A DNA stretch of 64,000 nucleotides, taken from the NCBI GenBank assembly GCA_963845565.1, contig CAWJSJ010000002.1:1088001-1152000 (forward strand). The letters run 5' to 3'. The stretch comes from an uncultured Methylomirabilota bacterium (GTDB lineage: Bacteria > Methylomirabilota > Methylomirabilia > Methylomirabilales > 2-02-FULL-66-22). A model generated the notes under the pieces. The model did not search any database and had not been told where the DNA came from. It saw nothing but the letters and a program-made list of their open reading frames with translations. Made by a program: the position numbers and the translations under genes. Shown in pieces: positions 1 to 64,000 of this stretch (position 1 is the stretch's first letter; each line of letters begins with the position of its first letter).

Positions 1-878
1 TCCAGGGGGAGCGTCTGGCGGTCGAGGGGCTCCGGATTCCGGTCCTGATCCGGCGTAACCGGCTGGAAGTGACGGAGGCGGTGGCCGTCCCATTCTTCGG
101 GGGGACCATCCACCTTTCCGGCATCCAGGTGGACGATGTGCTCTCCCCCGAGGCGGGTCAGATCGGGGTCAGGATCGCCGGTGTCGACCTCGGCCGCCTG
201 AGCCGGGGACTGACCGGGATCGAGTATCCGGGCACGATCGACGCCGACTTCGGCGTGATGCGGTACGCGCACGGCCGGGTGACGTCGCAGGGGAAGGCGA
301 TCGTGCGCTTCTTCGGCGGCGAGGTGGAGGCCGTCAATCTCTTCGCCGAGCGTCCGGCCTCCTTGGCGCAGCGGATCGGCGGCGACATCACGTTTCGGAA
401 CATCAATCTCGAGGAGGTCACGAAGCGGATCGCGATCGGAAAGATGACCGGGATCGTCCAGGGGTCGCTGCGGGATTTCGTGATGGAGTACGGGCAGCCG
501 GCGCGCTTCGTCTTGGAGGTGGAGTCGGTCGAGACGGCGGGGATCTCGCAGCGGATCAGCACGGATGCCATCGAGAGCATCTCGATCCTCGGCACGGGCG
601 CCGACAGTGCGCTCAACCGCGGGATCACCCGGTTCTTCCGGGACTACCCGTACCGCAAGATCGGCTTTCGCTGCGTGCTCGCCAACGATCAGTTCTCCGT
701 CAACGGCACCATCCACGAAGGCGGGACGGAGTACCTGGTGCGACGGGGATTCCTGCGCGGGGTTGACGTGGTGAACCGGAATCCGGAGAATGTGATCAGC
801 TTCAAGGATATGCAAGAGCGTGTCGGGCGCCTTGCCCGGCCGGCCCAGGGGGAGCCTGTCGGGGTCGAGGTGCACTGA
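1..878 (+). CDS. C-terminal part of a YdbH/AsmA-like intermembrane lipid-transport protein (5' end outside window)
   Basis: Beta-rich ORF ending 878 with YRKIGFRCVLAND...VDVVNRNPENVISFKDMQERV tail; directly upstream of a YnbE/YdbL-like gene. Confidence 0.6.
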   Translation, partial: QGERLAVEGLRIPVLIRRNRLEVTEAVAVPFFGGTIHLSGIQVDDVLSPEAGQIGVRIAGVDLGRLSRGLTGIEYPGTIDADFGVMRYAHGRVTSQGKAIVRFFGGEVEAVNLFAERPASLAQRIGGDITFRNINLEEVTKRIAIGKMTGIVQGSLRDFVMEYGQPARFVLEVESVETAGISQRISTDAIESISILGTGADSALNRGITRFFRDYPYRKIGFRCVLANDQFSVNGTIHEGGTEYLVRRGFLRGVDVVNRNPENVISFKDMQERVGRLARPAQGEPVGVEVH

Positions 879-958
879 CCCGACGCCAGACGCGGACCCA
901 TTCGGGCCTGCTCTGCGGTGGGAATCAACGAACGCATGTATGCCGATAGGAGGCAATC

Positions 959-1555
959 ATGGGCGGGAAGCGGCGATGGTTAATCGGGCTCTTGATAGTT
1001 CTGCTCGTGTCGTGCGTGACGGTGAACATCTATTTCCCGGCGGCGGCCATTCAAAAGGCGGCCGACCAGATCGTGGACGATGTCCGCAAGACGCCGGAGC
1101 CGAAACCCGAACAGAAACCCGAACAGAAGCCGGATAAGTCCAGCCTGTTGGATCGAGTCCTGGTGGTCCGACTCGGACCGGCCGAGGCGCAGGCGGCGGC
1201 GGTGGATGTGAACGTCTCGACACCGGCGATCCGGAACATCCGGGCGTCGCTCGCCAACCGCTTTCCGCAACTGCAGCCGCTCTACGGCAAAGGGGCGATC
1301 GGCGAGACGAACACCGGCCTGATCGCCGCGCGGGACATCGGCGCGCTTTCGCTCAAGGAGAAAGCCGACGTGAACCGTCTGGTGGAGCAGGAAAACGCCG
1401 ATCGCCAGGCGCTCTATACCGAGATCATCCGGGCCAACAGCCTCGCCCCGAGCCAGTTGGGTGAAATCCAGCGCCTGTTCGCCAACAGTTGGCGCGACAA
1501 GTCGGCTCCCGGGTGGTGGATCCAACAGGACAACGGCCAGTGGGGGCGAAAGTAG
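959..1555 (+). CDS. Lipoprotein, YnbE-like N-terminus fused to YdbL/DUF1318 domain
   Basis: AGGAGG RBS; signal peptide with lipobox LLVSC then VTVNIYFP; GAIGETNTG...ENADRQALY...PGWWIQQDNGQW. Confidence 0.75.
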   Translation: MGGKRRWLIGLLIVLLVSCVTVNIYFPAAAIQKAADQIVDDVRKTPEPKPEQKPEQKPDKSSLLDRVLVVRLGPAEAQAAAVDVNVSTPAIRNIRASLANRFPQLQPLYGKGAIGETNTGLIAARDIGALSLKEKADVNRLVEQENADRQALYTEIIRANSLAPSQLGEIQRLFANSWRDKSAPGWWIQQDNGQWGRK

Positions 1556-1590
1556 GGCCTCCCCACACGACGGCCGGTTCCCGTTCGCCC

Positions 1591-1620
1591 TTGACACTTT
1601 CCGATCCGATACAGTATAGA
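1591..1620 (+). promoter_or_regulatory. Putative sigma70 promoter of the ABC operon
   Basis: TTGACA (1591-1596), 18 nt, TATAGA (1615-1620), about 80 nt upstream of ATG 1698. Confidence 0.45.
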
Positions 1621-1697
1621 CCTGCTCACACCAGGGGGCGTCACCACATGCTGTCGATCCGTCAGCGCTGGCCACATCTCTCCCGCAGGCGACACGC

Positions 1698-2531
1698 ATG
1701 AGCGCGTCGCCGTCCGTGACGGGCGCTGCCCGCCCATACTCGGCCCCCGTCCGCTGGCTCCTGCGTGCCCGGCACGTTCTGCTCAGCTTCCTGGTGCTGT
1801 TCCTGGTCTGGGAGATCTTGGTGCGCCTGCTGCGGGTGCCGATGTACCTCTTGCCCCCGCCCTCCAAGATCGTCGCGGACTTCCTGGTCCGCTGGCCCCG
1901 CATGGCGCAGCACACCCTCATCACCACGCAAGAGATCCTGGCCGGGTATTTTGCGGCCGTCGCCATCAGCATCCCGTTGGCGTTGACGATCGCCCACTCC
2001 CGGCTGATGGAGCGGTCGGTCTATCCGGTCATCGTGTTCTTCCAGATCGTCCCCAAGATCGCCATCGCCCCGCTCTTCATCATCTGGTTCGGATTCGGCT
2101 TCACACCCAAGCTGCTCCTGGTCTTTCTGCTGTCGTTCTTTCCCATCGTGGTCAGCAGCATCGCCGGGTTCAAGTCCGTGGATCCGGACATCATGGACCT
2201 GGCCCGCTCCACGGGGGCGAGCAAGTGGATGATCTTCCGGAAGATCCGGTTCCCTGCCGCGCTTCCGAGCATGTTCACGGGGCTCAAGGTCGCGGCGGCG
2301 CTCTCGGCCACGGCGGCGGTGGTGGCAGAGTTCGTCGCCTCGGACAAAGGACTCGGCTATCTCCTGCTGGAGTTCAACGGCGATCTCAACACGTCCATGG
2401 TCTTCGCGACGATCGTGGTTTTGAGCATCGTCGGCCTGCTCCTCTATTACGGCGTGGAGATGATCGAACGGATCGCTATTCCCTGGCACGCCTCCATGCA
2501 GGAGGAGGTCCGGGACGCGGATTACCTCTAG
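1698..2531 (+). CDS. ABC transporter permease (SsuC/TauC-like)
   Basis: LLPPPS, PKIAIAPL and EAA-like loop ARSTGAS motifs; multiple TM segments. Confidence 0.9.
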   Translation: MSASPSVTGAARPYSAPVRWLLRARHVLLSFLVLFLVWEILVRLLRVPMYLLPPPSKIVADFLVRWPRMAQHTLITTQEILAGYFAAVAISIPLALTIAHSRLMERSVYPVIVFFQIVPKIAIAPLFIIWFGFGFTPKLLLVFLLSFFPIVVSSIAGFKSVDPDIMDLARSTGASKWMIFRKIRFPAALPSMFTGLKVAAALSATAAVVAEFVASDKGLGYLLLEFNGDLNTSMVFATIVVLSIVGLLLYYGVEMIERIAIPWHASMQEEVRDADYL

Positions 2532-2625
2532 TAACCGGGCTCGGCGGCCGGGCCGCCGGGACCGGTCGGTGCGTGCGTTCTTTCGAGAGGGAAGGTCGGG
2601 TGTTCTACACAAGAGGAGGAGTGCG

Positions 2626-3609
2626 ATGAAGCGTCAACATCTGGGGGCGATGGGCGTGGTGCTGCTGGCAGGGATCCTGGCGCTGGGTAGCGCAGCGTCG
2701 GCCGCCGACAAGGCCTCGCTGCGGTTGAACTGGTACCTCGGCGGGTTGCACAGCCCCTTTTATCTGGGGGTGGAGCGGGGCTTCTACAAGGACGAGGGGA
2801 TCGATCTGACCATCAACGAGGGGCGCGGCTCGGCCGCCGCGGCGCAGATCATTGGCGCCAAGGGGGACACCTTCGGCATGTCGGACGCGGGCAGCCTGAT
2901 GCTGGCGGCCTCCAAGGGGATGCCGATCCGGTCGGTCTTCACTCTGCTGAGCAGCTCGGATTTCGCCATCATCTCCCTGGAGGAGAATGGCATCAAGTCC
3001 CCCAAGGACCTGGAGGGAAAGACAGTGGCCTCGTCCGCCGGGGACGCCCTGACGCAGCTCCTTCCGGCCGTGATCGAGGCCAACGGCCTGACCAAGGACA
3101 AGATCAAGGTCGTGTTCATGGATCCGCCTGCCAAACCGGTCGCCTTGATGGAGAAGAAGGTGGACGCGCTCCTGGGCGGGGCCAGCGATCAGTTCTGGCT
3201 CGTCAAGTATAAGGGATTCAAGCCGACGCGGCTGATGTTCGCGGAGATCGGCGTGGACACCATCGGCATGACCCTACATGCCCACCCGGACACGCTGAAG
3301 GACAGCCCGGACATGGTGCGGCGCTTCGCCAAGGCGACAATCCGCTCCTGGGAGGCCGCGCGACAGGACCCGGCGGCGGCCGCCAAGGCCGCGGTGAAAG
3401 TGAAGCCCGACCTGAACGCGTCCTCGACCGAGGACCAACTGCGGACGAACCTGACCCAGCTTCACTCCAAGAATTCGCAGGGCAAGTCCATCGGCTTCTC
3501 GGCGCCCCAGGATTGGGAGCACACCATGATGCTGCTCAAGAAGTATCGCGATCTGCAGACGGACAAGCCGGCGACCTTCTTTTACACCAACGACTTCATG
3601 CCCAAGTAG
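2626..3609 (+). CDS. ABC substrate-binding protein, NMT1/THI5/SsuA family
   Basis: GAGGAGG RBS; signal peptide; LRLNW...H..FY.GVERGFYKDEGIDL motif. Confidence 0.9.
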   Translation: MKRQHLGAMGVVLLAGILALGSAASAADKASLRLNWYLGGLHSPFYLGVERGFYKDEGIDLTINEGRGSAAAAQIIGAKGDTFGMSDAGSLMLAASKGMPIRSVFTLLSSSDFAIISLEENGIKSPKDLEGKTVASSAGDALTQLLPAVIEANGLTKDKIKVVFMDPPAKPVALMEKKVDALLGGASDQFWLVKYKGFKPTRLMFAEIGVDTIGMTLHAHPDTLKDSPDMVRRFAKATIRSWEAARQDPAAAAKAAVKVKPDLNASSTEDQLRTNLTQLHSKNSQGKSIGFSAPQDWEHTMMLLKKYRDLQTDKPATFFYTNDFMPK

Positions 3610-3636
3610 GGTGGCGGGAACGGATCGGATCTGCGG

Positions 3637-4455
3637 ATGATGGAGCAAGCCGGACATGCCATCGAGGTGTCGGGCGTCAGCATGGTGTTCCGCAAGGGCA
3701 CGGCGCAGACCCATGCCCTTGCGGCCATCGACCTTGCCTTCGGCCAGGGGGAGTTCGTGGCCATCGTGGGCCCCTCCGGCTGCGGCAAGAGCACGCTCAT
3801 GCGGCTCATCGCCGGGCTGGTCCCGGCGACGAGCGGCCGGATCGTCTTCGGGGGCCGGCCGGTGGCCGGCCCCGTGAAGGAGCTGGGCATCGTGTTCCAG
3901 AACCCTGTGCTGCTCGACTGGCGCACGGTGCTCGGCAACGTCATGCTGCAGATCGAGATGCGCGGGCTGGACCCACGGCGGTACCTCGACCAGGCACGGT
4001 CACTCCTGGAACTGGTGGGGCTCCGCGACTTCTTGTCCAGTTATCCGCGCGAGCTCTCCGGCGGCATGCGTCAGCGGACGGCGCTCGTGCGGGCGCTGAT
4101 CCACGATCCCCCGGTGCTCTTCATGGACGAGCCCTTCGGGGCGCTGGACGCCCTGACGCGGGAGCAGATGCGGATCGACCTGGAGTCCCTGCTCATGAGC
4201 CGACCCAAGACCGTGCTGTTCATCACCCACAGCATCGACGAGGCGGTCCTGCTGGCGGACCGGGTGGTGGTGATGTCGCCCCGACCCGGCCGCGTCGAGC
4301 GGATCATCGCCATCGACCTACCCCGGCCGCGCGGCCTGGAGGGGCGCGCCCTGCCCGGGTTCAGCGCGGCGCATGAAACCATCACTGAGATCTTCCTGGC
4401 TCGCGGCGTGCTGCGGAGTCAGCCGTCTTCGCTCTCACCTTCACCACGGGGATGA
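3637..4455 (+). CDS. ABC ATP-binding protein (SsuB/TauB-like)
   Basis: Walker A GPSGCGKS, LSGGM signature, MDEPF Walker B. Confidence 0.95.
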   Translation: MMEQAGHAIEVSGVSMVFRKGTAQTHALAAIDLAFGQGEFVAIVGPSGCGKSTLMRLIAGLVPATSGRIVFGGRPVAGPVKELGIVFQNPVLLDWRTVLGNVMLQIEMRGLDPRRYLDQARSLLELVGLRDFLSSYPRELSGGMRQRTALVRALIHDPPVLFMDEPFGALDALTREQMRIDLESLLMSRPKTVLFITHSIDEAVLLADRVVVMSPRPGRVERIIAIDLPRPRGLEGRALPGFSAAHETITEIFLARGVLRSQPSSLSPSPRG

Positions 4456-4459
4456 CGCC

Positions 4460-5380
4460 ATGACCACATTCACAGCCCAAGGGATCATCGCGGCTCCGGT
4501 CCTGCCGATGAAAACGGATTTCTCCATCGACTGGCCGTCGCTGCGCTCGTATCTGGCCTGGCTCGCCAAGCAGCGGCCCACGGCCATCGCCATGAACATG
4601 GATGCCAGCGAGGGGCCGTCCCTGAGCCGAGACGAGATGCTGGAGGTGATCCGCGTCTCCCGGGCGGTGATCAAGGACGCCTGTCCGCTGGTGTCCGGGC
4701 TGATCGCCGGCTCGACCGCAGACGCGGTGGCATTCGGCAAGCAGCTGAAGGCGGCCGGGGCCCAAGGGCTGGCCATCTTCCCGCCGTTTCCCACGTTTCT
4801 AGGAAACCCGGTGCCCACCCGGATGATCTTCGAGTATCACAAGGCCATCGCGGACGGGGTGAAGCTGCCGCTGATTGCGTTCCAGTTCCCCAAGGCCTGG
4901 GGGCCGGACTTCCCGCCGGAGACGCTCCGCGAGCTGGTGAAGATCCCGCAGATCATCGGCTTGAAAGAGGCCTCCTTCGACACCACCAAGACGCTGGAGA
5001 CCATCGACACCGCCCGGGCGCTGCGCCGCAAGATCGGGATCATGACCGGGAGCGACACCTTCATCCTCGAAGCGATGATCTTCGGCTGCGACGGGGCCCT
5101 GATCGGGTTTGCCTGCACGGCGACCGACCAGCTGATCCGGATGCACCGGGCCGTGACGGAGAAGGATTTCGACACGGCGTTCGAGATCTGGCGTCGCCTG
5201 GGGCCGCTGGCGCGCTACGCCTGGCGCGCCCCCATCCGCGATTACCGGCCGCGGATGAAAGAGGTCCTGGTGATGCAGGGGCTGATCCGGCATGCCGCCG
5301 TGCGGCCGCCGCAGCTCCCGGTGAGTTCCGCGGAGCGCGCCGAGCTCCGGCGACTGGCGAAACACGCCGGCCTGATCTAG
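4460..5380 (+). CDS. Dihydrodipicolinate synthase (DapA/NAL) family protein
   Basis: APVLPMKTDFSIDW start, SEG..LS.DE, Schiff-base lysine in IIGLKEAS, C-terminal VRPPQLP. Confidence 0.85.
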   Translation: MTTFTAQGIIAAPVLPMKTDFSIDWPSLRSYLAWLAKQRPTAIAMNMDASEGPSLSRDEMLEVIRVSRAVIKDACPLVSGLIAGSTADAVAFGKQLKAAGAQGLAIFPPFPTFLGNPVPTRMIFEYHKAIADGVKLPLIAFQFPKAWGPDFPPETLRELVKIPQIIGLKEASFDTTKTLETIDTARALRRKIGIMTGSDTFILEAMIFGCDGALIGFACTATDQLIRMHRAVTEKDFDTAFEIWRRLGPLARYAWRAPIRDYRPRMKEVLVMQGLIRHAAVRPPQLPVSSAERAELRRLAKHAGLI

Positions 5381-5382
5381 TC

Positions 5383-5503
5383 GGCCGCTGAAAACGGTCC
5401 ATCTGCTGCGTTGGCCCGCTCGGGCACTCGCTGCGGCGTACCCAGTGTACGCCTCACTCGGCCCTTCGCGGACCGCCTTGCACCTGGGCCGTTTTGAGCG
5501 GCC
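5383..5503. repeat. ~125-bp palindromic intergenic repeat, copy 1 (MITE/REPIN-like)
   Basis: GGCCGCTGAAAACGG...GGCGTAC-N5-GTACGCC...CCGTTTTGAGCGGCC; homologous to 14437, 23435, 62099. Confidence 0.9.
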
Positions 5504-5645
5504 TGGCGCAACCTGTGTCGTTCCGCACCGTTCTCGTTTTTCGGATCGCGATGTTCTTGCGGCGCGGGCCAGCCTCTCGTCGTGGCCCGTGCCGCCCCGA
5601 ACGGACACCGGGCCACTCTCCTCGCACCCCACCGGGAGTTCTTCC

Positions 5646-7112
5646 ATGGCACACCGCGTGTCGTTTCCCGCCGTGGCCGCGTTCCGCGACGTGGCGGCTT
5701 TCAAGGCACACCTGGCCACGCTGCCCATCCGCCTGGCGTGCGACGATGCGCTGCTGTCTCCGGACCGGAGCGTCCTGGCGCAGCCGCTGCGGGTGGAAGG
5801 GCGCCTGGTCGGCAACCGGCTCTGCATCCATGCCATGGGCGGGATGGACGGGACGCCGGACGGGAAGACCACTGAACTCGTCACGCGGCGCTGGGTGAAT
5901 TTCGGGCGGTCGGGCGCCAAGCTGATCTGGGGCGGCGAGGCGGCGGCGGTGACGCCCGAGTCTCGAGACAACCCCTTCCAGCTCTATTACCATCCCGACA
6001 ACCGGGCCAGCCAGGAACGATTGCTCCGCGATCTGCGCGCCGCGCACCGCGAGCGCTTCGGGACCACCGACGGCCTACTCGTCGGGCTCCAGATCAGCCA
6101 TTCCGGGCGGTACTGCCGGCCGGACCAGGATTTCCTGGCGAAGCCGCGGATCGCCTACCGGCATCCGCTGCTCGACGAGCGCTCCGGCGTCCGAGACGAT
6201 CGGGCGATCCTGTCCGACATGGAACTGGACGACCTGGTCGGCCACTTCGCGACCTACGCCAGGTTCGCGCAGGAGGCGGGGTTCGACTTCGTGGACGTCA
6301 AGCAGTGTCATGCCTACCTGCTTCACGAGATGCTCTCGGCGCACACGCGGCCGGGCCGGTACGGCGGGAGCTTCGAGAACCGGACGCGGCTATTCCGCGA
6401 GATCGTCACTGCGATTCACCGAGATGTCCCGGGACTCTTGCTCGGGACACGGGTATCCATCTTCGATCTGGTGCCCTTCCAGAAACCGCCGGGCGATCCG
6501 ACGGGGGCCGGCGAACCCGTGCCCTACGAGCACCTGCTACCCTATCGGTATGGGTTCGGCCTCGACCCGGAGCGGCCGACGGAGCCGGACCTCACGGAGC
6601 CGCTGGAACTCCTGCGGCTCTGCGACCGGCTGGGCGTGCGCTTCATCAACATCTCGGCCGGGAGTCCGTACTACAATCCGCATATCCAGCGCCCGGCGCG
6701 CTATCCCCCGTGCGACGGGTACTGGCCGCCCGAGGACCCGCTGATCGGCTGCGCCCGACAGATCGAGGCGGTGGCCCGCTGCAAGGGGGCCTTCCCGCAC
6801 CTCGTCATGGTGGGCACGGGATACTCCTATCTGCAGGAGTACCTGGGCCACGTGGCCCAGGCGCAGGTGCGGCTCGGTCAGGTGGACTCCGTCGGTGTCG
6901 GTCGGCTGGCGTTCGCCTATCCGGACTATACGCACGACCTGCTCTACGGCGGCGGGGTGGTCCGAAAACGGCTCTGCCGCACCGACAGCGATTGCACCAC
7001 CGCGATGCGAAATCGCTTGGTGTCCGGGTGCTACCCGTACGATCCGTTCTACAAGGCACTCCCCGAAGCGCAGCAGCTCCGCCAGATCAAGCGCGGCGCG
7101 CCCCGGCCATGA
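5646..7112 (+). CDS. NADH:flavin oxidoreductase (Old Yellow Enzyme family)
   Basis: GNRLCIHAMGG, QISHSGR, GFDFVDVKQCHAYLL, YGGSFENR motifs. Confidence 0.9.
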   Translation: MAHRVSFPAVAAFRDVAAFKAHLATLPIRLACDDALLSPDRSVLAQPLRVEGRLVGNRLCIHAMGGMDGTPDGKTTELVTRRWVNFGRSGAKLIWGGEAAAVTPESRDNPFQLYYHPDNRASQERLLRDLRAAHRERFGTTDGLLVGLQISHSGRYCRPDQDFLAKPRIAYRHPLLDERSGVRDDRAILSDMELDDLVGHFATYARFAQEAGFDFVDVKQCHAYLLHEMLSAHTRPGRYGGSFENRTRLFREIVTAIHRDVPGLLLGTRVSIFDLVPFQKPPGDPTGAGEPVPYEHLLPYRYGFGLDPERPTEPDLTEPLELLRLCDRLGVRFINISAGSPYYNPHIQRPARYPPCDGYWPPEDPLIGCARQIEAVARCKGAFPHLVMVGTGYSYLQEYLGHVAQAQVRLGQVDSVGVGRLAFAYPDYTHDLLYGGGVVRKRLCRTDSDCTTAMRNRLVSGCYPYDPFYKALPEAQQLRQIKRGAPRP

Positions 7113-7159
7113 GGCCGAGGGCGCAACGCTAGGCTAGGCTCGACCCATCGAGTACCCGA

Positions 7160-7190
7160 GCCGGGGGGCACGACGACGCCCCCCGGTTTC
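7160..7190 (+). terminator. Putative intrinsic terminator
   Basis: CCGGGGGGC-N8-GCCCCCCGG followed by a short T tract. Confidence 0.45.
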
Positions 7191-7316
7191 GATTTGTGCG
7201 CATCTCGAACGCCCCGCATGGCGGCCCGCGGTCAGTCGTTTTCCCTTGCCATGATCGGACCCTTTCATGTAAGTATCCGGTCTGCCCGCGACCGCGGGAG
7301 GGGGAATCGTCTGCCC

Positions 7317-8195
7317 ATGTACGCGCTCCAGGATGTCATCCAGTTCGTCTTCGCCGGGCTGACCAGCGGGGCCATCTACGCCATGGTCGCCATGGGGTTC
7401 GGCGTCGTCCACAACACCATGGGGATCGTGAACTTCACCCAGGTGGACTTCGTCTCGCTGGGCGGGATGTTCCTCTACGGCGCGCTGGTCGGCGCGAAGC
7501 TGCCGATGGCGGCGGCGCTGCTGGTGGCGGTGGCCGGGGTCACGCTGGCGGGGGCGCTGGTGGAATACCTGGGGCTCCGACCGTCGCGCTCGCGGCATCC
7601 CCTGATCCTCATCTTCCTCACCATCGGCCTCTCCATCATGTTGCGCGGCATCATGCAGGCGGTCTGGGGCAAGAACTCTCTGGCCGTGCCCCCGCTCCTG
7701 GGGGAGGAGCCGCTCACGATCCTGGGCGCCACCATTCTGCCCCAGGCCGTCTGGATCCTGATGATGACCGCCGTGGCCATCGGCCTCCTGGTGGTCTTCT
7801 TCCGAAAGACGACCGCGGGGCTCGCCATGCGGGGCGCGGCGTCGAACCCGACGGCGGCCGCCGTGGTGGGCCTGGTGGTCCCGCGGCTCCGGACGCTGAG
7901 TTTCGCCCTCGCGGGGTTTTTGGGTGGGCTGGCGGGTGTCCTGATCACGCCGATCACCACGCTTCGGTACGATATCGGCGTCCTGCTCGGCCTCAAGGGG
8001 TTCGCCGCGGCCATCCTGGGGGGATTCGGCTCGTTCCCCGGCGCCATCCTGGGAGGGGTCGCCCTGGGCCTACTGGAGTCGCTGGGTGCCGCCTATGTGA
8101 GCAGCGCCTGGAAGGACAGCATCGCCTTCGTCGTGCTCCTCTTGGTGCTCTTCGTCAGGCCGCACGGCCTGTTGGGAAAGGCGGTGCGGCCGTGA
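7317..8195 (+). CDS. livH: Branched-chain amino acid-type ABC permease
   Basis: GLTSGAIYAMVAMG...VNF; LKGFAAAILGG motifs. Confidence 0.9.
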   Translation: MYALQDVIQFVFAGLTSGAIYAMVAMGFGVVHNTMGIVNFTQVDFVSLGGMFLYGALVGAKLPMAAALLVAVAGVTLAGALVEYLGLRPSRSRHPLILIFLTIGLSIMLRGIMQAVWGKNSLAVPPLLGEEPLTILGATILPQAVWILMMTAVAIGLLVVFFRKTTAGLAMRGAASNPTAAAVVGLVVPRLRTLSFALAGFLGGLAGVLITPITTLRYDIGVLLGLKGFAAAILGGFGSFPGAILGGVALGLLESLGAAYVSSAWKDSIAFVVLLLVLFVRPHGLLGKAVRP

Positions 8196-10018
8196 CGCGA
8201 CGAGTGCTGATGGGGAACGAGGCCATCGGGCGCGGGATCGTGGAGTGCGGATGCGCCGTGGCCACCTCGTATCCCGGGACGCCCGCCTCGGAGATCCTGG
8301 AGGCGGTGGTGGCCTTCTCGAAGGAGGCGGAACACCGGCTGCACGTCGAGTGGTCGGTGAACGAGAAGGTCGCCTATGAAGTCGCGCTGGCCGCCAGCTA
8401 CACCGGCAAGCGCGCCGCGGTCTCCATGAAGCAGGTGGGGCTGAACGTGGCCTCGGACCCCTTCATGCGGTCGGCCTATCTGGGGGTCAAGGGCGGGCTG
8501 CTGCTCGTCTCGGCCGACGACCCGGGCCCCCACAGCTCGCAGACCGAGCAGGACAGCCGATTCTTCGCCATGTTCGCCAAGATCCCGGTGCTCGATCCGT
8601 CCTGTCCCCGCGAGGCCAAGGAGATGGTCCGGCTGGCGTTCGAACTGTCGGAGGCGTACGAGATCCCGGTGATGCTCCGGCCGACGACGCGCGTCTGCCA
8701 CGCCCGGCAGGCCGTCCCGCTCCTCGACGTGGATCGGGACGGTCGCACGGCACGGTTCGAGAAAGATCCGAAGCGCTGGTGCGCCACGCCGCGGTTCGTC
8801 ACGGATCTGCATCGAGCGCTCACGGAGAAGCTCGCACGCCTGGCGGCCGATCCTCGGATCGCTCCGTCGTTCTTTCCGGGGGACGGGACGCGACCCGGGA
8901 CCTGCCTCGTCGGCTCGGGGGTGGCGTTCGCCCACGCCTGGGACGTCCTCGACGAGCTGGGCGTCACCGGAACGGTGGACCGCTACCAGGTCACGGTGCC
9001 GTACCCCCTGCCTCCGGACTTCGTCGCACGCGTGCAGGGGTACGAGCGGATCCTGGTCATCGAGGAGACGTATCCGGTGATCGAGATGCAGCTGACCGAT
9101 CGCCGGATCGCGGGCCGGGTGTCGAAGCTGGTCCCGAACGAGGGGGAACTCACGCCCGAGGTCATCCGACAGGTCCTCGCGACGTTTCTGGGCCTGGCGC
9201 CGTCGCCCCCCGTGGAGGGCCGCCGCCCGCCCGGCGCCCGCCCCACGCTCTGCGCGGGCTGCGGCCACCGCGCGGTCTACTACGCGATCAGCCAGACGTT
9301 CCCCCGGGGGATCTTCCCGGGCGACATCGGCTGCTACACGCTGGGGATGAACCTGGGGGCGGTGGACACCGTCCACTGCATGGGGGCGGGCATCAGCCAG
9401 GCGGCGGGTTTCTATCACGCGTACGCCCAGGACGGGACCGCGTTTCCCACCGTCGTGGCCACCATCGGCGACTCGACGTTCTTCCACTCCGGCATCCCGG
9501 CCCTGGTGAACGCCGCCTCCCAGCAGGCACGCATCATCGTGGTCATCCTGGACAACGGCACCACGGCGATGACCGGCCACCAGCCCACGCCCCAGCTCGG
9601 CGTCACCGCGACGGGCGCGCCCGCTCGACCGGTGTCCATCCGGGACCTCGTCCGCGCGTCGGGCGTGGCTTTTCTCCGGGAGGCGGACGCGTACGACGTC
9701 GACGCGTTCATCGGCTTGCTCCGCGAAGCGGACCGGTACTGCCGCGGCGAGAACGGCGGGGTCGCCGTCATCATCGCCTCCTCTCCGTGCGTGCTCTCCG
9801 GCGAGTCCGGGGCGGCCGGGACCGCGCACGCCGTGCGCGTGACCGAGGAGTGCAGCGGGTGCCGGGAATGCCTCGACATGTTCGAGTGCCCCGCCCTCGT
9901 CTGGGACGACGCGACGGGCACGGTCGGCATCGGGCGGGCCGCCTGCAACCAGTGCGGGGTCTGTCTCCACGTCTGCCCGACGGGGGCGATCGTGGCAGTC
10001 GCCGGGGGGGCGGGATGA
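8192..10018 (+). CDS. iorA: Indolepyruvate:ferredoxin oxidoreductase alpha subunit
   Basis: LMGNEAIGRG, YPGTP, EWSVNEKVA, MKQVGLNVA, GDIGCY, TPP motif GDSTFFHSG, C-terminal 2x[4Fe-4S]; GTG overlaps livH stop. Confidence 0.92.
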   Translation: MTRRVLMGNEAIGRGIVECGCAVATSYPGTPASEILEAVVAFSKEAEHRLHVEWSVNEKVAYEVALAASYTGKRAAVSMKQVGLNVASDPFMRSAYLGVKGGLLLVSADDPGPHSSQTEQDSRFFAMFAKIPVLDPSCPREAKEMVRLAFELSEAYEIPVMLRPTTRVCHARQAVPLLDVDRDGRTARFEKDPKRWCATPRFVTDLHRALTEKLARLAADPRIAPSFFPGDGTRPGTCLVGSGVAFAHAWDVLDELGVTGTVDRYQVTVPYPLPPDFVARVQGYERILVIEETYPVIEMQLTDRRIAGRVSKLVPNEGELTPEVIRQVLATFLGLAPSPPVEGRRPPGARPTLCAGCGHRAVYYAISQTFPRGIFPGDIGCYTLGMNLGAVDTVHCMGAGISQAAGFYHAYAQDGTAFPTVVATIGDSTFFHSGIPALVNAASQQARIIVVILDNGTTAMTGHQPTPQLGVTATGAPARPVSIRDLVRASGVAFLREADAYDVDAFIGLLREADRYCRGENGGVAVIIASSPCVLSGESGAAGTAHAVRVTEECSGCRECLDMFECPALVWDDATGTVGIGRAACNQCGVCLHVCPTGAIVAVAGGAG

Positions 10019-10521
10019 GGCAGCGGATCGTCATCAGCGGCCGCGGGGGGCAAGGCGTCCTCACCCTGACGCGGGTGGTGGCCGAGGCGGCCGCCCTGGC
10101 GGGGCACGAGGTCATCACCACGGAAACGCACGGCATGGCCCAGCGGGGCGGGGCGGTCCTCTCCACGATCAAGGTCGGCGCGTTCCACGGCCCGCTCATC
10201 GCCCCGGGGGAGGCGGAGGTCGGCCTCTTTCTCCACGCGGACAATCTGCCGGTGCACGGCCACTACCTGCGGCCCGGGGGCGCCGTCGTCGTCAACGGGT
10301 GCGCCGCTCCCGGGCGCGACGCCGTGGATGCGGACCGGCTGGCCGGCCTGGCCGGCCAGCGCAGGGGCGCCAACCTCGCCCTGCTGGGCTACGCGGCCGG
10401 CAAGGGCGTCCTGTTTGCGGGGCCCGACCTTTTCGAGGAGACCATCCGACAGACCACGCCGGCGAAATACCTCGAAGGGAACCTGGGCGCCTTCCGGGCG
10501 GGCCTCGGGGCGTCGCGATGA
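10015..10521 (+). CDS. iorB: Indolepyruvate oxidoreductase beta subunit
   Basis: ISGRGGQGV and ETHGMAQRGG motifs; ATGA overlap with iorA. Confidence 0.9.
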   Translation: MRQRIVISGRGGQGVLTLTRVVAEAAALAGHEVITTETHGMAQRGGAVLSTIKVGAFHGPLIAPGEAEVGLFLHADNLPVHGHYLRPGGAVVVNGCAAPGRDAVDADRLAGLAGQRRGANLALLGYAAGKGVLFAGPDLFEETIRQTTPAKYLEGNLGAFRAGLGASR

Positions 10522-11522
10522 CGGCGCCGGCCGCTGCCATCGGCTACGCCGGGCGGCATCGCACGGGCCTCACGATCCTGGGCGTCTCGCTGGCCCTGGC
10601 GCTGGTGCCGCTCGTCCTCGCCAATCCGTGGCGGCTGGGGATCCTGAATCTCATCGCCCTCCACGCCATTGCGGCGCTGGGGCTCAACCTCTTCATCGGC
10701 TATGCCGGGCAGATCTCGCTGGGGCACGCCGCCTTCTTCGGGCTGGGGGCCTACGGCTCCGCCATACTCACCACGGCGGGCGGAATGCCGCCCTGGGCGG
10801 CCCTCCCGTTGACCGCGGCCGGCGTGGCACTGACCGCCCTGGTCGTCGGCATCCCGACGCTCAAGCTCTCGGGTCATTACCTGGCCATGGCGACGCTGGG
10901 TTTCAACGTCGTGGTTCACCACGCCTTCGTCCAGTGGGATGGCCTCACCGGCGGTCCCAGCGGGCTGACCGGCATCCCGGCGTTCGGGCTCCTGGGGATA
11001 ATGATTCAGGGGGAGGTGCCGCACTACTACCTGCTCTGGGGGACGGCAATGGTGGCGCTGACCCTGGCGGTCAACTTCGTCCGAAGCGGTGTGGGGCGGG
11101 GCCTCGCCGCCCTGGCGGCGGACGAGACGGCTGCTGCGGCCATGGGAGTCGATGTTCGCCGTGGGAAGATCGCGGTGTTCACCATCTCGGCGGTGTTCGC
11201 CTCGGTGGGGGGAAGCCTCTTCGCCCATTACCTGGGCACCATCACCCCGGACACGTTCGGCATCTTCGCCTCGATCGATCTCGTCATCATGGTGGTCGTC
11301 GGCGGCCTGGGATCCCTGTGGGGCAGCCTCGCCGGGGCCGCGTTCGTGACGGTCCTGCCGCATCTCCTGGGGCCCCTGGAGGGCTACAAGGACATCCTGC
11401 ATGGCGCGATCGTCGTGGTCGTGCTTCTGGTCCTGCCCCGGGGGCTCCTGACCGGCCTGGCAGACCTGGCGAAGGCGCAGATGGCCCGTCGCTGGTCCGC
11501 CCTGACCGGCCGGCCGGCCTGA
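10518..11522 (+). CDS. livM: Branched-chain amino acid-type ABC permease
   Basis: GYAGQISLGHAAFFGLGAY, YLAMATLGF, TGGPSG. Confidence 0.9.
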   Translation: MTAPAAAIGYAGRHRTGLTILGVSLALALVPLVLANPWRLGILNLIALHAIAALGLNLFIGYAGQISLGHAAFFGLGAYGSAILTTAGGMPPWAALPLTAAGVALTALVVGIPTLKLSGHYLAMATLGFNVVVHHAFVQWDGLTGGPSGLTGIPAFGLLGIMIQGEVPHYYLLWGTAMVALTLAVNFVRSGVGRGLAALAADETAAAAMGVDVRRGKIAVFTISAVFASVGGSLFAHYLGTITPDTFGIFASIDLVIMVVVGGLGSLWGSLAGAAFVTVLPHLLGPLEGYKDILHGAIVVVVLLVLPRGLLTGLADLAKAQMARRWSALTGRPA

Positions 11523-11531
11523 GGTATACGC

Positions 11532-12323
11532 GTGACCAGCGTCGCATCCGCGCAGCGGCTCCTGGAGATCACGGGCCTGACAAAGCATTTCGGCGGGCTC
11601 CCGGCGCTCCACGAGGTGGGATTCGCGGTGGAGCGGGGGACGGTGACGGCGCTCATCGGCCCCAACGGCGCCGGCAAGACGACGCTCATCAACTGCCTGA
11701 CCGGCGTCCTGCAACCGGACCGCGGGGCGATGGCGTTCGACGGCCACGCGCTGTCGGGGTTGCCCCCGCACCGGATCGCCAGGCTGGGGATCGCTCGCAC
11801 CTTTCAGAACCTGCGTCTCTTTGCGGCCCTGTCGGTCCTGGACAACGTGCTGTGCGGGCTGTCGGCCCAAGCCGGAGACTCGTTCGTGGAGGCCTTCGTG
11901 CGGACGCCCGCGCTGCGCCACCGCGAGCGGCGACTCCGGCTCACCGCCCTGGAGGCGCTGGACACCTTCGGCCTGGCGGATCGCGCCGCCGTCCCGGCCG
12001 ATGCGCTGTCCTACGGCGAGAAGAAGCGGCTGGACCTGGCGCGGGCGTTCGTCTCGAACCCCACGCTGGTGCTCCTGGACGAACCGGTGGCCGGGCTCAA
12101 TCCGGACGAGACCGAGAGGGTGGGGGCGCTCATCCGACAGATGCGGCGCCGGGGCGCCACGCTGCTTCTGGTAGAGCACGACATGGACCTCGTGATGTCG
12201 GTCTCTGACCGGGTGGTCGTGCTGGACGGTGGGCGGCGGATCGCTGAGGGCACGCCGGACGACGTGCGGCGCAATCCCCTGGTCCTCGAAGCGTATCTGG
12301 GCAAGGTGAGTTTGACGGCATGA
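11532..12323 (+). CDS. livG: ABC ATP-binding protein
   Basis: GPNGAGKTT, RTFQN, LSYG, LLDEP, EHDM. Confidence 0.92.
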   Translation: MTSVASAQRLLEITGLTKHFGGLPALHEVGFAVERGTVTALIGPNGAGKTTLINCLTGVLQPDRGAMAFDGHALSGLPPHRIARLGIARTFQNLRLFAALSVLDNVLCGLSAQAGDSFVEAFVRTPALRHRERRLRLTALEALDTFGLADRAAVPADALSYGEKKRLDLARAFVSNPTLVLLDEPVAGLNPDETERVGALIRQMRRRGATLLLVEHDMDLVMSVSDRVVVLDGGRRIAEGTPDDVRRNPLVLEAYLGKVSLTA

Positions 12324-14434
12324 CAGACCTGGAACCGCGGAAGACGCTGCTCGAGATCGAGGGGTTGACCCTCCACTACGGGGCCGCCCAGGCCCTCTTC
12401 GGCATCGACCTCCGGGTTGCGGCAGGAGAGACCGTCGCGATCGTGGGGGCCAACGGTGCGGGGAAGTCGAGCCTCCTCCGGGCGATCACCGGCCTGGTGC
12501 CTCCCTCGGGCGGCCGCGTCCTGCTGGATGGCCGGGATGTGACCGGGCATCCGCCGTCGCGCATGGCGGCGCTGGGGGTGACCCTCTCGCCGGAAGGGCG
12601 CGAGATGTTCAGCGACCTCAGTGTCCGGGAGAACCTCGTGCTGGGCGCGCTGGCCAGCGCGCCGGACAAGGCGGAACTGGGGCGCCGGCTGGAGGAGGTG
12701 TTCCGACGGTTTCCCAAGCTCCGGGAGCGGTCCGGTCAACCCACCGCCACGCTGTCCGGGGGCGAGCAGCAGATGGTGGCCATCGGGCGGGCGCTGATGG
12801 CCCGGCCACGGCTCTTGCTCCTGGACGAGCCGAGCCTGGGTCTCGCGCCGCTGGTGACCGACGAGATCTTCGACATCATCCACCAGCTCGCGCGCGCCGG
12901 GACCACCATCCTGCTGGTGGAACAGAATGCCGCCCGGGCGCTGACGGCGTCCGGCACGGCCCACCTCCTCGCCAACGGTCGCATCGTCCGCTCGGGGAGG
13001 AGCGAGGCGCTGCTGGTCCATCCGGAGCTGCGCCGCGCGTTCCTGGGGGCGGCCTCCAAGAACAATCCCGCGCAGAGTCGCCTGGGAGCCGCCGGTTTGA
13101 CCAATATCCTACTGGAGAAGCCCGACATGAGCCGACTGTCCTTCATGCCCCCGTTCACCTCCGAGGACGCCCTCCGCGCCCACCAGCTTGCGGGTCTCGC
13201 CTGGACCGTGCGGCACGCCCGGGAAGGCTCGCCGTTCTACCGGGAACGGTTGGACGCGACCGGGATCGGCCCCGACGACATGCGCGCGCTGGAGGATGTC
13301 GCCAAGCTTCCACTGACCACCGCCGACGACCTCCGGGACCACTATCCGTTTCCGCTCCGCGCCGTCCCGTACGAGCAGATCGTGCGGATCCATTCGTCGT
13401 CGGGGACCACCGGCAAGCGGAAGATCCTGTGCTACACCCAGAAGGACGTGGATGACTGGGCCCACTTTTTCGCGCGGTGCTACGAGATGGCCGGCGTGAC
13501 GCCGCTCGATCGGGTCCAGATCGCGGTCGGGTACGGCCTGTGGACGGCCGGCGTGGGCTTCCAGGCGGGGTGCGAGCGAATCGGCGCCATGGCGGTGCCC
13601 ACCGGCCCGGGAAACCTGGACCTGCAGTGCGAGTTCCTGGTGGACCTCCAGTCCACGGTCCTGTGCTGCACCGCCTCGATGGGGCTCCTGTTGGCCGAGG
13701 AGATCCACAAGCGGGGCCTGGCGGAGAAGATCAACCTCAAAAAGGTCATCTACGGCTCGGAGCGGTCGTCGCGGTCGATGCGGAAGAGGATCTCGGATCT
13801 CCTGGGGGGCGCCGAGCTCTTCGACATCCCAGGCCTCACCGAGCTCTACGGCCCGGGCACGGGGATCGAGTGCCCGCACCACGACTGCATCCACTACTGG
13901 GCCGATTATTACCTGCTGGAGATCCTCGATCCCGATACGCTGCAACCGGTGCCGCCCGGCGAGTGGGGCGAGATGGTGGTCACCACGCTGGCGAAAGAGG
14001 GGGCGCCGCTCATCCGGTACCGGACCCGCGACGTCACCCGGATCATCCCGGGGGCCTGCACGTGCGGGTCGATCCTCCCGCGCCATTCGAGGATCCGGGG
14101 GCGGACCGACGACGTGTTCAAGTTCCGGGGCGTGAACATTTACCCGTCGACCATCGACGCGATCTTGTCGTCCATTCCCGGTCTCGGCTCGGAGTACCAG
14201 ATCCACCTCACTCGCGATGCCGAGCTGCGCGAACGCATGCGTTTGGTCGCGGAACGGGGCCCCGGAGTGGAGTCGAAGCGGAGCGACGAGCTTCAGCGCG
14301 AGATCGTCCATAACATCAAGCGGCGGGTCATGGTGACCGCCGATGTCGAGGTGGCAGAGTACGGGTCTTTGCCCCGATCCGAGCGCAAGACGCAGCGTGT
14401 GTTTGATACGCGCATCCAGGATCCGATCGTCTAG
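12320..14434 (+). CDS. Fusion of LivF-type ABC ATPase and phenylacetate-CoA ligase (PaaK family)
   Basis: N-terminal GANGAGKS/LSGGEQQ/LDEPSLG; C-terminal HSSSGTTGK, GLTELYGPG, RYRTRD, GRTDD..KFRGVNIYP; single open frame of 704 aa. Confidence 0.88.
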   Translation: MTDLEPRKTLLEIEGLTLHYGAAQALFGIDLRVAAGETVAIVGANGAGKSSLLRAITGLVPPSGGRVLLDGRDVTGHPPSRMAALGVTLSPEGREMFSDLSVRENLVLGALASAPDKAELGRRLEEVFRRFPKLRERSGQPTATLSGGEQQMVAIGRALMARPRLLLLDEPSLGLAPLVTDEIFDIIHQLARAGTTILLVEQNAARALTASGTAHLLANGRIVRSGRSEALLVHPELRRAFLGAASKNNPAQSRLGAAGLTNILLEKPDMSRLSFMPPFTSEDALRAHQLAGLAWTVRHAREGSPFYRERLDATGIGPDDMRALEDVAKLPLTTADDLRDHYPFPLRAVPYEQIVRIHSSSGTTGKRKILCYTQKDVDDWAHFFARCYEMAGVTPLDRVQIAVGYGLWTAGVGFQAGCERIGAMAVPTGPGNLDLQCEFLVDLQSTVLCCTASMGLLLAEEIHKRGLAEKINLKKVIYGSERSSRSMRKRISDLLGGAELFDIPGLTELYGPGTGIECPHHDCIHYWADYYLLEILDPDTLQPVPPGEWGEMVVTTLAKEGAPLIRYRTRDVTRIIPGACTCGSILPRHSRIRGRTDDVFKFRGVNIYPSTIDAILSSIPGLGSEYQIHLTRDAELRERMRLVAERGPGVESKRSDELQREIVHNIKRRVMVTADVEVAEYGSLPRSERKTQRVFDTRIQDPIV

Positions 14435-14436
14435 GC

Positions 14437-14590
14437 GGCTGCTGAAAAAGGCCCATCTGCTGCGTTGGGCCGCTTAGGCGCTCGTTGCGGCGTACCTGGG
14501 GTACGCCTCACTCGGCCTTGCGCGTCCCGCCTTGCATCTGGACCTTTTTGAGCAGCCTAGGGGAAAGCGGGTTTTGCCGAATCCTGCTAG
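14437..14590. repeat. Palindromic intergenic repeat, copy 2, with degenerate third arm ending CCTGCTAG
   Basis: GGCTGCTGAAAAAGG...GGCGTAC-N5-GTACGCC...CCTTTTTGAGCAGCC (to 14557) plus tail. Confidence 0.9.
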
Positions 14591-14614
14591 GCATCTAACC
14601 TGTAAGAGGGGGGA

Positions 14615-15781
14615 ATGGTCATGAAAACGCGGATCGTCGTCATCGTTGCGCTGGTCCTATGCTGTGTCAGCTCGGCGTCGTTCGCCGGAGAATCCATCAA
14701 GGTGGGGGCCTTCTTCGCCCTGTCCGGGCCCGCCGCCAACATCGGCACGCCCACGAAGCTGGTGGCCCAGATGGCCGTGGACAAGATCAACAAGGAAGGC
14801 GGCATCAATGGCCGCCCCATCGAGCTGGTCATCGGCGACACGGAGAGCGATCCGGCCAAGGCGGCGGTCATCGCCAAGAAGTTCATCTTCAACGACAAGG
14901 TCGCGGCGATCATCGGCCCCACCACCACCGCGGAGGGAATGAGCGTCAAAAAGATCGTCGAGGAGGCGGGGGTGCCGACCTTCATGGCCGTCGGCGGCGA
15001 CCCGGTGATCATGGGGGGCAATTTCGGCGCCTACACCTATGTGTTCAAGTCGCCGCAGCGCTCGTCCACCGCGGTCCGGAAGCTCTATGGCTACCTCAAG
15101 ACCAAGGGGCTCACCAAGATCGCGCTCTTCACCGCATCGGATTCGTTCGGGAAGGACGGGCTGGGCTGGCTGGAGAGGCTCGCACCGGAGTTCGGCATCA
15201 CGTTGGCAGCCAAAGAGTCGTTCGGTCCGGCCGACACCGATATGACGGCCCAGTTGACCAAGATCCGGAATGCCGCACCGCAGGCGATCGTCAGCTGGAC
15301 GATCGGTCCGGTGGGATCCATCGTGGCCAAGAACAAGGCCCAGCTCGGCATCACGACGCCGCTCTTCCAGTGCCACGGGCTCCCCGATCCGAAATACATC
15401 GAGCTGGCAGGCAAGGCGTCGGAGGGGGACCGCATGCCGGCCACCAAGCTCATGGTGGGGGACGCGTTGCCGGGTTCGGACCCCCAGAAAAAAGTCATCA
15501 CGGATTTCATCGCCCTCTACCGCGACGTCTACAAGTACGACAAGGAGTTCCCCATCAACACGCACTCGGGGTACGCCTGGGACGCGATCAGCATCGTGGC
15601 CAACGCCATGAAGAAGGCCGGGACAGATCCCAAGGCGCTGCGCGCGGCCATCGAGCAGACCACGGGCTACGTGGGGATCTCCGGCGTGTACAACCTGACC
15701 GCCGAGGACCATAACGGCTTGGACGTGGACTCCATGGTCATGGTGCAGGTGAAGGACGGGAAGTTCGTCCCGGCGGAGTAA
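14615..15781 (+). CDS. LivK-type ABC substrate-binding protein
   Basis: Signal peptide; INKEGGINGRPIEL..GDTESDP; periplasmic binding protein type I pattern. Confidence 0.9.
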   Translation: MVMKTRIVVIVALVLCCVSSASFAGESIKVGAFFALSGPAANIGTPTKLVAQMAVDKINKEGGINGRPIELVIGDTESDPAKAAVIAKKFIFNDKVAAIIGPTTTAEGMSVKKIVEEAGVPTFMAVGGDPVIMGGNFGAYTYVFKSPQRSSTAVRKLYGYLKTKGLTKIALFTASDSFGKDGLGWLERLAPEFGITLAAKESFGPADTDMTAQLTKIRNAAPQAIVSWTIGPVGSIVAKNKAQLGITTPLFQCHGLPDPKYIELAGKASEGDRMPATKLMVGDALPGSDPQKKVITDFIALYRDVYKYDKEFPINTHSGYAWDAISIVANAMKKAGTDPKALRAAIEQTTGYVGISGVYNLTAEDHNGLDVDSMVMVQVKDGKFVPAE

Positions 15782-17628
15782 TGGCGGCAGGAGGTGTGGT
15801 GGAAAACGTTCGGCGCATCGTGAAGCGGATGTGGGGCTACGATGCCCTGCTTCCGCTGCAGGAAGAGGCCATCGGCGCGGTCTTGGCCCGGCGGGACTCC
15901 ATCGTCATCCTGCCGACGGGCGGCGGCAAGTCGCTCTGTTACCAGGCGCCGGCGGCTGCCCTGGGGAAGCTGGCGGTGGTGGTGTCGCCGCTGATCTCGC
16001 TGATGAAGGATCAGGTGGATGGCCTCACCGCCGCCGGGGTGCCGGCGGCGCTCCTGAACAGCAGCCTGACGGCCGAGGAGCGGCGCCGGGTCGAGGCGGA
16101 GGTCGCCCGGGGCAAGTACCACCTCCTGTATGTTGCGCCGGAGCGGCTGGTGCTGCCGACCTGCCTGGGGTTGCTCAGGCGGGCCGGCGTGGCGTTCTTC
16201 GCGATTGACGAGGCCCACTGCATCAGCCAGTGGGGACACGACTTCCGGCCGGAATACCGGCAGCTCGCCGTTCTGCGAGACGCCTTTCCGGACGCGGCCA
16301 TCCATGCCTTCACGGCCACCGCCACACCGCGGGTGCGGACGGACATTGCCGCCGAGTTGGCGCTGCGTGACCCTGCGATCCTGGTTGGGAGCTTCGACCG
16401 CCCGAACTTGGTCTATCGGGTCCGCCAGCGCACGGACCGGCTGCGGCAGATCACCGAGGCGCTGGAGCGGCACCGGGGAGAGGCCGGGATCATTTACTGC
16501 ATCCGGCGGGCGGAGGTGGATCAGCTCGCCGATGCGCTCCGCCGCCGCGGCATCCGGGCCGTGGCGTATCACGCCGGGCTGGGAGACGATCTGCGCAAGC
16601 GCGCCCAGGACGACTTCATCACGGAGCGGGCGGATGTGGTGGTGGCCACGGTGGCGTTCGGGATGGGGATAGACCGGTCCGACGTCCGGTTCGTGATCCA
16701 CGCCGGCATGCCCAAATCCATCGAGCACTATCAGCAGGAGGCGGGCCGGGCCGGGCGGGACGGGCTGCCGGCCGAGTGCCTGCTGCTCTATTCCGGCGGC
16801 GACTACGGCCTGTGGCGGTCCATCCTGATGGCCGAGGGGCTTCCGGCGCCCGGTGCCATCCCGAAACTCGGCGAGATGTACGACTACTGCCAGCAGGCCG
16901 TCTGCCGACACCGTGCCCTGGTGGAGTACTTCGGCCAATCCTACGGCGACGCGCCGTGCGGGGCCTGCGACGTCTGCCTGGGCGAGGTGACGACCGAGGA
17001 CGGCTCGACGGCGCTGGCCGGGCAGATTCTCGCCTGCGTCGTCGAAATGGGGGAGGGGTTCGGGGCCGACTACGTGGCGGATGTTCTCCGGGGGGCCGAG
17101 ACCGCCCGGATCGCCCGGATGCGCCACGAACGGCTGGAGGCCTACGGACTGCTGCGCCAGGTCCCCAAGGCGACCGTCCGGAACTGGATCGCGCAACTCG
17201 AGGGCCAAGGGTGCCTGGTCCGCGAGGGGGACGAGTACCCGACGCTCGGCGTGACCACGCAGGGCCATCGAGTCCGGCGAGGCGAGGAGACCGTGTCGCT
17301 TCTCCGGACGATCGCTCGCCCCGCGCCCCGCGCCCCGCGCCCCGTTCCGGCCGCGGCCGCGGCCGGCGCGACGAGCGACGAGGAGCTGTTCGAAACGCTG
17401 CGCGCCCTCCGCCGGACCATGGCCGAGGAGCGGGGCATCCCACCGTATCTCATCTTCAACGACGCCAGTCTTCGCGAGATGGCTCGCGAACGCCCTACCA
17501 CCGAGGAAGCGTTCCTGCAGGTCAAGGGAGTGGGTCTGCGCAAGCTCCAGGAGCTCGGCCCGCGCTTCCTGGCGTGTATCCGAGCACAACCAGAGGAGCG
17601 CGCGAACACCGCTCCGTCTTCTCCCTGA
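15781..17628 (+). CDS. recQ: ATP-dependent DNA helicase RecQ (true start possibly GTG 15796/15799)
   Basis: PTGGGKSLCYQ, DEAHC, QWGHDFRPEY, YQQEAGRAGRDG, Zn-binding CGACDVC, HRDC domain. Confidence 0.95.
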   Translation: MAAGGVVENVRRIVKRMWGYDALLPLQEEAIGAVLARRDSIVILPTGGGKSLCYQAPAAALGKLAVVVSPLISLMKDQVDGLTAAGVPAALLNSSLTAEERRRVEAEVARGKYHLLYVAPERLVLPTCLGLLRRAGVAFFAIDEAHCISQWGHDFRPEYRQLAVLRDAFPDAAIHAFTATATPRVRTDIAAELALRDPAILVGSFDRPNLVYRVRQRTDRLRQITEALERHRGEAGIIYCIRRAEVDQLADALRRRGIRAVAYHAGLGDDLRKRAQDDFITERADVVVATVAFGMGIDRSDVRFVIHAGMPKSIEHYQQEAGRAGRDGLPAECLLLYSGGDYGLWRSILMAEGLPAPGAIPKLGEMYDYCQQAVCRHRALVEYFGQSYGDAPCGACDVCLGEVTTEDGSTALAGQILACVVEMGEGFGADYVADVLRGAETARIARMRHERLEAYGLLRQVPKATVRNWIAQLEGQGCLVREGDEYPTLGVTTQGHRVRRGEETVSLLRTIARPAPRAPRPVPAAAAAGATSDEELFETLRALRRTMAEERGIPPYLIFNDASLREMARERPTTEEAFLQVKGVGLRKLQELGPRFLACIRAQPEERANTAPSSP

Positions 17629-17688
17629 TCTGCCCCGCCCTCGCCCTGCCGCGATGGATACCCACCGGATTGGCCATGCCGTCCGGTG

Positions 17689-17704
17689 TGGCACTGCTTA
17701 TGCA
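17689..17704 (+). promoter_or_regulatory. Putative sigma54 (-24/-12) promoter
   Basis: TGGCAC-TGCTT-ATGCA, GG-N10-GC spacing, in an AT-richer intergenic region. Confidence 0.55.
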
Positions 17705-17923
17705 AAGTTCACTTTAGTGCATTCCGGTTGATGTTATTTCAAAAAGGGCAAGCCGTTACTCCGATCAACGCGGCTACCTTTTGAAAACAAAGGGATTATT
17801 GGATTCCCCGGGGATGTCCCGGCGGGCGATTCCCGCAAAGTCGGACGTGAGAATCAGCCCCTGGGACTGACGGAACCGTTCGTATTCACTGACGTTTTTT
17901 GCAGGGACGGCGGAGATTCACCG

Positions 17924-19879
17924 GTGCCTGACCCGAGACTGGAGCCAAACGACAAGGAGCAGCAACCCGTCCTGGGCGAGGGGCCATGGAACGACAAGGT
18001 CCTGGTGGACGCCATCGGCTACACCAAGGGCTTGGTCGCCATCCTCGATTCCCTGACCGATGGGTTCCAGCGGCGGGGCGGGAGATCGAGGAGCAGCGCC
18101 ACCGCCTCGCCATCCTGCAGAGCGAACGGCGCGCGATCCAGGAGGGGCGCGCCGAGTTCGAAGCGCAGATCAGTGCGCTGACGGCCGAGCGGGACGGGCT
18201 CCAGGCCACGCTGGGCGGGCGCGATCGAGAGCTCGAGCGGCTTCGGCAGGAGGTGGCTCAGGGGCAGGCCGCGCTGGACGCGCGTCTGCGAGAGATCCAG
18301 GAACTCCAGGCCGGGATGGCAGAGCCGGCCCGACAGGCCGAGGAACTCCGGGAAGTCGTCCGTGCGCTGGAGCGACAGCTGCAAAAGGCGCGTCAGGCGC
18401 CCGGCCGATCGCCGAAAGACGAGAGCCGCGGCGGACGATCCGCTGAAGGCGTCGTACCACGACCTGGTCGGGTTGCAGGAGTTGATCTCGGATTACCAGC
18501 GCACCGGCGAAGCCGAGGTCGCCGGCCTCACGGCCGAGCGGGACGGGCTGCGGGCCGAGATCGCGGAGCGCGACCGGGAGATCGAGCGGCTCCGAGAGGA
18601 CGTGGCCCAGGGGCAGGTCGCGCTGGATGTCCGTCTGGGCGAGATTCGGGAGCTTCAGGTCCGTGTGGCAGAGCCGGCCCGCCAGGCGGAAGAACTTCGG
18701 GAGATTGTCCGGGGCCTGCAGCGGGAGCGGGAGAGCCTGACGCATCGCCAGGCAATCCTGGAGGCCGAGCTCGAAGAGGAGCGGCGTCAGGCGCGCGAGG
18801 CCGCCGCGCGCGCGACCCAGGCGCAGGCGGCGCTCCGTGAAGACCTCACCGATGCGGAGAACATCCTGGCCGGCCTGCGGAAAGATATCGCCGGTGCGCA
18901 AGGATTGGCCACCAGCCTCCGCCGAACGGCCGATGAGGAGCGTTCTCGCACCAGCCTGCTTCAAGAGCAGCTCCGGTTCCAGACGGTCGAGGTCGCGCGC
19001 TTGACCGCGGCCATTCACGGCGCGCAGACGCTGTTCAGCGAACTGGTGGACGCCCTCGGCGGAGAGGCGGGCGCATCCCGCCCGGGGTGGGAACCCAGCG
19101 CGCAGCGGCGCGAATGGGCCGAGCTGGCCGAGCTGGTGGGGGGATCGGAGGACGCGGCGAATCTTGGCCGCGAAGCGCTCACCGTTCTGCAACCCGTGCT
19201 CGAGGGGCTGCGGGGCATCCTGGGGCCTGTCGACGGTGCAGCAATCCAGGCCCCGCGAACGGCCGCGGACGAAGCGCCGGTCCGGCAGCGCGCCCAGCAG
19301 ATCGCCGACCGGTGGCGGCAGGTGTTGCGAGAGCGAGCGGATTCGACCCAGAGGGAGCGGCAGCTCCGCGAGGAGAACGAACGCCTGTCCGCGGAGCTGG
19401 CCGCGACGAAGGACGGCCGAGACGCACGACGAGACGATCAGCGGTCCGCGCCCACGCGCGATCGTCGCGCCCCCGCGGCCGAGGTTGTCGCGCCGCACGG
19501 CACGGGAGAGAAGAGCCTCCGACGCGGCGCCGGCGGCAAGGAGGCGGCCGCGCCGGCCGCACCACAGAAAGCGCCCAAGCGCCGCGCCGCGCTGTCGGGC
19601 ATGACCGTGGAGTGCACGCTGGAGACGTCCGGCGGAGACGCCGCCCGCATCCTGCGCGGCGAGATCATCCGCATCAACACGATGGGCTTGATGGGCGCCT
19701 TCGAGGAGCAGTTCCCGGAAGGCCGACGCGTGGCCGTCCGATTCGTGCGGGGTGGCGAAGAATTCACGTTCCCCGGACGGATCGTCCGGGTGCAGCAAGC
19801 CGTCACCGCCCCCGATGCGCCTGCGGTCTTCAACCACCTGATCCGATTCGAATCCCCCGTGGCAAGCCCCGACGCGTAA
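17924..19879 (+). CDS. Long coiled-coil protein with C-terminal PilZ-like beta-barrel (two frameshifts near 18075 and 18420 as assembled)
   Basis: Three overlapping ORFs join into a continuous heptad-rich sequence; C-terminus GEIIRINTMG...GRIVRV...HLIRFE. Confidence 0.65.
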
Positions 19880-19919
19880 CCGGCCCCGGAAGATCCGCCC
19901 ACATCCCCACAGGAATCGG

Positions 19920-20591
19920 TTAGGGTCGCCCGGCGAGCAAGAATCCCAGCGCCAGGGAGACGGACCAGGTCGGCGACGTGAACCGCAAGCCATGGTCGAC
20001 CAGTGCGTCGGAGTTGTCCCCGTCCGGCGGCTGCGCCCACACGACGGCCCCCTCCAGCGTCAACGGCCCGTTGTCGGAATGGAGCGTGACCTCCAGCACC
20101 GTGCCGGGCTTGACCGTTTGGGGCAACCGGAGCGACATCCCGCCGCGACTCACCTCGCTGGTCCGGCCCGTCAACAGTGGACTGCCGGCACTCTTGAGCC
20201 GGCAGGTGACGGGAAGCTCCATGGCCAAGCGCATTCCGACGTGGGCAACCATCGTGAGCGGAAGCAGGAGATCGCGGAGGGCCTGGAGCTGATCCGGAGA
20301 CACCCGTGTGAAGACGAGGCCGTAGCAGTTCTCGACGTCCGGCGTCGAGGCGCCGATCCACGCGATCTTGGCTTCCATCTCGATGGGGCCTCGATCGGTC
20401 TGGATGCGAACCCGGAGTTGCGCCTCTTCCTCCAGACGCTCCGGCAGTTCTGCGGTGACTCCCCCTTCGCCGAGTTCGCGAGTCCACCCCGCGCCGGCCC
20501 GCGTCCGGGCGCCGCTCTTCCTCCGCCAGTAGAGGAGCGGAAGTTGTATTGGGTACCGGCTGGAGAAACGCTCTGCAGACGCCTGGGACAT
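19920..20591 (-). CDS. Tandem PilZ-domain protein
   Basis: MSQASAERFSSRYPIQLP (RxxxR), ELGEGG, IAW...YGLVF; second repeat EVSRGG...VVW...HGLRF. Confidence 0.8.
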   Translation of the reverse strand: MSQASAERFSSRYPIQLPLLYWRRKSGARTRAGAGWTRELGEGGVTAELPERLEEEAQLRVRIQTDRGPIEMEAKIAWIGASTPDVENCYGLVFTRVSPDQLQALRDLLLPLTMVAHVGMRLAMELPVTCRLKSAGSPLLTGRTSEVSRGGMSLRLPQTVKPGTVLEVTLHSDNGPLTLEGAVVWAQPPDGDNSDALVDHGLRFTSPTWSVSLALGFLLAGRP

Positions 20592-20957
20592 GATGGGCCC
20601 CCTGTGTTGGGGCTGAGAATACGACGAGCCGTAGGAGGTTCGCAAGGAAGATCTTGCGGATGAATCCTCGAAAATCGCATTCCTCATGATCAGGAGGGTA
20701 TCGAATTTTTCACGCGGCAGTGGTATCATGCGGACCAACGAGGCCCCCTGTCGGCCCCCTTTACACTCCTGGCCCCGGCGGCCGCACCCCGGACCCCGGC
20801 GCCGCGGGCCGGGACCGCCGTAACCCCGTGGAAGGGCGCGGCGGGCCCAAACCGGAGGAAACCGGTCCCGCCCCGGGCCCCGGGACGGGAACGGCAAATG
20901 CATGCATCCACCGGGGGCCCCCTGGGGAGGGGGGCCGGGCCCCCCAGCGAGGATGGG

Positions 20958-22071
20958 ATGCCACCCATGGACCCCGAGACCCTGGCCACCCGCTGCACCC
21001 AGCAGGCGCGGGAGATCCGCGCCCTGGAGAAGATCGAGACGCTGCTCGAGCGGCGCCACGCCCTGGAGGCGGCCAACCGGGCCCTGCAGACCCAGCTCGC
21101 CGAGCTGCGCACGGTCTGGGCCCTCGGCCGGACGCTGGCCGCCACGCTCAACCCGGAGGAGCTGCTCCCCCTCGCCCTCCACTGGCTCGGCCGGGCCCTG
21201 CCCGCCGACGCCTACGCCCTCTTCCTCCTGGACGAGGTGAGCCGCCAGCTCACCGTCAAGGGGACCGCCGGCCTGGGGGCCGCCCGCCTCCAGGACCGCA
21301 CCTGCGGGCTGGGGGAGGGGATCGCCGGGGTGGTCGCCGCCACCGGCGAGGCCCAGCTGACCGCCGCCGACGACCCCACGCCGGGGGCCGGCCTGTACGT
21401 CCCCCTCAAGGTCACCGGCGGCCGGGTCCTGGGGGTCCTCCAGGCGCACCGGGCCACCCCCCCACCCTTCACCCCCCGGGACCTGGCCCAGGGGCAAGCC
21501 GTGGCCACCCAGGTGGCCGTGGCCCTGGAGAACGCCCAGCGCTACCAGCGGACCAAGGAGCTCAGCGCCAAGGACGAGCTCACCGGCCTCGCCAACCGCC
21601 GCGCCTTCTTCGAGGCCCTGGAGGCCGAGGACCAGCGCGCCCGCCGGTACCGGCGGGGCTTCACCATCCTGATGCTGGATCTGGACGCCTTCAAGCACTA
21701 CAACGACACCCAGGGGCACCTCGGCGGGGACCAGGCGCTCCGGGCGGTGGGGCGCCTCCTGCTCGGCAGCACCCGCCGGGCCGACGTGGTGGCCCGCTTC
21801 GGCGGCGAGGAGTTCGTGGTCCTCCTCCCCGAGACCCTCAAGGCCGCCGGGGCCGTGGTGGCGGAGAAGATCCGCGCCGCGGTGGCCGCAGCACCCCCTC
21901 CCGGGCCGCGAGGCGCAGCCCGGCGGCCGCCTGACGATCACCGGCGGGGTGGCCGCCTACCCCGGGGATGCCGCCAGCGGGCTCGAGGTGGTGGACGCCG
22001 CCGACCGGGCGCTCTACCGCGGCAAGCAGCAGGGGGGCAACCGGGTGGTCCTGGCGGCGGAGGGAGAGTGA
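20958..22071 (+). CDS. GAF-GGDEF diguanylate cyclase (frameshift near 21900-21930)
   Basis: DELTGLANRR, DLDAFKHYNDTQGH, RRADVVARFGGEEF (I-site plus active site); shifted frame gives ADRALYRGKQQGGNRV, stop 22069-22071. Confidence 0.88.
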
Positions 22072-22119
22072 GCCGTTGTCAAAGAATTAGTTGAGCGGAG
22101 ACATTCCGAAACGGCATAA

Positions 22120-22170
22120 GGAGCCGTACCGAAATAGAAAGAGATGTATAGGTTATTTCGTAACGGCTCC
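22120..22170. mobile_element. 51-bp miniature inverted-repeat element with TAA flanking duplication
   Basis: GGAGCCGTACCGAAATA / TATTTCGTAACGGCTCC (15/17 complementary); TAA at 22117-22119 and 22171-22173. Confidence 0.6.
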
Positions 22171-22292
22171 TAAGCGAGGCGGTCCGCCTGTCGTCCGGAT
22201 CCCTCACAGACTCGTTCCGTAACCTTGCAGCTCATGAAGCCGGGTGACATGCCGTTCCGCGTCCTGCCCAACGCCGACACCCCTCTTCGTCC

Positions 22293-22643
22293 ATGACTGC
22301 GAATTCGCCCGCACCGCTGAGCGAGTTCGAGGTCTGGCTCCTCTGCCGTATCGCTCAGGCGGTGGAGGCCTGCGAAGTGTCGGAGGCACTCCTTCGCGAG
22401 GTCCGCGACGCGTTCCGCAGGCGGGACCTGATATTGCTGGCCGGCCATCGCGAACTGGCGGTCCGCCGTCTCGAGGGCCTCGGCGGCGTGAGCAAGGCCG
22501 AGGCGGAAGCCGCGCTCGAGATGATGCAGGACTATCCGGACCGGCTCCGCAGCCGGTTTGTGTGCTGGCTCGCGGAAGGATGGTTGGACAGACGGCGGCG
22601 CGCATACGGAAAGGCGCGGACGGCACAGGTCGGCGAGGTGTGA
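22293..22643 (+). CDS. Hypothetical alpha-helical protein
   Basis: 116-aa ORF with genome-like codon bias filling the gap before the SDR gene. Confidence 0.55.
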   Translation: MTANSPAPLSEFEVWLLCRIAQAVEACEVSEALLREVRDAFRRRDLILLAGHRELAVRRLEGLGGVSKAEAEAALEMMQDYPDRLRSRFVCWLAEGWLDRRRRAYGKARTAQVGEV

Positions 22644-22672
22644 ACCCGAATTCTGCCAGGGGAGGGCACGCG

Positions 22673-23434
22673 ATGATGCAGTTCCAGGGGAAGGCCGTGT
22701 TGATCACGGGTGCCGGCGTGGGGATCGGGCGGGCCGCCGCCGTCCAGTTCGCCAAGGCGGGGGCAAAGGTGGCGGTCAATTCCGTGACGGCGGCCAACGG
22801 GGAAGAGACGGTGCGCCTCGTCAGGGCAGCGGGTGCCCAGGGGGTCTACATCCAGGGCGACGTGTCGCGGGATGCGGATGCGCGGCGCATGGTGGACGAG
22901 ACGGTCAAGGCTTTCGGCCGAATCGACGTGCTGGTCAACAATGCCGGCATCGTGCTGCCGGGCCGCGTCGACAACACCACCGAAGACGATTGGGACCGGA
23001 CGATGGCCGTCAACCTCAAGGGGCCCTTCCTCGTCTCCAAGTACGCGATCCCGGCGATGAAGAAAGTCGGCGGCGGCGTCATCGTGAATACCGCCTCTGT
23101 CGTGGCGACCAAGGGGGTCAAGGATCGGGCCGCCTACACGGCGTCCAAGGGGGGCCTGTGGGCGCTGACCAAGGCCATGGCGGCCGATTACCTGGCGGAC
23201 AAGATCCGCGTGAATTGCGTATGCCCGGGCACCACCGACACGCCGTCCCTCGCACGCCGCATCCAGGCGTTCGCCGACCCGGAAAAGGCGAGAGCGGATT
23301 TCATCGCCCGCCAACCCATGGGCCGGCTGGGGACGGACGAAGAGATTGCCGCGGCCATTCTATTCGCCGCCTCCGATGAGGCTGCGTTCATGAATGGCGC
23401 GGCCATCGCCATCGACGGCGGGATGACGATCTAG
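22673..23434 (+). CDS. SDR family oxidoreductase
   Basis: TGAGVGIG, NNAG, YTASK catalytic motif. Confidence 0.95.
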   Translation: MMQFQGKAVLITGAGVGIGRAAAVQFAKAGAKVAVNSVTAANGEETVRLVRAAGAQGVYIQGDVSRDADARRMVDETVKAFGRIDVLVNNAGIVLPGRVDNTTEDDWDRTMAVNLKGPFLVSKYAIPAMKKVGGGVIVNTASVVATKGVKDRAAYTASKGGLWALTKAMAADYLADKIRVNCVCPGTTDTPSLARRIQAFADPEKARADFIARQPMGRLGTDEEIAAAILFAASDEAAFMNGAAIAIDGGMTI

Positions 23435-23560
23435 CAGGCTGCTGAAAACGGCCCATCTGCGGCGTTGGCCCGCCTCGCCGCTCGCTGCGGCGTACCTCCA
23501 GTACGCCTCGCTCGGGCTTCAGCGTGCCGCCTTGCATCTTGGGCCCTTTTGAGCAGCCTG
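23435..23560. repeat. Palindromic intergenic repeat, copy 3
   Basis: CAGGCTGCTGAAAACGG...GGCGTAC-N5-GTACGCC...TTTTGAGCAGCCTG. Confidence 0.9.
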
Positions 23561-23605
23561 GGGCGAAGATGGAGTATTTTGAACCCCCCAGAGAGGAGCG
23601 GAGCG

Positions 23606-24085
23606 ATGATTTGCGGCAAGCTGGACGGTTGGCGACAGATCGACGGGGTGCACGGACTTGAGGCGGGGTTCGAGTTCCTGGAGCGGAGCAATCTCGGCGC
23701 GCTCGCCATGGGCAAGCACGAGATCCAGGGCGAGGCGGTCTTCGCGCTGGCGATGAAGGCGCCGTCGCGCGCTCCCGAGGCGGGCCAATTCGAATCCCAC
23801 CGGGACTACATCGACATTCAATTTCTGTTCGCAGGCGAGGAAATGATCGGGGTCGTGCCGACGGGACAACTCCACGGCGCGACGCCGTACGATGCCGCCA
23901 AGGACATCATGTTCTACGCGGCACCGTCGCGCTATCACGAGCTCCGCATTCCCCCCGGTCATTTCGCGGTGTTCTTTCCCGAGGAGGGCCATCTGCCGAT
24001 GTGCCATTCCGGCGGACCGCACGAGCTGCACAAGGTGGTCATCAAGGTGAGGGTGGACTACTGGGAGGCGCACCGGAAGCGCTGA
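23606..24085 (+). CDS. YhcH/YjgK/YiaL (NanQ-like) family protein
   Basis: FESHRDYIDIQ, FAVFFPEEGHLP, KVVIKV. Confidence 0.9.
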   Translation: MICGKLDGWRQIDGVHGLEAGFEFLERSNLGALAMGKHEIQGEAVFALAMKAPSRAPEAGQFESHRDYIDIQFLFAGEEMIGVVPTGQLHGATPYDAAKDIMFYAAPSRYHELRIPPGHFAVFFPEEGHLPMCHSGGPHELHKVVIKVRVDYWEAHRKR

Positions 24086-24178
24086 AGTGCGGGGCGACGC
24101 CAGACCAAACACGCCGCGAATATCCGTTCGCGGCGTGTGGCGTTTGCGGCGGACGACCGTCCGCTAGTGGCTGCAGCC

Positions 24179-25432
24179 TCAACTCGTCCCGCCCCTCGGC
24201 GCGGTCGCCTTCTTCAGCAGGACGATGGCCAGGTTGAGGAGGACGGCGGCGAAGGTCGAGGCGCCGATAGGGTCCAGGACCACGCCCCAGAGGTTCAGGG
24301 TCACGTTCTTGGCCACCATGGCGGTGCAGAGGGCCACCGAGATCCCGAAGACGCCGAAGTTCTCCAGCGTGCCCCAGTCCTCGTCCGCCGTGGCGATGAC
24401 CTTGCTGCTGGTGCCGGCGATCAGGCCGAACAGGAGGAAGGAGATCCCGCCCATCACGGGGACGGGGATCGAGCCGATGAAGGCCCCGAACTTCGGCACC
24501 AGGCCCAGCAGGATGGCCGTCACCGCCGCCACCTGGAGCGGCCGGATGGAGAACACCTTGGTGATGGACATGACCCCGATGTTCTCGGCGTAGGTCGTCT
24601 GCCCGGTGCCGCCGCCCAGGGCCGAGACGAAGGTCGCGGCGGCGTCGCCCATGAAGGTGTTGCCGACCTCGGGTGTCAGGTCGCGCTCCATGTAGGCGGA
24701 GATGGCTTTCACGTGGCCCAGGTTCTCCGCCACCAGCATGACCACCACCGGGACGATCAGGGAGACGGCCTCGAAGTTGACGGTGGGCGCGACGAAATTG
24801 GGCAGGCCGACCCAGTCGGCTTTGGCCACTGCGGAGAAATCCACCTGGCCCGTCACCGCGGCAACGAGGTAGCCCGCCACCACCGCGATGAGGACGGGGA
24901 TGAGCTTGGCGAAGCCGCGGGCCGCCACGGCCACGCAGACGGCCACGCCCAGGGTGAAGAGCGCCAGCGGCCACCCCTTGGAGGACATATCCCAGCCGAC
25001 CGGGGCCAGGCCGATGCCGATGACCGCCACCACCGCGGCGGTGACGGGCGGCGGCATGAGGGCCGCGATCGCCCGGGTACCCGGCTTGGTCTTCACCAGC
25101 GCCCCCACGATGAAGTACACCACCGCCGCCGCGGCAATCCCACCCAGGGCGGCCGGCACGCCGCCGAGCTTCTTGGCGGCGATGACCGGTCCGATGAATG
25201 CAAACGAGCTTCCCAGATAGCTGGGCACCCGGCCGCGGACGACCGCCATGAAGATCAGGGTGCCGATGCCGGAGAAGAAGATCGCCAGGTTGGGATCGAA
25301 GCCCATCAGGAAGGGGGCCAAGACGGTCGCCCCGAACATCGCGATGACGTGCTGCAGGCCGAGGCCGACCATCCGGCCCGTCGGCAGGCTTTGCTCCGGG
25401 AGAACAATCGCGTTGGTGTCGTGAGTCGCCAT
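24179..25432 (-). CDS. uraA: Uracil/xanthine permease (NCS2 family)
   Basis: GLQHVIAMFGATVL, YLGSSFAF, ENLGH, TTYAENIG. Confidence 0.92.
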   Translation of the reverse strand: MATHDTNAIVLPEQSLPTGRMVGLGLQHVIAMFGATVLAPFLMGFDPNLAIFFSGIGTLIFMAVVRGRVPSYLGSSFAFIGPVIAAKKLGGVPAALGGIAAAAVVYFIVGALVKTKPGTRAIAALMPPPVTAAVVAVIGIGLAPVGWDMSSKGWPLALFTLGVAVCVAVAARGFAKLIPVLIAVVAGYLVAAVTGQVDFSAVAKADWVGLPNFVAPTVNFEAVSLIVPVVVMLVAENLGHVKAISAYMERDLTPEVGNTFMGDAAATFVSALGGGTGQTTYAENIGVMSITKVFSIRPLQVAAVTAILLGLVPKFGAFIGSIPVPVMGGISFLLFGLIAGTSSKVIATADEDWGTLENFGVFGISVALCTAMVAKNVTLNLWGVVLDPIGASTFAAVLLNLAIVLLKKATAPRGGTS

Positions 25433-25484
25433 GGGGTGCCCTCTCCTCCGTCGTGCGGGTGGGGATCCGGAATCGGTCGTCGGG

Positions 25485-26192
25485 CTACACCGCTTCGGGA
25501 ACGAACGGATCATCCGTGGGGTCATTGGCGCCGGTGGCGTTTTGTCGATCGCCGGCGTCGCCCAGTCCCGGGACGATGTACCCGCGCTCGTTCAGTCGTT
25601 CGTCCATCGCCGCGACGTGAATCTCGACATCGGGGTGTTCGCGCGTCAGCAGGGCGATGCCCTCGGGGGCGGCGATCAAGCCGACGAAGACCACCTTCTC
25701 CACCCCCTTCTCCTTCAGGCGGGAGGCCGCGACCACCGCCGAGCCGCCCGTTGCCAGCATGGGGTCGAGAATCAGCGCGATGTCCACCGGGGGATATCCC
25801 TGGAGCTTATCGTAGTACCGCACGGGCTGAAGCGTCTCTTCGTCCCGATAGAGGCCGAGATACCAGATCGGTGCGCCGGGGACCAACTCGTGTGCCGCGG
25901 GGATCATGCCGGCGCCGGCCCGCAGGATGGGCGCGAATCCGACGCGTTTGGCGAGCACGCGCTGGGTGGTGGGCCCGACCGGGGTGACGACGGCGACCTC
26001 GCGCACCGGGAGATCCGCCGTCGCATGGGACAGGAGCATCAGCGAGATCTCCTTGAGCAGCTGACCGAATCGGGCCGGCTGCGTGCGCCGGTCGCGCAGG
26101 AGGGCGAGCTTGTGGCCGAGCAAGGCGTGGTGCGAATACAGATGCACCATGGTGGATGTCGGGTGAGCCGATCCGAGGCGCGCGGGGGCCAT
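25485..26192 (-). CDS. upp: Uracil phosphoribosyltransferase
   Basis: PILRAG, DPMLATGGS, YIVPGLGDAGDR; GGAGGA RBS. Confidence 0.95.
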   Translation of the reverse strand: MAPARLGSAHPTSTMVHLYSHHALLGHKLALLRDRRTQPARFGQLLKEISLMLLSHATADLPVREVAVVTPVGPTTQRVLAKRVGFAPILRAGAGMIPAAHELVPGAPIWYLGLYRDEETLQPVRYYDKLQGYPPVDIALILDPMLATGGSAVVAASRLKEKGVEKVVFVGLIAAPEGIALLTREHPDVEIHVAAMDERLNERGYIVPGLGDAGDRQNATGANDPTDDPFVPEAV

Positions 26193-26383
26193 GGGCGTAT
26201 CCTCCGAGAGAATCCTGAGGCGAAATCGGGAGACGAGCACGGAAACCGCAGGCGCACGATAACGGCCCGATACCGCAGGGCCACCCCTGGGATTGCAGGG
26301 CGACAAGCAAGGTTCGGAACATGGCGCCCGACACACGGTGTCGCAACACCGTGCGGGTTCGGACCGCCCCGAAAACCGGCGGG

Positions 26384-26413
26384 AGTCTATACCCCACCAA
26401 ATCGGAAAGTCAA
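26384..26413 (-). promoter_or_regulatory. Putative sigma70 promoter of upp-uraA
   Basis: Minus strand TTGACT-N18-TAGACT. Confidence 0.5.
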
Positions 26414-26709
26414 GGCGCAGACCGCCGCGTCGGGGCCGGTTGCCTGCTTGTGCGGACCGTCTTTGTCCCCGCGGCGTTTCCGGTTGACTGGCGCCAACCC
26501 GTCACACCATGCTACCGCCCGTAACGCCGGCTGAGACCTCCCTGCCGGCGGCAGCGAACGGCGATCCGGCGGCCGGGATTCTGTTGACGGCGCTTCGGGT
26601 CTTGGGGCATGCTACGCTCCGACACAGTGCGGAGCGTCCGGATGGTCTCTGCAACTCAAACCGAGGTGAGCCCGACCGTTCCCCTCGAGACAACCGAAGG
26701 AGGACCTCC

Positions 26710-27855
26710 ATGAATTGCCGCCAGCGAGCCTTGGCCGCGCTCAACCACCGCGAGCCCGATCGGGTGCCCCTCGATTTCGGCGGGCGCCAGACGACGCTCC
26801 ATTTCGCCGCGCACCAGGCGCTGATGAAGTATCTCGGGTTCAGCGGACCGGAGCCGCCGATTCGCAGCTACCACACGTACCTGGTGGACCCGGACCCCCA
26901 GCTGTTGCAGCGGTTCGAGCGCGTGAGCGCGGTGTTTTTTCCGAAGGCGCCCAGCGACTACGTGTTCACGATTGACCCGGCGACCAACTCGTACGTGGAC
27001 GAGTGGGGGACCACCTATCACATGCCGCCCGGCGGGTTCTACTATGACATGGTCGCCAACCCGCTGACCGAGGCCGAGTCGGAAGCCGACCTTGCGAAGT
27101 ACCGCTGGCCGAACCCGACGGACCCTGCGCGGATCGCGGGTCTGCCCGAGAAGATCAGGGCCGCCTACGCGGCCGGCGAGAAGGTGGTCATGATGTGCGG
27201 GGCGATGCCCGGCCTCTGGGAGCATGCCTGGTACATGTTCGGGATGGAGCAGGCCTTCGTCAACCTGGCCGGCAACGCGCCGCTCATCGAGGCGTTCACC
27301 GATCGCGTCCTGGCGTGGCAGATCGCCTACTGGGATATGGCCCTCAGGCAGGTGGGAGACTGCGTGGACGTGGTCCAGCTCAACGAGGACCTGGGCAGCC
27401 AGGACGGGCCGATGATGGCCCCGGCCACGTTCCGGCGGGTCTACAAGCCGCGGCTGCGGCAACTGATCGCCGAGATCAAGCAGCGGACGAAGGCCAAGGT
27501 GTACCTCCACTCCTGCGGCTCGATCTACCGGCTGATCCCCGACCTCATCGAGGTCGGCGTGGACATCCTGAACCCGGTCCAGGTCAACGCGGCCGAGATG
27601 GACTCGGCGCGGCTGAAGAAGGAGTTCGGCAAGGACCTCACCTTCTGGGGCGGGGGCTGCGATCCGGTTGTCATGGGGAACGGAACGGTGCCGCAGGTCC
27701 GGGACGACGTGAAACGGCGAATTCATGACCTGGCGCCGGGCGGCGGGTTGATCTTCGGGTCCGTGCACAACATCCAGGCCAACGTCCCGCCGGAAAACAT
27801 CGTCGCCATGTTCGACGCGGCGCTGGAGTTCGGCGGGTATCCGATTCGCGCCTAA
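26710..27855 (+). CDS. Uroporphyrinogen decarboxylase (URO-D/MtaA-like) family protein
   Basis: EPDRVPLD, DEWG, EDLGSQ, LHSCG, LNPVQ, HNIQANVPPEN. Confidence 0.88.
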   Translation: MNCRQRALAALNHREPDRVPLDFGGRQTTLHFAAHQALMKYLGFSGPEPPIRSYHTYLVDPDPQLLQRFERVSAVFFPKAPSDYVFTIDPATNSYVDEWGTTYHMPPGGFYYDMVANPLTEAESEADLAKYRWPNPTDPARIAGLPEKIRAAYAAGEKVVMMCGAMPGLWEHAWYMFGMEQAFVNLAGNAPLIEAFTDRVLAWQIAYWDMALRQVGDCVDVVQLNEDLGSQDGPMMAPATFRRVYKPRLRQLIAEIKQRTKAKVYLHSCGSIYRLIPDLIEVGVDILNPVQVNAAEMDSARLKKEFGKDLTFWGGGCDPVVMGNGTVPQVRDDVKRRIHDLAPGGGLIFGSVHNIQANVPPENIVAMFDAALEFGGYPIRA

Positions 27856-27867
27856 GGTTCCGTCCCG

Positions 27868-29202
27868 ATGAAGACCTACCCACTCAGGACATTCGTCCGC
27901 CGCGTTCTCGTTGTGCGACTCGGCATCGCGACGGCCATCATCGCCGTCGTCGTTGCGGTCGCCGCGTACGTCAGCCAGCAGGCGTTGCTCACCCGGGAGG
28001 TGGCCGACCTCGGCCGCCGAGGGGTCGCCACACTCGTCGAGAGGGTGCGTAATGTCATGGACCGCGAACGGACCGATGCCGTCTCGGCCTTGCGAGAAGT
28101 CCTTTCCCGCGGCGCACAACCCGTGGTCTATCGGGCGGGTCGGTTCGTGCTCTTTCAGGTCTATGATCGCTCCTCGGCTGTCCTCGCGGAAGGCGCTGCC
28201 GGCGACCAGCCGGGTATGGACCAGGTGCGAACTTTCATGGTATCGCAGCCGGTTGCCTTCCCGGGCGTCGACCGGGACCACGCGCAAACGGTACGGGTAG
28301 ACGGCGGCCTCTTTGTGTACACGGTCGTTCCCATTGTCGACCGTGAAGGCGCGGTGGCGGCTTTTGCCCGGGGCATGTTTGCGGTCTCGCCCGAGGTGGC
28401 GGAGCAGATGCACTGGGCCGTCCTGCGGAACGTCCTGCTTGCGGTTGCCATCGTCGTCGCCGTGGTGGCGCTCCTCTTTCCCGTGATTCTTCATCTGATG
28501 CGCAGGCTTGCCGACTATTCCACCCACCTGCTGGAGGCGAACCTGGAAACCCTCTCGGTCCTGGGGAGCGCCATCGCCAAACGAGATAGCGATACCGACG
28601 CTCATAACTACAGGGTCTCACTCTATTCGGCCCGTATCGGTCACGCCCTTGGCCTCGGTCGGGCCGAGATGCAGACGCTCATCAAGGGGTCGTTCCTTCA
28701 CGACGTCGGCAAGATCGGCATTCCTGACGCCGTACTCCTGAAACCAGGGCGGCTCGACGAGGGCGAGTTCACCGTCATGCAGAGCCACGTCGAGAAGGGC
28801 GTGGACATCGTGCAGCGATCCTCATGGCTTCGAGACGGAGTCGCCGTGGCCGCTTACCATCACGAGAAGTATGGCGGGGGCGGGTATCCACATAACCTGC
28901 GCGGGGAGGATATTCCCATCGCCGCGCGCGTCTTCGCCGTGGCGGACGTCTTCGATGCGTTGACCTCGGCCCGACCCTACAAGAAGCCCCTGGATTTCGA
29001 GGAAGCCATGGCGCTTCTCGAGCAGGGCCGCGGCCGGCACTTCGACCCCGCGATTCTCGATGCCTTCGCGAAGATCGCCCGCGGACTCCACGACCGGTAT
29101 GCCGGCCGCGAGGGCGAGAGCCTCCGACAGGAACTCGCCGCCCTCGTGGCGGACTATTTCTCGGCAGGGATGGAGACGCTCCGGTACGGCAGCGCTCCCT
29201 GA
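27868..29202 (+). CDS. Membrane-anchored HD-GYP cyclic-dinucleotide phosphodiesterase
   Basis: Two TM segments; HNYRV, LHDVGKIG, HHEKYGGGGYP, ADVFDAL..RPYK. Confidence 0.92.
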   Translation: MKTYPLRTFVRRVLVVRLGIATAIIAVVVAVAAYVSQQALLTREVADLGRRGVATLVERVRNVMDRERTDAVSALREVLSRGAQPVVYRAGRFVLFQVYDRSSAVLAEGAAGDQPGMDQVRTFMVSQPVAFPGVDRDHAQTVRVDGGLFVYTVVPIVDREGAVAAFARGMFAVSPEVAEQMHWAVLRNVLLAVAIVVAVVALLFPVILHLMRRLADYSTHLLEANLETLSVLGSAIAKRDSDTDAHNYRVSLYSARIGHALGLGRAEMQTLIKGSFLHDVGKIGIPDAVLLKPGRLDEGEFTVMQSHVEKGVDIVQRSSWLRDGVAVAAYHHEKYGGGGYPHNLRGEDIPIAARVFAVADVFDALTSARPYKKPLDFEEAMALLEQGRGRHFDPAILDAFAKIARGLHDRYAGREGESLRQELAALVADYFSAGMETLRYGSAP

Positions 29203-29255
29203 CCGCTCCTTCCGAAATCGTGTGCCGTGACAAGGGGACGGCCGTGCGATCAGGG

Positions 29256-29291
29256 AACGCCAAGAGGGCCCGATCGGGCCCTCTTGGCGTT
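29256..29291. terminator. Perfect 36-bp palindrome between convergent genes (likely terminator)
   Basis: AACGCCAAGAGGGCCCGATCGGGCCCTCTTGGCGTT. Confidence 0.65.
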
Positions 29292-29322
29292 TCACGGGCG
29301 ATGTGCCCGTCCGCGGTGCGGA

Positions 29323-30969
29323 TCAGGCCAGGATCGCGGCCAAATCCTGACTGGGGGTCGTGATCGGCTTGAGATCGAAGGTGTCCACCAGCACCTTGAC
29401 GACGTTGGGGGTGAGGAAGGCGGGCAAGGTCGGCCCCAGCCGCATCCCCTTGATGCCAAGGGAGAGCAGCGACAGCAAGATCACCACGGCCTTCTGCTCG
29501 TACCAGGAGAGGAACAGCGACAGCGGCAGATCGTTGACCGAGCAGTTGAAGGCGCCGGCCAGCGCTTTGGCGATCACGATGGCAGAATGGGCGTCGTTAC
29601 ACTGGCCGATGTCCAGCAGGCGCGGGATGCCGCCGATGGTCCCGAAGTCGAGGTGGTTGAACCGGAACTTACCGCACGCCAGCGTCAGGATGACGCAATC
29701 CTTGGGGATCTGTCGCGCGAGCTCGGTGTAGTAGTTCCGGCCGGGCCGGGCGCCGTCGCAGCCGCCCACCAGGAAGAAGTGCCGGACGGCGCCGCTCTTC
29801 ACCGCCGCGACGACCTGGTCCGCCAACCCCAGGACCGCGTTGTGGCCGCATCCCGTGAGGAGTGTCAGGTCCTCGGTCGGCTGGAATCCCGGTAACGAGA
29901 GGGCCTTCTCGATGACCGACGTGAAATCGCGATTCGAGACGTGCGCGACGCCGGGCCAGGCCACCAAGCCGGTCGTGAAGGTGCGGTCCCGGTAGCTGTC
30001 CTGCGGCTGCTGGATGCAGTTGGTCGTGAACAGAATGGCGGCGGGGAGATTGCTGAACTCCGACTGCTGGTTCTGCCACGCCGTTCCGAAATGCCCTGCC
30101 AGGTGTCCGTATTTCTTGAGGCCGGGATATCCATGGGCGGGCAGCATCTCGCCGTGCGTGTACACGTTGATTCCCTTGCCTTGGGTCTGCTGCAGCAAGG
30201 TTTCCAGATCGGCCAGGTCGTGGCCGGTCACGATGATCGCCGGGCCCTTCTTGAGCGAGGTCGAGACCGGGGTCGGCACGGGGTGGCCGAAGCGCGCGGT
30301 GTGACCTTCGTCGAGGATCTCCATGCAGCGCAGATTGACCTGGCCGCAGCGGAGCGACAGCGCCAGAAGTTGGTCCAGCGAGATGGCGGGGTCGTTCAGG
30401 GCCGCCAGGGCTTCATGAATGAATGCGAAGATCGTCTCGTCTTGCTTGCCCAAGAGATACGCGTGCTCGGCGTAGGCGGCCAGCCCCTTGAGGCCGTAGA
30501 TCAGGAGTTGCTTGAGGCTGCGGATGTCCTCCTCGGCCTTGTCCGTGCGTAACCCGACCGCGGTGGCCTGAAGAAGCAGTTCGTCGCGCGATGCCGCGGG
30601 ACGGAAACGCGCCGACTCCGGCAAGAGGTCTTCTTCGAACGGGACCGCCGTGCGAGCGGTTGCGCCGCGGCAGATCGCCACGAGCCGGGTACGAAGCTCG
30701 CTCCCCCTCTGGATCCACTGGACGAGGCGCTCCGGATCGAAGTTGACGTTGGTGACGGTGGTGAAGAGCGCCTCCAGCACGTACCGGTCAACCTCGTTGT
30801 CCACCTGTCCCATTCGGCGGGCCTGGTGAGCCAGGTAGCCGATCCCTTTCGCCTGGTGCACGATCAGGTCCTGCAGGGCGGCGACCTCCGGCTCTTTTCC
30901 ACAGATGCCCAGGTAATCGCATCCCTTGCCCCGGGCCGCTTGTTCACACTGATAGCAGAACATGTCCAT
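29323..30969 (-). CDS. hcp: Hybrid cluster protein (hydroxylamine/NO reductase)
   Basis: MFCYQCEQ...C...GICGK, THGEMLPAH, GGCDG, GQCND, SWYEQKA. Confidence 0.97.
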   Translation of the reverse strand: MDMFCYQCEQAARGKGCDYLGICGKEPEVAALQDLIVHQAKGIGYLAHQARRMGQVDNEVDRYVLEALFTTVTNVNFDPERLVQWIQRGSELRTRLVAICRGATARTAVPFEEDLLPESARFRPAASRDELLLQATAVGLRTDKAEEDIRSLKQLLIYGLKGLAAYAEHAYLLGKQDETIFAFIHEALAALNDPAISLDQLLALSLRCGQVNLRCMEILDEGHTARFGHPVPTPVSTSLKKGPAIIVTGHDLADLETLLQQTQGKGINVYTHGEMLPAHGYPGLKKYGHLAGHFGTAWQNQQSEFSNLPAAILFTTNCIQQPQDSYRDRTFTTGLVAWPGVAHVSNRDFTSVIEKALSLPGFQPTEDLTLLTGCGHNAVLGLADQVVAAVKSGAVRHFFLVGGCDGARPGRNYYTELARQIPKDCVILTLACGKFRFNHLDFGTIGGIPRLLDIGQCNDAHSAIVIAKALAGAFNCSVNDLPLSLFLSWYEQKAVVILLSLLSLGIKGMRLGPTLPAFLTPNVVKVLVDTFDLKPITTPSQDLAAILA

Positions 30970-31033
30970 GACTCGCGAACCTCCTGTGAGTGTTGAGAAC
31001 CCCTCCGCGACACCCGGTCGCGAGGGCGGACAC

Positions 31034-31075
31034 ACTCTACGCGCGCAGCGAGGAGGGCGCATTGATCTGGATCAA
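31034..31075 (-). promoter_or_regulatory. FNR/Dnr-type box and class II promoter of hcp
   Basis: TTGAT-CTGG-ATCAA at 31062-31075; minus-strand TAGAGT at 31039-31034 places the box centre at about -41.5. Confidence 0.8.
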
Positions 31076-31113
31076 GCGGGTGGATCGACGGCGGGCGTCG
31101 GGATGCGGCAGCG

Positions 31114-31954
31114 TCAGAGGCGGGAGATGATGCCCTTGACGAGAACGGTCAGGCGGTGTTCCGCGCGCGCCGCGACGGCCAGGACGCTTTCGTGGGTGAC
31201 GGGTGCCGCCTGGCGGGCGGACACCGGCCGGCCGGCCTCGACGTTGGTGATGCAGGAAATCCCCAGGATATTCGCAATGCCCGCGTGCCGGGCGACGAGG
31301 ACCTCCGGGACGGTCGACATTCCCACTGCGTCCGCCCCCAGGGCCCGAAGCATTCGCACCTCGGCGGCCGTCTCGTAGGATGGGCCGCTCACGCCGGCGT
31401 AGACCCCGGACCGCAGCGGGATGCCTTCCTGCCGCGCCGCCGCGCGGGCGGCTCGCGTCGCCTCGACAGAGAACAAATTGCGGGTGGTCGGGAACCGCGG
31501 ACCAAGACGCTCGTCATGCGGGCCCCGCAGCGGGTTGTCTCCCATCAGGTTGATCACATCTCGAATCAACATGAGGTCGCCGACCCGGAACCGCGGGTTC
31601 AGGCCGCCGGCGGCGTTGGTCACGACCAGCGTCGAAATCCCGAGACCCCGGAGGACGCGGATGGGGAACGTCACCTCCTGCATGGTGTAGCCTTCGTAGT
31701 AATGGAAGCGGCCCTGCATCACGGCCACCGATGTCGCCCTGCAGCCGTCCGAAGACGAGGCGCGAGGCGTGCCCCCGAACCGTCGAGGTGGGGAAGTGCG
31801 GGATGGCGCCGTAGGGGACGCCGACGGCGTCCTCCACCTGGCTCGCCAGGGCCCCCAGGCCGCTGCCCAGAACGATCCCGATGGTGGCGGCGCAGTCGGG
31901 CCGCCGCCGCAGGAACCGAACCGCCTCCTGTATGGCCGTATATGGTGTCGGCAT
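31114..31954 (-). CDS. punA: Purine nucleoside phosphorylase I (one frameshift near 31730)
   Basis: [40 protein letters not shown] split over two frames. Confidence 0.9.
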
Positions 31955-32148
31955 CCGGCCTCGCCTCGCTCCCCTCGGCGATGGGTCGGGGATCGCTTGC
32001 CCCGACCATCGCCGGTTTCATCTTGACACGCGCCGGCACGTCGCGCCATGCTTCAGCGGTCGCGAGGCCGGACGCCGGCGGGCGTTCCCCGTCCGACGGT
32101 CGCCATTCACCCTATCAGCGGCAGCCGCAGGTGGCAAGGGGTTCTCTG

Positions 32149-33142
32149 ATGATCCAGACCAGGGCGTATGCGCGGGCGGGGCTGATCGGCAATCCGTCGG
32201 ACGGGTACTTCGGCAAGACCATCTCCTTCATCGTCCGGAACTTCAGCGCCACGGTGACCCTCTACGAATCGCCGCGGCTCACCATCCTGCCGCAGCGGTC
32301 CGATCGGCTCGAGTTCGCCAACTTCGGCGAGCTGCTCGATGACGTGCAGCTCCACGGGTATTACGGGGGCATTCGGCTCATCAAGGCCGCCATCAAACGT
32401 TTCGGCGACTATTGTGCGACGATCGGGGCGCCGATCAACCGCAACTTCACCATCGAGTATCATACCGATATTCCGATCCGGGTGGGGCTGGCGGGCTCCA
32501 GCGCCATCGTCACCGCAACGATGCGGGCCCTCATGCAGTTTTTCGGGGTGGAGATCCCCAAGCCCTTGCTTCCGGGCATTATCCTCAGCGTGGAGCTGGA
32601 CGAGTTGAAGATCGGCGCGGGGCTCCAGGACCGCGTGATCCAGGTTTATGAGGGCTCGGTTTTCATGGACTTCGACAAGGAGCGGATGGCGCGGGACGGC
32701 TACGGCCTGTACGAGCCGCTGGATCCGGGGCTGCTTCCGCCGCTCTACGTCGCGTATCATGACACGCTGGCGGAGGGGACCGAGGTCACTCACAACGATC
32801 TCCGCAGCCGCTACAACCGGGGCGAAGAGGCGGTGCACGCAGGAATCAAGCGCTGGGCGGAGCTTACCCAGCAAGCCCGCGATCTGATCCTGGCCGGCCG
32901 GGGTCGCGAGATCGGGCCGCTGATGGACGCGAACTTCGACCTGCGGGCGAGCCTGATCCACATCAGTCCAGGCAACCGGGCGCTGGTGGAGACCGGTCGG
33001 AAGCTTGGCGCGGCGGTCAACTTCGCCGGCTCGGGCGGCGCCGTGGTCAGGAAGCTACGACGGCGACCCGGAGCGCCTGCGGCGGCTGGCCGCGGCCTAC
33101 CAGGAACTGGGCGCGAAGCTGATCATTCCGCGGATCGCCTGA
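32149..33142 (+). CDS. GHMP kinase, glucuronokinase-like (frameshift near 33050)
   Basis: AYARAGLIGNPSDGYFGKTISF, PIRVGLAGSSA, AGLQDRVIQ, FAGSGGA; shifted tail GSYDGD...IIPRIA*. Confidence 0.82.
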
Positions 33143-33187
33143 CGCGCACAGCGGGACCGGTCCCACACGCTGAGAGGAACAAACCAC

Positions 33188-34115
33188 ATGGCACCGTCCG
33201 AGCATCGCCCCGTGGCCGCCGCCCATCGATCTGGAGTGCGAAAGGCCGTCATCCCCGCCGCCGGTATGGGTACACGGTTTCTACCGGCGACGAAATCCAT
33301 GCCCAAGGAGATGCTCCCGATCGTGGACACGCCCGTCCTGCAGTTCGTCATCGAGGAGGCGGTGGCCAGCGGGATCGACGACATCCTGATCGTCACCGGG
33401 CGGGGCAAGCGCGCCATCGAGAACCACTTCGACTTCAATCCGGAGCTGGAAGCGTTCCTGGCCGAGGCGGGCAAGCGCGAGCTCATCGAGCAGGTGCGCG
33501 ACATCGGCGACCGTGCGCGGATCCACTACATCCGTCAAAAGCAGCAGCTCGGTCTCGGGGATGCGATCCGCCTCGGACGGGACCACGTGGGCGACGAGCC
33601 GTTCGCCGTCCTGCTCGGCGACACGATCATCGATCCGCCCGAGGGGCAAAAGCCAGGCCTACGGCAACTCCTGGACGTCTTCGACGCGAAGCAGGCCAGC
33701 GTGGTGGCGGTGCATCGCGTCCCCCGGGAATGGGTGAGGCGGTACGGGATCGTGGACGGCGAACCCGAAGACGGGCAATCCCGACCTGCTGCGGCTTCGG
33801 CAACTGGTCGAGAAGCCCTCTGTCGACCAGGCGCCGAGCACTCTGGCCATTGCCGGTCGGTACGTCTTCACGCCGGAGATCTTCGACTGCATCGACGCCA
33901 CCGGCCGGGGCGTGGGCGGCGAGATCCAGCTCACCGACGCGATGAACCTCCTGGCCCAGCGTCAGCCGATGTACGCGCTGGCCTGGCAGGCCAAGCGCTA
34001 CGATATCGGCAATCGTGTCGAATACGCCAAGTGCTTTGTGGATTTCGCCCTCCGTCGGCCGGAAACGGCCGCCGCCCTGCGGGAGCATCTTCGCACGGTC
34101 TTGAGAGACCGGTAG
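33188..34115 (+). CDS. galU: UTP--glucose-1-phosphate uridylyltransferase-like (frameshift near 33775)
   Basis: KAVIPAAGMGTRFLPATKSMPKEMLP, GLGDA, LLGD; second frame GGEIQLTDA...RYDIG. Confidence 0.9.
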
Positions 34116-34340
34116 GCCGCTCGGACGGACGGACCCGGGGAATCCGGCGCCGCGCGAGGCCCGTCCGGCATGGAGCCTGTGCTCCGGCCGTCCGCACGCG
34201 ATTCATCTTGCCAGCCCGAGGAACCGACGTTAGCATTTTTCCGCTTGGCACGGCGCCAGACGCCGAGCCGGGACGTCTCCACGGGTGGACACACAGAGCC
34301 ACCACGGCTCGACCGATCGGGAGCAGCGGGAAGATACCGA

Positions 34341-35285
34341 ATGGATACCGGCACAGCCAGCGCACTGCGAGCGCTCGAGGCCAACATCGCGCAGGCCCTG
34401 GTCGGAAAACCGGACGTCGTCCGGCTGGCCATCGTGGCGCTGCTGGCACGGGGGCATCTCTTGATCGAGGACGTGCCCGGCGTGGGGAAGACGACGCTGG
34501 CACATGCCCTTGCCCGCTCGCTGGGCCTGGCGTTCCAGCGCATCCAGTTCACCAGCGACCTCCTCCCCTCCGACATCCTGGGAGTTTCGGTCTTCGACCC
34601 GCGAAAGGCGGAATTCGAGTTCCGACCGGGCCCGATCTTCGCCAACATCATCCTGGCCGATGAGATCAACCGGACCACGCCCAAGACCCAGTCCAGCCTG
34701 CTGGAGGCGATGAACGAAAATCAGGTGTCGCTGGATCACCACACCTATCGGCTGCCCCAGCCGTTCATGGTGCTGGCCACGCAGAATCCGCTCGAATACC
34801 ACGGGACGCACCCACTGCCGGAATCCCAGATGGACCGCTTTCTCCTGCGCATACGCGTCGGGTATCCCGACGAGACGCATGAGCGCCGGCTCCTGCGCGG
34901 AGCAGGCGCCTCGTCCGTGGAGCGACTCCAGCCGGTCCTGGACGTTGAGGCCGTCTTGACGCTGCAGGCCCAGGCGGACGCGGTCACGATTGAGGAAAGC
35001 CTGCTGGGCTATGTGATGGCGATCGTCCAGGCCACCCGCACACACCCGGCGCTGGCCCTGGGAGTGAGTCCCCGAGGATCGTTGGCCCTGGTCCGGGCCG
35101 CCAAGGCGTTGGCCCTCAGCGAGGGCCGGTCCTACTGCGTTCCAGACGATGTCAAGGAGCTTGCAGCGCCCGCTTTCGCACACCGGGTACTGCTGCGCTC
35201 CCGGTGGGACGATCCGGTCGGGGAGACGCCCGGCGCCGAGCAGGTGATCCGCCAGATCCTCCAGGACGTCCCGGTTCCACGGTGA
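34341..35285 (+). CDS. moxR: MoxR family AAA+ ATPase
   Basis: LIEDVPGVGKT, DEINR, ATQNP, SPRG. Confidence 0.95.
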   Translation: MDTGTASALRALEANIAQALVGKPDVVRLAIVALLARGHLLIEDVPGVGKTTLAHALARSLGLAFQRIQFTSDLLPSDILGVSVFDPRKAEFEFRPGPIFANIILADEINRTTPKTQSSLLEAMNENQVSLDHHTYRLPQPFMVLATQNPLEYHGTHPLPESQMDRFLLRIRVGYPDETHERRLLRGAGASSVERLQPVLDVEAVLTLQAQADAVTIEESLLGYVMAIVQATRTHPALALGVSPRGSLALVRAAKALALSEGRSYCVPDDVKELAAPAFAHRVLLRSRWDDPVGETPGAEQVIRQILQDVPVPR

Positions 35286-35295
35286 GGGTCGCGCA

Positions 35296-36387
35296 GTGAG
35301 CGTCGCGCACCACGAGCCGCCTCCGCCGACGCGAAACGCCGGCGCCCCGTCATCCGTCGCTGCGCCCAGACCGTCACGCCCAGGGTACTGGCTTCCGCGC
35401 ACTATCCGCCCGACGCCAGCCGGCTGGGGGTTCATCGGTGCCACGCTGGTGATCGGGCTGGCGGCCACCAATACCGGCAACAACCTGCTGTACCTGATCC
35501 TGGCCATGATGCTCTCGCTGATGGCCGTCTCCGGCCTGCTGTCGGAGCAGACCCTGCGGCGCATCCGGTTGCACCGGGAACTGCCGGGTCGCCTCTTTGC
35601 GGGCACGCCGGGCACCTTCGGCGTCCGCGTGGTCAACGGCAAGCGGCACCTTCCCTCCTACGCCCTCTTTTTGGGCGAGCCGGAGCCGAGCGGTCGCTCG
35701 GCGGCGGCGCGCTTCTTCCTGACGATCCCGCCCCGGGGGTGCGAGCACTGGCGGTATGACCTGACGTTCGCACGGCGGGGCCGGCACCGCCTTCCGGGGC
35801 TGCGCCTGTCCACACGCTTTCCCTTCGGTTTGTTTGCCAAGATCAGCCGCCCATTGCACGACGATTCCGTTCTCGTCTATCCCGCCGTGCGCCCTCTCGC
35901 CCCGCAGGAGATCCCGCCCGCCCTGGAGGCCGGCTGGCGGGAGCGGTATCGGCGCGGCGGAGGGATCGGCCTCTACAATCTGCGCCCCTACCGCGCGGGG
36001 GACGATCCCAGGCAAGTCCACTGGAAGACATCGGCGCGCGTGGGGGAACTGATCCTCAAAGAAGCGCAGGAGGAGGATCGACCCCGTATCCGGCTGACCG
36101 TCGAGGATCCGCCTGCGGCCACCCCGGTGGACGCGATCGAGGCGGACCTGAGCTATGTCGCGTCCCTGGCGGCTCATGCCATCCGGCAGGGCTCCCTGGT
36201 GGAGCTGGTGGTCGGGGATGGCGGTACGGGCTTCGGAACGGGCGAGCCCCATCTGGACCGGATGCTGGCGCGCTTGGCACTGTACACCGTCCCGGCAGTG
36301 CCGCGCCCGGGGCGGGCTTTCGGCGACGCAGGGCGCGAGGTGCAGGTGCGGCTCGGCACGGCACGGAATCCGAGGGTGGGGCGATGA
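35296..36387 (+). CDS. DUF58 domain protein
   Basis: AATNTGNNLLYL, FPFGLF, LRPYRAGDDPRQVHWK. Confidence 0.9.
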   Translation: MSVAHHEPPPPTRNAGAPSSVAAPRPSRPGYWLPRTIRPTPAGWGFIGATLVIGLAATNTGNNLLYLILAMMLSLMAVSGLLSEQTLRRIRLHRELPGRLFAGTPGTFGVRVVNGKRHLPSYALFLGEPEPSGRSAAARFFLTIPPRGCEHWRYDLTFARRGRHRLPGLRLSTRFPFGLFAKISRPLHDDSVLVYPAVRPLAPQEIPPALEAGWRERYRRGGGIGLYNLRPYRAGDDPRQVHWKTSARVGELILKEAQEEDRPRIRLTVEDPPAATPVDAIEADLSYVASLAAHAIRQGSLVELVVGDGGTGFGTGEPHLDRMLARLALYTVPAVPRPGRAFGDAGREVQVRLGTARNPRVGR

Positions 36388-38507
36388 GCCCCCCGCTGTT
36401 CTTCCAGGCCATCCTCCGCCTGCTGGTGCTGACCGCCCTGGGCGCCCTGTACCTCGCGGAGGTCGCGAGCCTTTCCGCGCTGGGAGGCGTCGCGGCGCTG
36501 GCGCTGGGAAGCTGGTGGGCGGAGGAGCTCCGGGTCGCCGTTCCCGGCGTCCGCCGGATCTGGGACGTGTGCACTGTCGCTTTCCTGGGCTATGCGACGC
36601 TCGACCTGCTGGTCTTGGCCGACTCGTTCATCGTGGCGGTGATCCACCTGCTCCTCTTTTTGATGATCTACAAACTGTACAACGCCCAGGGCCACCGCGA
36701 CTTCCTCCATCTCTTCGTTCTGACGTTTCTGGCGTTGGTGGCCGCCTCGACGCTGACAGCGCATTTCGGAATGCTGCTGGTCTTCTCTCTGTACATGATC
36801 CTGGCGATCTGGGGGCTCGCCCTGCTCCAATTGAAACGGGAGACCGAGCTTCACCTTCCGGAGCGAAGCCGCGACCTCTTAGGGGCGCCGGGACTGGTCG
36901 CGCCCAGCTTCCTGATCAGTGGCTTCGGGATGGCCGTCCTGGCCCTGGTGCTCACGCTGGGCATCTTCTTTCTCATCCCACGCGTCGGCCGGACGTTCCT
37001 GTCGCTGCGCGGTCCGCTCGGTACGCAGGCGACCGGGTTTACCGACCGAGTGGATCTCGGGATATACGGTGCGATCCAGACCGATCCGACCGTCGTCATG
37101 CGGATCAGCTTCCCCGAGGATCCGAACGCGCCGGCGCGGTCTCCCGATCTGCGCTGGCGGGGCGTGGCCTTCGACCGATTCGACGGGCGCGCCTGGTCGC
37201 TGGCCGATTCGGGCCGGACGCCCGCCCGCCAGATACGCGAGGGGCAGTACTCGGTCTCCCCGTTTGCCGTCGGCTTACCCTTCATCAGTGCCGAGATCTT
37301 CCTGGAGCCTATCGGGACCGACGTCCTCTTCGGCCCGCCCCGGCTGCGCGCGATCCAGGGCCGCCTGCCAGGCGTGCGGGTTAATGGCGCCGGCGGCGTG
37401 ACGCTGCCGTTTCCTCCGAACTCGCGACTCCGGTACCTCGCCGTGTCACAGCCGGAACGGGTCCGGGACGATGCGCTACGGCACGCGACTCGCCCCAGCG
37501 ACTACCCGGCAGAGATTCGGGCCGCCTACCTCCAGCTTCCGGCGCTGCCGGCGCGTATCCGCGCATTGGCCGAGTCGCTGTCCGCCGAGGCGGCAACGCC
37601 TATCGACGCGGTCCGAACGGTGGAGGCGTATCTGGTCGAGCATCAGCGTTACAGTCTCGACCTGGGACGGGACGCGGGCCGGGACCCGCTGGAGGACTTT
37701 CTCTTCGAGCGAAAGACGGGCAACTGCGAGTACTTCGCCGCCAGCCTGGTGGTCCTGCTGCGAGCCATGGGGATTCCCGCGCGCGTGGTCAACGGGTTTC
37801 AGCGGGGAGAGTGGAACGAGGTGGGGCAATACTTGGCGGTGCGCCAGCGGGATGCGCACTCGTGGGCGGAAGTCTTTTTTCCGAACGCGGGGTGGGTGAC
37901 GTTCGATCCGTCGCCCCGCGCGGCCTTCGAGGGGCAGGTCTTCGGGGCGAGCGGCCGAGTCGGAAAGTACTTCGACTCCTTACGCTGGCGCTGGAATCGG
38001 TACGTGGTGGACTACAATGTTGGGGACCAGGCCGCGGTGGCGATCCGCCTGCGACAGCAGTCAGTGGCGCTGCGGCGCGGCCTCACGCAGGCGTGGGACC
38101 GGTGGTCCTTTGAGGCGTATCGCAGCGCGCGAAGGTATTGGCGGAGCTACGCGTACCTCGTGTCGGCGCTGGTCGTCCTGGTGGCCGCGGCGACCATGCT
38201 CGTACGCCGCACACCGCTCGCCGGGCGTGGTGCCGACTGGCTCCTTGCCATGCGGCTACGGAGATCCCCGGTGGCCTTCTACGAGCGCATGCTCCGCGTT
38301 CTGAGGCGGCGCGGTTGTCCGCGGCCGCCTGCGGTGACCGCTCGGGAGTTTCTCGCGGGCCTCCGCGAGCGGCCGCAACTCTTCGAGCCGGCTGCCGAGT
38401 TGACCGTCCTGTACGAACAGGTCCGCTTCGGCGGATGCGCCCTCACGGCCGACGACGGACGGCGTGCGGCGGTCCTCCTCAGACAACTTGAGGCCGCGCC
38501 GCGGTAA
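36384..38507 (+). CDS. Membrane transglutaminase-like protein (TgpA/DUF3488)
   Basis: Multi-TM N-terminus; GNCEYFA, AHSWAE, WVTFDP catalytic triad. Confidence 0.92.
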   Translation: MSPPLFFQAILRLLVLTALGALYLAEVASLSALGGVAALALGSWWAEELRVAVPGVRRIWDVCTVAFLGYATLDLLVLADSFIVAVIHLLLFLMIYKLYNAQGHRDFLHLFVLTFLALVAASTLTAHFGMLLVFSLYMILAIWGLALLQLKRETELHLPERSRDLLGAPGLVAPSFLISGFGMAVLALVLTLGIFFLIPRVGRTFLSLRGPLGTQATGFTDRVDLGIYGAIQTDPTVVMRISFPEDPNAPARSPDLRWRGVAFDRFDGRAWSLADSGRTPARQIREGQYSVSPFAVGLPFISAEIFLEPIGTDVLFGPPRLRAIQGRLPGVRVNGAGGVTLPFPPNSRLRYLAVSQPERVRDDALRHATRPSDYPAEIRAAYLQLPALPARIRALAESLSAEAATPIDAVRTVEAYLVEHQRYSLDLGRDAGRDPLEDFLFERKTGNCEYFAASLVVLLRAMGIPARVVNGFQRGEWNEVGQYLAVRQRDAHSWAEVFFPNAGWVTFDPSPRAAFEGQVFGASGRVGKYFDSLRWRWNRYVVDYNVGDQAAVAIRLRQQSVALRRGLTQAWDRWSFEAYRSARRYWRSYAYLVSALVVLVAAATMLVRRTPLAGRGADWLLAMRLRRSPVAFYERMLRVLRRRGCPRPPAVTAREFLAGLRERPQLFEPAAELTVLYEQVRFGGCALTADDGRRAAVLLRQLEAAPR

Positions 38508-38591
38508 TGCGTCGGTAGGCCGTCCGGCGGTCCGGCGGTCCAGAGAAACGGAGCCTCGCCCACCCGAACCGCCGAACCGCCAGCCGTTCTG

Positions 38592-39206
<615 letters not shown>

Positions 39207-39478
39207 GGCGTTCCTCCTTGATGAGCAATTTTCCCGTCGCATGCCACGTGCCGCGAAGCGCATCCTACTCAGCCACCGGCCCGTACGCAACCGGAATCGC
39301 GCCGAGGACGAGACGACCCCGGGTGTGGCGAGGAGCGTACCAACCGGAAACAGAGGGCGCGAAAACCTTGACAACGCGGGTGGTCCAAGGCGATGCTCAC
39401 GCCACTCACGGACGGTGGGGCGCGCCGAAAGGGGCGCCCGAAACGCAGCGGGGTCGAATCAGCAGGGGAGAAAGGAAC

Positions 39479-41062
39479 ATGCTCAACACGCCGAGAGGGA
39501 CGCAGGGCATGGTCGTGGCGCCGCATCACCTGGCCGCGCAGGCGGGCCTGGCCGTACTACGGGAGGGTGGGAATGCCGTCGAGGCCATGGTCGCCGCCGC
39601 CAGCACCGTCGCGGTGGTCTACCCGCACATGAACAGCATCGGCGGGGACAACTTCTGGCTGATTGCCGAGCCGGGGCGAGAACCGGTGGCCATCATGGCC
39701 TGCGGGGGCGCCGGCGAGAAGGCCACCGCGGAGTTCTACCGCGGGCACGCGAGCATCCCGACGCGCGGGCCGCTGGCGGCGAACACGGTGGCGGGGGCGA
39801 TCTCGGGTTGGGATGCGGCGCTGGCGGTGAGCAAGCGGTGGGGCGGGCGGCTGCCGCTGGGCCGGATTCTGGCGGACGCGGTTTCTTACGGCCGGAACGG
39901 CGCTCCTGTGACGGTGAGCCAGCACAAGAACACCACCGCCAAACTCCCCGAACTGAAAGATGTCCCAGGCTACGCCGGGCAGTTCCTGGTGAACGGGGCG
40001 CCCCCCGCGGTGGCGTCGCTCTTCCGTCAGCCACGGCTGGCGGCCACGCTCGAGCGTTTGGCCCGGGCGGGGCTCGACGACTTTTACCGGGGGGAGATCG
40101 CGGCGGCCAACGCGGCTGATCTGGCGCGGATCGGGAGCCCGGTGACGGCCGCGGACCTCCGGGCGCACCGCGCCCTGGAAACCACGCCGCTGCGCGTGAA
40201 CTTGCGGTCCGGGGTCGTCTATAACGTGCCTCCGCCGACGCAGGGGCTGGCGTCGCTCATGATCCTGGGCGCGTTCGACCGCTTGGGATGCGCCGAGGCC
40301 GAGGGCTTCCCGTTCCTCCATGGACTGGTGGAGTCCACCAAGCAGGCATTCCTGGTACGCGATCGCGTGGTCACGGATCCGGCGTACATGGCGGACGATC
40401 CCGCCGGCTTCCTCACCGACTCCCGGTTGGCGGAGATGGCCGGGCGGATTGACCCGCAGCGAGCCCTCCCGTGGCCCGCGCCCGCGCAGAGCGGGGATAC
40501 CGTGTGGCTGGGGGTCATTGACGGGCAGGGACGGGCCGTGAGCCTGATCCAGAGCATCTACTGGGAATTTGGCTCAGGAGTGGTCCTCGCTGATACGGGC
40601 GTGCTCTGGCAGAATCGCGGCGTGAGCTTCTCGCTTTCGGACACGGCGCTGAACGTCCTCCGGCCGGGGCGGAAACCCTTCCACACGCTCAACCCCGCCA
40701 TGGCCCAGCTCGCGGATGGTCGGCTGATGGTCTATGGAACCATGGGTGGGGAGGGGCAGCCCCAGACGCAGGCGGCCATCTTCGCCCGGCATGTCCTGTT
40801 CGGGCAAGAACTGCAGGCGGCCGTTACCGCGCCGCGCTGGCTGCTGGGGCGGACCTGGGGAGCGGCCAGCACGAACCTGAAGCTGGAGAGCCGATTCGAT
40901 CCCTCGGTGATCGAGGCGCTCCGGAAAGCCGGCCACGACGTCGAGGTGGTGGCGCCCTTCACCGATATCATGGGTCACGCCGGCGGCATCGTCCGGCACC
41001 CGTCGGGCGTTCTGGAAGGCGCCGCCGACCCGCGAGGCGACGGAGTGGTGGCGGCGTTCTAG
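39479..41062 (+). CDS. ggt: Gamma-glutamyltransferase family Ntn-hydrolase (HpxW/oxamate amidohydrolase-like)
   Basis: GMVVAPHHLA, YPHMNSIGGD, autoprocessing GDTVW, PFHTLNP, GTMGGEGQPQ. Confidence 0.9.
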   Translation: MLNTPRGTQGMVVAPHHLAAQAGLAVLREGGNAVEAMVAAASTVAVVYPHMNSIGGDNFWLIAEPGREPVAIMACGGAGEKATAEFYRGHASIPTRGPLAANTVAGAISGWDAALAVSKRWGGRLPLGRILADAVSYGRNGAPVTVSQHKNTTAKLPELKDVPGYAGQFLVNGAPPAVASLFRQPRLAATLERLARAGLDDFYRGEIAAANAADLARIGSPVTAADLRAHRALETTPLRVNLRSGVVYNVPPPTQGLASLMILGAFDRLGCAEAEGFPFLHGLVESTKQAFLVRDRVVTDPAYMADDPAGFLTDSRLAEMAGRIDPQRALPWPAPAQSGDTVWLGVIDGQGRAVSLIQSIYWEFGSGVVLADTGVLWQNRGVSFSLSDTALNVLRPGRKPFHTLNPAMAQLADGRLMVYGTMGGEGQPQTQAAIFARHVLFGQELQAAVTAPRWLLGRTWGAASTNLKLESRFDPSVIEALRKAGHDVEVVAPFTDIMGHAGGIVRHPSGVLEGAADPRGDGVVAAF

Positions 41063-41232
41063 ACCGTCTCCGCCGTGCCTGGTGCCGCAGATACTCCCCG
41101 GCATCCCGGGGGCGTGGCCTGCACGCGGCCGCAGGGGCACCCCGGCGCCTCCCGTCGGGCGTGCGAGACGGCCCGCGGCCCGGTCGTCGCGCGGCCCCCA
41201 AGAGCAGATTCTTCACCTCACCTCGCCCACCA

Positions 41233-42315
41233 TTACCACCACCTCAGCTGTCTGGCGGCGTGGCAGCGGGTAAAGACTCGCAGGAAATTGAGGCCCATGA
41301 AGGCCGAAATCTCCAAAGTTCCGAGCCCGCCGGCCCGCATGGCATCGGTCAGCAAGCCGACATCGCCGATATCTTCCCATCCCTGAATCCTGTCAGGCAG
41401 CCCGCCGCCGCCGTCGGTCCCCAGGCCGATATGCCGCATTCCAAAATACATTTTGAAGACCTTGATCTCCTCGACCCAGTCAGCGAAGGTCAGGCGGTTG
41501 ACCGGATTGCCGCCAATGGCGAGCGGCCAGGTGCACACGACCCCGCCCGTCTCTACTATCGCGGCCATTTCATCGTAAAGCCGCAGGCGTCCGGGGCCTC
41601 TGCTTGTTACATTCGGGGGCAGGGGGCTCGTGTGGGAGTCGATGATGGGCGCGCGTGCGCACGCCGCGACGTCGAACAATGTCTGCGTGCTTGCGTGCGC
41701 CACGTCGACGACCATGCCCAGCCTGTTCATGCGCGCGACGACCTGGCGCCCGAAATCGGTCAGCCCCCCGTCGCTTGAATCGGAGGAGCTGTAACGCCGC
41801 ATATCGTGGCCGATCGCGTTGTCGCCGCTTCGGTTCACGGTGCCGTGGACAAGGGTGATCATGCGGACGCCCAGGTTGTAGAACTCGTTCACGCGTTCTA
41901 TCTCTGTCCCGATCGCGTCCCCGGCCTCGATGGCGAGGATCGCATGGATCGGCCCCCTGGGGTTCGGCTGCAACGGGATATCGCGGGGCTGCCGTACGAT
42001 CCTGACGAGCCCCGCCGCCTCGAGGTCGTGTACGAGCTGGATGCTCTCCAGCGCCTTGATATAGGCCGAGTCGGCCCCGACCGCGGTGTAGTTGTCCCCC
42101 ATGACGGCGATCGTTGTGGCCGAGAGTTTCGCGCTACGAATCGCATCGAACGTGTGCTCCGCCGTGCCAGGCACATGGGCGTGCGCGTCGATGATCGGGA
42201 TGGCGAGCATCGGCAGGAGTTCCTGAGCGGACAACCGTCCCACCGGCAAGGCGCTCAAGGCTCCCGCGGACAACCCGTAGCGCACCACCTTGGACAGAAA
42301 CTCTCTTCGCTCCAT
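41233..42315 (-). CDS. Membrane dipeptidase (peptidase M19), Tat-exported
   Basis: MERREFL Tat motif; DAHAH, IEAG, GLTDFGR..V..MNRLGMVVDVAH, DSHT, GLGTD. Confidence 0.85.
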   Translation of the reverse strand: MERREFLSKVVRYGLSAGALSALPVGRLSAQELLPMLAIPIIDAHAHVPGTAEHTFDAIRSAKLSATTIAVMGDNYTAVGADSAYIKALESIQLVHDLEAAGLVRIVRQPRDIPLQPNPRGPIHAILAIEAGDAIGTEIERVNEFYNLGVRMITLVHGTVNRSGDNAIGHDMRRYSSSDSSDGGLTDFGRQVVARMNRLGMVVDVAHASTQTLFDVAACARAPIIDSHTSPLPPNVTSRGPGRLRLYDEMAAIVETGGVVCTWPLAIGGNPVNRLTFADWVEEIKVFKMYFGMRHIGLGTDGGGGLPDRIQGWEDIGDVGLLTDAMRAGGLGTLEISAFMGLNFLRVFTRCHAARQLRWW

Positions 42316-42334
42316 AGGGACCTCCTCTCTCGGG

Positions 42335-42372
42335 AAAACAAAAAGCCAAGGCACCCGAAACGGGTGCTTGGC
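42335..42372 (-). terminator. Intrinsic terminator in the dipeptidase 5' leader
   Basis: Minus strand GCCAAGCACCCG-TTT-CGGGTGCCTTGGC-TTTTTGTTTT, about 20 nt before the start codon. Confidence 0.75.
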
Positions 42373-42658
42373 CGTCAAACGCGACAGGGGGATGATCTCG
42401 TCATCCGGACTCTCCTGCCGAGGCGTCTTCACATGAGAGCGAACCGAATGTAGCAGCGCGTCAAACGCGGCGTCAAGAAAATAGGGGCTCCTCGTGATTT
42501 GTGATCCTACGCAGGACCGCTCAGTGTACGGCGCGGCGGCGACTGGCGTCAGGTCTGCCGAACCGCCGCGCGGCGATATCGCATCTGCCACGCGGCGCGT
42601 GTGGCTTTATGGCCAGGGAGTCTCCTCTGCTCACCTCGTCTCGCCCGCGCGGCAGAGA

Positions 42659-44301
<1,643 letters not shown>

Positions 44302-44618
44302 TTCCACCTCCCGTGCCATCTCAGGTGAAGTTACCCAGGTTGCGTGCATCCTCGAACGAGGGTGCTCGCCGCCACCTTCCTGGTTCCGCGTCACAGATCG
44401 TGGGCGCCGCCGAGTCGAGCCGCGGCGCGCCCGCTCCTCGAGCACGAATGGCGTCGGCCGCTCCTCGGGGAGGCGCGGGCGACGGATGTCGCGCGAACTC
44501 CGAAAGCGACCCGAACACGCCTGCGGCGAAAACCGCTCCGCCTGTGTGTGATGGCACAATAGTCACGGGTGGATCGTGTCAAGGTCCGGGGCCTCGCCGT
44601 CCGGGGCCCTGCGTGGCG

Positions 44619-47768
<3,150 letters not shown>

Positions 47769-47917
47769 CTACCCCAGGCTCATAGGCCGAAACATTTCGC
47801 CACAAAAGGCACAAGACACACAAATGGCTCCATCGTCTGGAGCTGTCGGCGAGACTGCACGAAAGAAATGATCCTCGCGCCGAGGGTTCAGTCGAGAGAT
47901 ACTGCTGCGAGGATCTC

Positions 47918-49441
47918 TTACTCCACGGCGCCCTGGAGGAGCCAGCGTCGGCGCTGGCGGTCGTAGTAGACCCACAGGACATCCCCCCGCCGCACCTCGA
48001 CGAAGTAGTACTCGCGGTGGACAGGGCGGACCCACCAGCCGCCGGAGATCACGTACGGCCCGATCCGACGCACGACCGGCCCGTGATCGGCCCCGCGGAT
48101 TGGCTGGTCGGCGCCTTCTGCGATCTGCAGGCCCGCCGGGGGCGTTTCCGGGCGCTCCACGATCCGGCGGACCAGGACGGGTAACATCCCGGCCGCTCTC
48201 GCCGGTCCGGCAGCCGGCTCCGTCTCGCCGCTCCCCTCGAGCCGCTCCAGCGGCTCCCAGAGGAAGGCGGCCTCGGGGAGGTGGCCCTCGCACACCCGCG
48301 CCCGGACCACGGCCGCGTTTCCAAGCTCGGCCCGGACGCGCGCCAGCGCCCGGTTGGCGGCCTCGAGGTCTCGCCGCGGCGTGTGGGCGAAGAGCTGTGT
48401 CTGCGACCGGTCGAGCGGCGCGCCGGTCAGCTCGGCCTCCATCGCCTCGACCCTTCCCGGGGACGACGATTCCAGCCGCAGGCGGACCAGTTCCAGGAGC
48501 GGCTGGGCGGCGCGGGCCGGCTGCGCCGGACGGATCACCTCGTGCCGGGTGCCCGGGGGATCGAGGTGCAGGTGGAGGGAAAGCTCCGTCGCCCCCTCGC
48601 GCCGCGCCGCAAGCCGGGTAAGGAGCGGATCGAGGAGCTGTTTCAGGACGAACAGCAGCCGGGGGAGGTCGTCATCGGCGAACCCGAGATCGATCTGGGC
48701 TGTCAGTCGCTCGACAGGCGGCACGGGGTGCAGCGGAGTCCAGGCCGCGCCGGAGGCCAGATCGTGGATCTGGGCGGCCGGCCCGTCGAATCGCTCGCGA
48801 AGCCCGCCTGCGGGCAGCGTGAGGAGGTCGCCCAACGTCGCCACGCCGAGCTTTGCCAGGTCGTCGCATTGCTCCGGCGGGAGGCCCAGCCGGTCGAGGG
48901 ACGCGGCGCGGGCAGCATGTCGCTCCTCGGCGGAGCTTTCGAACACGAGAGGATCGGCGTTCTCGGCGGTGCGGGAGCGGGCGGTGGCGTAGGTGCCGTA
49001 GCGGGTGAAGCCGACGACGACCCGGGCGGCAAATCCGATCCCGCCAAGGCCATCGCGGATCGCCCGCCCCCAGCTGGCGGCGGACCGGAACACTCCGTCG
49101 AGTCCGGCGCCGTCGAGCCAGAACACCCCCGGCTCCTCGGAGCTGGGCTCGATGTGCGGGGAGAAGTGTCGCAGGCGTTCGGTGATCTGCCGGACGGCGT
49201 CGGCGATCTCGTCCGGCCGGACGGTGCCGGCACGCAGCTCCCCCGAGAGCGAGAGCGCCGTGGTGTAGCGCATCCCCGGCAGGATCCGGAGCCGCCGGGC
49301 GCGCTCGCTGACCCAGAGGAGGCGAGCCTGGGGGCTCTCCTCGGCCACCACGGCCACAGGACTGTTCACCCACTCGGGGTGCCGCCGGCCCAGGAGTTGA
49401 AGCGGCAGCGCCGGGATGTCAACGCAGGCCAGCCGGCCCAC
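47918..49441 (-). CDS. imuB: ImuB, Y-family polymerase-like accessory protein
   Basis: GMRYTTALSL, FSPHIE, C-terminal GPYVISGGWW...REYY...WLLQG; position in cassette. Confidence 0.88.
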   Translation of the reverse strand: MGRLACVDIPALPLQLLGRRHPEWVNSPVAVVAEESPQARLLWVSERARRLRILPGMRYTTALSLSGELRAGTVRPDEIADAVRQITERLRHFSPHIEPSSEEPGVFWLDGAGLDGVFRSAASWGRAIRDGLGGIGFAARVVVGFTRYGTYATARSRTAENADPLVFESSAEERHAARAASLDRLGLPPEQCDDLAKLGVATLGDLLTLPAGGLRERFDGPAAQIHDLASGAAWTPLHPVPPVERLTAQIDLGFADDDLPRLLFVLKQLLDPLLTRLAARREGATELSLHLHLDPPGTRHEVIRPAQPARAAQPLLELVRLRLESSSPGRVEAMEAELTGAPLDRSQTQLFAHTPRRDLEAANRALARVRAELGNAAVVRARVCEGHLPEAAFLWEPLERLEGSGETEPAAGPARAAGMLPVLVRRIVERPETPPAGLQIAEGADQPIRGADHGPVVRRIGPYVISGGWWVRPVHREYYFVEVRRGDVLWVYYDRQRRRWLLQGAVE

Positions 49442-50048
49442 GGCGCACCTCCGTGTGTGTCCAGCCGGGACCTCTCCGCTTGTCTTTGAGCGCCCGTACG
49501 GTGCAGAGGTATCGGCCGGCGCCGGCCTCCTCCCGAGACGCCTCGCAGCGCAGCGAGACGAGCGAACCCAGCGAGGCGCGCTCGGCGGCCTTCTCGGTTA
49601 CGAAGACGATCGCGGCCCCATGCGTCTGCGCGGCGGCCGTGAGGCGGGACTGCAGAGGAACCGGCACGGCGGCGTCGGTACCGACAAGATCCAGCACGAC
49701 CAGACCGAAGCCCCCCGATTGGACCAGCCGCCAGGCGGCTCGCGCCGCCGCAGGGGCATCGGGTGCGAACACCACCGGGAGCCGGGCAAGATCCGCTCCG
49801 TTTTCCGCTGCATCGGGCGGGAAGAACGTGCTCCGGCGGTTTGTGATCCAGGCGGCGGTCTCGCCGACCTGCTGCGCCTCGCAGACGAGACCTGCGGCCA
49901 GGGAGAGCCGCGCGGTCGGCCCGAGCCCGGACAGTTCGCTCAGGCGTCCGACGAGCGCCTCGACACCCCAGCGGCCCGAGCCGGGGCACGCCGCCTGTCG
50001 GGCAGACAGGGTGGAGAGGGTGACGAGTTGAGCCGTGGGACGTGTCAT
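49419..50048 (-). CDS. imuA: ImuA, RecA-like protein
   Basis: GRLSELSG, FFPPDAAENGADL, SGGFGLVVLDL; first gene of cassette. Confidence 0.85.
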   Translation of the reverse strand: MTRPTAQLVTLSTLSARQAACPGSGRWGVEALVGRLSELSGLGPTARLSLAAGLVCEAQQVGETAAWITNRRSTFFPPDAAENGADLARLPVVFAPDAPAAARAAWRLVQSGGFGLVVLDLVGTDAAVPVPLQSRLTAAAQTHGAAIVFVTEKAAERASLGSLVSLRCEASREEAGAGRYLCTVRALKDKRRGPGWTHTEVRRGPAGLR

Positions 50049-50160
50049 ATGTCTGAACAGGGCTCATACGCGGGATAGCGAGGGTCGATACCTTTGGGGT
50101 TCCCGTCGCCTGGCTGAAGTCTGGTCGCACCCGCCGACTACCTCCCGGATTGCGACAGAA

Positions 50161-50189
50161 CGTATACCATACAAATGTTTGGCTTTCAA
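50161..50189 (-). promoter_or_regulatory. Promoter of the imuABC cassette with possible LexA box in the spacer
   Basis: TTGAAA-N17-TATACG; spacer contains CAAAC-ATTT-GTATG. Confidence 0.55.
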
Positions 50190-50499
50190 GTAAAAGCCGA
50201 TCCGCGACCGTCGGCCCACGAATGAATACAAGAATGCCAATGTTCTAGGCAGTTTGCGCCTGTCTGTGGGCCGGACATTTGGCGACATTTGGATTGACAG
50301 ACATGGACGGCCGGTGCTAGCGTCCCCCGCGAAACCGCTTCTCCTCAATCTCTTTACCCGGTCAGGCCATTCGTGGGGGTTGCTCGCCCTCGGCAGTGCG
50401 ACGGTGGCCGTGCGGCGCTTTCACTGTTCGACTCCTCGTGGACCTGACGGTGTGCATCGATCCTTGGGCCAAACACGACACGCCAACACGGAGTCTGCC

Positions 50500-50937
50500 A
50501 TGACGGAACCCCTCATCACCGGCACCGCCCCTCGCGGACAGAGCCCGAAAGACATCGTGAATATCGTGCAGCAGTTCATGCTGGCCTCGATGGCGAGCGA
50601 TCGCGCGACCACCGATCGCTACCTTGCCCCGAACGCCGTGATCACCTTCACCGGCGGGCGCAAGTTCGCCAAACCCGAAGAGGTGGGGCGCTTCAACGCC
50701 GGTCGGTACCGGTGGGTGAAGAAAGCCATCGAGCGATGGGATGTCACGTACGAGGGGAACGAGATCGTTGCCTATAGCATCGGCACGCTCTACGGCGAGT
50801 GGCCCGATGGCACCCCGTTCCAGGGCAATCGCTACATCGACCGCTTCGTCATCGTCGACGGCAAGATCACCACGATGGATGTCTGGAACGACAGCGCCGA
50901 GATCCTGTTGCGCCGGGCCGGGCTGGCACAGGACTAA
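50500..50937 (+). CDS. NTF2/SnoaL-like protein
   Basis: GTLYGEWPDGTPFQGNRYIDRF...MDVWNDSAE. Confidence 0.8.
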   Translation: MTEPLITGTAPRGQSPKDIVNIVQQFMLASMASDRATTDRYLAPNAVITFTGGRKFAKPEEVGRFNAGRYRWVKKAIERWDVTYEGNEIVAYSIGTLYGEWPDGTPFQGNRYIDRFVIVDGKITTMDVWNDSAEILLRRAGLAQD

Positions 50938-51026
50938 GGTGATTTTCTGCCCACGATATGCGCACGCACCCCCCGCGCGTGTCGAAAGGGCGGGCAGGCG
51001 GCGGTTCAACCGAGAAGGAGGTCTCC

Positions 51027-52193
51027 ATGCAACGCATCACGCTTCTGCTGTTGGTTCTTACGATCGGCTGTGTCCTTCCTGTGGCGTCCCAGGCAGGTGA
51101 GCCCATCAAGATCGGTCTGACCGCGGCGGTGTCGGGCGGCTCGGCCGCTTCGGGCGAAGCCATCAAGAAGGGCCTCCAGATCGCCATGGACGAGATCAAC
51201 GCCAAGGGACTCCTCGGCGGTCGCAAGCTGGAACTGGTCATCCGCGACGACGAGGGCAACCCGGCCAAGGGGGTGACCATCGCGCGGGAGCTGGTCGAGC
51301 GCGAGAAGGCGGTCGCCATCTTCGGCGGCCTGCACACCACGGTGGCGCTTGCCCAGGTGCCGGTCTGGCACGAGCTCCGGACGCCCTACATGGGCGTCTG
51401 GGCCGCGGGCACCGAGATCGCCCGCAACGGCAAGAGCCCCAACTTCGTCTTCCGCGTTTCGGCCAACGACGACTATGTGGACAAGTTCCTGGTGCGCTAT
51501 GCGACGGACACGCTGAAGAAGTCCAAGCCGGGCCTGTTGCTCGAGAACACCGCCTGGGGGCAGTCCAACGAGGCCGGTCTGAACAAGTATCTGGGCCAGA
51601 AGAATATCAAACCGGTCGGCACCGAGAAATTCAACTGGAACGATCCGGACATGAGCCCGCAGCTGCTGCGACTGAAGAACGCCGGGGCCGACCACGTCAT
51701 CCTGGTGGGGAACGCCCCCGAGGCAGCGCAGGTGGTGAAATCCCGCGCCAAGATCGGCTGGGAGATTCCCATGGTGTCGCACTGGGGGGTGTCGGGCGGC
51801 CGATTCGCAGAGCTGACGGGCGACCTCTCCGACGGCGTGGTCTTCTTCCAGACCTACTCGTTCTTCGGGAAGCAGAACGAGCGGGGCCAGTACGTCCTGA
51901 AGACGCTGAAGGACAAGTACGGCGTGAAGGGGCCGGAAGAAATCATCGCTCCGGTGGGCGTCGCCAACGCGTACGACGGGCTGCACCTGGTGGCGGTGGC
52001 GATCGAGCAGGCCGGGGCGACGGATGGCGTGAAGCTGCGCGACGCTCTGGAGAACCTGAAGGCCGAGCACAAGGGGCTGATCAAGACCTACAAGCGGCCG
52101 TTCACGCCCGACCAGCACGACGCCTTGACCGACGAGGACTACGTCCTGGTGGTCTGGAAGGGCGGGAAGATCGTGCCCGTGGCGATGAAATAG
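51027..52193 (+). CDS. LivK-type ABC substrate-binding protein
   Basis: AAGGAGGT RBS; signal peptide; INAKGLLGGRKLEL..RDDEGNP. Confidence 0.9.
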   Translation: MQRITLLLLVLTIGCVLPVASQAGEPIKIGLTAAVSGGSAASGEAIKKGLQIAMDEINAKGLLGGRKLELVIRDDEGNPAKGVTIARELVEREKAVAIFGGLHTTVALAQVPVWHELRTPYMGVWAAGTEIARNGKSPNFVFRVSANDDYVDKFLVRYATDTLKKSKPGLLLENTAWGQSNEAGLNKYLGQKNIKPVGTEKFNWNDPDMSPQLLRLKNAGADHVILVGNAPEAAQVVKSRAKIGWEIPMVSHWGVSGGRFAELTGDLSDGVVFFQTYSFFGKQNERGQYVLKTLKDKYGVKGPEEIIAPVGVANAYDGLHLVAVAIEQAGATDGVKLRDALENLKAEHKGLIKTYKRPFTPDQHDALTDEDYVLVVWKGGKIVPVAMK

Positions 52194-52194
52194 G

Positions 52195-53064
52195 GTGATC
52201 GTCCAGCTGCTGGTCACGGGGATCGCGCTGGGGAGCATGTACGGGCTGGTGGCCCTGGGATACCACATCACCTGGGTCACCAGCCGGACCATGAACTTCT
52301 CGCAGGGCCACGCGGTGATGGCGGGGGCGGTCGTGGCCTTCGCCTTCTACGTGGGGCTGGGCTGGCCGCTCTGGGCCGCGGTGCTGGCGACGCTCGTCAT
52401 CCTCGCCGCCCTCGGCATCGGGCTCGAGCGCGTGGCAGTCCGGCCCTTCTTCCGCGTGGCCTCGCCCGCCTGGCTGCTCTCCACCATCGCCTGCGGCATC
52501 ATCGCCGAGAACGTGGCGATGCTCACCTTCGGCAAGGACGCCCGCGCCTTTCCCTCGGTCCTCACGCAAAAGCCCATCCTGGTGGGCGGGGCGGGGTTCT
52601 ATGCCCAGGAGCTGCTCATCCCGGTGGTGGGCCTCCTCCTGATGGGCGGCGTGCAGCTCTTCTACCACCGGACCGGGTACGGCAAGCAACTCAAGGCCGT
52701 GGCGTACAATCCCGAGGCGGCGGGTCTGATGGGCATCCACATCCCGCGGGCGGTCATGTGCGCCTATGGCCTCTCGGCGCTCCTGGCCGGGATCGCCGGG
52801 GTGCTCTTGGCGCCGGTGCTCAACGTGGCGGCGACCATGGGGACGATCATCGGACTCAAGGCGTTCGCCGTGGCGATCATCGGCGGGCTGAACTCGGCGC
52901 CGGGGATCATGGTGGCCGGGCTCGGGTACGGCCTGGTGGAATCCTTTGTGGCCGGGTACCTGTCCACGGGGGCGCGGGAGATCATCGGCTTCGCCCTGGT
53001 GATCCTGGTCCTGGTCGTGCGGCCCTGGGGTCTCCTGGGGAGCCGCCCCGCGAGGCGCGTCTGA
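52195..53064 (+). CDS. LivH-type ABC permease
   Basis: GSMYGLVALG...MNF; LKAFAVAIIGG. Confidence 0.9.
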   Translation: MIVQLLVTGIALGSMYGLVALGYHITWVTSRTMNFSQGHAVMAGAVVAFAFYVGLGWPLWAAVLATLVILAALGIGLERVAVRPFFRVASPAWLLSTIACGIIAENVAMLTFGKDARAFPSVLTQKPILVGGAGFYAQELLIPVVGLLLMGGVQLFYHRTGYGKQLKAVAYNPEAAGLMGIHIPRAVMCAYGLSALLAGIAGVLLAPVLNVAATMGTIIGLKAFAVAIIGGLNSAPGIMVAGLGYGLVESFVAGYLSTGAREIIGFALVILVLVVRPWGLLGSRPARRV

Positions 53065-54809
53065 TGACCTGGGTGGCCTGGGGGTGTCTCGCGGCGGCGG
53101 CCGGCAGCCTGCCGCTCTTCACGGCCAACACGTACTATCTCTACGTGGCGGCCAGCGTGGGGCTCCTCACCATCGTGACCTCGGGCCTGAACGTCCTGGT
53201 CGGATTCACCGGGCAGATGTCGCTCGGCCATGCGGGCTTCTATGCCATCGGGGCCTACGCGGCCGCCGTCCTCACGACCCGCGCCGGGTGGAGCGGGTGG
53301 GCCGCCATCCTCGTGGCCATCCTCGTCGCCGCGCTGGTCGGGGCGGGCGTCGCCGGGGCGGCGCTCCGTGTCACCGGGCCGTATCTCGCCATGGTGACGA
53401 TCGCCTTCGGCATCATCGTGGAAGGCATCCTGGTGGAGTGGGTGTCGGTGACGGGCGGCCCCGGCGGCATCTTCAACATCCCGAAGCCGTCGCTCCATGC
53501 CTTCTACTGGGTGATCATGGGTGGGGCGGCGGTGTCGCTCTGGCTGGTGGCGAACCTGCGCCGCTCGGCGTGGGGCCGCGCCTTCCTGGCGGTGAAGGGG
53601 AGCGATGTGGCGGCCGAGTCGCTCGGCCTGTCGGCCTATTATGTCCGGATCATGGCCTTCACCGTCTCGGCGGGCTTCGCCGGAGCGGCGGGCGGCCTGT
53701 TCGCGCTCCTCAACGGCTACGTCTCGCCGGACAGCTTCACGCTCCAGACGTCCATCCTGTTCCTGCTGGCGCTCCTCTTCGGCGGCGAGGGCCGCGTGGC
53801 GGGCCCGGTGGCGGGGAGCATCGCCCTCACGCTCTTGCCCGAGTTCCTGACGAGTCTCGCCGACTTCCGGCTGATCCTTTACGGCGGCCTCTTGATGTGT
53901 TCCATCTACTGGCTGCCGACCGGCGTGGTCGGCGCGCTGACCAGACGGGGCGACAGCGACAGGGACAGGGATGGGGACAGGGATAGCGACAGCGACAGGG
54001 ATGGGAACAGGGACAGGGACGGGGATCGGGACAGCGGGGGGGCTGCGCCGTTGCTTCAGGTGGAGAAGGCGAGTCTGGCCTTCGGCGGCGTGGCGGCGCT
54101 GTCCGAGGTGACGCTGGCCGTGCCTGCGCGCGGGATCCAGGCGGTCATCGGGCCCAACGGCGCGGGGAAGACGACGCTCCTGAACGCCCTGTCGGGCTTC
54201 TACGTGCCCGACAGCGGGGGGATCCGCCTCCGCGAGGTGCCCGTTGCGGGGCGGCCGCCGTACGCCATCGCGCGGCTCGGCGTGGCGCGGACGTTCCAGA
54301 CCGCGCAGGTCTTCGGCGACCTCAGCGTGGCGGAGAACGTGGCCGTCGGGGTGGCGGGACCGCGCCTGGGCTCCGTCGTGGCGGCGCTGGTCGGAGCCCC
54401 GTGGACGCGCGCGGCCGAGGCGCGCCTGCGCCGCCGCGCGCTGGCGCTTCTCGCCGAAGCGGGCTTGACCGAGTGGGTCGAGCGACCCGCCGACGCCCTG
54501 CCGGCGGGCCTGCGCCGCCGCCTGGAGATCGTGCGCGCGCTGGCCCGGAAGCCGCGGCTGCTCCTGCTGGACGAACCGGCGGCGGGCCTCGCCCCGGCCG
54601 AGATCGCCGAGTTGGACGCCTATCTGGCCCGCTTGCGGGACACGGGCGGGCCCGCAGTCGTCCTGGTGGAACACCACATGGACTTGGTCATGGCGGTGTC
54701 GGATCACATCACCGTCCTGGATTACGGACGGGTGATCGCCAGCGGGACGCCGGAGGCCGTGCGGACCAACCCCGCCGTGATCGAAGCCTATCTGGGGGTG
54801 TCGGAATGA
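53064..54809 (+). CDS. LivM permease-LivG ATPase fusion with Arg/Asp-rich linker
   Basis: GQMSLGHAGF...; linker; GPNGAGKTT, RTFQ, LLDEP. Confidence 0.9.
   Translation: MTWVAWGCLAAAAGSLPLFTANTYYLYVAASVGLLTIVTSGLNVLVGFTGQMSLGHAGFYAIGAYAAAVLTTRAGWSGWAAILVAILVAALVGAGVAGAALRVTGPYLAMVTIAFGIIVEGILVEWVSVTGGPGGIFNIPKPSLHAFYWVIMGGAAVSLWLVANLRRSAWGRAFLAVKGSDVAAESLGLSAYYVRIMAFTVSAGFAGAAGGLFALLNGYVSPDSFTLQTSILFLLALLFGGEGRVAGPVAGSIALTLLPEFLTSLADFRLILYGGLLMCSIYWLPTGVVGALTRRGDSDRDRDGDRDSDSDRDGNRDRDGDRDSGGAAPLLQVEKASLAFGGVAALSEVTLAVPARGIQAVIGPNGAGKTTLLNALSGFYVPDSGGIRLREVPVAGRPPYAIARLGVARTFQTAQVFGDLSVAENVAVGVAGPRLGSVVAALVGAPWTRAAEARLRRRALALLAEAGLTEWVERPADALPAGLRRRLEIVRALARKPRLLLLDEPAAGLAPAEIAELDAYLARLRDTGGPAVVLVEHHMDLVMAVSDHITVLDYGRVIASGTPEAVRTNPAVIEAYLGVSE
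53952..54035 (+). repeat. In-frame degenerate hexanucleotide repeat, 14 units (GACAGG-like)
   Basis: gacagc gacagg gacagg gatggg gacagg... encoding DSDRDRDGDRDSDSDRDGNRDRDGDRDS. Confidence 0.85.
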
Positions 54810-55549
54810 GCGCGCTCACGGTGAGCGGCGTCACCGTCGGCTACGGGGCAATCCAGGTCCTCCGCGAGGTCTCACTGACCGTCCCGGCCGGGCAGATCGT
54901 GACCATCGTGGGAGGCAACGGCGCGGGGAAGACCACGCTCCTCAAGACCGTCGCCGGGGTGCTCCGCCCCTGGCGGGGGACGGTGGCGGTGGGCGGCGAG
55001 GCCATCGGCGGCCGCCCGTCCTATTGGGTGGCGCGACGCGGCGTCGTCCTGGTGCCCGAGGGTCGCGGGATCTTCGGCGACCAGACGGTCCGCGAGAATC
55101 TGCTGCTCGGCGCCCTGGCGCGGCGCGAGGGGCGCGACGCGGCGAGCGTCGCGGCCGACCTGGAACGGAACCTCACGCTCTTTCCCGCGCTCCGCGACCG
55201 GCTGGACGGCCCCGCCGGGGGGTTGTCGGGCGGCCAGCAGCAGATGCTGGCGCTGGCGCGCGGCCTGATGGCGCAGCCGCGCGTCCTGCTCCTCGACGAA
55301 CCCTCGATGGGTCTCTCGCCGCTCTTCGTCCGGCAGATCTTCGACGCCATCGGCCGGCTCCGACACGGAGGGCTGACCATCTTGTTGGTGGAGCAGATGG
55401 CGGCACAGGCCCTGGCATTGGCCGACTACGCCTACATCCTGGAGCGCGGCGCCATCACCCTGGAGGGCCCGGCCGCATCGGTCCGCGAGGATCCAGCGGT
55501 GATGCACGCCTACCTGGGGCGAGGCGACCGGCGCTCGACCCCTCGATAA
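54806..55549 (+). CDS. LivF-type ABC ATPase
   Basis: GGNGAGKTT, LSGGQQQ, LDEPSMG. Confidence 0.92.
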   Translation: MSALTVSGVTVGYGAIQVLREVSLTVPAGQIVTIVGGNGAGKTTLLKTVAGVLRPWRGTVAVGGEAIGGRPSYWVARRGVVLVPEGRGIFGDQTVRENLLLGALARREGRDAASVAADLERNLTLFPALRDRLDGPAGGLSGGQQQMLALARGLMAQPRVLLLDEPSMGLSPLFVRQIFDAIGRLRHGGLTILLVEQMAAQALALADYAYILERGAITLEGPAASVREDPAVMHAYLGRGDRRSTPR

Positions 55550-55590
55550 TCCCTGTGGACTGTGGTGCGCCCAGCCGACGAGGAGTGTTC

Positions 55591-56823
55591 ATGAGCATCA
55601 AGACGGCGAACCAGACGACCCTCCAGCGACTCACCGATGGTCAGCCCTTCCTGGTGGATTGCCGGCCGGCCGCCGTGGCGTTCGGGCTGAGCGCTCGAAC
55701 CGTCCTCCACGCCGGGCCGCCGCTCGCGTGGGAACAGGCCTGCCCCACGGTGCAGTCGGCCATTTGCTGCGCGATTCGGTACGAAGACTGGGCGCCGACT
55801 GACGGCGCCGCTGCCGACCTGATTCGGAACGGAGCGGTGCGCATCGGCCCCTGCCACCATCAGGACGCCGTGGGGCCCATGACCGGAATCATCACCTCTT
55901 CGATGCCGGTCTTCGTGGTGGAGAACCGCGCCCATGGGAATCGGGCCCACGTGACCATCAACGAGGGACTCGGGAAGGTGCTGCGGTTCGGCGCCAATGA
56001 CGACAGCGTGATCGAGCGGCTGCGCTGGCTGGCCCGGGAGGCCGGTCCGATCCTGGGGGCGGCGATCCGGGCCACCGGCGGCATCGACCTGCGTGCCCTG
56101 ATGGCCCAGGCGGTCCGCATGGGGGACGACATGCACCAGCGCAACCTGGCCGCGTCGTCCTTGCTGGCGCGACGACTCCTCGGCGCTCTCGCCCGGACCG
56201 GGGCCGACCCCGCGGCCATCGGGCGGGTGGCCGACTTCATGGGGGCCAACGATCAGTTCTTCCTGAACATCGCCATGGCCGCGGGCAAGGCCCTGACCGA
56301 CCCGTGCCGCGGGATCGCGGATTCGACGCTGGTCGTCACCATGGCGCGGAACGGGACGGACTTCGGGATTCGCGTGGCCGGACTCGGGGATCGCTGGTTC
56401 ACGGCGCCGGTGGAGATGCCCAAGGGGCTCTATTTCCCGGGATTCACGGAGGCGGACGCCAATCCGGACATGGGAGACTCCGCCATTGTGGAGACGATCG
56501 GGCTGGGGGCGTTCGCCATGGCCGCCTCCCCCTCGGTGGTCCGCTTCGTGGGGGCCGGTGGGTTCGCCGACGCCGTTCGCGCCACCGAGGAGATGGCGGA
56601 GATCTGCCTGGGCGAGCACCCGCACTTCCGGATGCCGACCATGGACGAGCGGGGCACGCCCGTGGGGATCGACATCCGCAAGGTCCTGGAAACAGGGATC
56701 ACCCCCATGATCAACACCGGGGTCGCCGGGAAGATCCCCGGGACCGGTCAGGTCGGGGCGGGCGTGGCCCGCGCGCCGCTGGCGTGTTTCGAGCAGGCAT
56801 TGGAGGCGTTCGCGGAGCGATGA
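55591..56823 (+). CDS. DUF1116 (YlbE/YahG-like) protein
   Basis: LHAGPP, PCHH..AVGPM.G, NEGLGKVLRFGA, MGDDMHQRN, MARNG, DMGDSAI.ET.G. Confidence 0.85.
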   Translation: MSIKTANQTTLQRLTDGQPFLVDCRPAAVAFGLSARTVLHAGPPLAWEQACPTVQSAICCAIRYEDWAPTDGAAADLIRNGAVRIGPCHHQDAVGPMTGIITSSMPVFVVENRAHGNRAHVTINEGLGKVLRFGANDDSVIERLRWLAREAGPILGAAIRATGGIDLRALMAQAVRMGDDMHQRNLAASSLLARRLLGALARTGADPAAIGRVADFMGANDQFFLNIAMAAGKALTDPCRGIADSTLVVTMARNGTDFGIRVAGLGDRWFTAPVEMPKGLYFPGFTEADANPDMGDSAIVETIGLGAFAMAASPSVVRFVGAGGFADAVRATEEMAEICLGEHPHFRMPTMDERGTPVGIDIRKVLETGITPMINTGVAGKIPGTGQVGAGVARAPLACFEQALEAFAER

Positions 56824-58067
56824 CGCAAGTCCTGGATCTGATCCTGGAGGAATGCCGGCTTCCCGACGGGACGCTCGGCGACCTCGGCTGCGCGAGTGGG
56901 CGGATCGCGGCCATCGGAAATCTCTCGGGTCGGCCGGCGGAGCGAACGCTCCGCTGTGACGGGCGGGTCGTGACGCCGGGTCTGGTCGACACGCACGTCC
57001 ATCTCGACAAGGCCCTGCTGAGCGATCGCACGCCGAGCGTCGAGGGGACGCTCCAGGAGGCTATCCGGATCACCGGCGAGGCCAAGCGCCGCTTCACCGT
57101 GGAAGACATCCGCGCCCGCGCCCGCGCCGTGCTGGACATGGCGGTGCGGCATGGCACCACGGCGATGCGGAGCCACGTCGAAGTGGATCCGATCGTCGGA
57201 CTCCAGGGGTTGGAGGCGCTCCTGCCACTCAAGGACGAGTACGCGGCGGCGCTGGATCTCCAGCTCTGCGCCTTCGCCCAGGAGGGCATCCTGCAGGCGC
57301 CGGGGACCGAGGCGCTTCTGGCGGAGGCCCTGCGCCGGGGTGCCGACGTCATCGGCGGGTGTCCGTACAACGACAGCGACGCCTTCGCGCAGATCGACAT
57401 CATCTTTCGGCTGGCCCGGGAATTCGGCGTGGACGCCGATTTTCACGTGGATTTCTTCGACGAGCCGGAGCACCTTCACCTCCGGTACATCGCCGAGCAG
57501 ACCGTCCGTCACGGCTGGCAAGGGCGCGTGGCGTTGGGCCACTGCACCGAGCTGGCCGCCTTGGCCCCACCCGACCTCGCGCCCATCGCCAACCTGCTGG
57601 CCGAGGCGGGCGTCGCCGTCATCACGCTGCCCGCCACCGACCTCTACTTGATGGGACGCAAGGACACTCACCGCGTGCGCCGGGGCCTCGCGCCCGTCAA
57701 GCGGCTGCTTGCTGCGGGCGTGACGGTGGCGGCCGCCACCAACAACGTCCGGAACGCCTTCACGCCGGTGGGGAACGCCAACTTGGCCCTGATGGGGTTC
57801 CTGCTCACCGTGGGCGCTCACATGGGTACGGTCGCCGAGCAGGCGGACGTTCTCAAGCTCCTGACGGAGAACCCGGCCCGCCTGCTGCGCCTGACCGCCT
57901 ACGGCCTCGCCATCGGCTGCCAGGCCGATCTGGTGGTCTGGGACACCCAGCGGGCAGACGAGATCGCCGCCACGCTCGCCTCACCTCGCTTCGTCGTGAA
58001 GCGCGGCCGCGTCAGCGTGGAGCACGAACGGATCGTCCGGGAACCGTGGCGCACGCTCGTGTCCTGA
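56820..58067 (+). CDS. Metal-dependent amidohydrolase (cytosine/creatinine deaminase-like)
   Basis: DTHVHLDK, HGTTAMRSHV, AFAQEG, FHVD, GHC; NNVRNAF where DN is typical. Confidence 0.88.
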   Translation: MTQVLDLILEECRLPDGTLGDLGCASGRIAAIGNLSGRPAERTLRCDGRVVTPGLVDTHVHLDKALLSDRTPSVEGTLQEAIRITGEAKRRFTVEDIRARARAVLDMAVRHGTTAMRSHVEVDPIVGLQGLEALLPLKDEYAAALDLQLCAFAQEGILQAPGTEALLAEALRRGADVIGGCPYNDSDAFAQIDIIFRLAREFGVDADFHVDFFDEPEHLHLRYIAEQTVRHGWQGRVALGHCTELAALAPPDLAPIANLLAEAGVAVITLPATDLYLMGRKDTHRVRRGLAPVKRLLAAGVTVAAATNNVRNAFTPVGNANLALMGFLLTVGAHMGTVAEQADVLKLLTENPARLLRLTAYGLAIGCQADLVVWDTQRADEIAATLASPRFVVKRGRVSVEHERIVREPWRTLVS

Positions 58068-58186
58068 GCCGGATGTTCGCGGGTGCGGTCTTGACGGATC
58101 TGCCGGCCTTTGACATCCTCACCAGGTCCACATTTCCTCGGGTGTCCAACCATCTACGTCTCTTAACGCCTTTCAGGAGGGGTGTC

Positions 58187-59182
58187 ATGCTGTTCCGTGC
58201 GTTGGCGTTGGCCTTCAGTCTGATGTTGCTGCTCCCCGCTGGGGCCATGGCGGCCGCCAAGTGGAACATGAAGTTCGGGCATGACATGCCCGAGGACTCG
58301 GCGCAGCACGTGGCGGCCTTGAAATACGCCGAACTGGTGAAGGAGCGGACCAAGGGACAGGTCGAAGTGAAGGTCTTTCCCGCCCAGCAGCTCGGCACCG
58401 ACCCCGAGATGGTGCAGCAGGCCCAGATGGGCACGCTGGAGATCGTCCTCCCGCCCACGGCCAAGATCAGCGGCTTCGCCCCGGCGCTGCAGCTCGCGGA
58501 CCTGCCGTTCTTGTTCCCGACCAAGGAGATCTGCTACCAAGTCCTGGATGGTCCGGTCGGGGACAAGCTGCTGGCCATGCTGGAGAGCAAGGGGCTGAAG
58601 GGCGTGTCCTTCTGGGAGAGCGGCTTCAAGCAGATGACCGCCAACAAGCCGATCCGGAAGCCCGAGGATTTCGCCGGCATGAAGGTGCGCGTGATGGAGA
58701 GCCCGATCCTGATCGCCCAGTACAAGCAGGTGAAGGCCAATCCGATTCCCATCGACTTCGCCGAGACCTACAACGCCCTGCAGCAAGGCGTGGTGGAGGC
58801 GCAGGAGAACCCGCTGGTCTCCATCGTCAACATGAAGTTCTACGAGGTCCAAAAGTACACCATGCTGTCGAACCACGGTTTCCTGGGGTACGCCTTCCTG
58901 TTCAGCAAGAAGGTGTATGACGGACTGCCTGCCGACATCCAGAAGATCATGCGGGACACGGCGCGCGAGCTGGCCTCCTTCGAGCGACAGGACACGGCCC
59001 GGCGCGAAGGCGGGTACGTCGAGCGGATCAAGAAGGGCGGCAGTCAGATCGTCGAGTTCACCCCGCAGGAGGTTCAGGCGTTCTCGAAGGCCTTCCTGCC
59101 GGTGCACAAGCAGTTCGAGAAAGTCGTGGGCGAGGAGCTGTTGAAGGAGGCGTACGCCCACATCGAGAAGCTCCGGAAGTAG
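58187..59182 (+). CDS. dctP: TRAP transporter substrate-binding protein
   Basis: FPAQQLG, DLPFLF, GMKVRV, YNALQQGVVEAQENP. Confidence 0.93.
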   Translation: MLFRALALAFSLMLLLPAGAMAAAKWNMKFGHDMPEDSAQHVAALKYAELVKERTKGQVEVKVFPAQQLGTDPEMVQQAQMGTLEIVLPPTAKISGFAPALQLADLPFLFPTKEICYQVLDGPVGDKLLAMLESKGLKGVSFWESGFKQMTANKPIRKPEDFAGMKVRVMESPILIAQYKQVKANPIPIDFAETYNALQQGVVEAQENPLVSIVNMKFYEVQKYTMLSNHGFLGYAFLFSKKVYDGLPADIQKIMRDTARELASFERQDTARREGGYVERIKKGGSQIVEFTPQEVQAFSKAFLPVHKQFEKVVGEELLKEAYAHIEKLRK

Positions 59183-59196
59183 GCCGGGAGGTCTCC

Positions 59197-59704
59197 ATGC
59201 TGGATCGCGTCGCACGATTCATCGCGCGGATCGAGGACATCAGCGTCGGGGTGATCCTCCTGGGGGCGACCTTCATCCTGTTCCAGGGGGTCGTCCTCCG
59301 CTATGCGTTCAACTACTCCTTCGCCTGGACGGAGGAGGTCGTCCGGTACTCGATCGTCTGGCTGGTGTTCATCGGGGGCAGCATCGCGGCGCGGCGGGGG
59401 GCGCACATCTGCATGGACATCATCGTGGTGTACCTCCCGCCACGCGCGAAGCTGTTCATGGCGGCGCTCGCCACGGCGATCGCCTGCCTGTTCACGCTGC
59501 TCATCACGTACTACGGGGTGATCTCTGACCTGGTCCATCTGGAGCTACGACCAGCGCTCCCCGGCCGGCGAGTTTCCCATGGCTCTGGCGTTTGCGGCGG
59601 TACCCGTGGGATGCGCGCTCATGAGCATCCGGTTCTTCGTGGCGTTTTCGGCATACGCCCGGGGACGGGATCCCTTCCAGAAGCGCGCCCACCTGGAGGC
59701 CTGA
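59197..59704 (+). CDS. dctQ: TRAP small permease (frameshift near 59525)
   Basis: RY.FN...WTEEV.RY, HI.MD; shifted frame QRSPA...stop 59702-59704. Confidence 0.85.
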
Positions 59705-59707
59705 TCC

Positions 59708-60994
59708 ATGGTGACATCCCTTTTTATTCTGTTCGTCGTCCTGCTCGCCATGGCGGTCCCGATCTTCGTGGTTCTCTCGTTTTCCACGCTGGCCGCCTTT
59801 TGGATGCACTCGCCGATTCCGCTCGAAACGATCGTTCAGCGACTCTTCGCCGGCCTGGACAAATTTGCGCTGATGGCCATCCCGTTCTTCATCGTGGCCG
59901 CCAACGTGATGAGCGCGGGGGGAATGTCGCGCCGGATCATCGCGGTGGCGAACGTCCTGGTCGGGCCGTTTCCGGGCGGCCTCGCGATGGCGACGGTCGT
60001 GGCCTGCATGTTCTTCGGAGCCATCTCCGGCTCCAGCCCCGCGACCGTCGTCGCCATGGGGAGCTTGTTGTATCCGGCCCTGGTTCGAGGAGGATACGAT
60101 AAGAGCTTTGCCATCGCGCTGGTGGTGGCGTCCGGATCCATCGCGCTCATCATCCCGCCGAGCATCACCATGATCGTGTACGGGGCGGTGACCGGCGCCT
60201 CGGTGGGGGCCCTGTTTGTGTCGGGGTTCGGTGCGGGGGCCGCGTACGGTCTGGGATTCATGGGGTACAGTTACTACTACGCCAAGCGCCACAAGATCCC
60301 GTCCCTTCCGTGGCCCACCTGGGCCGAGGTGCGGGCGACGCTGGGAGACGCGAAGTGGGGCCTCGGGATGCCCATCCTGATCATCGGGGGCATCTACGGC
60401 GGGATCTTCACGCCGACCGAGGCCGCCGCCGTGGCCGCGGTGTACGCGATCGTGGTGGCGCTGTTCATCTATCGGGAGATCGGTTTCCAGGAATTCTGGG
60501 ACGTGGTGATTCAGTCCGCCGGCAGCACGGCGCAGGTGATGATCCTCCTGGCCGGAGCGTCCGTGTTCGCCTACATCCTCACCAGCGAGCGGGTGACGAT
60601 TGTCCTCACCGAGGCCATCGTCGCGTGGGGCGCCAGCCAGTTCACGGTTCTGATCCTGATCAACATCGCGCTGCTCATCGCCGGGATGCTGATCGACGGG
60701 GCGTCCATCATCCTCATCCTCGGGCCGCTCCTCTTGCCCGTGGCCCAGAAGGTGGGCGTGGACTCGCTCCACCTGGGGATCATCATGGTCGTGAACACCG
60801 CCATCGGGATGTTCACGCCTCCGTTCGGTCTGAACCTGTTCGTGGCGGGCACGGTGGATGAAGAGTGGACCATGGCCAAGATGATTCCGCCCATCCTGCC
60901 CTTCATCTGGGTGAGTCTGATCCCGCTCCTGATCGTGACCTACGTCCCGCAAGTCAGCCTGTGGCTGCCGAGGCTGATCTACGGCGTGCGCTGA
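59708..60994 (+). CDS. dctM: TRAP large permease
   Basis: AIPFF, ISGSS, IIPPS, FTPTEA, TPPFG. Confidence 0.95.
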   Translation: MVTSLFILFVVLLAMAVPIFVVLSFSTLAAFWMHSPIPLETIVQRLFAGLDKFALMAIPFFIVAANVMSAGGMSRRIIAVANVLVGPFPGGLAMATVVACMFFGAISGSSPATVVAMGSLLYPALVRGGYDKSFAIALVVASGSIALIIPPSITMIVYGAVTGASVGALFVSGFGAGAAYGLGFMGYSYYYAKRHKIPSLPWPTWAEVRATLGDAKWGLGMPILIIGGIYGGIFTPTEAAAVAAVYAIVVALFIYREIGFQEFWDVVIQSAGSTAQVMILLAGASVFAYILTSERVTIVLTEAIVAWGASQFTVLILINIALLIAGMLIDGASIILILGPLLLPVAQKVGVDSLHLGIIMVVNTAIGMFTPPFGLNLFVAGTVDEEWTMAKMIPPILPFIWVSLIPLLIVTYVPQVSLWLPRLIYGVR

Positions 60995-61168
60995 GTGTTC
61001 TGCGTGAACGCGTCCCGCCGCCATTTTCGGAGCGGCGGCGGGACGCCATCGCCGCCGCTCCGCCTTTCGCTTGCTGTCCGTTCCGTTTCCTGATAGAAGC
61101 CAATTCAACGATTCCTGGATCGGGATGACGGTCTGCCCTGGCACGTGCCCGTGGAAGGAGGCGTTCCC

Positions 61169-62098
61169 ATGGCCAGCTATCCCGCGAAATACATCTGGAT
61201 GAACGGCGAGCATGTCGAGTGGCCAGACGCCAGGCTCCACGTGAACACGGTGGCCGTCTTGACGGGGGCGAATGTCTTCGAGGGTCTCCGGGCGTATTCG
61301 AATCCGGACGAGCGACAGGTGTATGTCTTCCGGCTACAAGAGCACCTTGCTCGACTGTGGCAGTCCATGAAAGTCATGCGCATGACGCCCCCGTTCACCC
61401 GGGACGAGCTGACCGCCGCGTGCACGGGCCTCGTGGCCCGGAACGGCTTTCACGAGGATGTCCAGGTCCGCCCGACCGTGTACTTCGGCGAGGGAGGCCT
61501 TTACGCATTCACCCCGGACAAGATCGCCACCGGGGCGTTCATCACTTCGACTCCCCGTCGCTGCACGCTCGACGACGAGAAGGGCATCGCCTGCTGCGTC
61601 AGCGCCTGGCGACGCATCGGCGACAACGTCATGCCGCCTCGCGTGAAGGCCGGGGCGAACTACCACCAGAGCCGTCTGGTGAATGTGCAGGCCGCCGTTG
61701 ACGGCTACGACGGCGCCATCATCCTCAACGATCGGGACAAGGTTGCGGAGGGTCCGGGGGCGTGCGTGATGATCGTGCGCGACGGCCGGCCTATCCTGCC
61801 GCCGATCACCGCCGGCGTGCTGGAGAGCATCACCCGAAATACGCTGGTCGAGCTATTCGCGGCGGAGATGAAACTGGACACGCTGGAGCGGGAGGTAGAC
61901 CGGACGGAGTTGTACCTCGCCGATGAGGTGTTTTTCTGCGGCTCGGCCTGGGAGATCACGCCGATCACCTCCGTGGACCGCTACCCGGTGGGCGACGGTA
62001 CAATCGGGCCTGTGACGCGGAAGATCCGGCACATCTATCAGGACGTCATCCGCGGCCGCATGCCGAAGTACAAACACTGGCTGACGCCGGTGTACTAA
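61169..62098 (+). CDS. ilvE: Branched-chain amino acid aminotransferase (class IV)
   Basis: FEGLRAY, FRLQEH, KAGANY, EGPG, LESITR, DEVFFCGS. Confidence 0.9.
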   Translation: MASYPAKYIWMNGEHVEWPDARLHVNTVAVLTGANVFEGLRAYSNPDERQVYVFRLQEHLARLWQSMKVMRMTPPFTRDELTAACTGLVARNGFHEDVQVRPTVYFGEGGLYAFTPDKIATGAFITSTPRRCTLDDEKGIACCVSAWRRIGDNVMPPRVKAGANYHQSRLVNVQAAVDGYDGAIILNDRDKVAEGPGACVMIVRDGRPILPPITAGVLESITRNTLVELFAAEMKLDTLEREVDRTELYLADEVFFCGSAWEITPITSVDRYPVGDGTIGPVTRKIRHIYQDVIRGRMPKYKHWLTPVY

Positions 62099-62253
62099 CA
62101 GGCTTCTGAAAAAGGCCCATCTACGGCGTTGCGCACTCGCGCGGCGCTGCGACGTACGCGCTAAGTACGCCTCGCACCACGCATCGCGCGCCGCCTTGTA
62201 TCTGGGCCTTTTTGAGCAGCCTGAGCAAAAATGAGTTTGTCAGTATCCTGCTA
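62099..62253. repeat. Palindromic intergenic repeat, copy 4, with degenerate third arm
   Basis: CAGGCTTCTGAAAAAGGCCCATCT...GTACGCC...GGCCTTTTTGAGCAGCCTG (to 62223) plus GAGTTTGTCAGTATCCTGCTA. Confidence 0.9.
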
Positions 62254-62286
62254 CGCGAGACGTCCGGTACTGACGAGGAGGGCGCG

Positions 62287-63291
62287 ATGAAACTGCCGGA
62301 TCGGATGCGATATATCGAGACCGCCGGGTCGGGGGATCCCGACGTCCTGCGCGTGGCCACGGGTCCGGTCCCCCAGCCGAAACCTGACGAGGTCCTGATC
62401 CGCGTGCTGGCGGCGGGCGTCAACCGTCCCGATGTCATGCAGCGGAAGGGCGTGTACCCGCCGCCGCCCAACGCCAGTCCGGTCATCGGCCTGGAAGTGG
62501 CAGGGGAGGTGGTCGCGGCAGGCCGGGAGGTCGCGGGAGTCAAGATCGGGGAACGCGTGTGCGCGCTGACGAACGGGGGCGGCTACGCGGAGTACTGCGT
62601 CGCCCCGGCGCCGCAATGCCTGCCGTGGCCGGCCGGGTACGACGCGTTGAGATCGGCCGCGCTGCCGGAGACGTACTTCACCGTCTGGGCGAACCTCTTC
62701 ATGATGGGTCGCCTCACCCGCGGCGAGTCCGTCCTCGTGCACGGAGGGACCAGCGGCATCGGCGTGACCGCGATTCAGCTCGCGCGGGAATTCGGGTGCA
62801 CGGTGTACGCGACCGCGGGCAGCCGGGAGAAGTGCCAGGCATGCGTGCGACTGGGCGCCGCGGCCGCGATCGCATACCGCGACGAGGATTTCGCGGAGCG
62901 TATCCGGGAGATCACGAAGGGTCGGGGCGTGGATGTGGTCCTGGACATCGTCGGTGCGCCCTACACGATGCGGAACCTCGAGTGCCTCCGGATGGACGGA
63001 CGCTTGGTCCAGGTGGCCGTGATGCACGGGGCCAAGGTGGACGGGTTCGACTTGTTCCTCGTGATGCGAAAGCGGCTCACGATCGCCGGCTCCACCATGC
63101 GGCCCCGGACCACGACGGAGAAGGGGCTCATCGCCAAGGCGTTGCGCGAGACGGTCTGGCCTGTCCTGGACGCGGGCCGGTGCGCCCCCGTCATCCACAA
63201 GGTATTCCCCCTGGCCGAAGCGGCCGCCGCCCACCGGCTGATGGAGACCAGCGCGCACATCGGCAAAATCCTGCTGAAGGTGGCCGACTGA
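62287..63291 (+). CDS. NAD(P)H-quinone oxidoreductase (zeta-crystallin/PIG3 family)
   Basis: GVNRPD, GLEVAG, GGYAEY, HGGTSGIG, HIGKILL. Confidence 0.93.
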   Translation: MKLPDRMRYIETAGSGDPDVLRVATGPVPQPKPDEVLIRVLAAGVNRPDVMQRKGVYPPPPNASPVIGLEVAGEVVAAGREVAGVKIGERVCALTNGGGYAEYCVAPAPQCLPWPAGYDALRSAALPETYFTVWANLFMMGRLTRGESVLVHGGTSGIGVTAIQLAREFGCTVYATAGSREKCQACVRLGAAAAIAYRDEDFAERIREITKGRGVDVVLDIVGAPYTMRNLECLRMDGRLVQVAVMHGAKVDGFDLFLVMRKRLTIAGSTMRPRTTTEKGLIAKALRETVWPVLDAGRCAPVIHKVFPLAEAAAAHRLMETSAHIGKILLKVAD

Positions 63292-63327
63292 GACCCGAGC
63301 CTAAAGGTGACTGAAGGCTCGATGGGT

Positions 63328-63479
63328 ATTCCGGGGACACCATGCTGACTTGAGGACCGGATCGGGGGGTGAAACCATGGCGCACATTGCCCGGGTGGCC
63401 GCCCCCGGCATCACACACCACACCAACCGGCGGGGGGCCGACGGCCTGGCAGCGGGAATGAGTATGGTGTCCCCGAATT
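63328..63479 (+). mobile_element. Remnant of a REP-associated tyrosine transposase (RAYT-like) element between inverted repeats
   Basis: ATTCCGGGGACACCATGCT ... AGTATGGTGTCCCCGAATT enclosing MAHIARVAAPGITHHTNRRG (ATG 63377). Confidence 0.6.
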
Positions 63480-63562
63480 CGGGCCGAAAAGCTGTTCGAT
63501 AAATTTCCCGGGGCCAAGATAGGAAGGAACGAGAGGAGTAGTGTCCACCTCTATTAATTCCG

Positions 63563-63591
63563 TTGACGTATATGTACGTTATGCATATACT
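63563..63591 (+). promoter_or_regulatory. brnTA promoter with overlapping palindromic operator
   Basis: TTGACG-N17-TATACT; GTATATG-N9-CATATAC inverted repeat. Confidence 0.75.
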
Positions 63592-63596
63592 GTTCA

Positions 63597-63863
63597 ATGC
63601 GCTTCCAATTTGATCCAACGAAGGCAGCGAATAACCTCAGGAAGCACGGCGTGTCGTTTGCCGATGCCGAAGGCGTGTTCCTCGATCCGTTCGCGATACA
63701 CCGAGAAGATCCCGACGCCGAAGGCGAAAAGCGATTCGTCGCTGTCGGGTTGGGAAGTGCTGGGCAATCGCTCGTGGTTGTGTACGCGCTTCGCGACGAT
63801 GAGATCCGAGTGATTTCTGCGCGCCGTGCCACACGGCGAGAAGTGAGGGATTATGAAGGCTGA
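63597..63863 (+). CDS. brnT: BrnT family toxin
   Basis: FQFDPTKAANNLRKHGVSF...EKRF...IRVISARRAT. Confidence 0.92.
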   Translation: MRFQFDPTKAANNLRKHGVSFADAEGVFLDPFAIHREDPDAEGEKRFVAVGLGSAGQSLVVVYALRDDEIRVISARRATRREVRDYEG

Positions 63864-64000
63864 GTACGACTTCTCGAAAGGCAAGCGCGGCGCGCTGCTC
63901 TCCGCAGGGGGCAAGACGCGGATTACGATATACATCGACAATGCAATTCTTGACGAATTCCGTGCTCGTGCCGAGAAGGCGGGGACGGGCTACCAGACCA
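63853..64000 (+). CDS. brnA: BrnA family antitoxin (3' end outside window)
   Basis: MKAEYDFSKGKRG...KTRITIYID...GYQT overlapping the brnT stop. Confidence 0.88.
   Translation, partial: MKAEYDFSKGKRGALLSAGGKTRITIYIDNAILDEFRARAEKAGTGYQT

Follow-up and report, generated by a model that had tools for sequence, protein, structure and literature searches.

Background

The interiors of MITEs are usually regarded as lineage-specific leftovers. Among the better described elements, MITEPsy1 is an IS5-type MITE, a class that the cited passages characterise as short and gene-less, with IS5-type ends, a CTAG/YTAA target and a 4-nt duplication (PMC3189936). ERIC/IRU and Correia (NEMIS) elements are multicopy hairpins adjoining coding sequences, the action of ERIC being orientation-dependent (PMC2229807), and GTAG-type REPs supply TAG stops (PMC3733652). 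In Geobacter metallireducens, Gmet_R1001-R1024 were listed in 2009 as 'predicted short RNA elements' with an alignment in Fig. S1; the passages concerned present this alignment without a structure, a strand, a stop-codon rule or a link to transposons, and report one copy common to two Geobacter species (Gmet_R1005 = GSU0160.1), which in G. sulfurreducens is located between dapAB and dapL (PMC2700814).

The element described here occurs in a 64,000-nt stretch of DNA (the window), whose own genome is 98.7% complete. It shares with MITEPsy1 all the traits named above, it is a multicopy hairpin adjoining coding sequences like ERIC and Correia, and it contributes stop codons as the GTAG-type REPs do. 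Unlike the IS5-type MITEs of the cited passages, its internal duplicate arm is better kept than its real end, and its interior is no IS fragment and is common to elements with the repeats of other families. Furthermore, where ERIC, Correia and REP elements have a described RNA role they act in the co-transcribed mRNA, whereas the favoured fold of the window element lies on the other strand and its family, unlike theirs, spans phyla.

Judged by sequence against the published alignment, the hairpin of the window is the family listed as Gmet_R1001-24: core and length are the same, by eye, some 10 of the 24 rows conform to the strict core pattern, and the central palindrome GRCGTA(G/C)..TACGCC stands in a ~113-nt conserved frame. 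A sequence-only reading of the window had proposed a kinship with Geobacter and Nitrospira repeats, and this is supported. The covariance models of Rfam gave 0 matches at the gathering threshold across the window and 0 at E<=10 for 8 loci from other genomes; a plasmid BLAST with the element gave no match. As far as that alignment reaches, the 2009 repeats are joined to repeat families that number up to hundreds of copies in sediment bacteria not yet cultured, with one structured core common to several phyla amid differing transposon ends and outliving those ends.

Copies in the window and their anatomy

The sequence-only reading had placed four copies on the + strand, each behind a stop codon in a CTAG or CTAA context and ahead of a co-directional gene, and all of this was confirmed (Table 1), together with its motifs; the sequences bear out both the G-G mismatch and the paired changes of copy 1. 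The upstream genes encode a DapA-family protein, a LivF-PaaK fusion, an SDR and IlvE, and the downstream genes an OYE, an ABC binding protein, YhcH and a quinone oxidoreductase. The unit length of ~125 bp given at that stage missed the true right end: the full unit is ~152 bp and gene-less, with an inner hairpin of ~120 nt. The third degenerate arm noted in copies 2 and 4 does exist, but it is the right terminal repeat, which decays freely among copies and is recognisable (<=3 mismatches) in 93/196 copies of this genome.

Table 1. Coordinates of the element copies, their targets and the parts of copy 2 within the window
Feature	Position	Strand	Remark
Copy 1, left target	5377..5380	+	CTAG; TAG stop of DapA-family gene
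Copy 1, whole element	5381..5532	+	hairpin 5381-5505, then decayed tail and right end
Copy 2, whole element	14435..14586	+	behind livF-paaK stop
Copy 2, arm 1 (left terminal repeat)	14435..14449	+	consensus CAGGCTGCTGAAAAA; complement of IS5 right repeat
Copy 2, conserved inner rod	14450..14544	-	predicted fold on - strand
Copy 2, arm 2	14545..14559	+	internal near-copy of terminal repeat; forms a stem with arm 1 that has one fixed mismatch
Copy 2, 12-nt spacer and arm 3	14560..14586	+	arm 3 is the true right terminal repeat, consensus TTTTTCAGCATCCTG; complement of IS5 left repeat
Copy 3	23435..23590	+	behind SDR gene; left target CTAG 23431-23434; decayed right end, position approximate
Empty CTAG stop-codon site	41059..41062	+	ortholog in G009 (L071) bears element
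Copy 4	62099..62250	+	behind ilvE; left target CTAA 62095-62098, right CTAC

Arm 1 holds a backup TGA stop and could pair with either arm 2 or arm 3. In its predicted fold the rod has an internal loop (CAAGGC / AACGC(A/C)G), a variable, covarying middle with tandem G-A, and an apex of GAGGCGTAC-loop-GTACGYCGCA with an A-G mismatch and a bulged A. No intrinsic terminator, which would be a short GC stem ahead of a U-run, was called at copy 2, by a detection limited to loops of 3-8 nt; readings as a SECIS-like readthrough signal or a plain terminator were weighed and dropped.

A probable IS5-type vehicle

Both ends of the element match intact IS5-family elements of same-genus genomes, whose transposase passes NCBIfam NF033581. 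The intact elements carry a left repeat CAGGATGC(T/G)GAAAAA and a right repeat TTTTTCCGCA(G/C)CCTG; the arm 3 consensus is the exact complement of the left repeat of two of them (L040 and L041), and between arm 1 and the right repeat's complement there is a difference of one base. Identical 4-bp flanks are present in 12/14 complete IS5 elements and in 13/93 MITE copies, against 6.0 when shuffled (p=0.004), other repeat lengths being unremarkable; we attribute the weakness of this signal in the MITE copies to their age. Copy 2 retains an intact 4-bp duplication, with CTAG at 14431-14434 (the livF-paaK stop) and again at 14587-14590. Its junction is empty in 4 of 6 orthologous junctions (absent at L078-L081, present at L082, with L086 and L087 left out of the comparison), and 4 of 34 orthologous sites in the related genome G009 are without the element. 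By the same comparison the site of copy 1 is also occupied in G009 (L084), where a differing version also occupies the site of copy 3, with a reversed copy there in G013 (L092).

Short, without coding capacity, multicopy and with orthologous empty sites, the element is by its sequence an IS5-type MITE in this genome, and its copies are very probably units moved by an IS5 transposase, the vehicle; the earlier proposal of a non-autonomous mobile element is borne out by the ends, the duplication and the empty sites. A transposase with matching ends, of a family that the sequence-only reading had not noticed, exists in congeners (G020, G014 and G019), but none was found in the window's own genome via PF05598, PF13546, PF01609 or three transposase queries. 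Across genomes, the number of element copies does not follow the IS5 helper; G020 has 12 transposase copies, yet 1 strict element match.

Docking at stop codons

Genome-wide search extended the four copies to 212, and the same search on 2.1 Mb of reversed sequence gave 0 matches. The sense-tandem arrangement of the window copies holds for 131 of 196 copies, the others being 35 convergent, 28 tandem reversed and 2 divergent; none of the 196 lies inside a called gene. That the element targets or supplies stop codons was upheld in 143/196 copies, 28 of them through the element's own TGA. YTAR is enriched at docked stops (60/104, against 668/4309 genes) and is lacking at the other 44/104. On each of the two replichores the polarity of the copies goes with that of the gene (95:14 and 36:14), a bias that intact IS5 copies do not share (5/15 vs 4/14). 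A lagging-strand-template model was rejected, as the + strand of the element is leading in 130/196, the same proportion as among the genes (66%), although lagging-strand genes have reversed copies somewhat more often (p=0.025). Identity between any two copies stays below 97%, which argues against a recent burst.

Two known systems with a similar habit were considered and rejected. Integron attC sites lie behind stop codons, have a variable middle and fold from the bottom strand, and the window element is likewise found behind stops, with a variable middle and an opposite-strand fold. An attC site, however, should have end boxes that complement each other and should move together with the upstream ORF, whereas the element flanks are inverted in 1/79 and direct in 10/79, the empty sites lose the element only while the gene stays, and the neighbours are ordinary chromosomal genes. 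A REP/REPIN mobilised by RAYT was set aside on the four Y1_Tnp loci of the genome, with the nearest copy ~4 kb off and other palindromic ends at the three Y1 genes whose flanks were examined.

Conservation of the hairpin

As arm 3 divergence climbs from 5% to 54%, core divergence is 2.5-3.8%; conservation of the hairpin thus stays at 96-97% even as the transposon end is lost. Comparison of 30 orthologous pairs gave differences of 2-5% in stems and motifs, 14% at third codon positions and 27% in the tail, with 22 double Watson-Crick changes. Covariation across taxa is strong, at 0.340, against 0.135 shuffled and <=0.094 slid; the invariance of the apex across taxa is partly inherent in the search pattern. 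RNAalifold on a MAFFT alignment recovered the apex alone, a result we ascribe to gap placement in that alignment. The earlier claim of a fold under selection thus finds support in the orthologous pairs, in the divergence of core versus arm 3 and in the covariation, and selection, more likely than passive persistence as junk DNA, maintains the hairpin.

In an ordinary dead MITE, gene conversion between copies and repair templated by the hairpin could produce the symmetry and homogeneity, and the loss of harmful insertions alone could account for position and polarity. Conversion-like swaps are indeed seen: the middle or ends are closer to a non-ortholog in 14/30 orthologous pairs (middles swapped in 6/30, ends non-orthologous in 8/30), and exchange between copies may therefore account for part of the conservation. 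The scarcity of copies between divergent genes and the YTAR enrichment at docked stops also agree with such an origin. It fails, however, to explain why fixed mismatches and bulges persist within perfect stems across taxa, why middle and loop vary by 20-25% beside motifs that vary by 2-5%, why arm 1 is kept and arm 3 lost though both are element edges, and why the strand asymmetry described below opposes the neutral bias. We consider this reading largely disfavoured and improbable.

The strand predicted to fold

The + strand of the element is the strand first described, which runs with the upstream gene in the window copies; in 166/196 copies the opposite strand runs antisense to the gene upstream. 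A-C outnumber G-U oppositions on the + strand both in this genome (177:139 and 39:20) and among 85 sequences (135:44 in the outer stem, 19:2 at the apex), and the tail shows the opposite, neutral bias. Loops are pyrimidine-rich on the + strand and purine-rich on the other. Wobble pairs and loop purines thus both speak for the opposite strand, which gives the better fold in 177/196 copies of this genome, 82/85 cross-taxon sequences and 34/34 Geobacter copies; folding z-scores of the four window copies are -5.6 to -7.8 on it and -3.5 to -5.8 on the + strand. DNA energy parameters prefer the same strand (185/196 and 80/85), and RNA and ssDNA are not separated thereby. The constraint on the fold is probably strand-specific.

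The sequence-only reading had sought the source of this constraint in mRNA processing or stability. By analogy with ERIC or Correia, the hairpin would act in the mRNA, where a terminating ribosome would open the outer stem and expose a cleavage site, and cleavage would set the levels of the upstream and downstream message. Such a role would suit the stop-codon position within operons (131/196), the respectable z-scores of the sense strand, the alternative pairing of arm 1 and the orientation-dependent precedent reported for ERIC (PMC2229807), but the wobble asymmetry and the pyrimidine-rich loops favour the antisense strand, arm 3 is unconserved, and reversed copies are equally conserved with the same element-strand asymmetry, which makes it improbable.

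The reading that best fits our observations, held at somewhat less than even confidence, is that of a vehicle spread by a transposase, with an RNA structure under selection on the antisense strand as its cargo. A trans-acting helper transposase would insert the unit at YTAR (CTAG/TTAG/CTAA, mostly stops) and duplicate 4 bp, which lets the stop codon survive; ends, target and empty sites are observed, and from them we infer transposition. After insertion the right end would be left to decay and the rod preserved, as both are seen to be. The rod would most likely be recognised as RNA in transcripts that approach the upstream gene from the 3' direction, and a host protein bound to the invariant loops would halt or clear such antisense transcripts, while the weaker sense-strand fold would let the operon read through. 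Together, antisense removal and sense readthrough would give an advantage to copies that directly follow a stop and share one polarity. This antisense-RNA role of the rod is itself tentative. It counts against the reading that in the 63/196 copies with a convergent or reversed arrangement the favoured strand lies on the coding strand of a neighbour gene's transcript. In the 4 RNA runs compared, out of 23, contigs pile up on the element, but they are pooled over copies and species and strandless and thus give no evidence on the role.

Distribution and end types

The inner hairpin is more widespread than the IS5 ends: several phyla have it, flanked by IS5, IS1182-like or ISNCY ends or by no transposon ends at all. 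Strict matches are patchy, in 30/66 genomes of the order and 37/151 of the phylum, with 0-478 per genome; L136-L138 and L151 were not scored as an additional phylum, since their genome is placed in the window's own order. Transposase partners for type B and C ends were found in host genomes, and matches to these ends in viral contigs, mostly chance, were accompanied by no transposase. A U-run follows the stem in types A and B, and an A-run in Geobacter and the ISNCY type (type C). Against the vehicle with an antisense structure stand this patchiness, odd for a host function, the lack of a U-run in the Geobacter and ISNCY types, the lack of a helper in the genome and the docked stops without YTAR.

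The same distribution suggests that the rod, from arm 1 to arm 2, may itself be a mobile or homing unit, with the folded strand (ssDNA or RNA) as substrate of a putative enzyme that places the rod behind stops and overwrites copies, the IS ends being a secondary, exchangeable route. In full, a cross-phylum, strand-specific hairpin with its own machinery would home to the stop-codon base on the template side, overwrite itself and have taken up, on separate occasions, ends from three families of transposase. One core with such different ends, the patchiness, copy numbers independent of the IS5 helper, the swapped middles and ends, and nested inserts that differ in 11/30 orthologous pairs are consistent with homing, as are the Geobacter copies. 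However, no transposase, reverse transcriptase or integrase was found in 82 neighbouring ORFs at 120 metagenome loci (L433 left out, and 39 matches without the left motif dropped) or between 39 close copy pairs, the copies show no recent burst, and the four Y1 transposase-like genes are not beside copies. We regard homing as unlikely, though a serious possibility.

Of the 34 copies in Geobacter sp. AOG1, 18 are matched by the HMM of the window's genome at E<1e-3. The Geobacter copies examined have neither IS ends nor a third arm, and still dock in the same polarity, with an upstream stop nearby in 27/34 and 25 of these within a 13-nt band, as judged by a nearby-stop survey, since folds ran into the flanks in the stem-boundary test. 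The core thus follows the stop-codon and strand rule even without transposon ends. The rule is limited, as type B copies of Desulfosarcina cetonica dock less (10/26). A short-flank docking test was positive for 51/91 on both sides alike and so does not discriminate. The observations point to either a new antisense-RNA control element or a new targeting route, and GSU0160.1 in the cultured G. sulfurreducens makes the question directly testable (PMC2700814). Among the docked Geobacter copies, all three stop codons are represented.

Placement and spread of the repeat family

We propose, tentatively and at somewhat less than an even chance of being right, that the family has two layers, a vehicle that would be spread by IS5 transposition and, carried within it, a rod that would be selected as antisense-strand RNA at the ends of genes. 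The repeat family itself is real. On re-examination of the window sequence the four elements (~152 bp; arm 1, inner rod, arm 2, 12-nt spacer, arm 3), their motifs, stop-codon contexts and adjoining genes are as first described, and a search of the 5.36-Mb genome (G000) with an HMM built from them yielded 209 loci in a first round and 212 in a second, making the family multicopy, with 0 matches in a reversed-sequence control of 2.1 Mb. Later counts rest on the 196 of 212 copies that can be anchored at both arms and on gene calls from a hexamer model, which covers 79% of the genome and misses some genes. The association with stop codons holds: a stop lies 1-3 nt before the core in 104 of 196 copies and the element's own TGA terminates the upstream gene in 28, while in a further 11 the stop is at the distal end of the element and the remaining 53 show none of these arrangements. 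Only 651 of 3100 non-coding sites with the target motif YTAR are stops (21%, a figure that missed genes would make too low), and 44 of the 104 docked stops do not match YTAR. Polarity at stops is 104:11 and tracks gene direction on both replichores; 15 autonomous IS5 copies are without such a bias, on a small sample and a crude ORF test.

The resemblance to Geobacter intergenic repeats, suggested in the sequence-only reading, turned out to be identity of family, the Geobacter-type core being that aligned in Fig. S1 of PMC2700814 (2009). Beyond this 2009 listing no other description was found in the open-access literature searched; the supplements of PMC2996986, PMC2229807, PMC3733652, PMC3184786, PMC3189936, PMC10969869 and bioRxiv 2024.01.18.576219 may list copies.

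Locations of elements and neighbouring features in the window, G000 and the compared genome G009
Feature	Location	Strand
Copy 2	window 14435..14586	+
Copy 3 (right end approximate)	window 23435..23590	+
LivF-type ABC ATPase and PaaK phenylacetate-CoA ligase fused in a single 704-aa ORF	window 12320-14434	
Second repeat family (GGAGCCGTTACGAAATAA...), copy	window ~22090-22200	-
Second-family copy at a stop occupied in G009 by the hairpin element; hairpin fragment behind	G000 C1:973593	
Site filled in G009, empty in G000	window 41059	
Short tandem repeat, 6-nt units (GACAGG/GACAGC)	window 53950-54040	
Two versions of the region at window 4.4-24 kb in one assembly, sharing 81-94% identity with it	G009 C69 and C39	
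Middle replaced by TTCGAAA heptamer arrays, outer arms retained	G000 C2:2204096, C5:748867, C2:334428	
Nested ~20-nt palindrome, examples	G000 C1:261708, C2:607628	

A probable IS5 vehicle

Most copies extend 3′ of the first-described end by the 12-nt spacer and third arm, followed by YTAR. In viral contigs the left arm pattern sits where DUF772 transposase genes begin, and a DUF772 protein query found 12 copies in the congener G020 and 1 in G028; the same-genus genomes G014 and G019 have one each, both broken. The transposase of the autonomous elements passes the IS5 model NF033581, their repeats are CAGGATGC(T/G)GAAAAA on the left and TTTTTCCGCA(G/C)CCTG on the right, and identical 4-bp flanks are seen in 12 of 14 complete ones. 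Arm 3 of the element is the complement of this left repeat and arm 1 a near match to that of the right, with a 4-bp direct repeat in 13 of the 93 copies whose arm 3 is readable, against 6.0 after shuffling. Copy 2 is absent at four of six orthologous junctions and present at one; G009 has 44 copies, 34 with an orthologous flank in G000, which is filled at 30 of these sites and empty at 4, and another compared genome (G013) has the element reversed at copy 3's stop. Empty sites, IS5-matching ends and 4-bp repeats bear out the proposed mobile element, and IS5 transposases of this kind occur in the congeners G020, G014 and G019, but no helper was found in G000. Because of this, and because any two copies are less than 97% identical, we take the spread to be old. 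Seven viral-contig MITEs of 150-170 bp (L015, L026, L027, L031, L032, L034, L036) have the same IS5-type ends and unrelated interiors. Four Y1_Tnp genes (L001-L004, ~330 aa) were seen, and the three with flanks examined are bounded by short GGGGACG-type inverted repeats.

Constraint on the core

Conservation is 92-96% in arms 1 and 2 and the inner motifs, 68-70% in the middle and 60-68% in the spacer and arm 3, and core divergence is 2.5, 3.0, 2.9 and 3.8% where arm 3 has diverged by 5, 20, 34 and 54%, respectively. Thirty orthologous pairs differ by 5.1% in the outer stem, 5.0% in the lower motif, 1.9% in the apex (biased low by the search pattern), 20% in the middle, 25% in the loop and 27% in the tail, compared with 14% at third codon positions; they hold 22 double Watson-Crick changes, and several compensated pairs require 12-22 origins on the copy tree, a number inflated by conversion. 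The covariation score of the named structure is 0.340; shuffling brings it to 0.135 and sliding to no more than 0.094 (98 sequences; the shuffles ignore relatedness). A core kept while arm 3 decays, and covariation above both controls, sustain the suggestion that the fold is under selection; a neutral reading fits less well than the two-layered or a homing one and is hardly likely. Counting against selection alone are middles swapped in 6 of 30 pairs, non-orthologous ends in 8 and a nested ~20-40-nt palindrome, carried by 92 of 196 copies, that differs in 11. The nested palindrome of ~20 nt, ACCCATCC..GGATGGGT, is shared with other repeat families, 19 of its 48 pattern matches falling elsewhere than in the element, and other taxa have different small palindromes at similar sites. 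The second-family copy on C1 looks as if inserted into a hairpin element.

The strand predicted to fold

Mismatches on the reader's strand (+ in the window) are A-C rather than G-U by 177:139 in sense copies and 39:20 in reversed ones, and across taxa by 135:44 in the outer stem and 19:2 in the apex; on the opposite strand the A-C mismatches read as G-U pairs, and its loops are tandem G-A, an A-G mismatch and bulged adenines. In the free tail C>T mutations exceed G>A. Folding prediction favours the opposite strand in 177 of 196 G000 copies, 82 of 85 cross-taxon sequences and all 34 Geobacter copies, and DNA energy parameters favour the same strand; since G-U is frequent in the helices, we incline to RNA rather than ssDNA as the folded molecule. 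For the gene upstream, the favoured strand is the antisense one in 166 of 196 copies. The role in mRNA processing or stability first suggested fits less well than the two-layered or homing readings and is quite improbable.

The core beyond this genome

The strict core pattern occurs at no fewer than 119 loci in genome contigs and at least 121 in metagenomes, source records among the matches listed being labelled Desulfobacterota, Nitrospira, Rokubacteria, Gemmatimonadota, Bdellovibrionales and Rhodothermales. Among genomes of the order 30 of 66 carry the pattern, as do 37 of the 151 from the phylum (0-478 matches per genome; control, 0); Desulfosarcina cetonica has 79 matches and Geobacter sp. 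AOG1 has 39. By their ends, 135 matches comprise 25 of IS5 type, 51 of type B, 8 of type C, 7 of Geobacter type and 44 unclassified. Type B shares the three-arm layout, and its ends equal the repeats that belong to a 573-aa transposase; the best model for this protein, IS1182, scores below cut-off. The ends of type C are similar to the ones found with an ISNCY transposase, which scores above cut-off. Between the three transposases (IS5, type B and type C) identity is no higher than 27% over stretches of at least 70 residues. No IS ends were seen in 34 Geobacter copies. The core ranges more widely than its ends. The main alternative to an IS5-spread vehicle with a selected rod is a rod that would home by itself with a putative enzyme of its own, which we consider rather unlikely; no homing enzyme was seen among 82 ORFs beside the core or between 39 close pairs of copies. 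Geobacter copies have a nearby upstream stop in 27 of 34, with the same polarity and 25 within a 13-nt band; such docking is found in only 10 of 26 D. cetonica copies. In related viral contigs the same gene is preceded by a full type B element or by one arm only (L242/L260 versus L231/L257).
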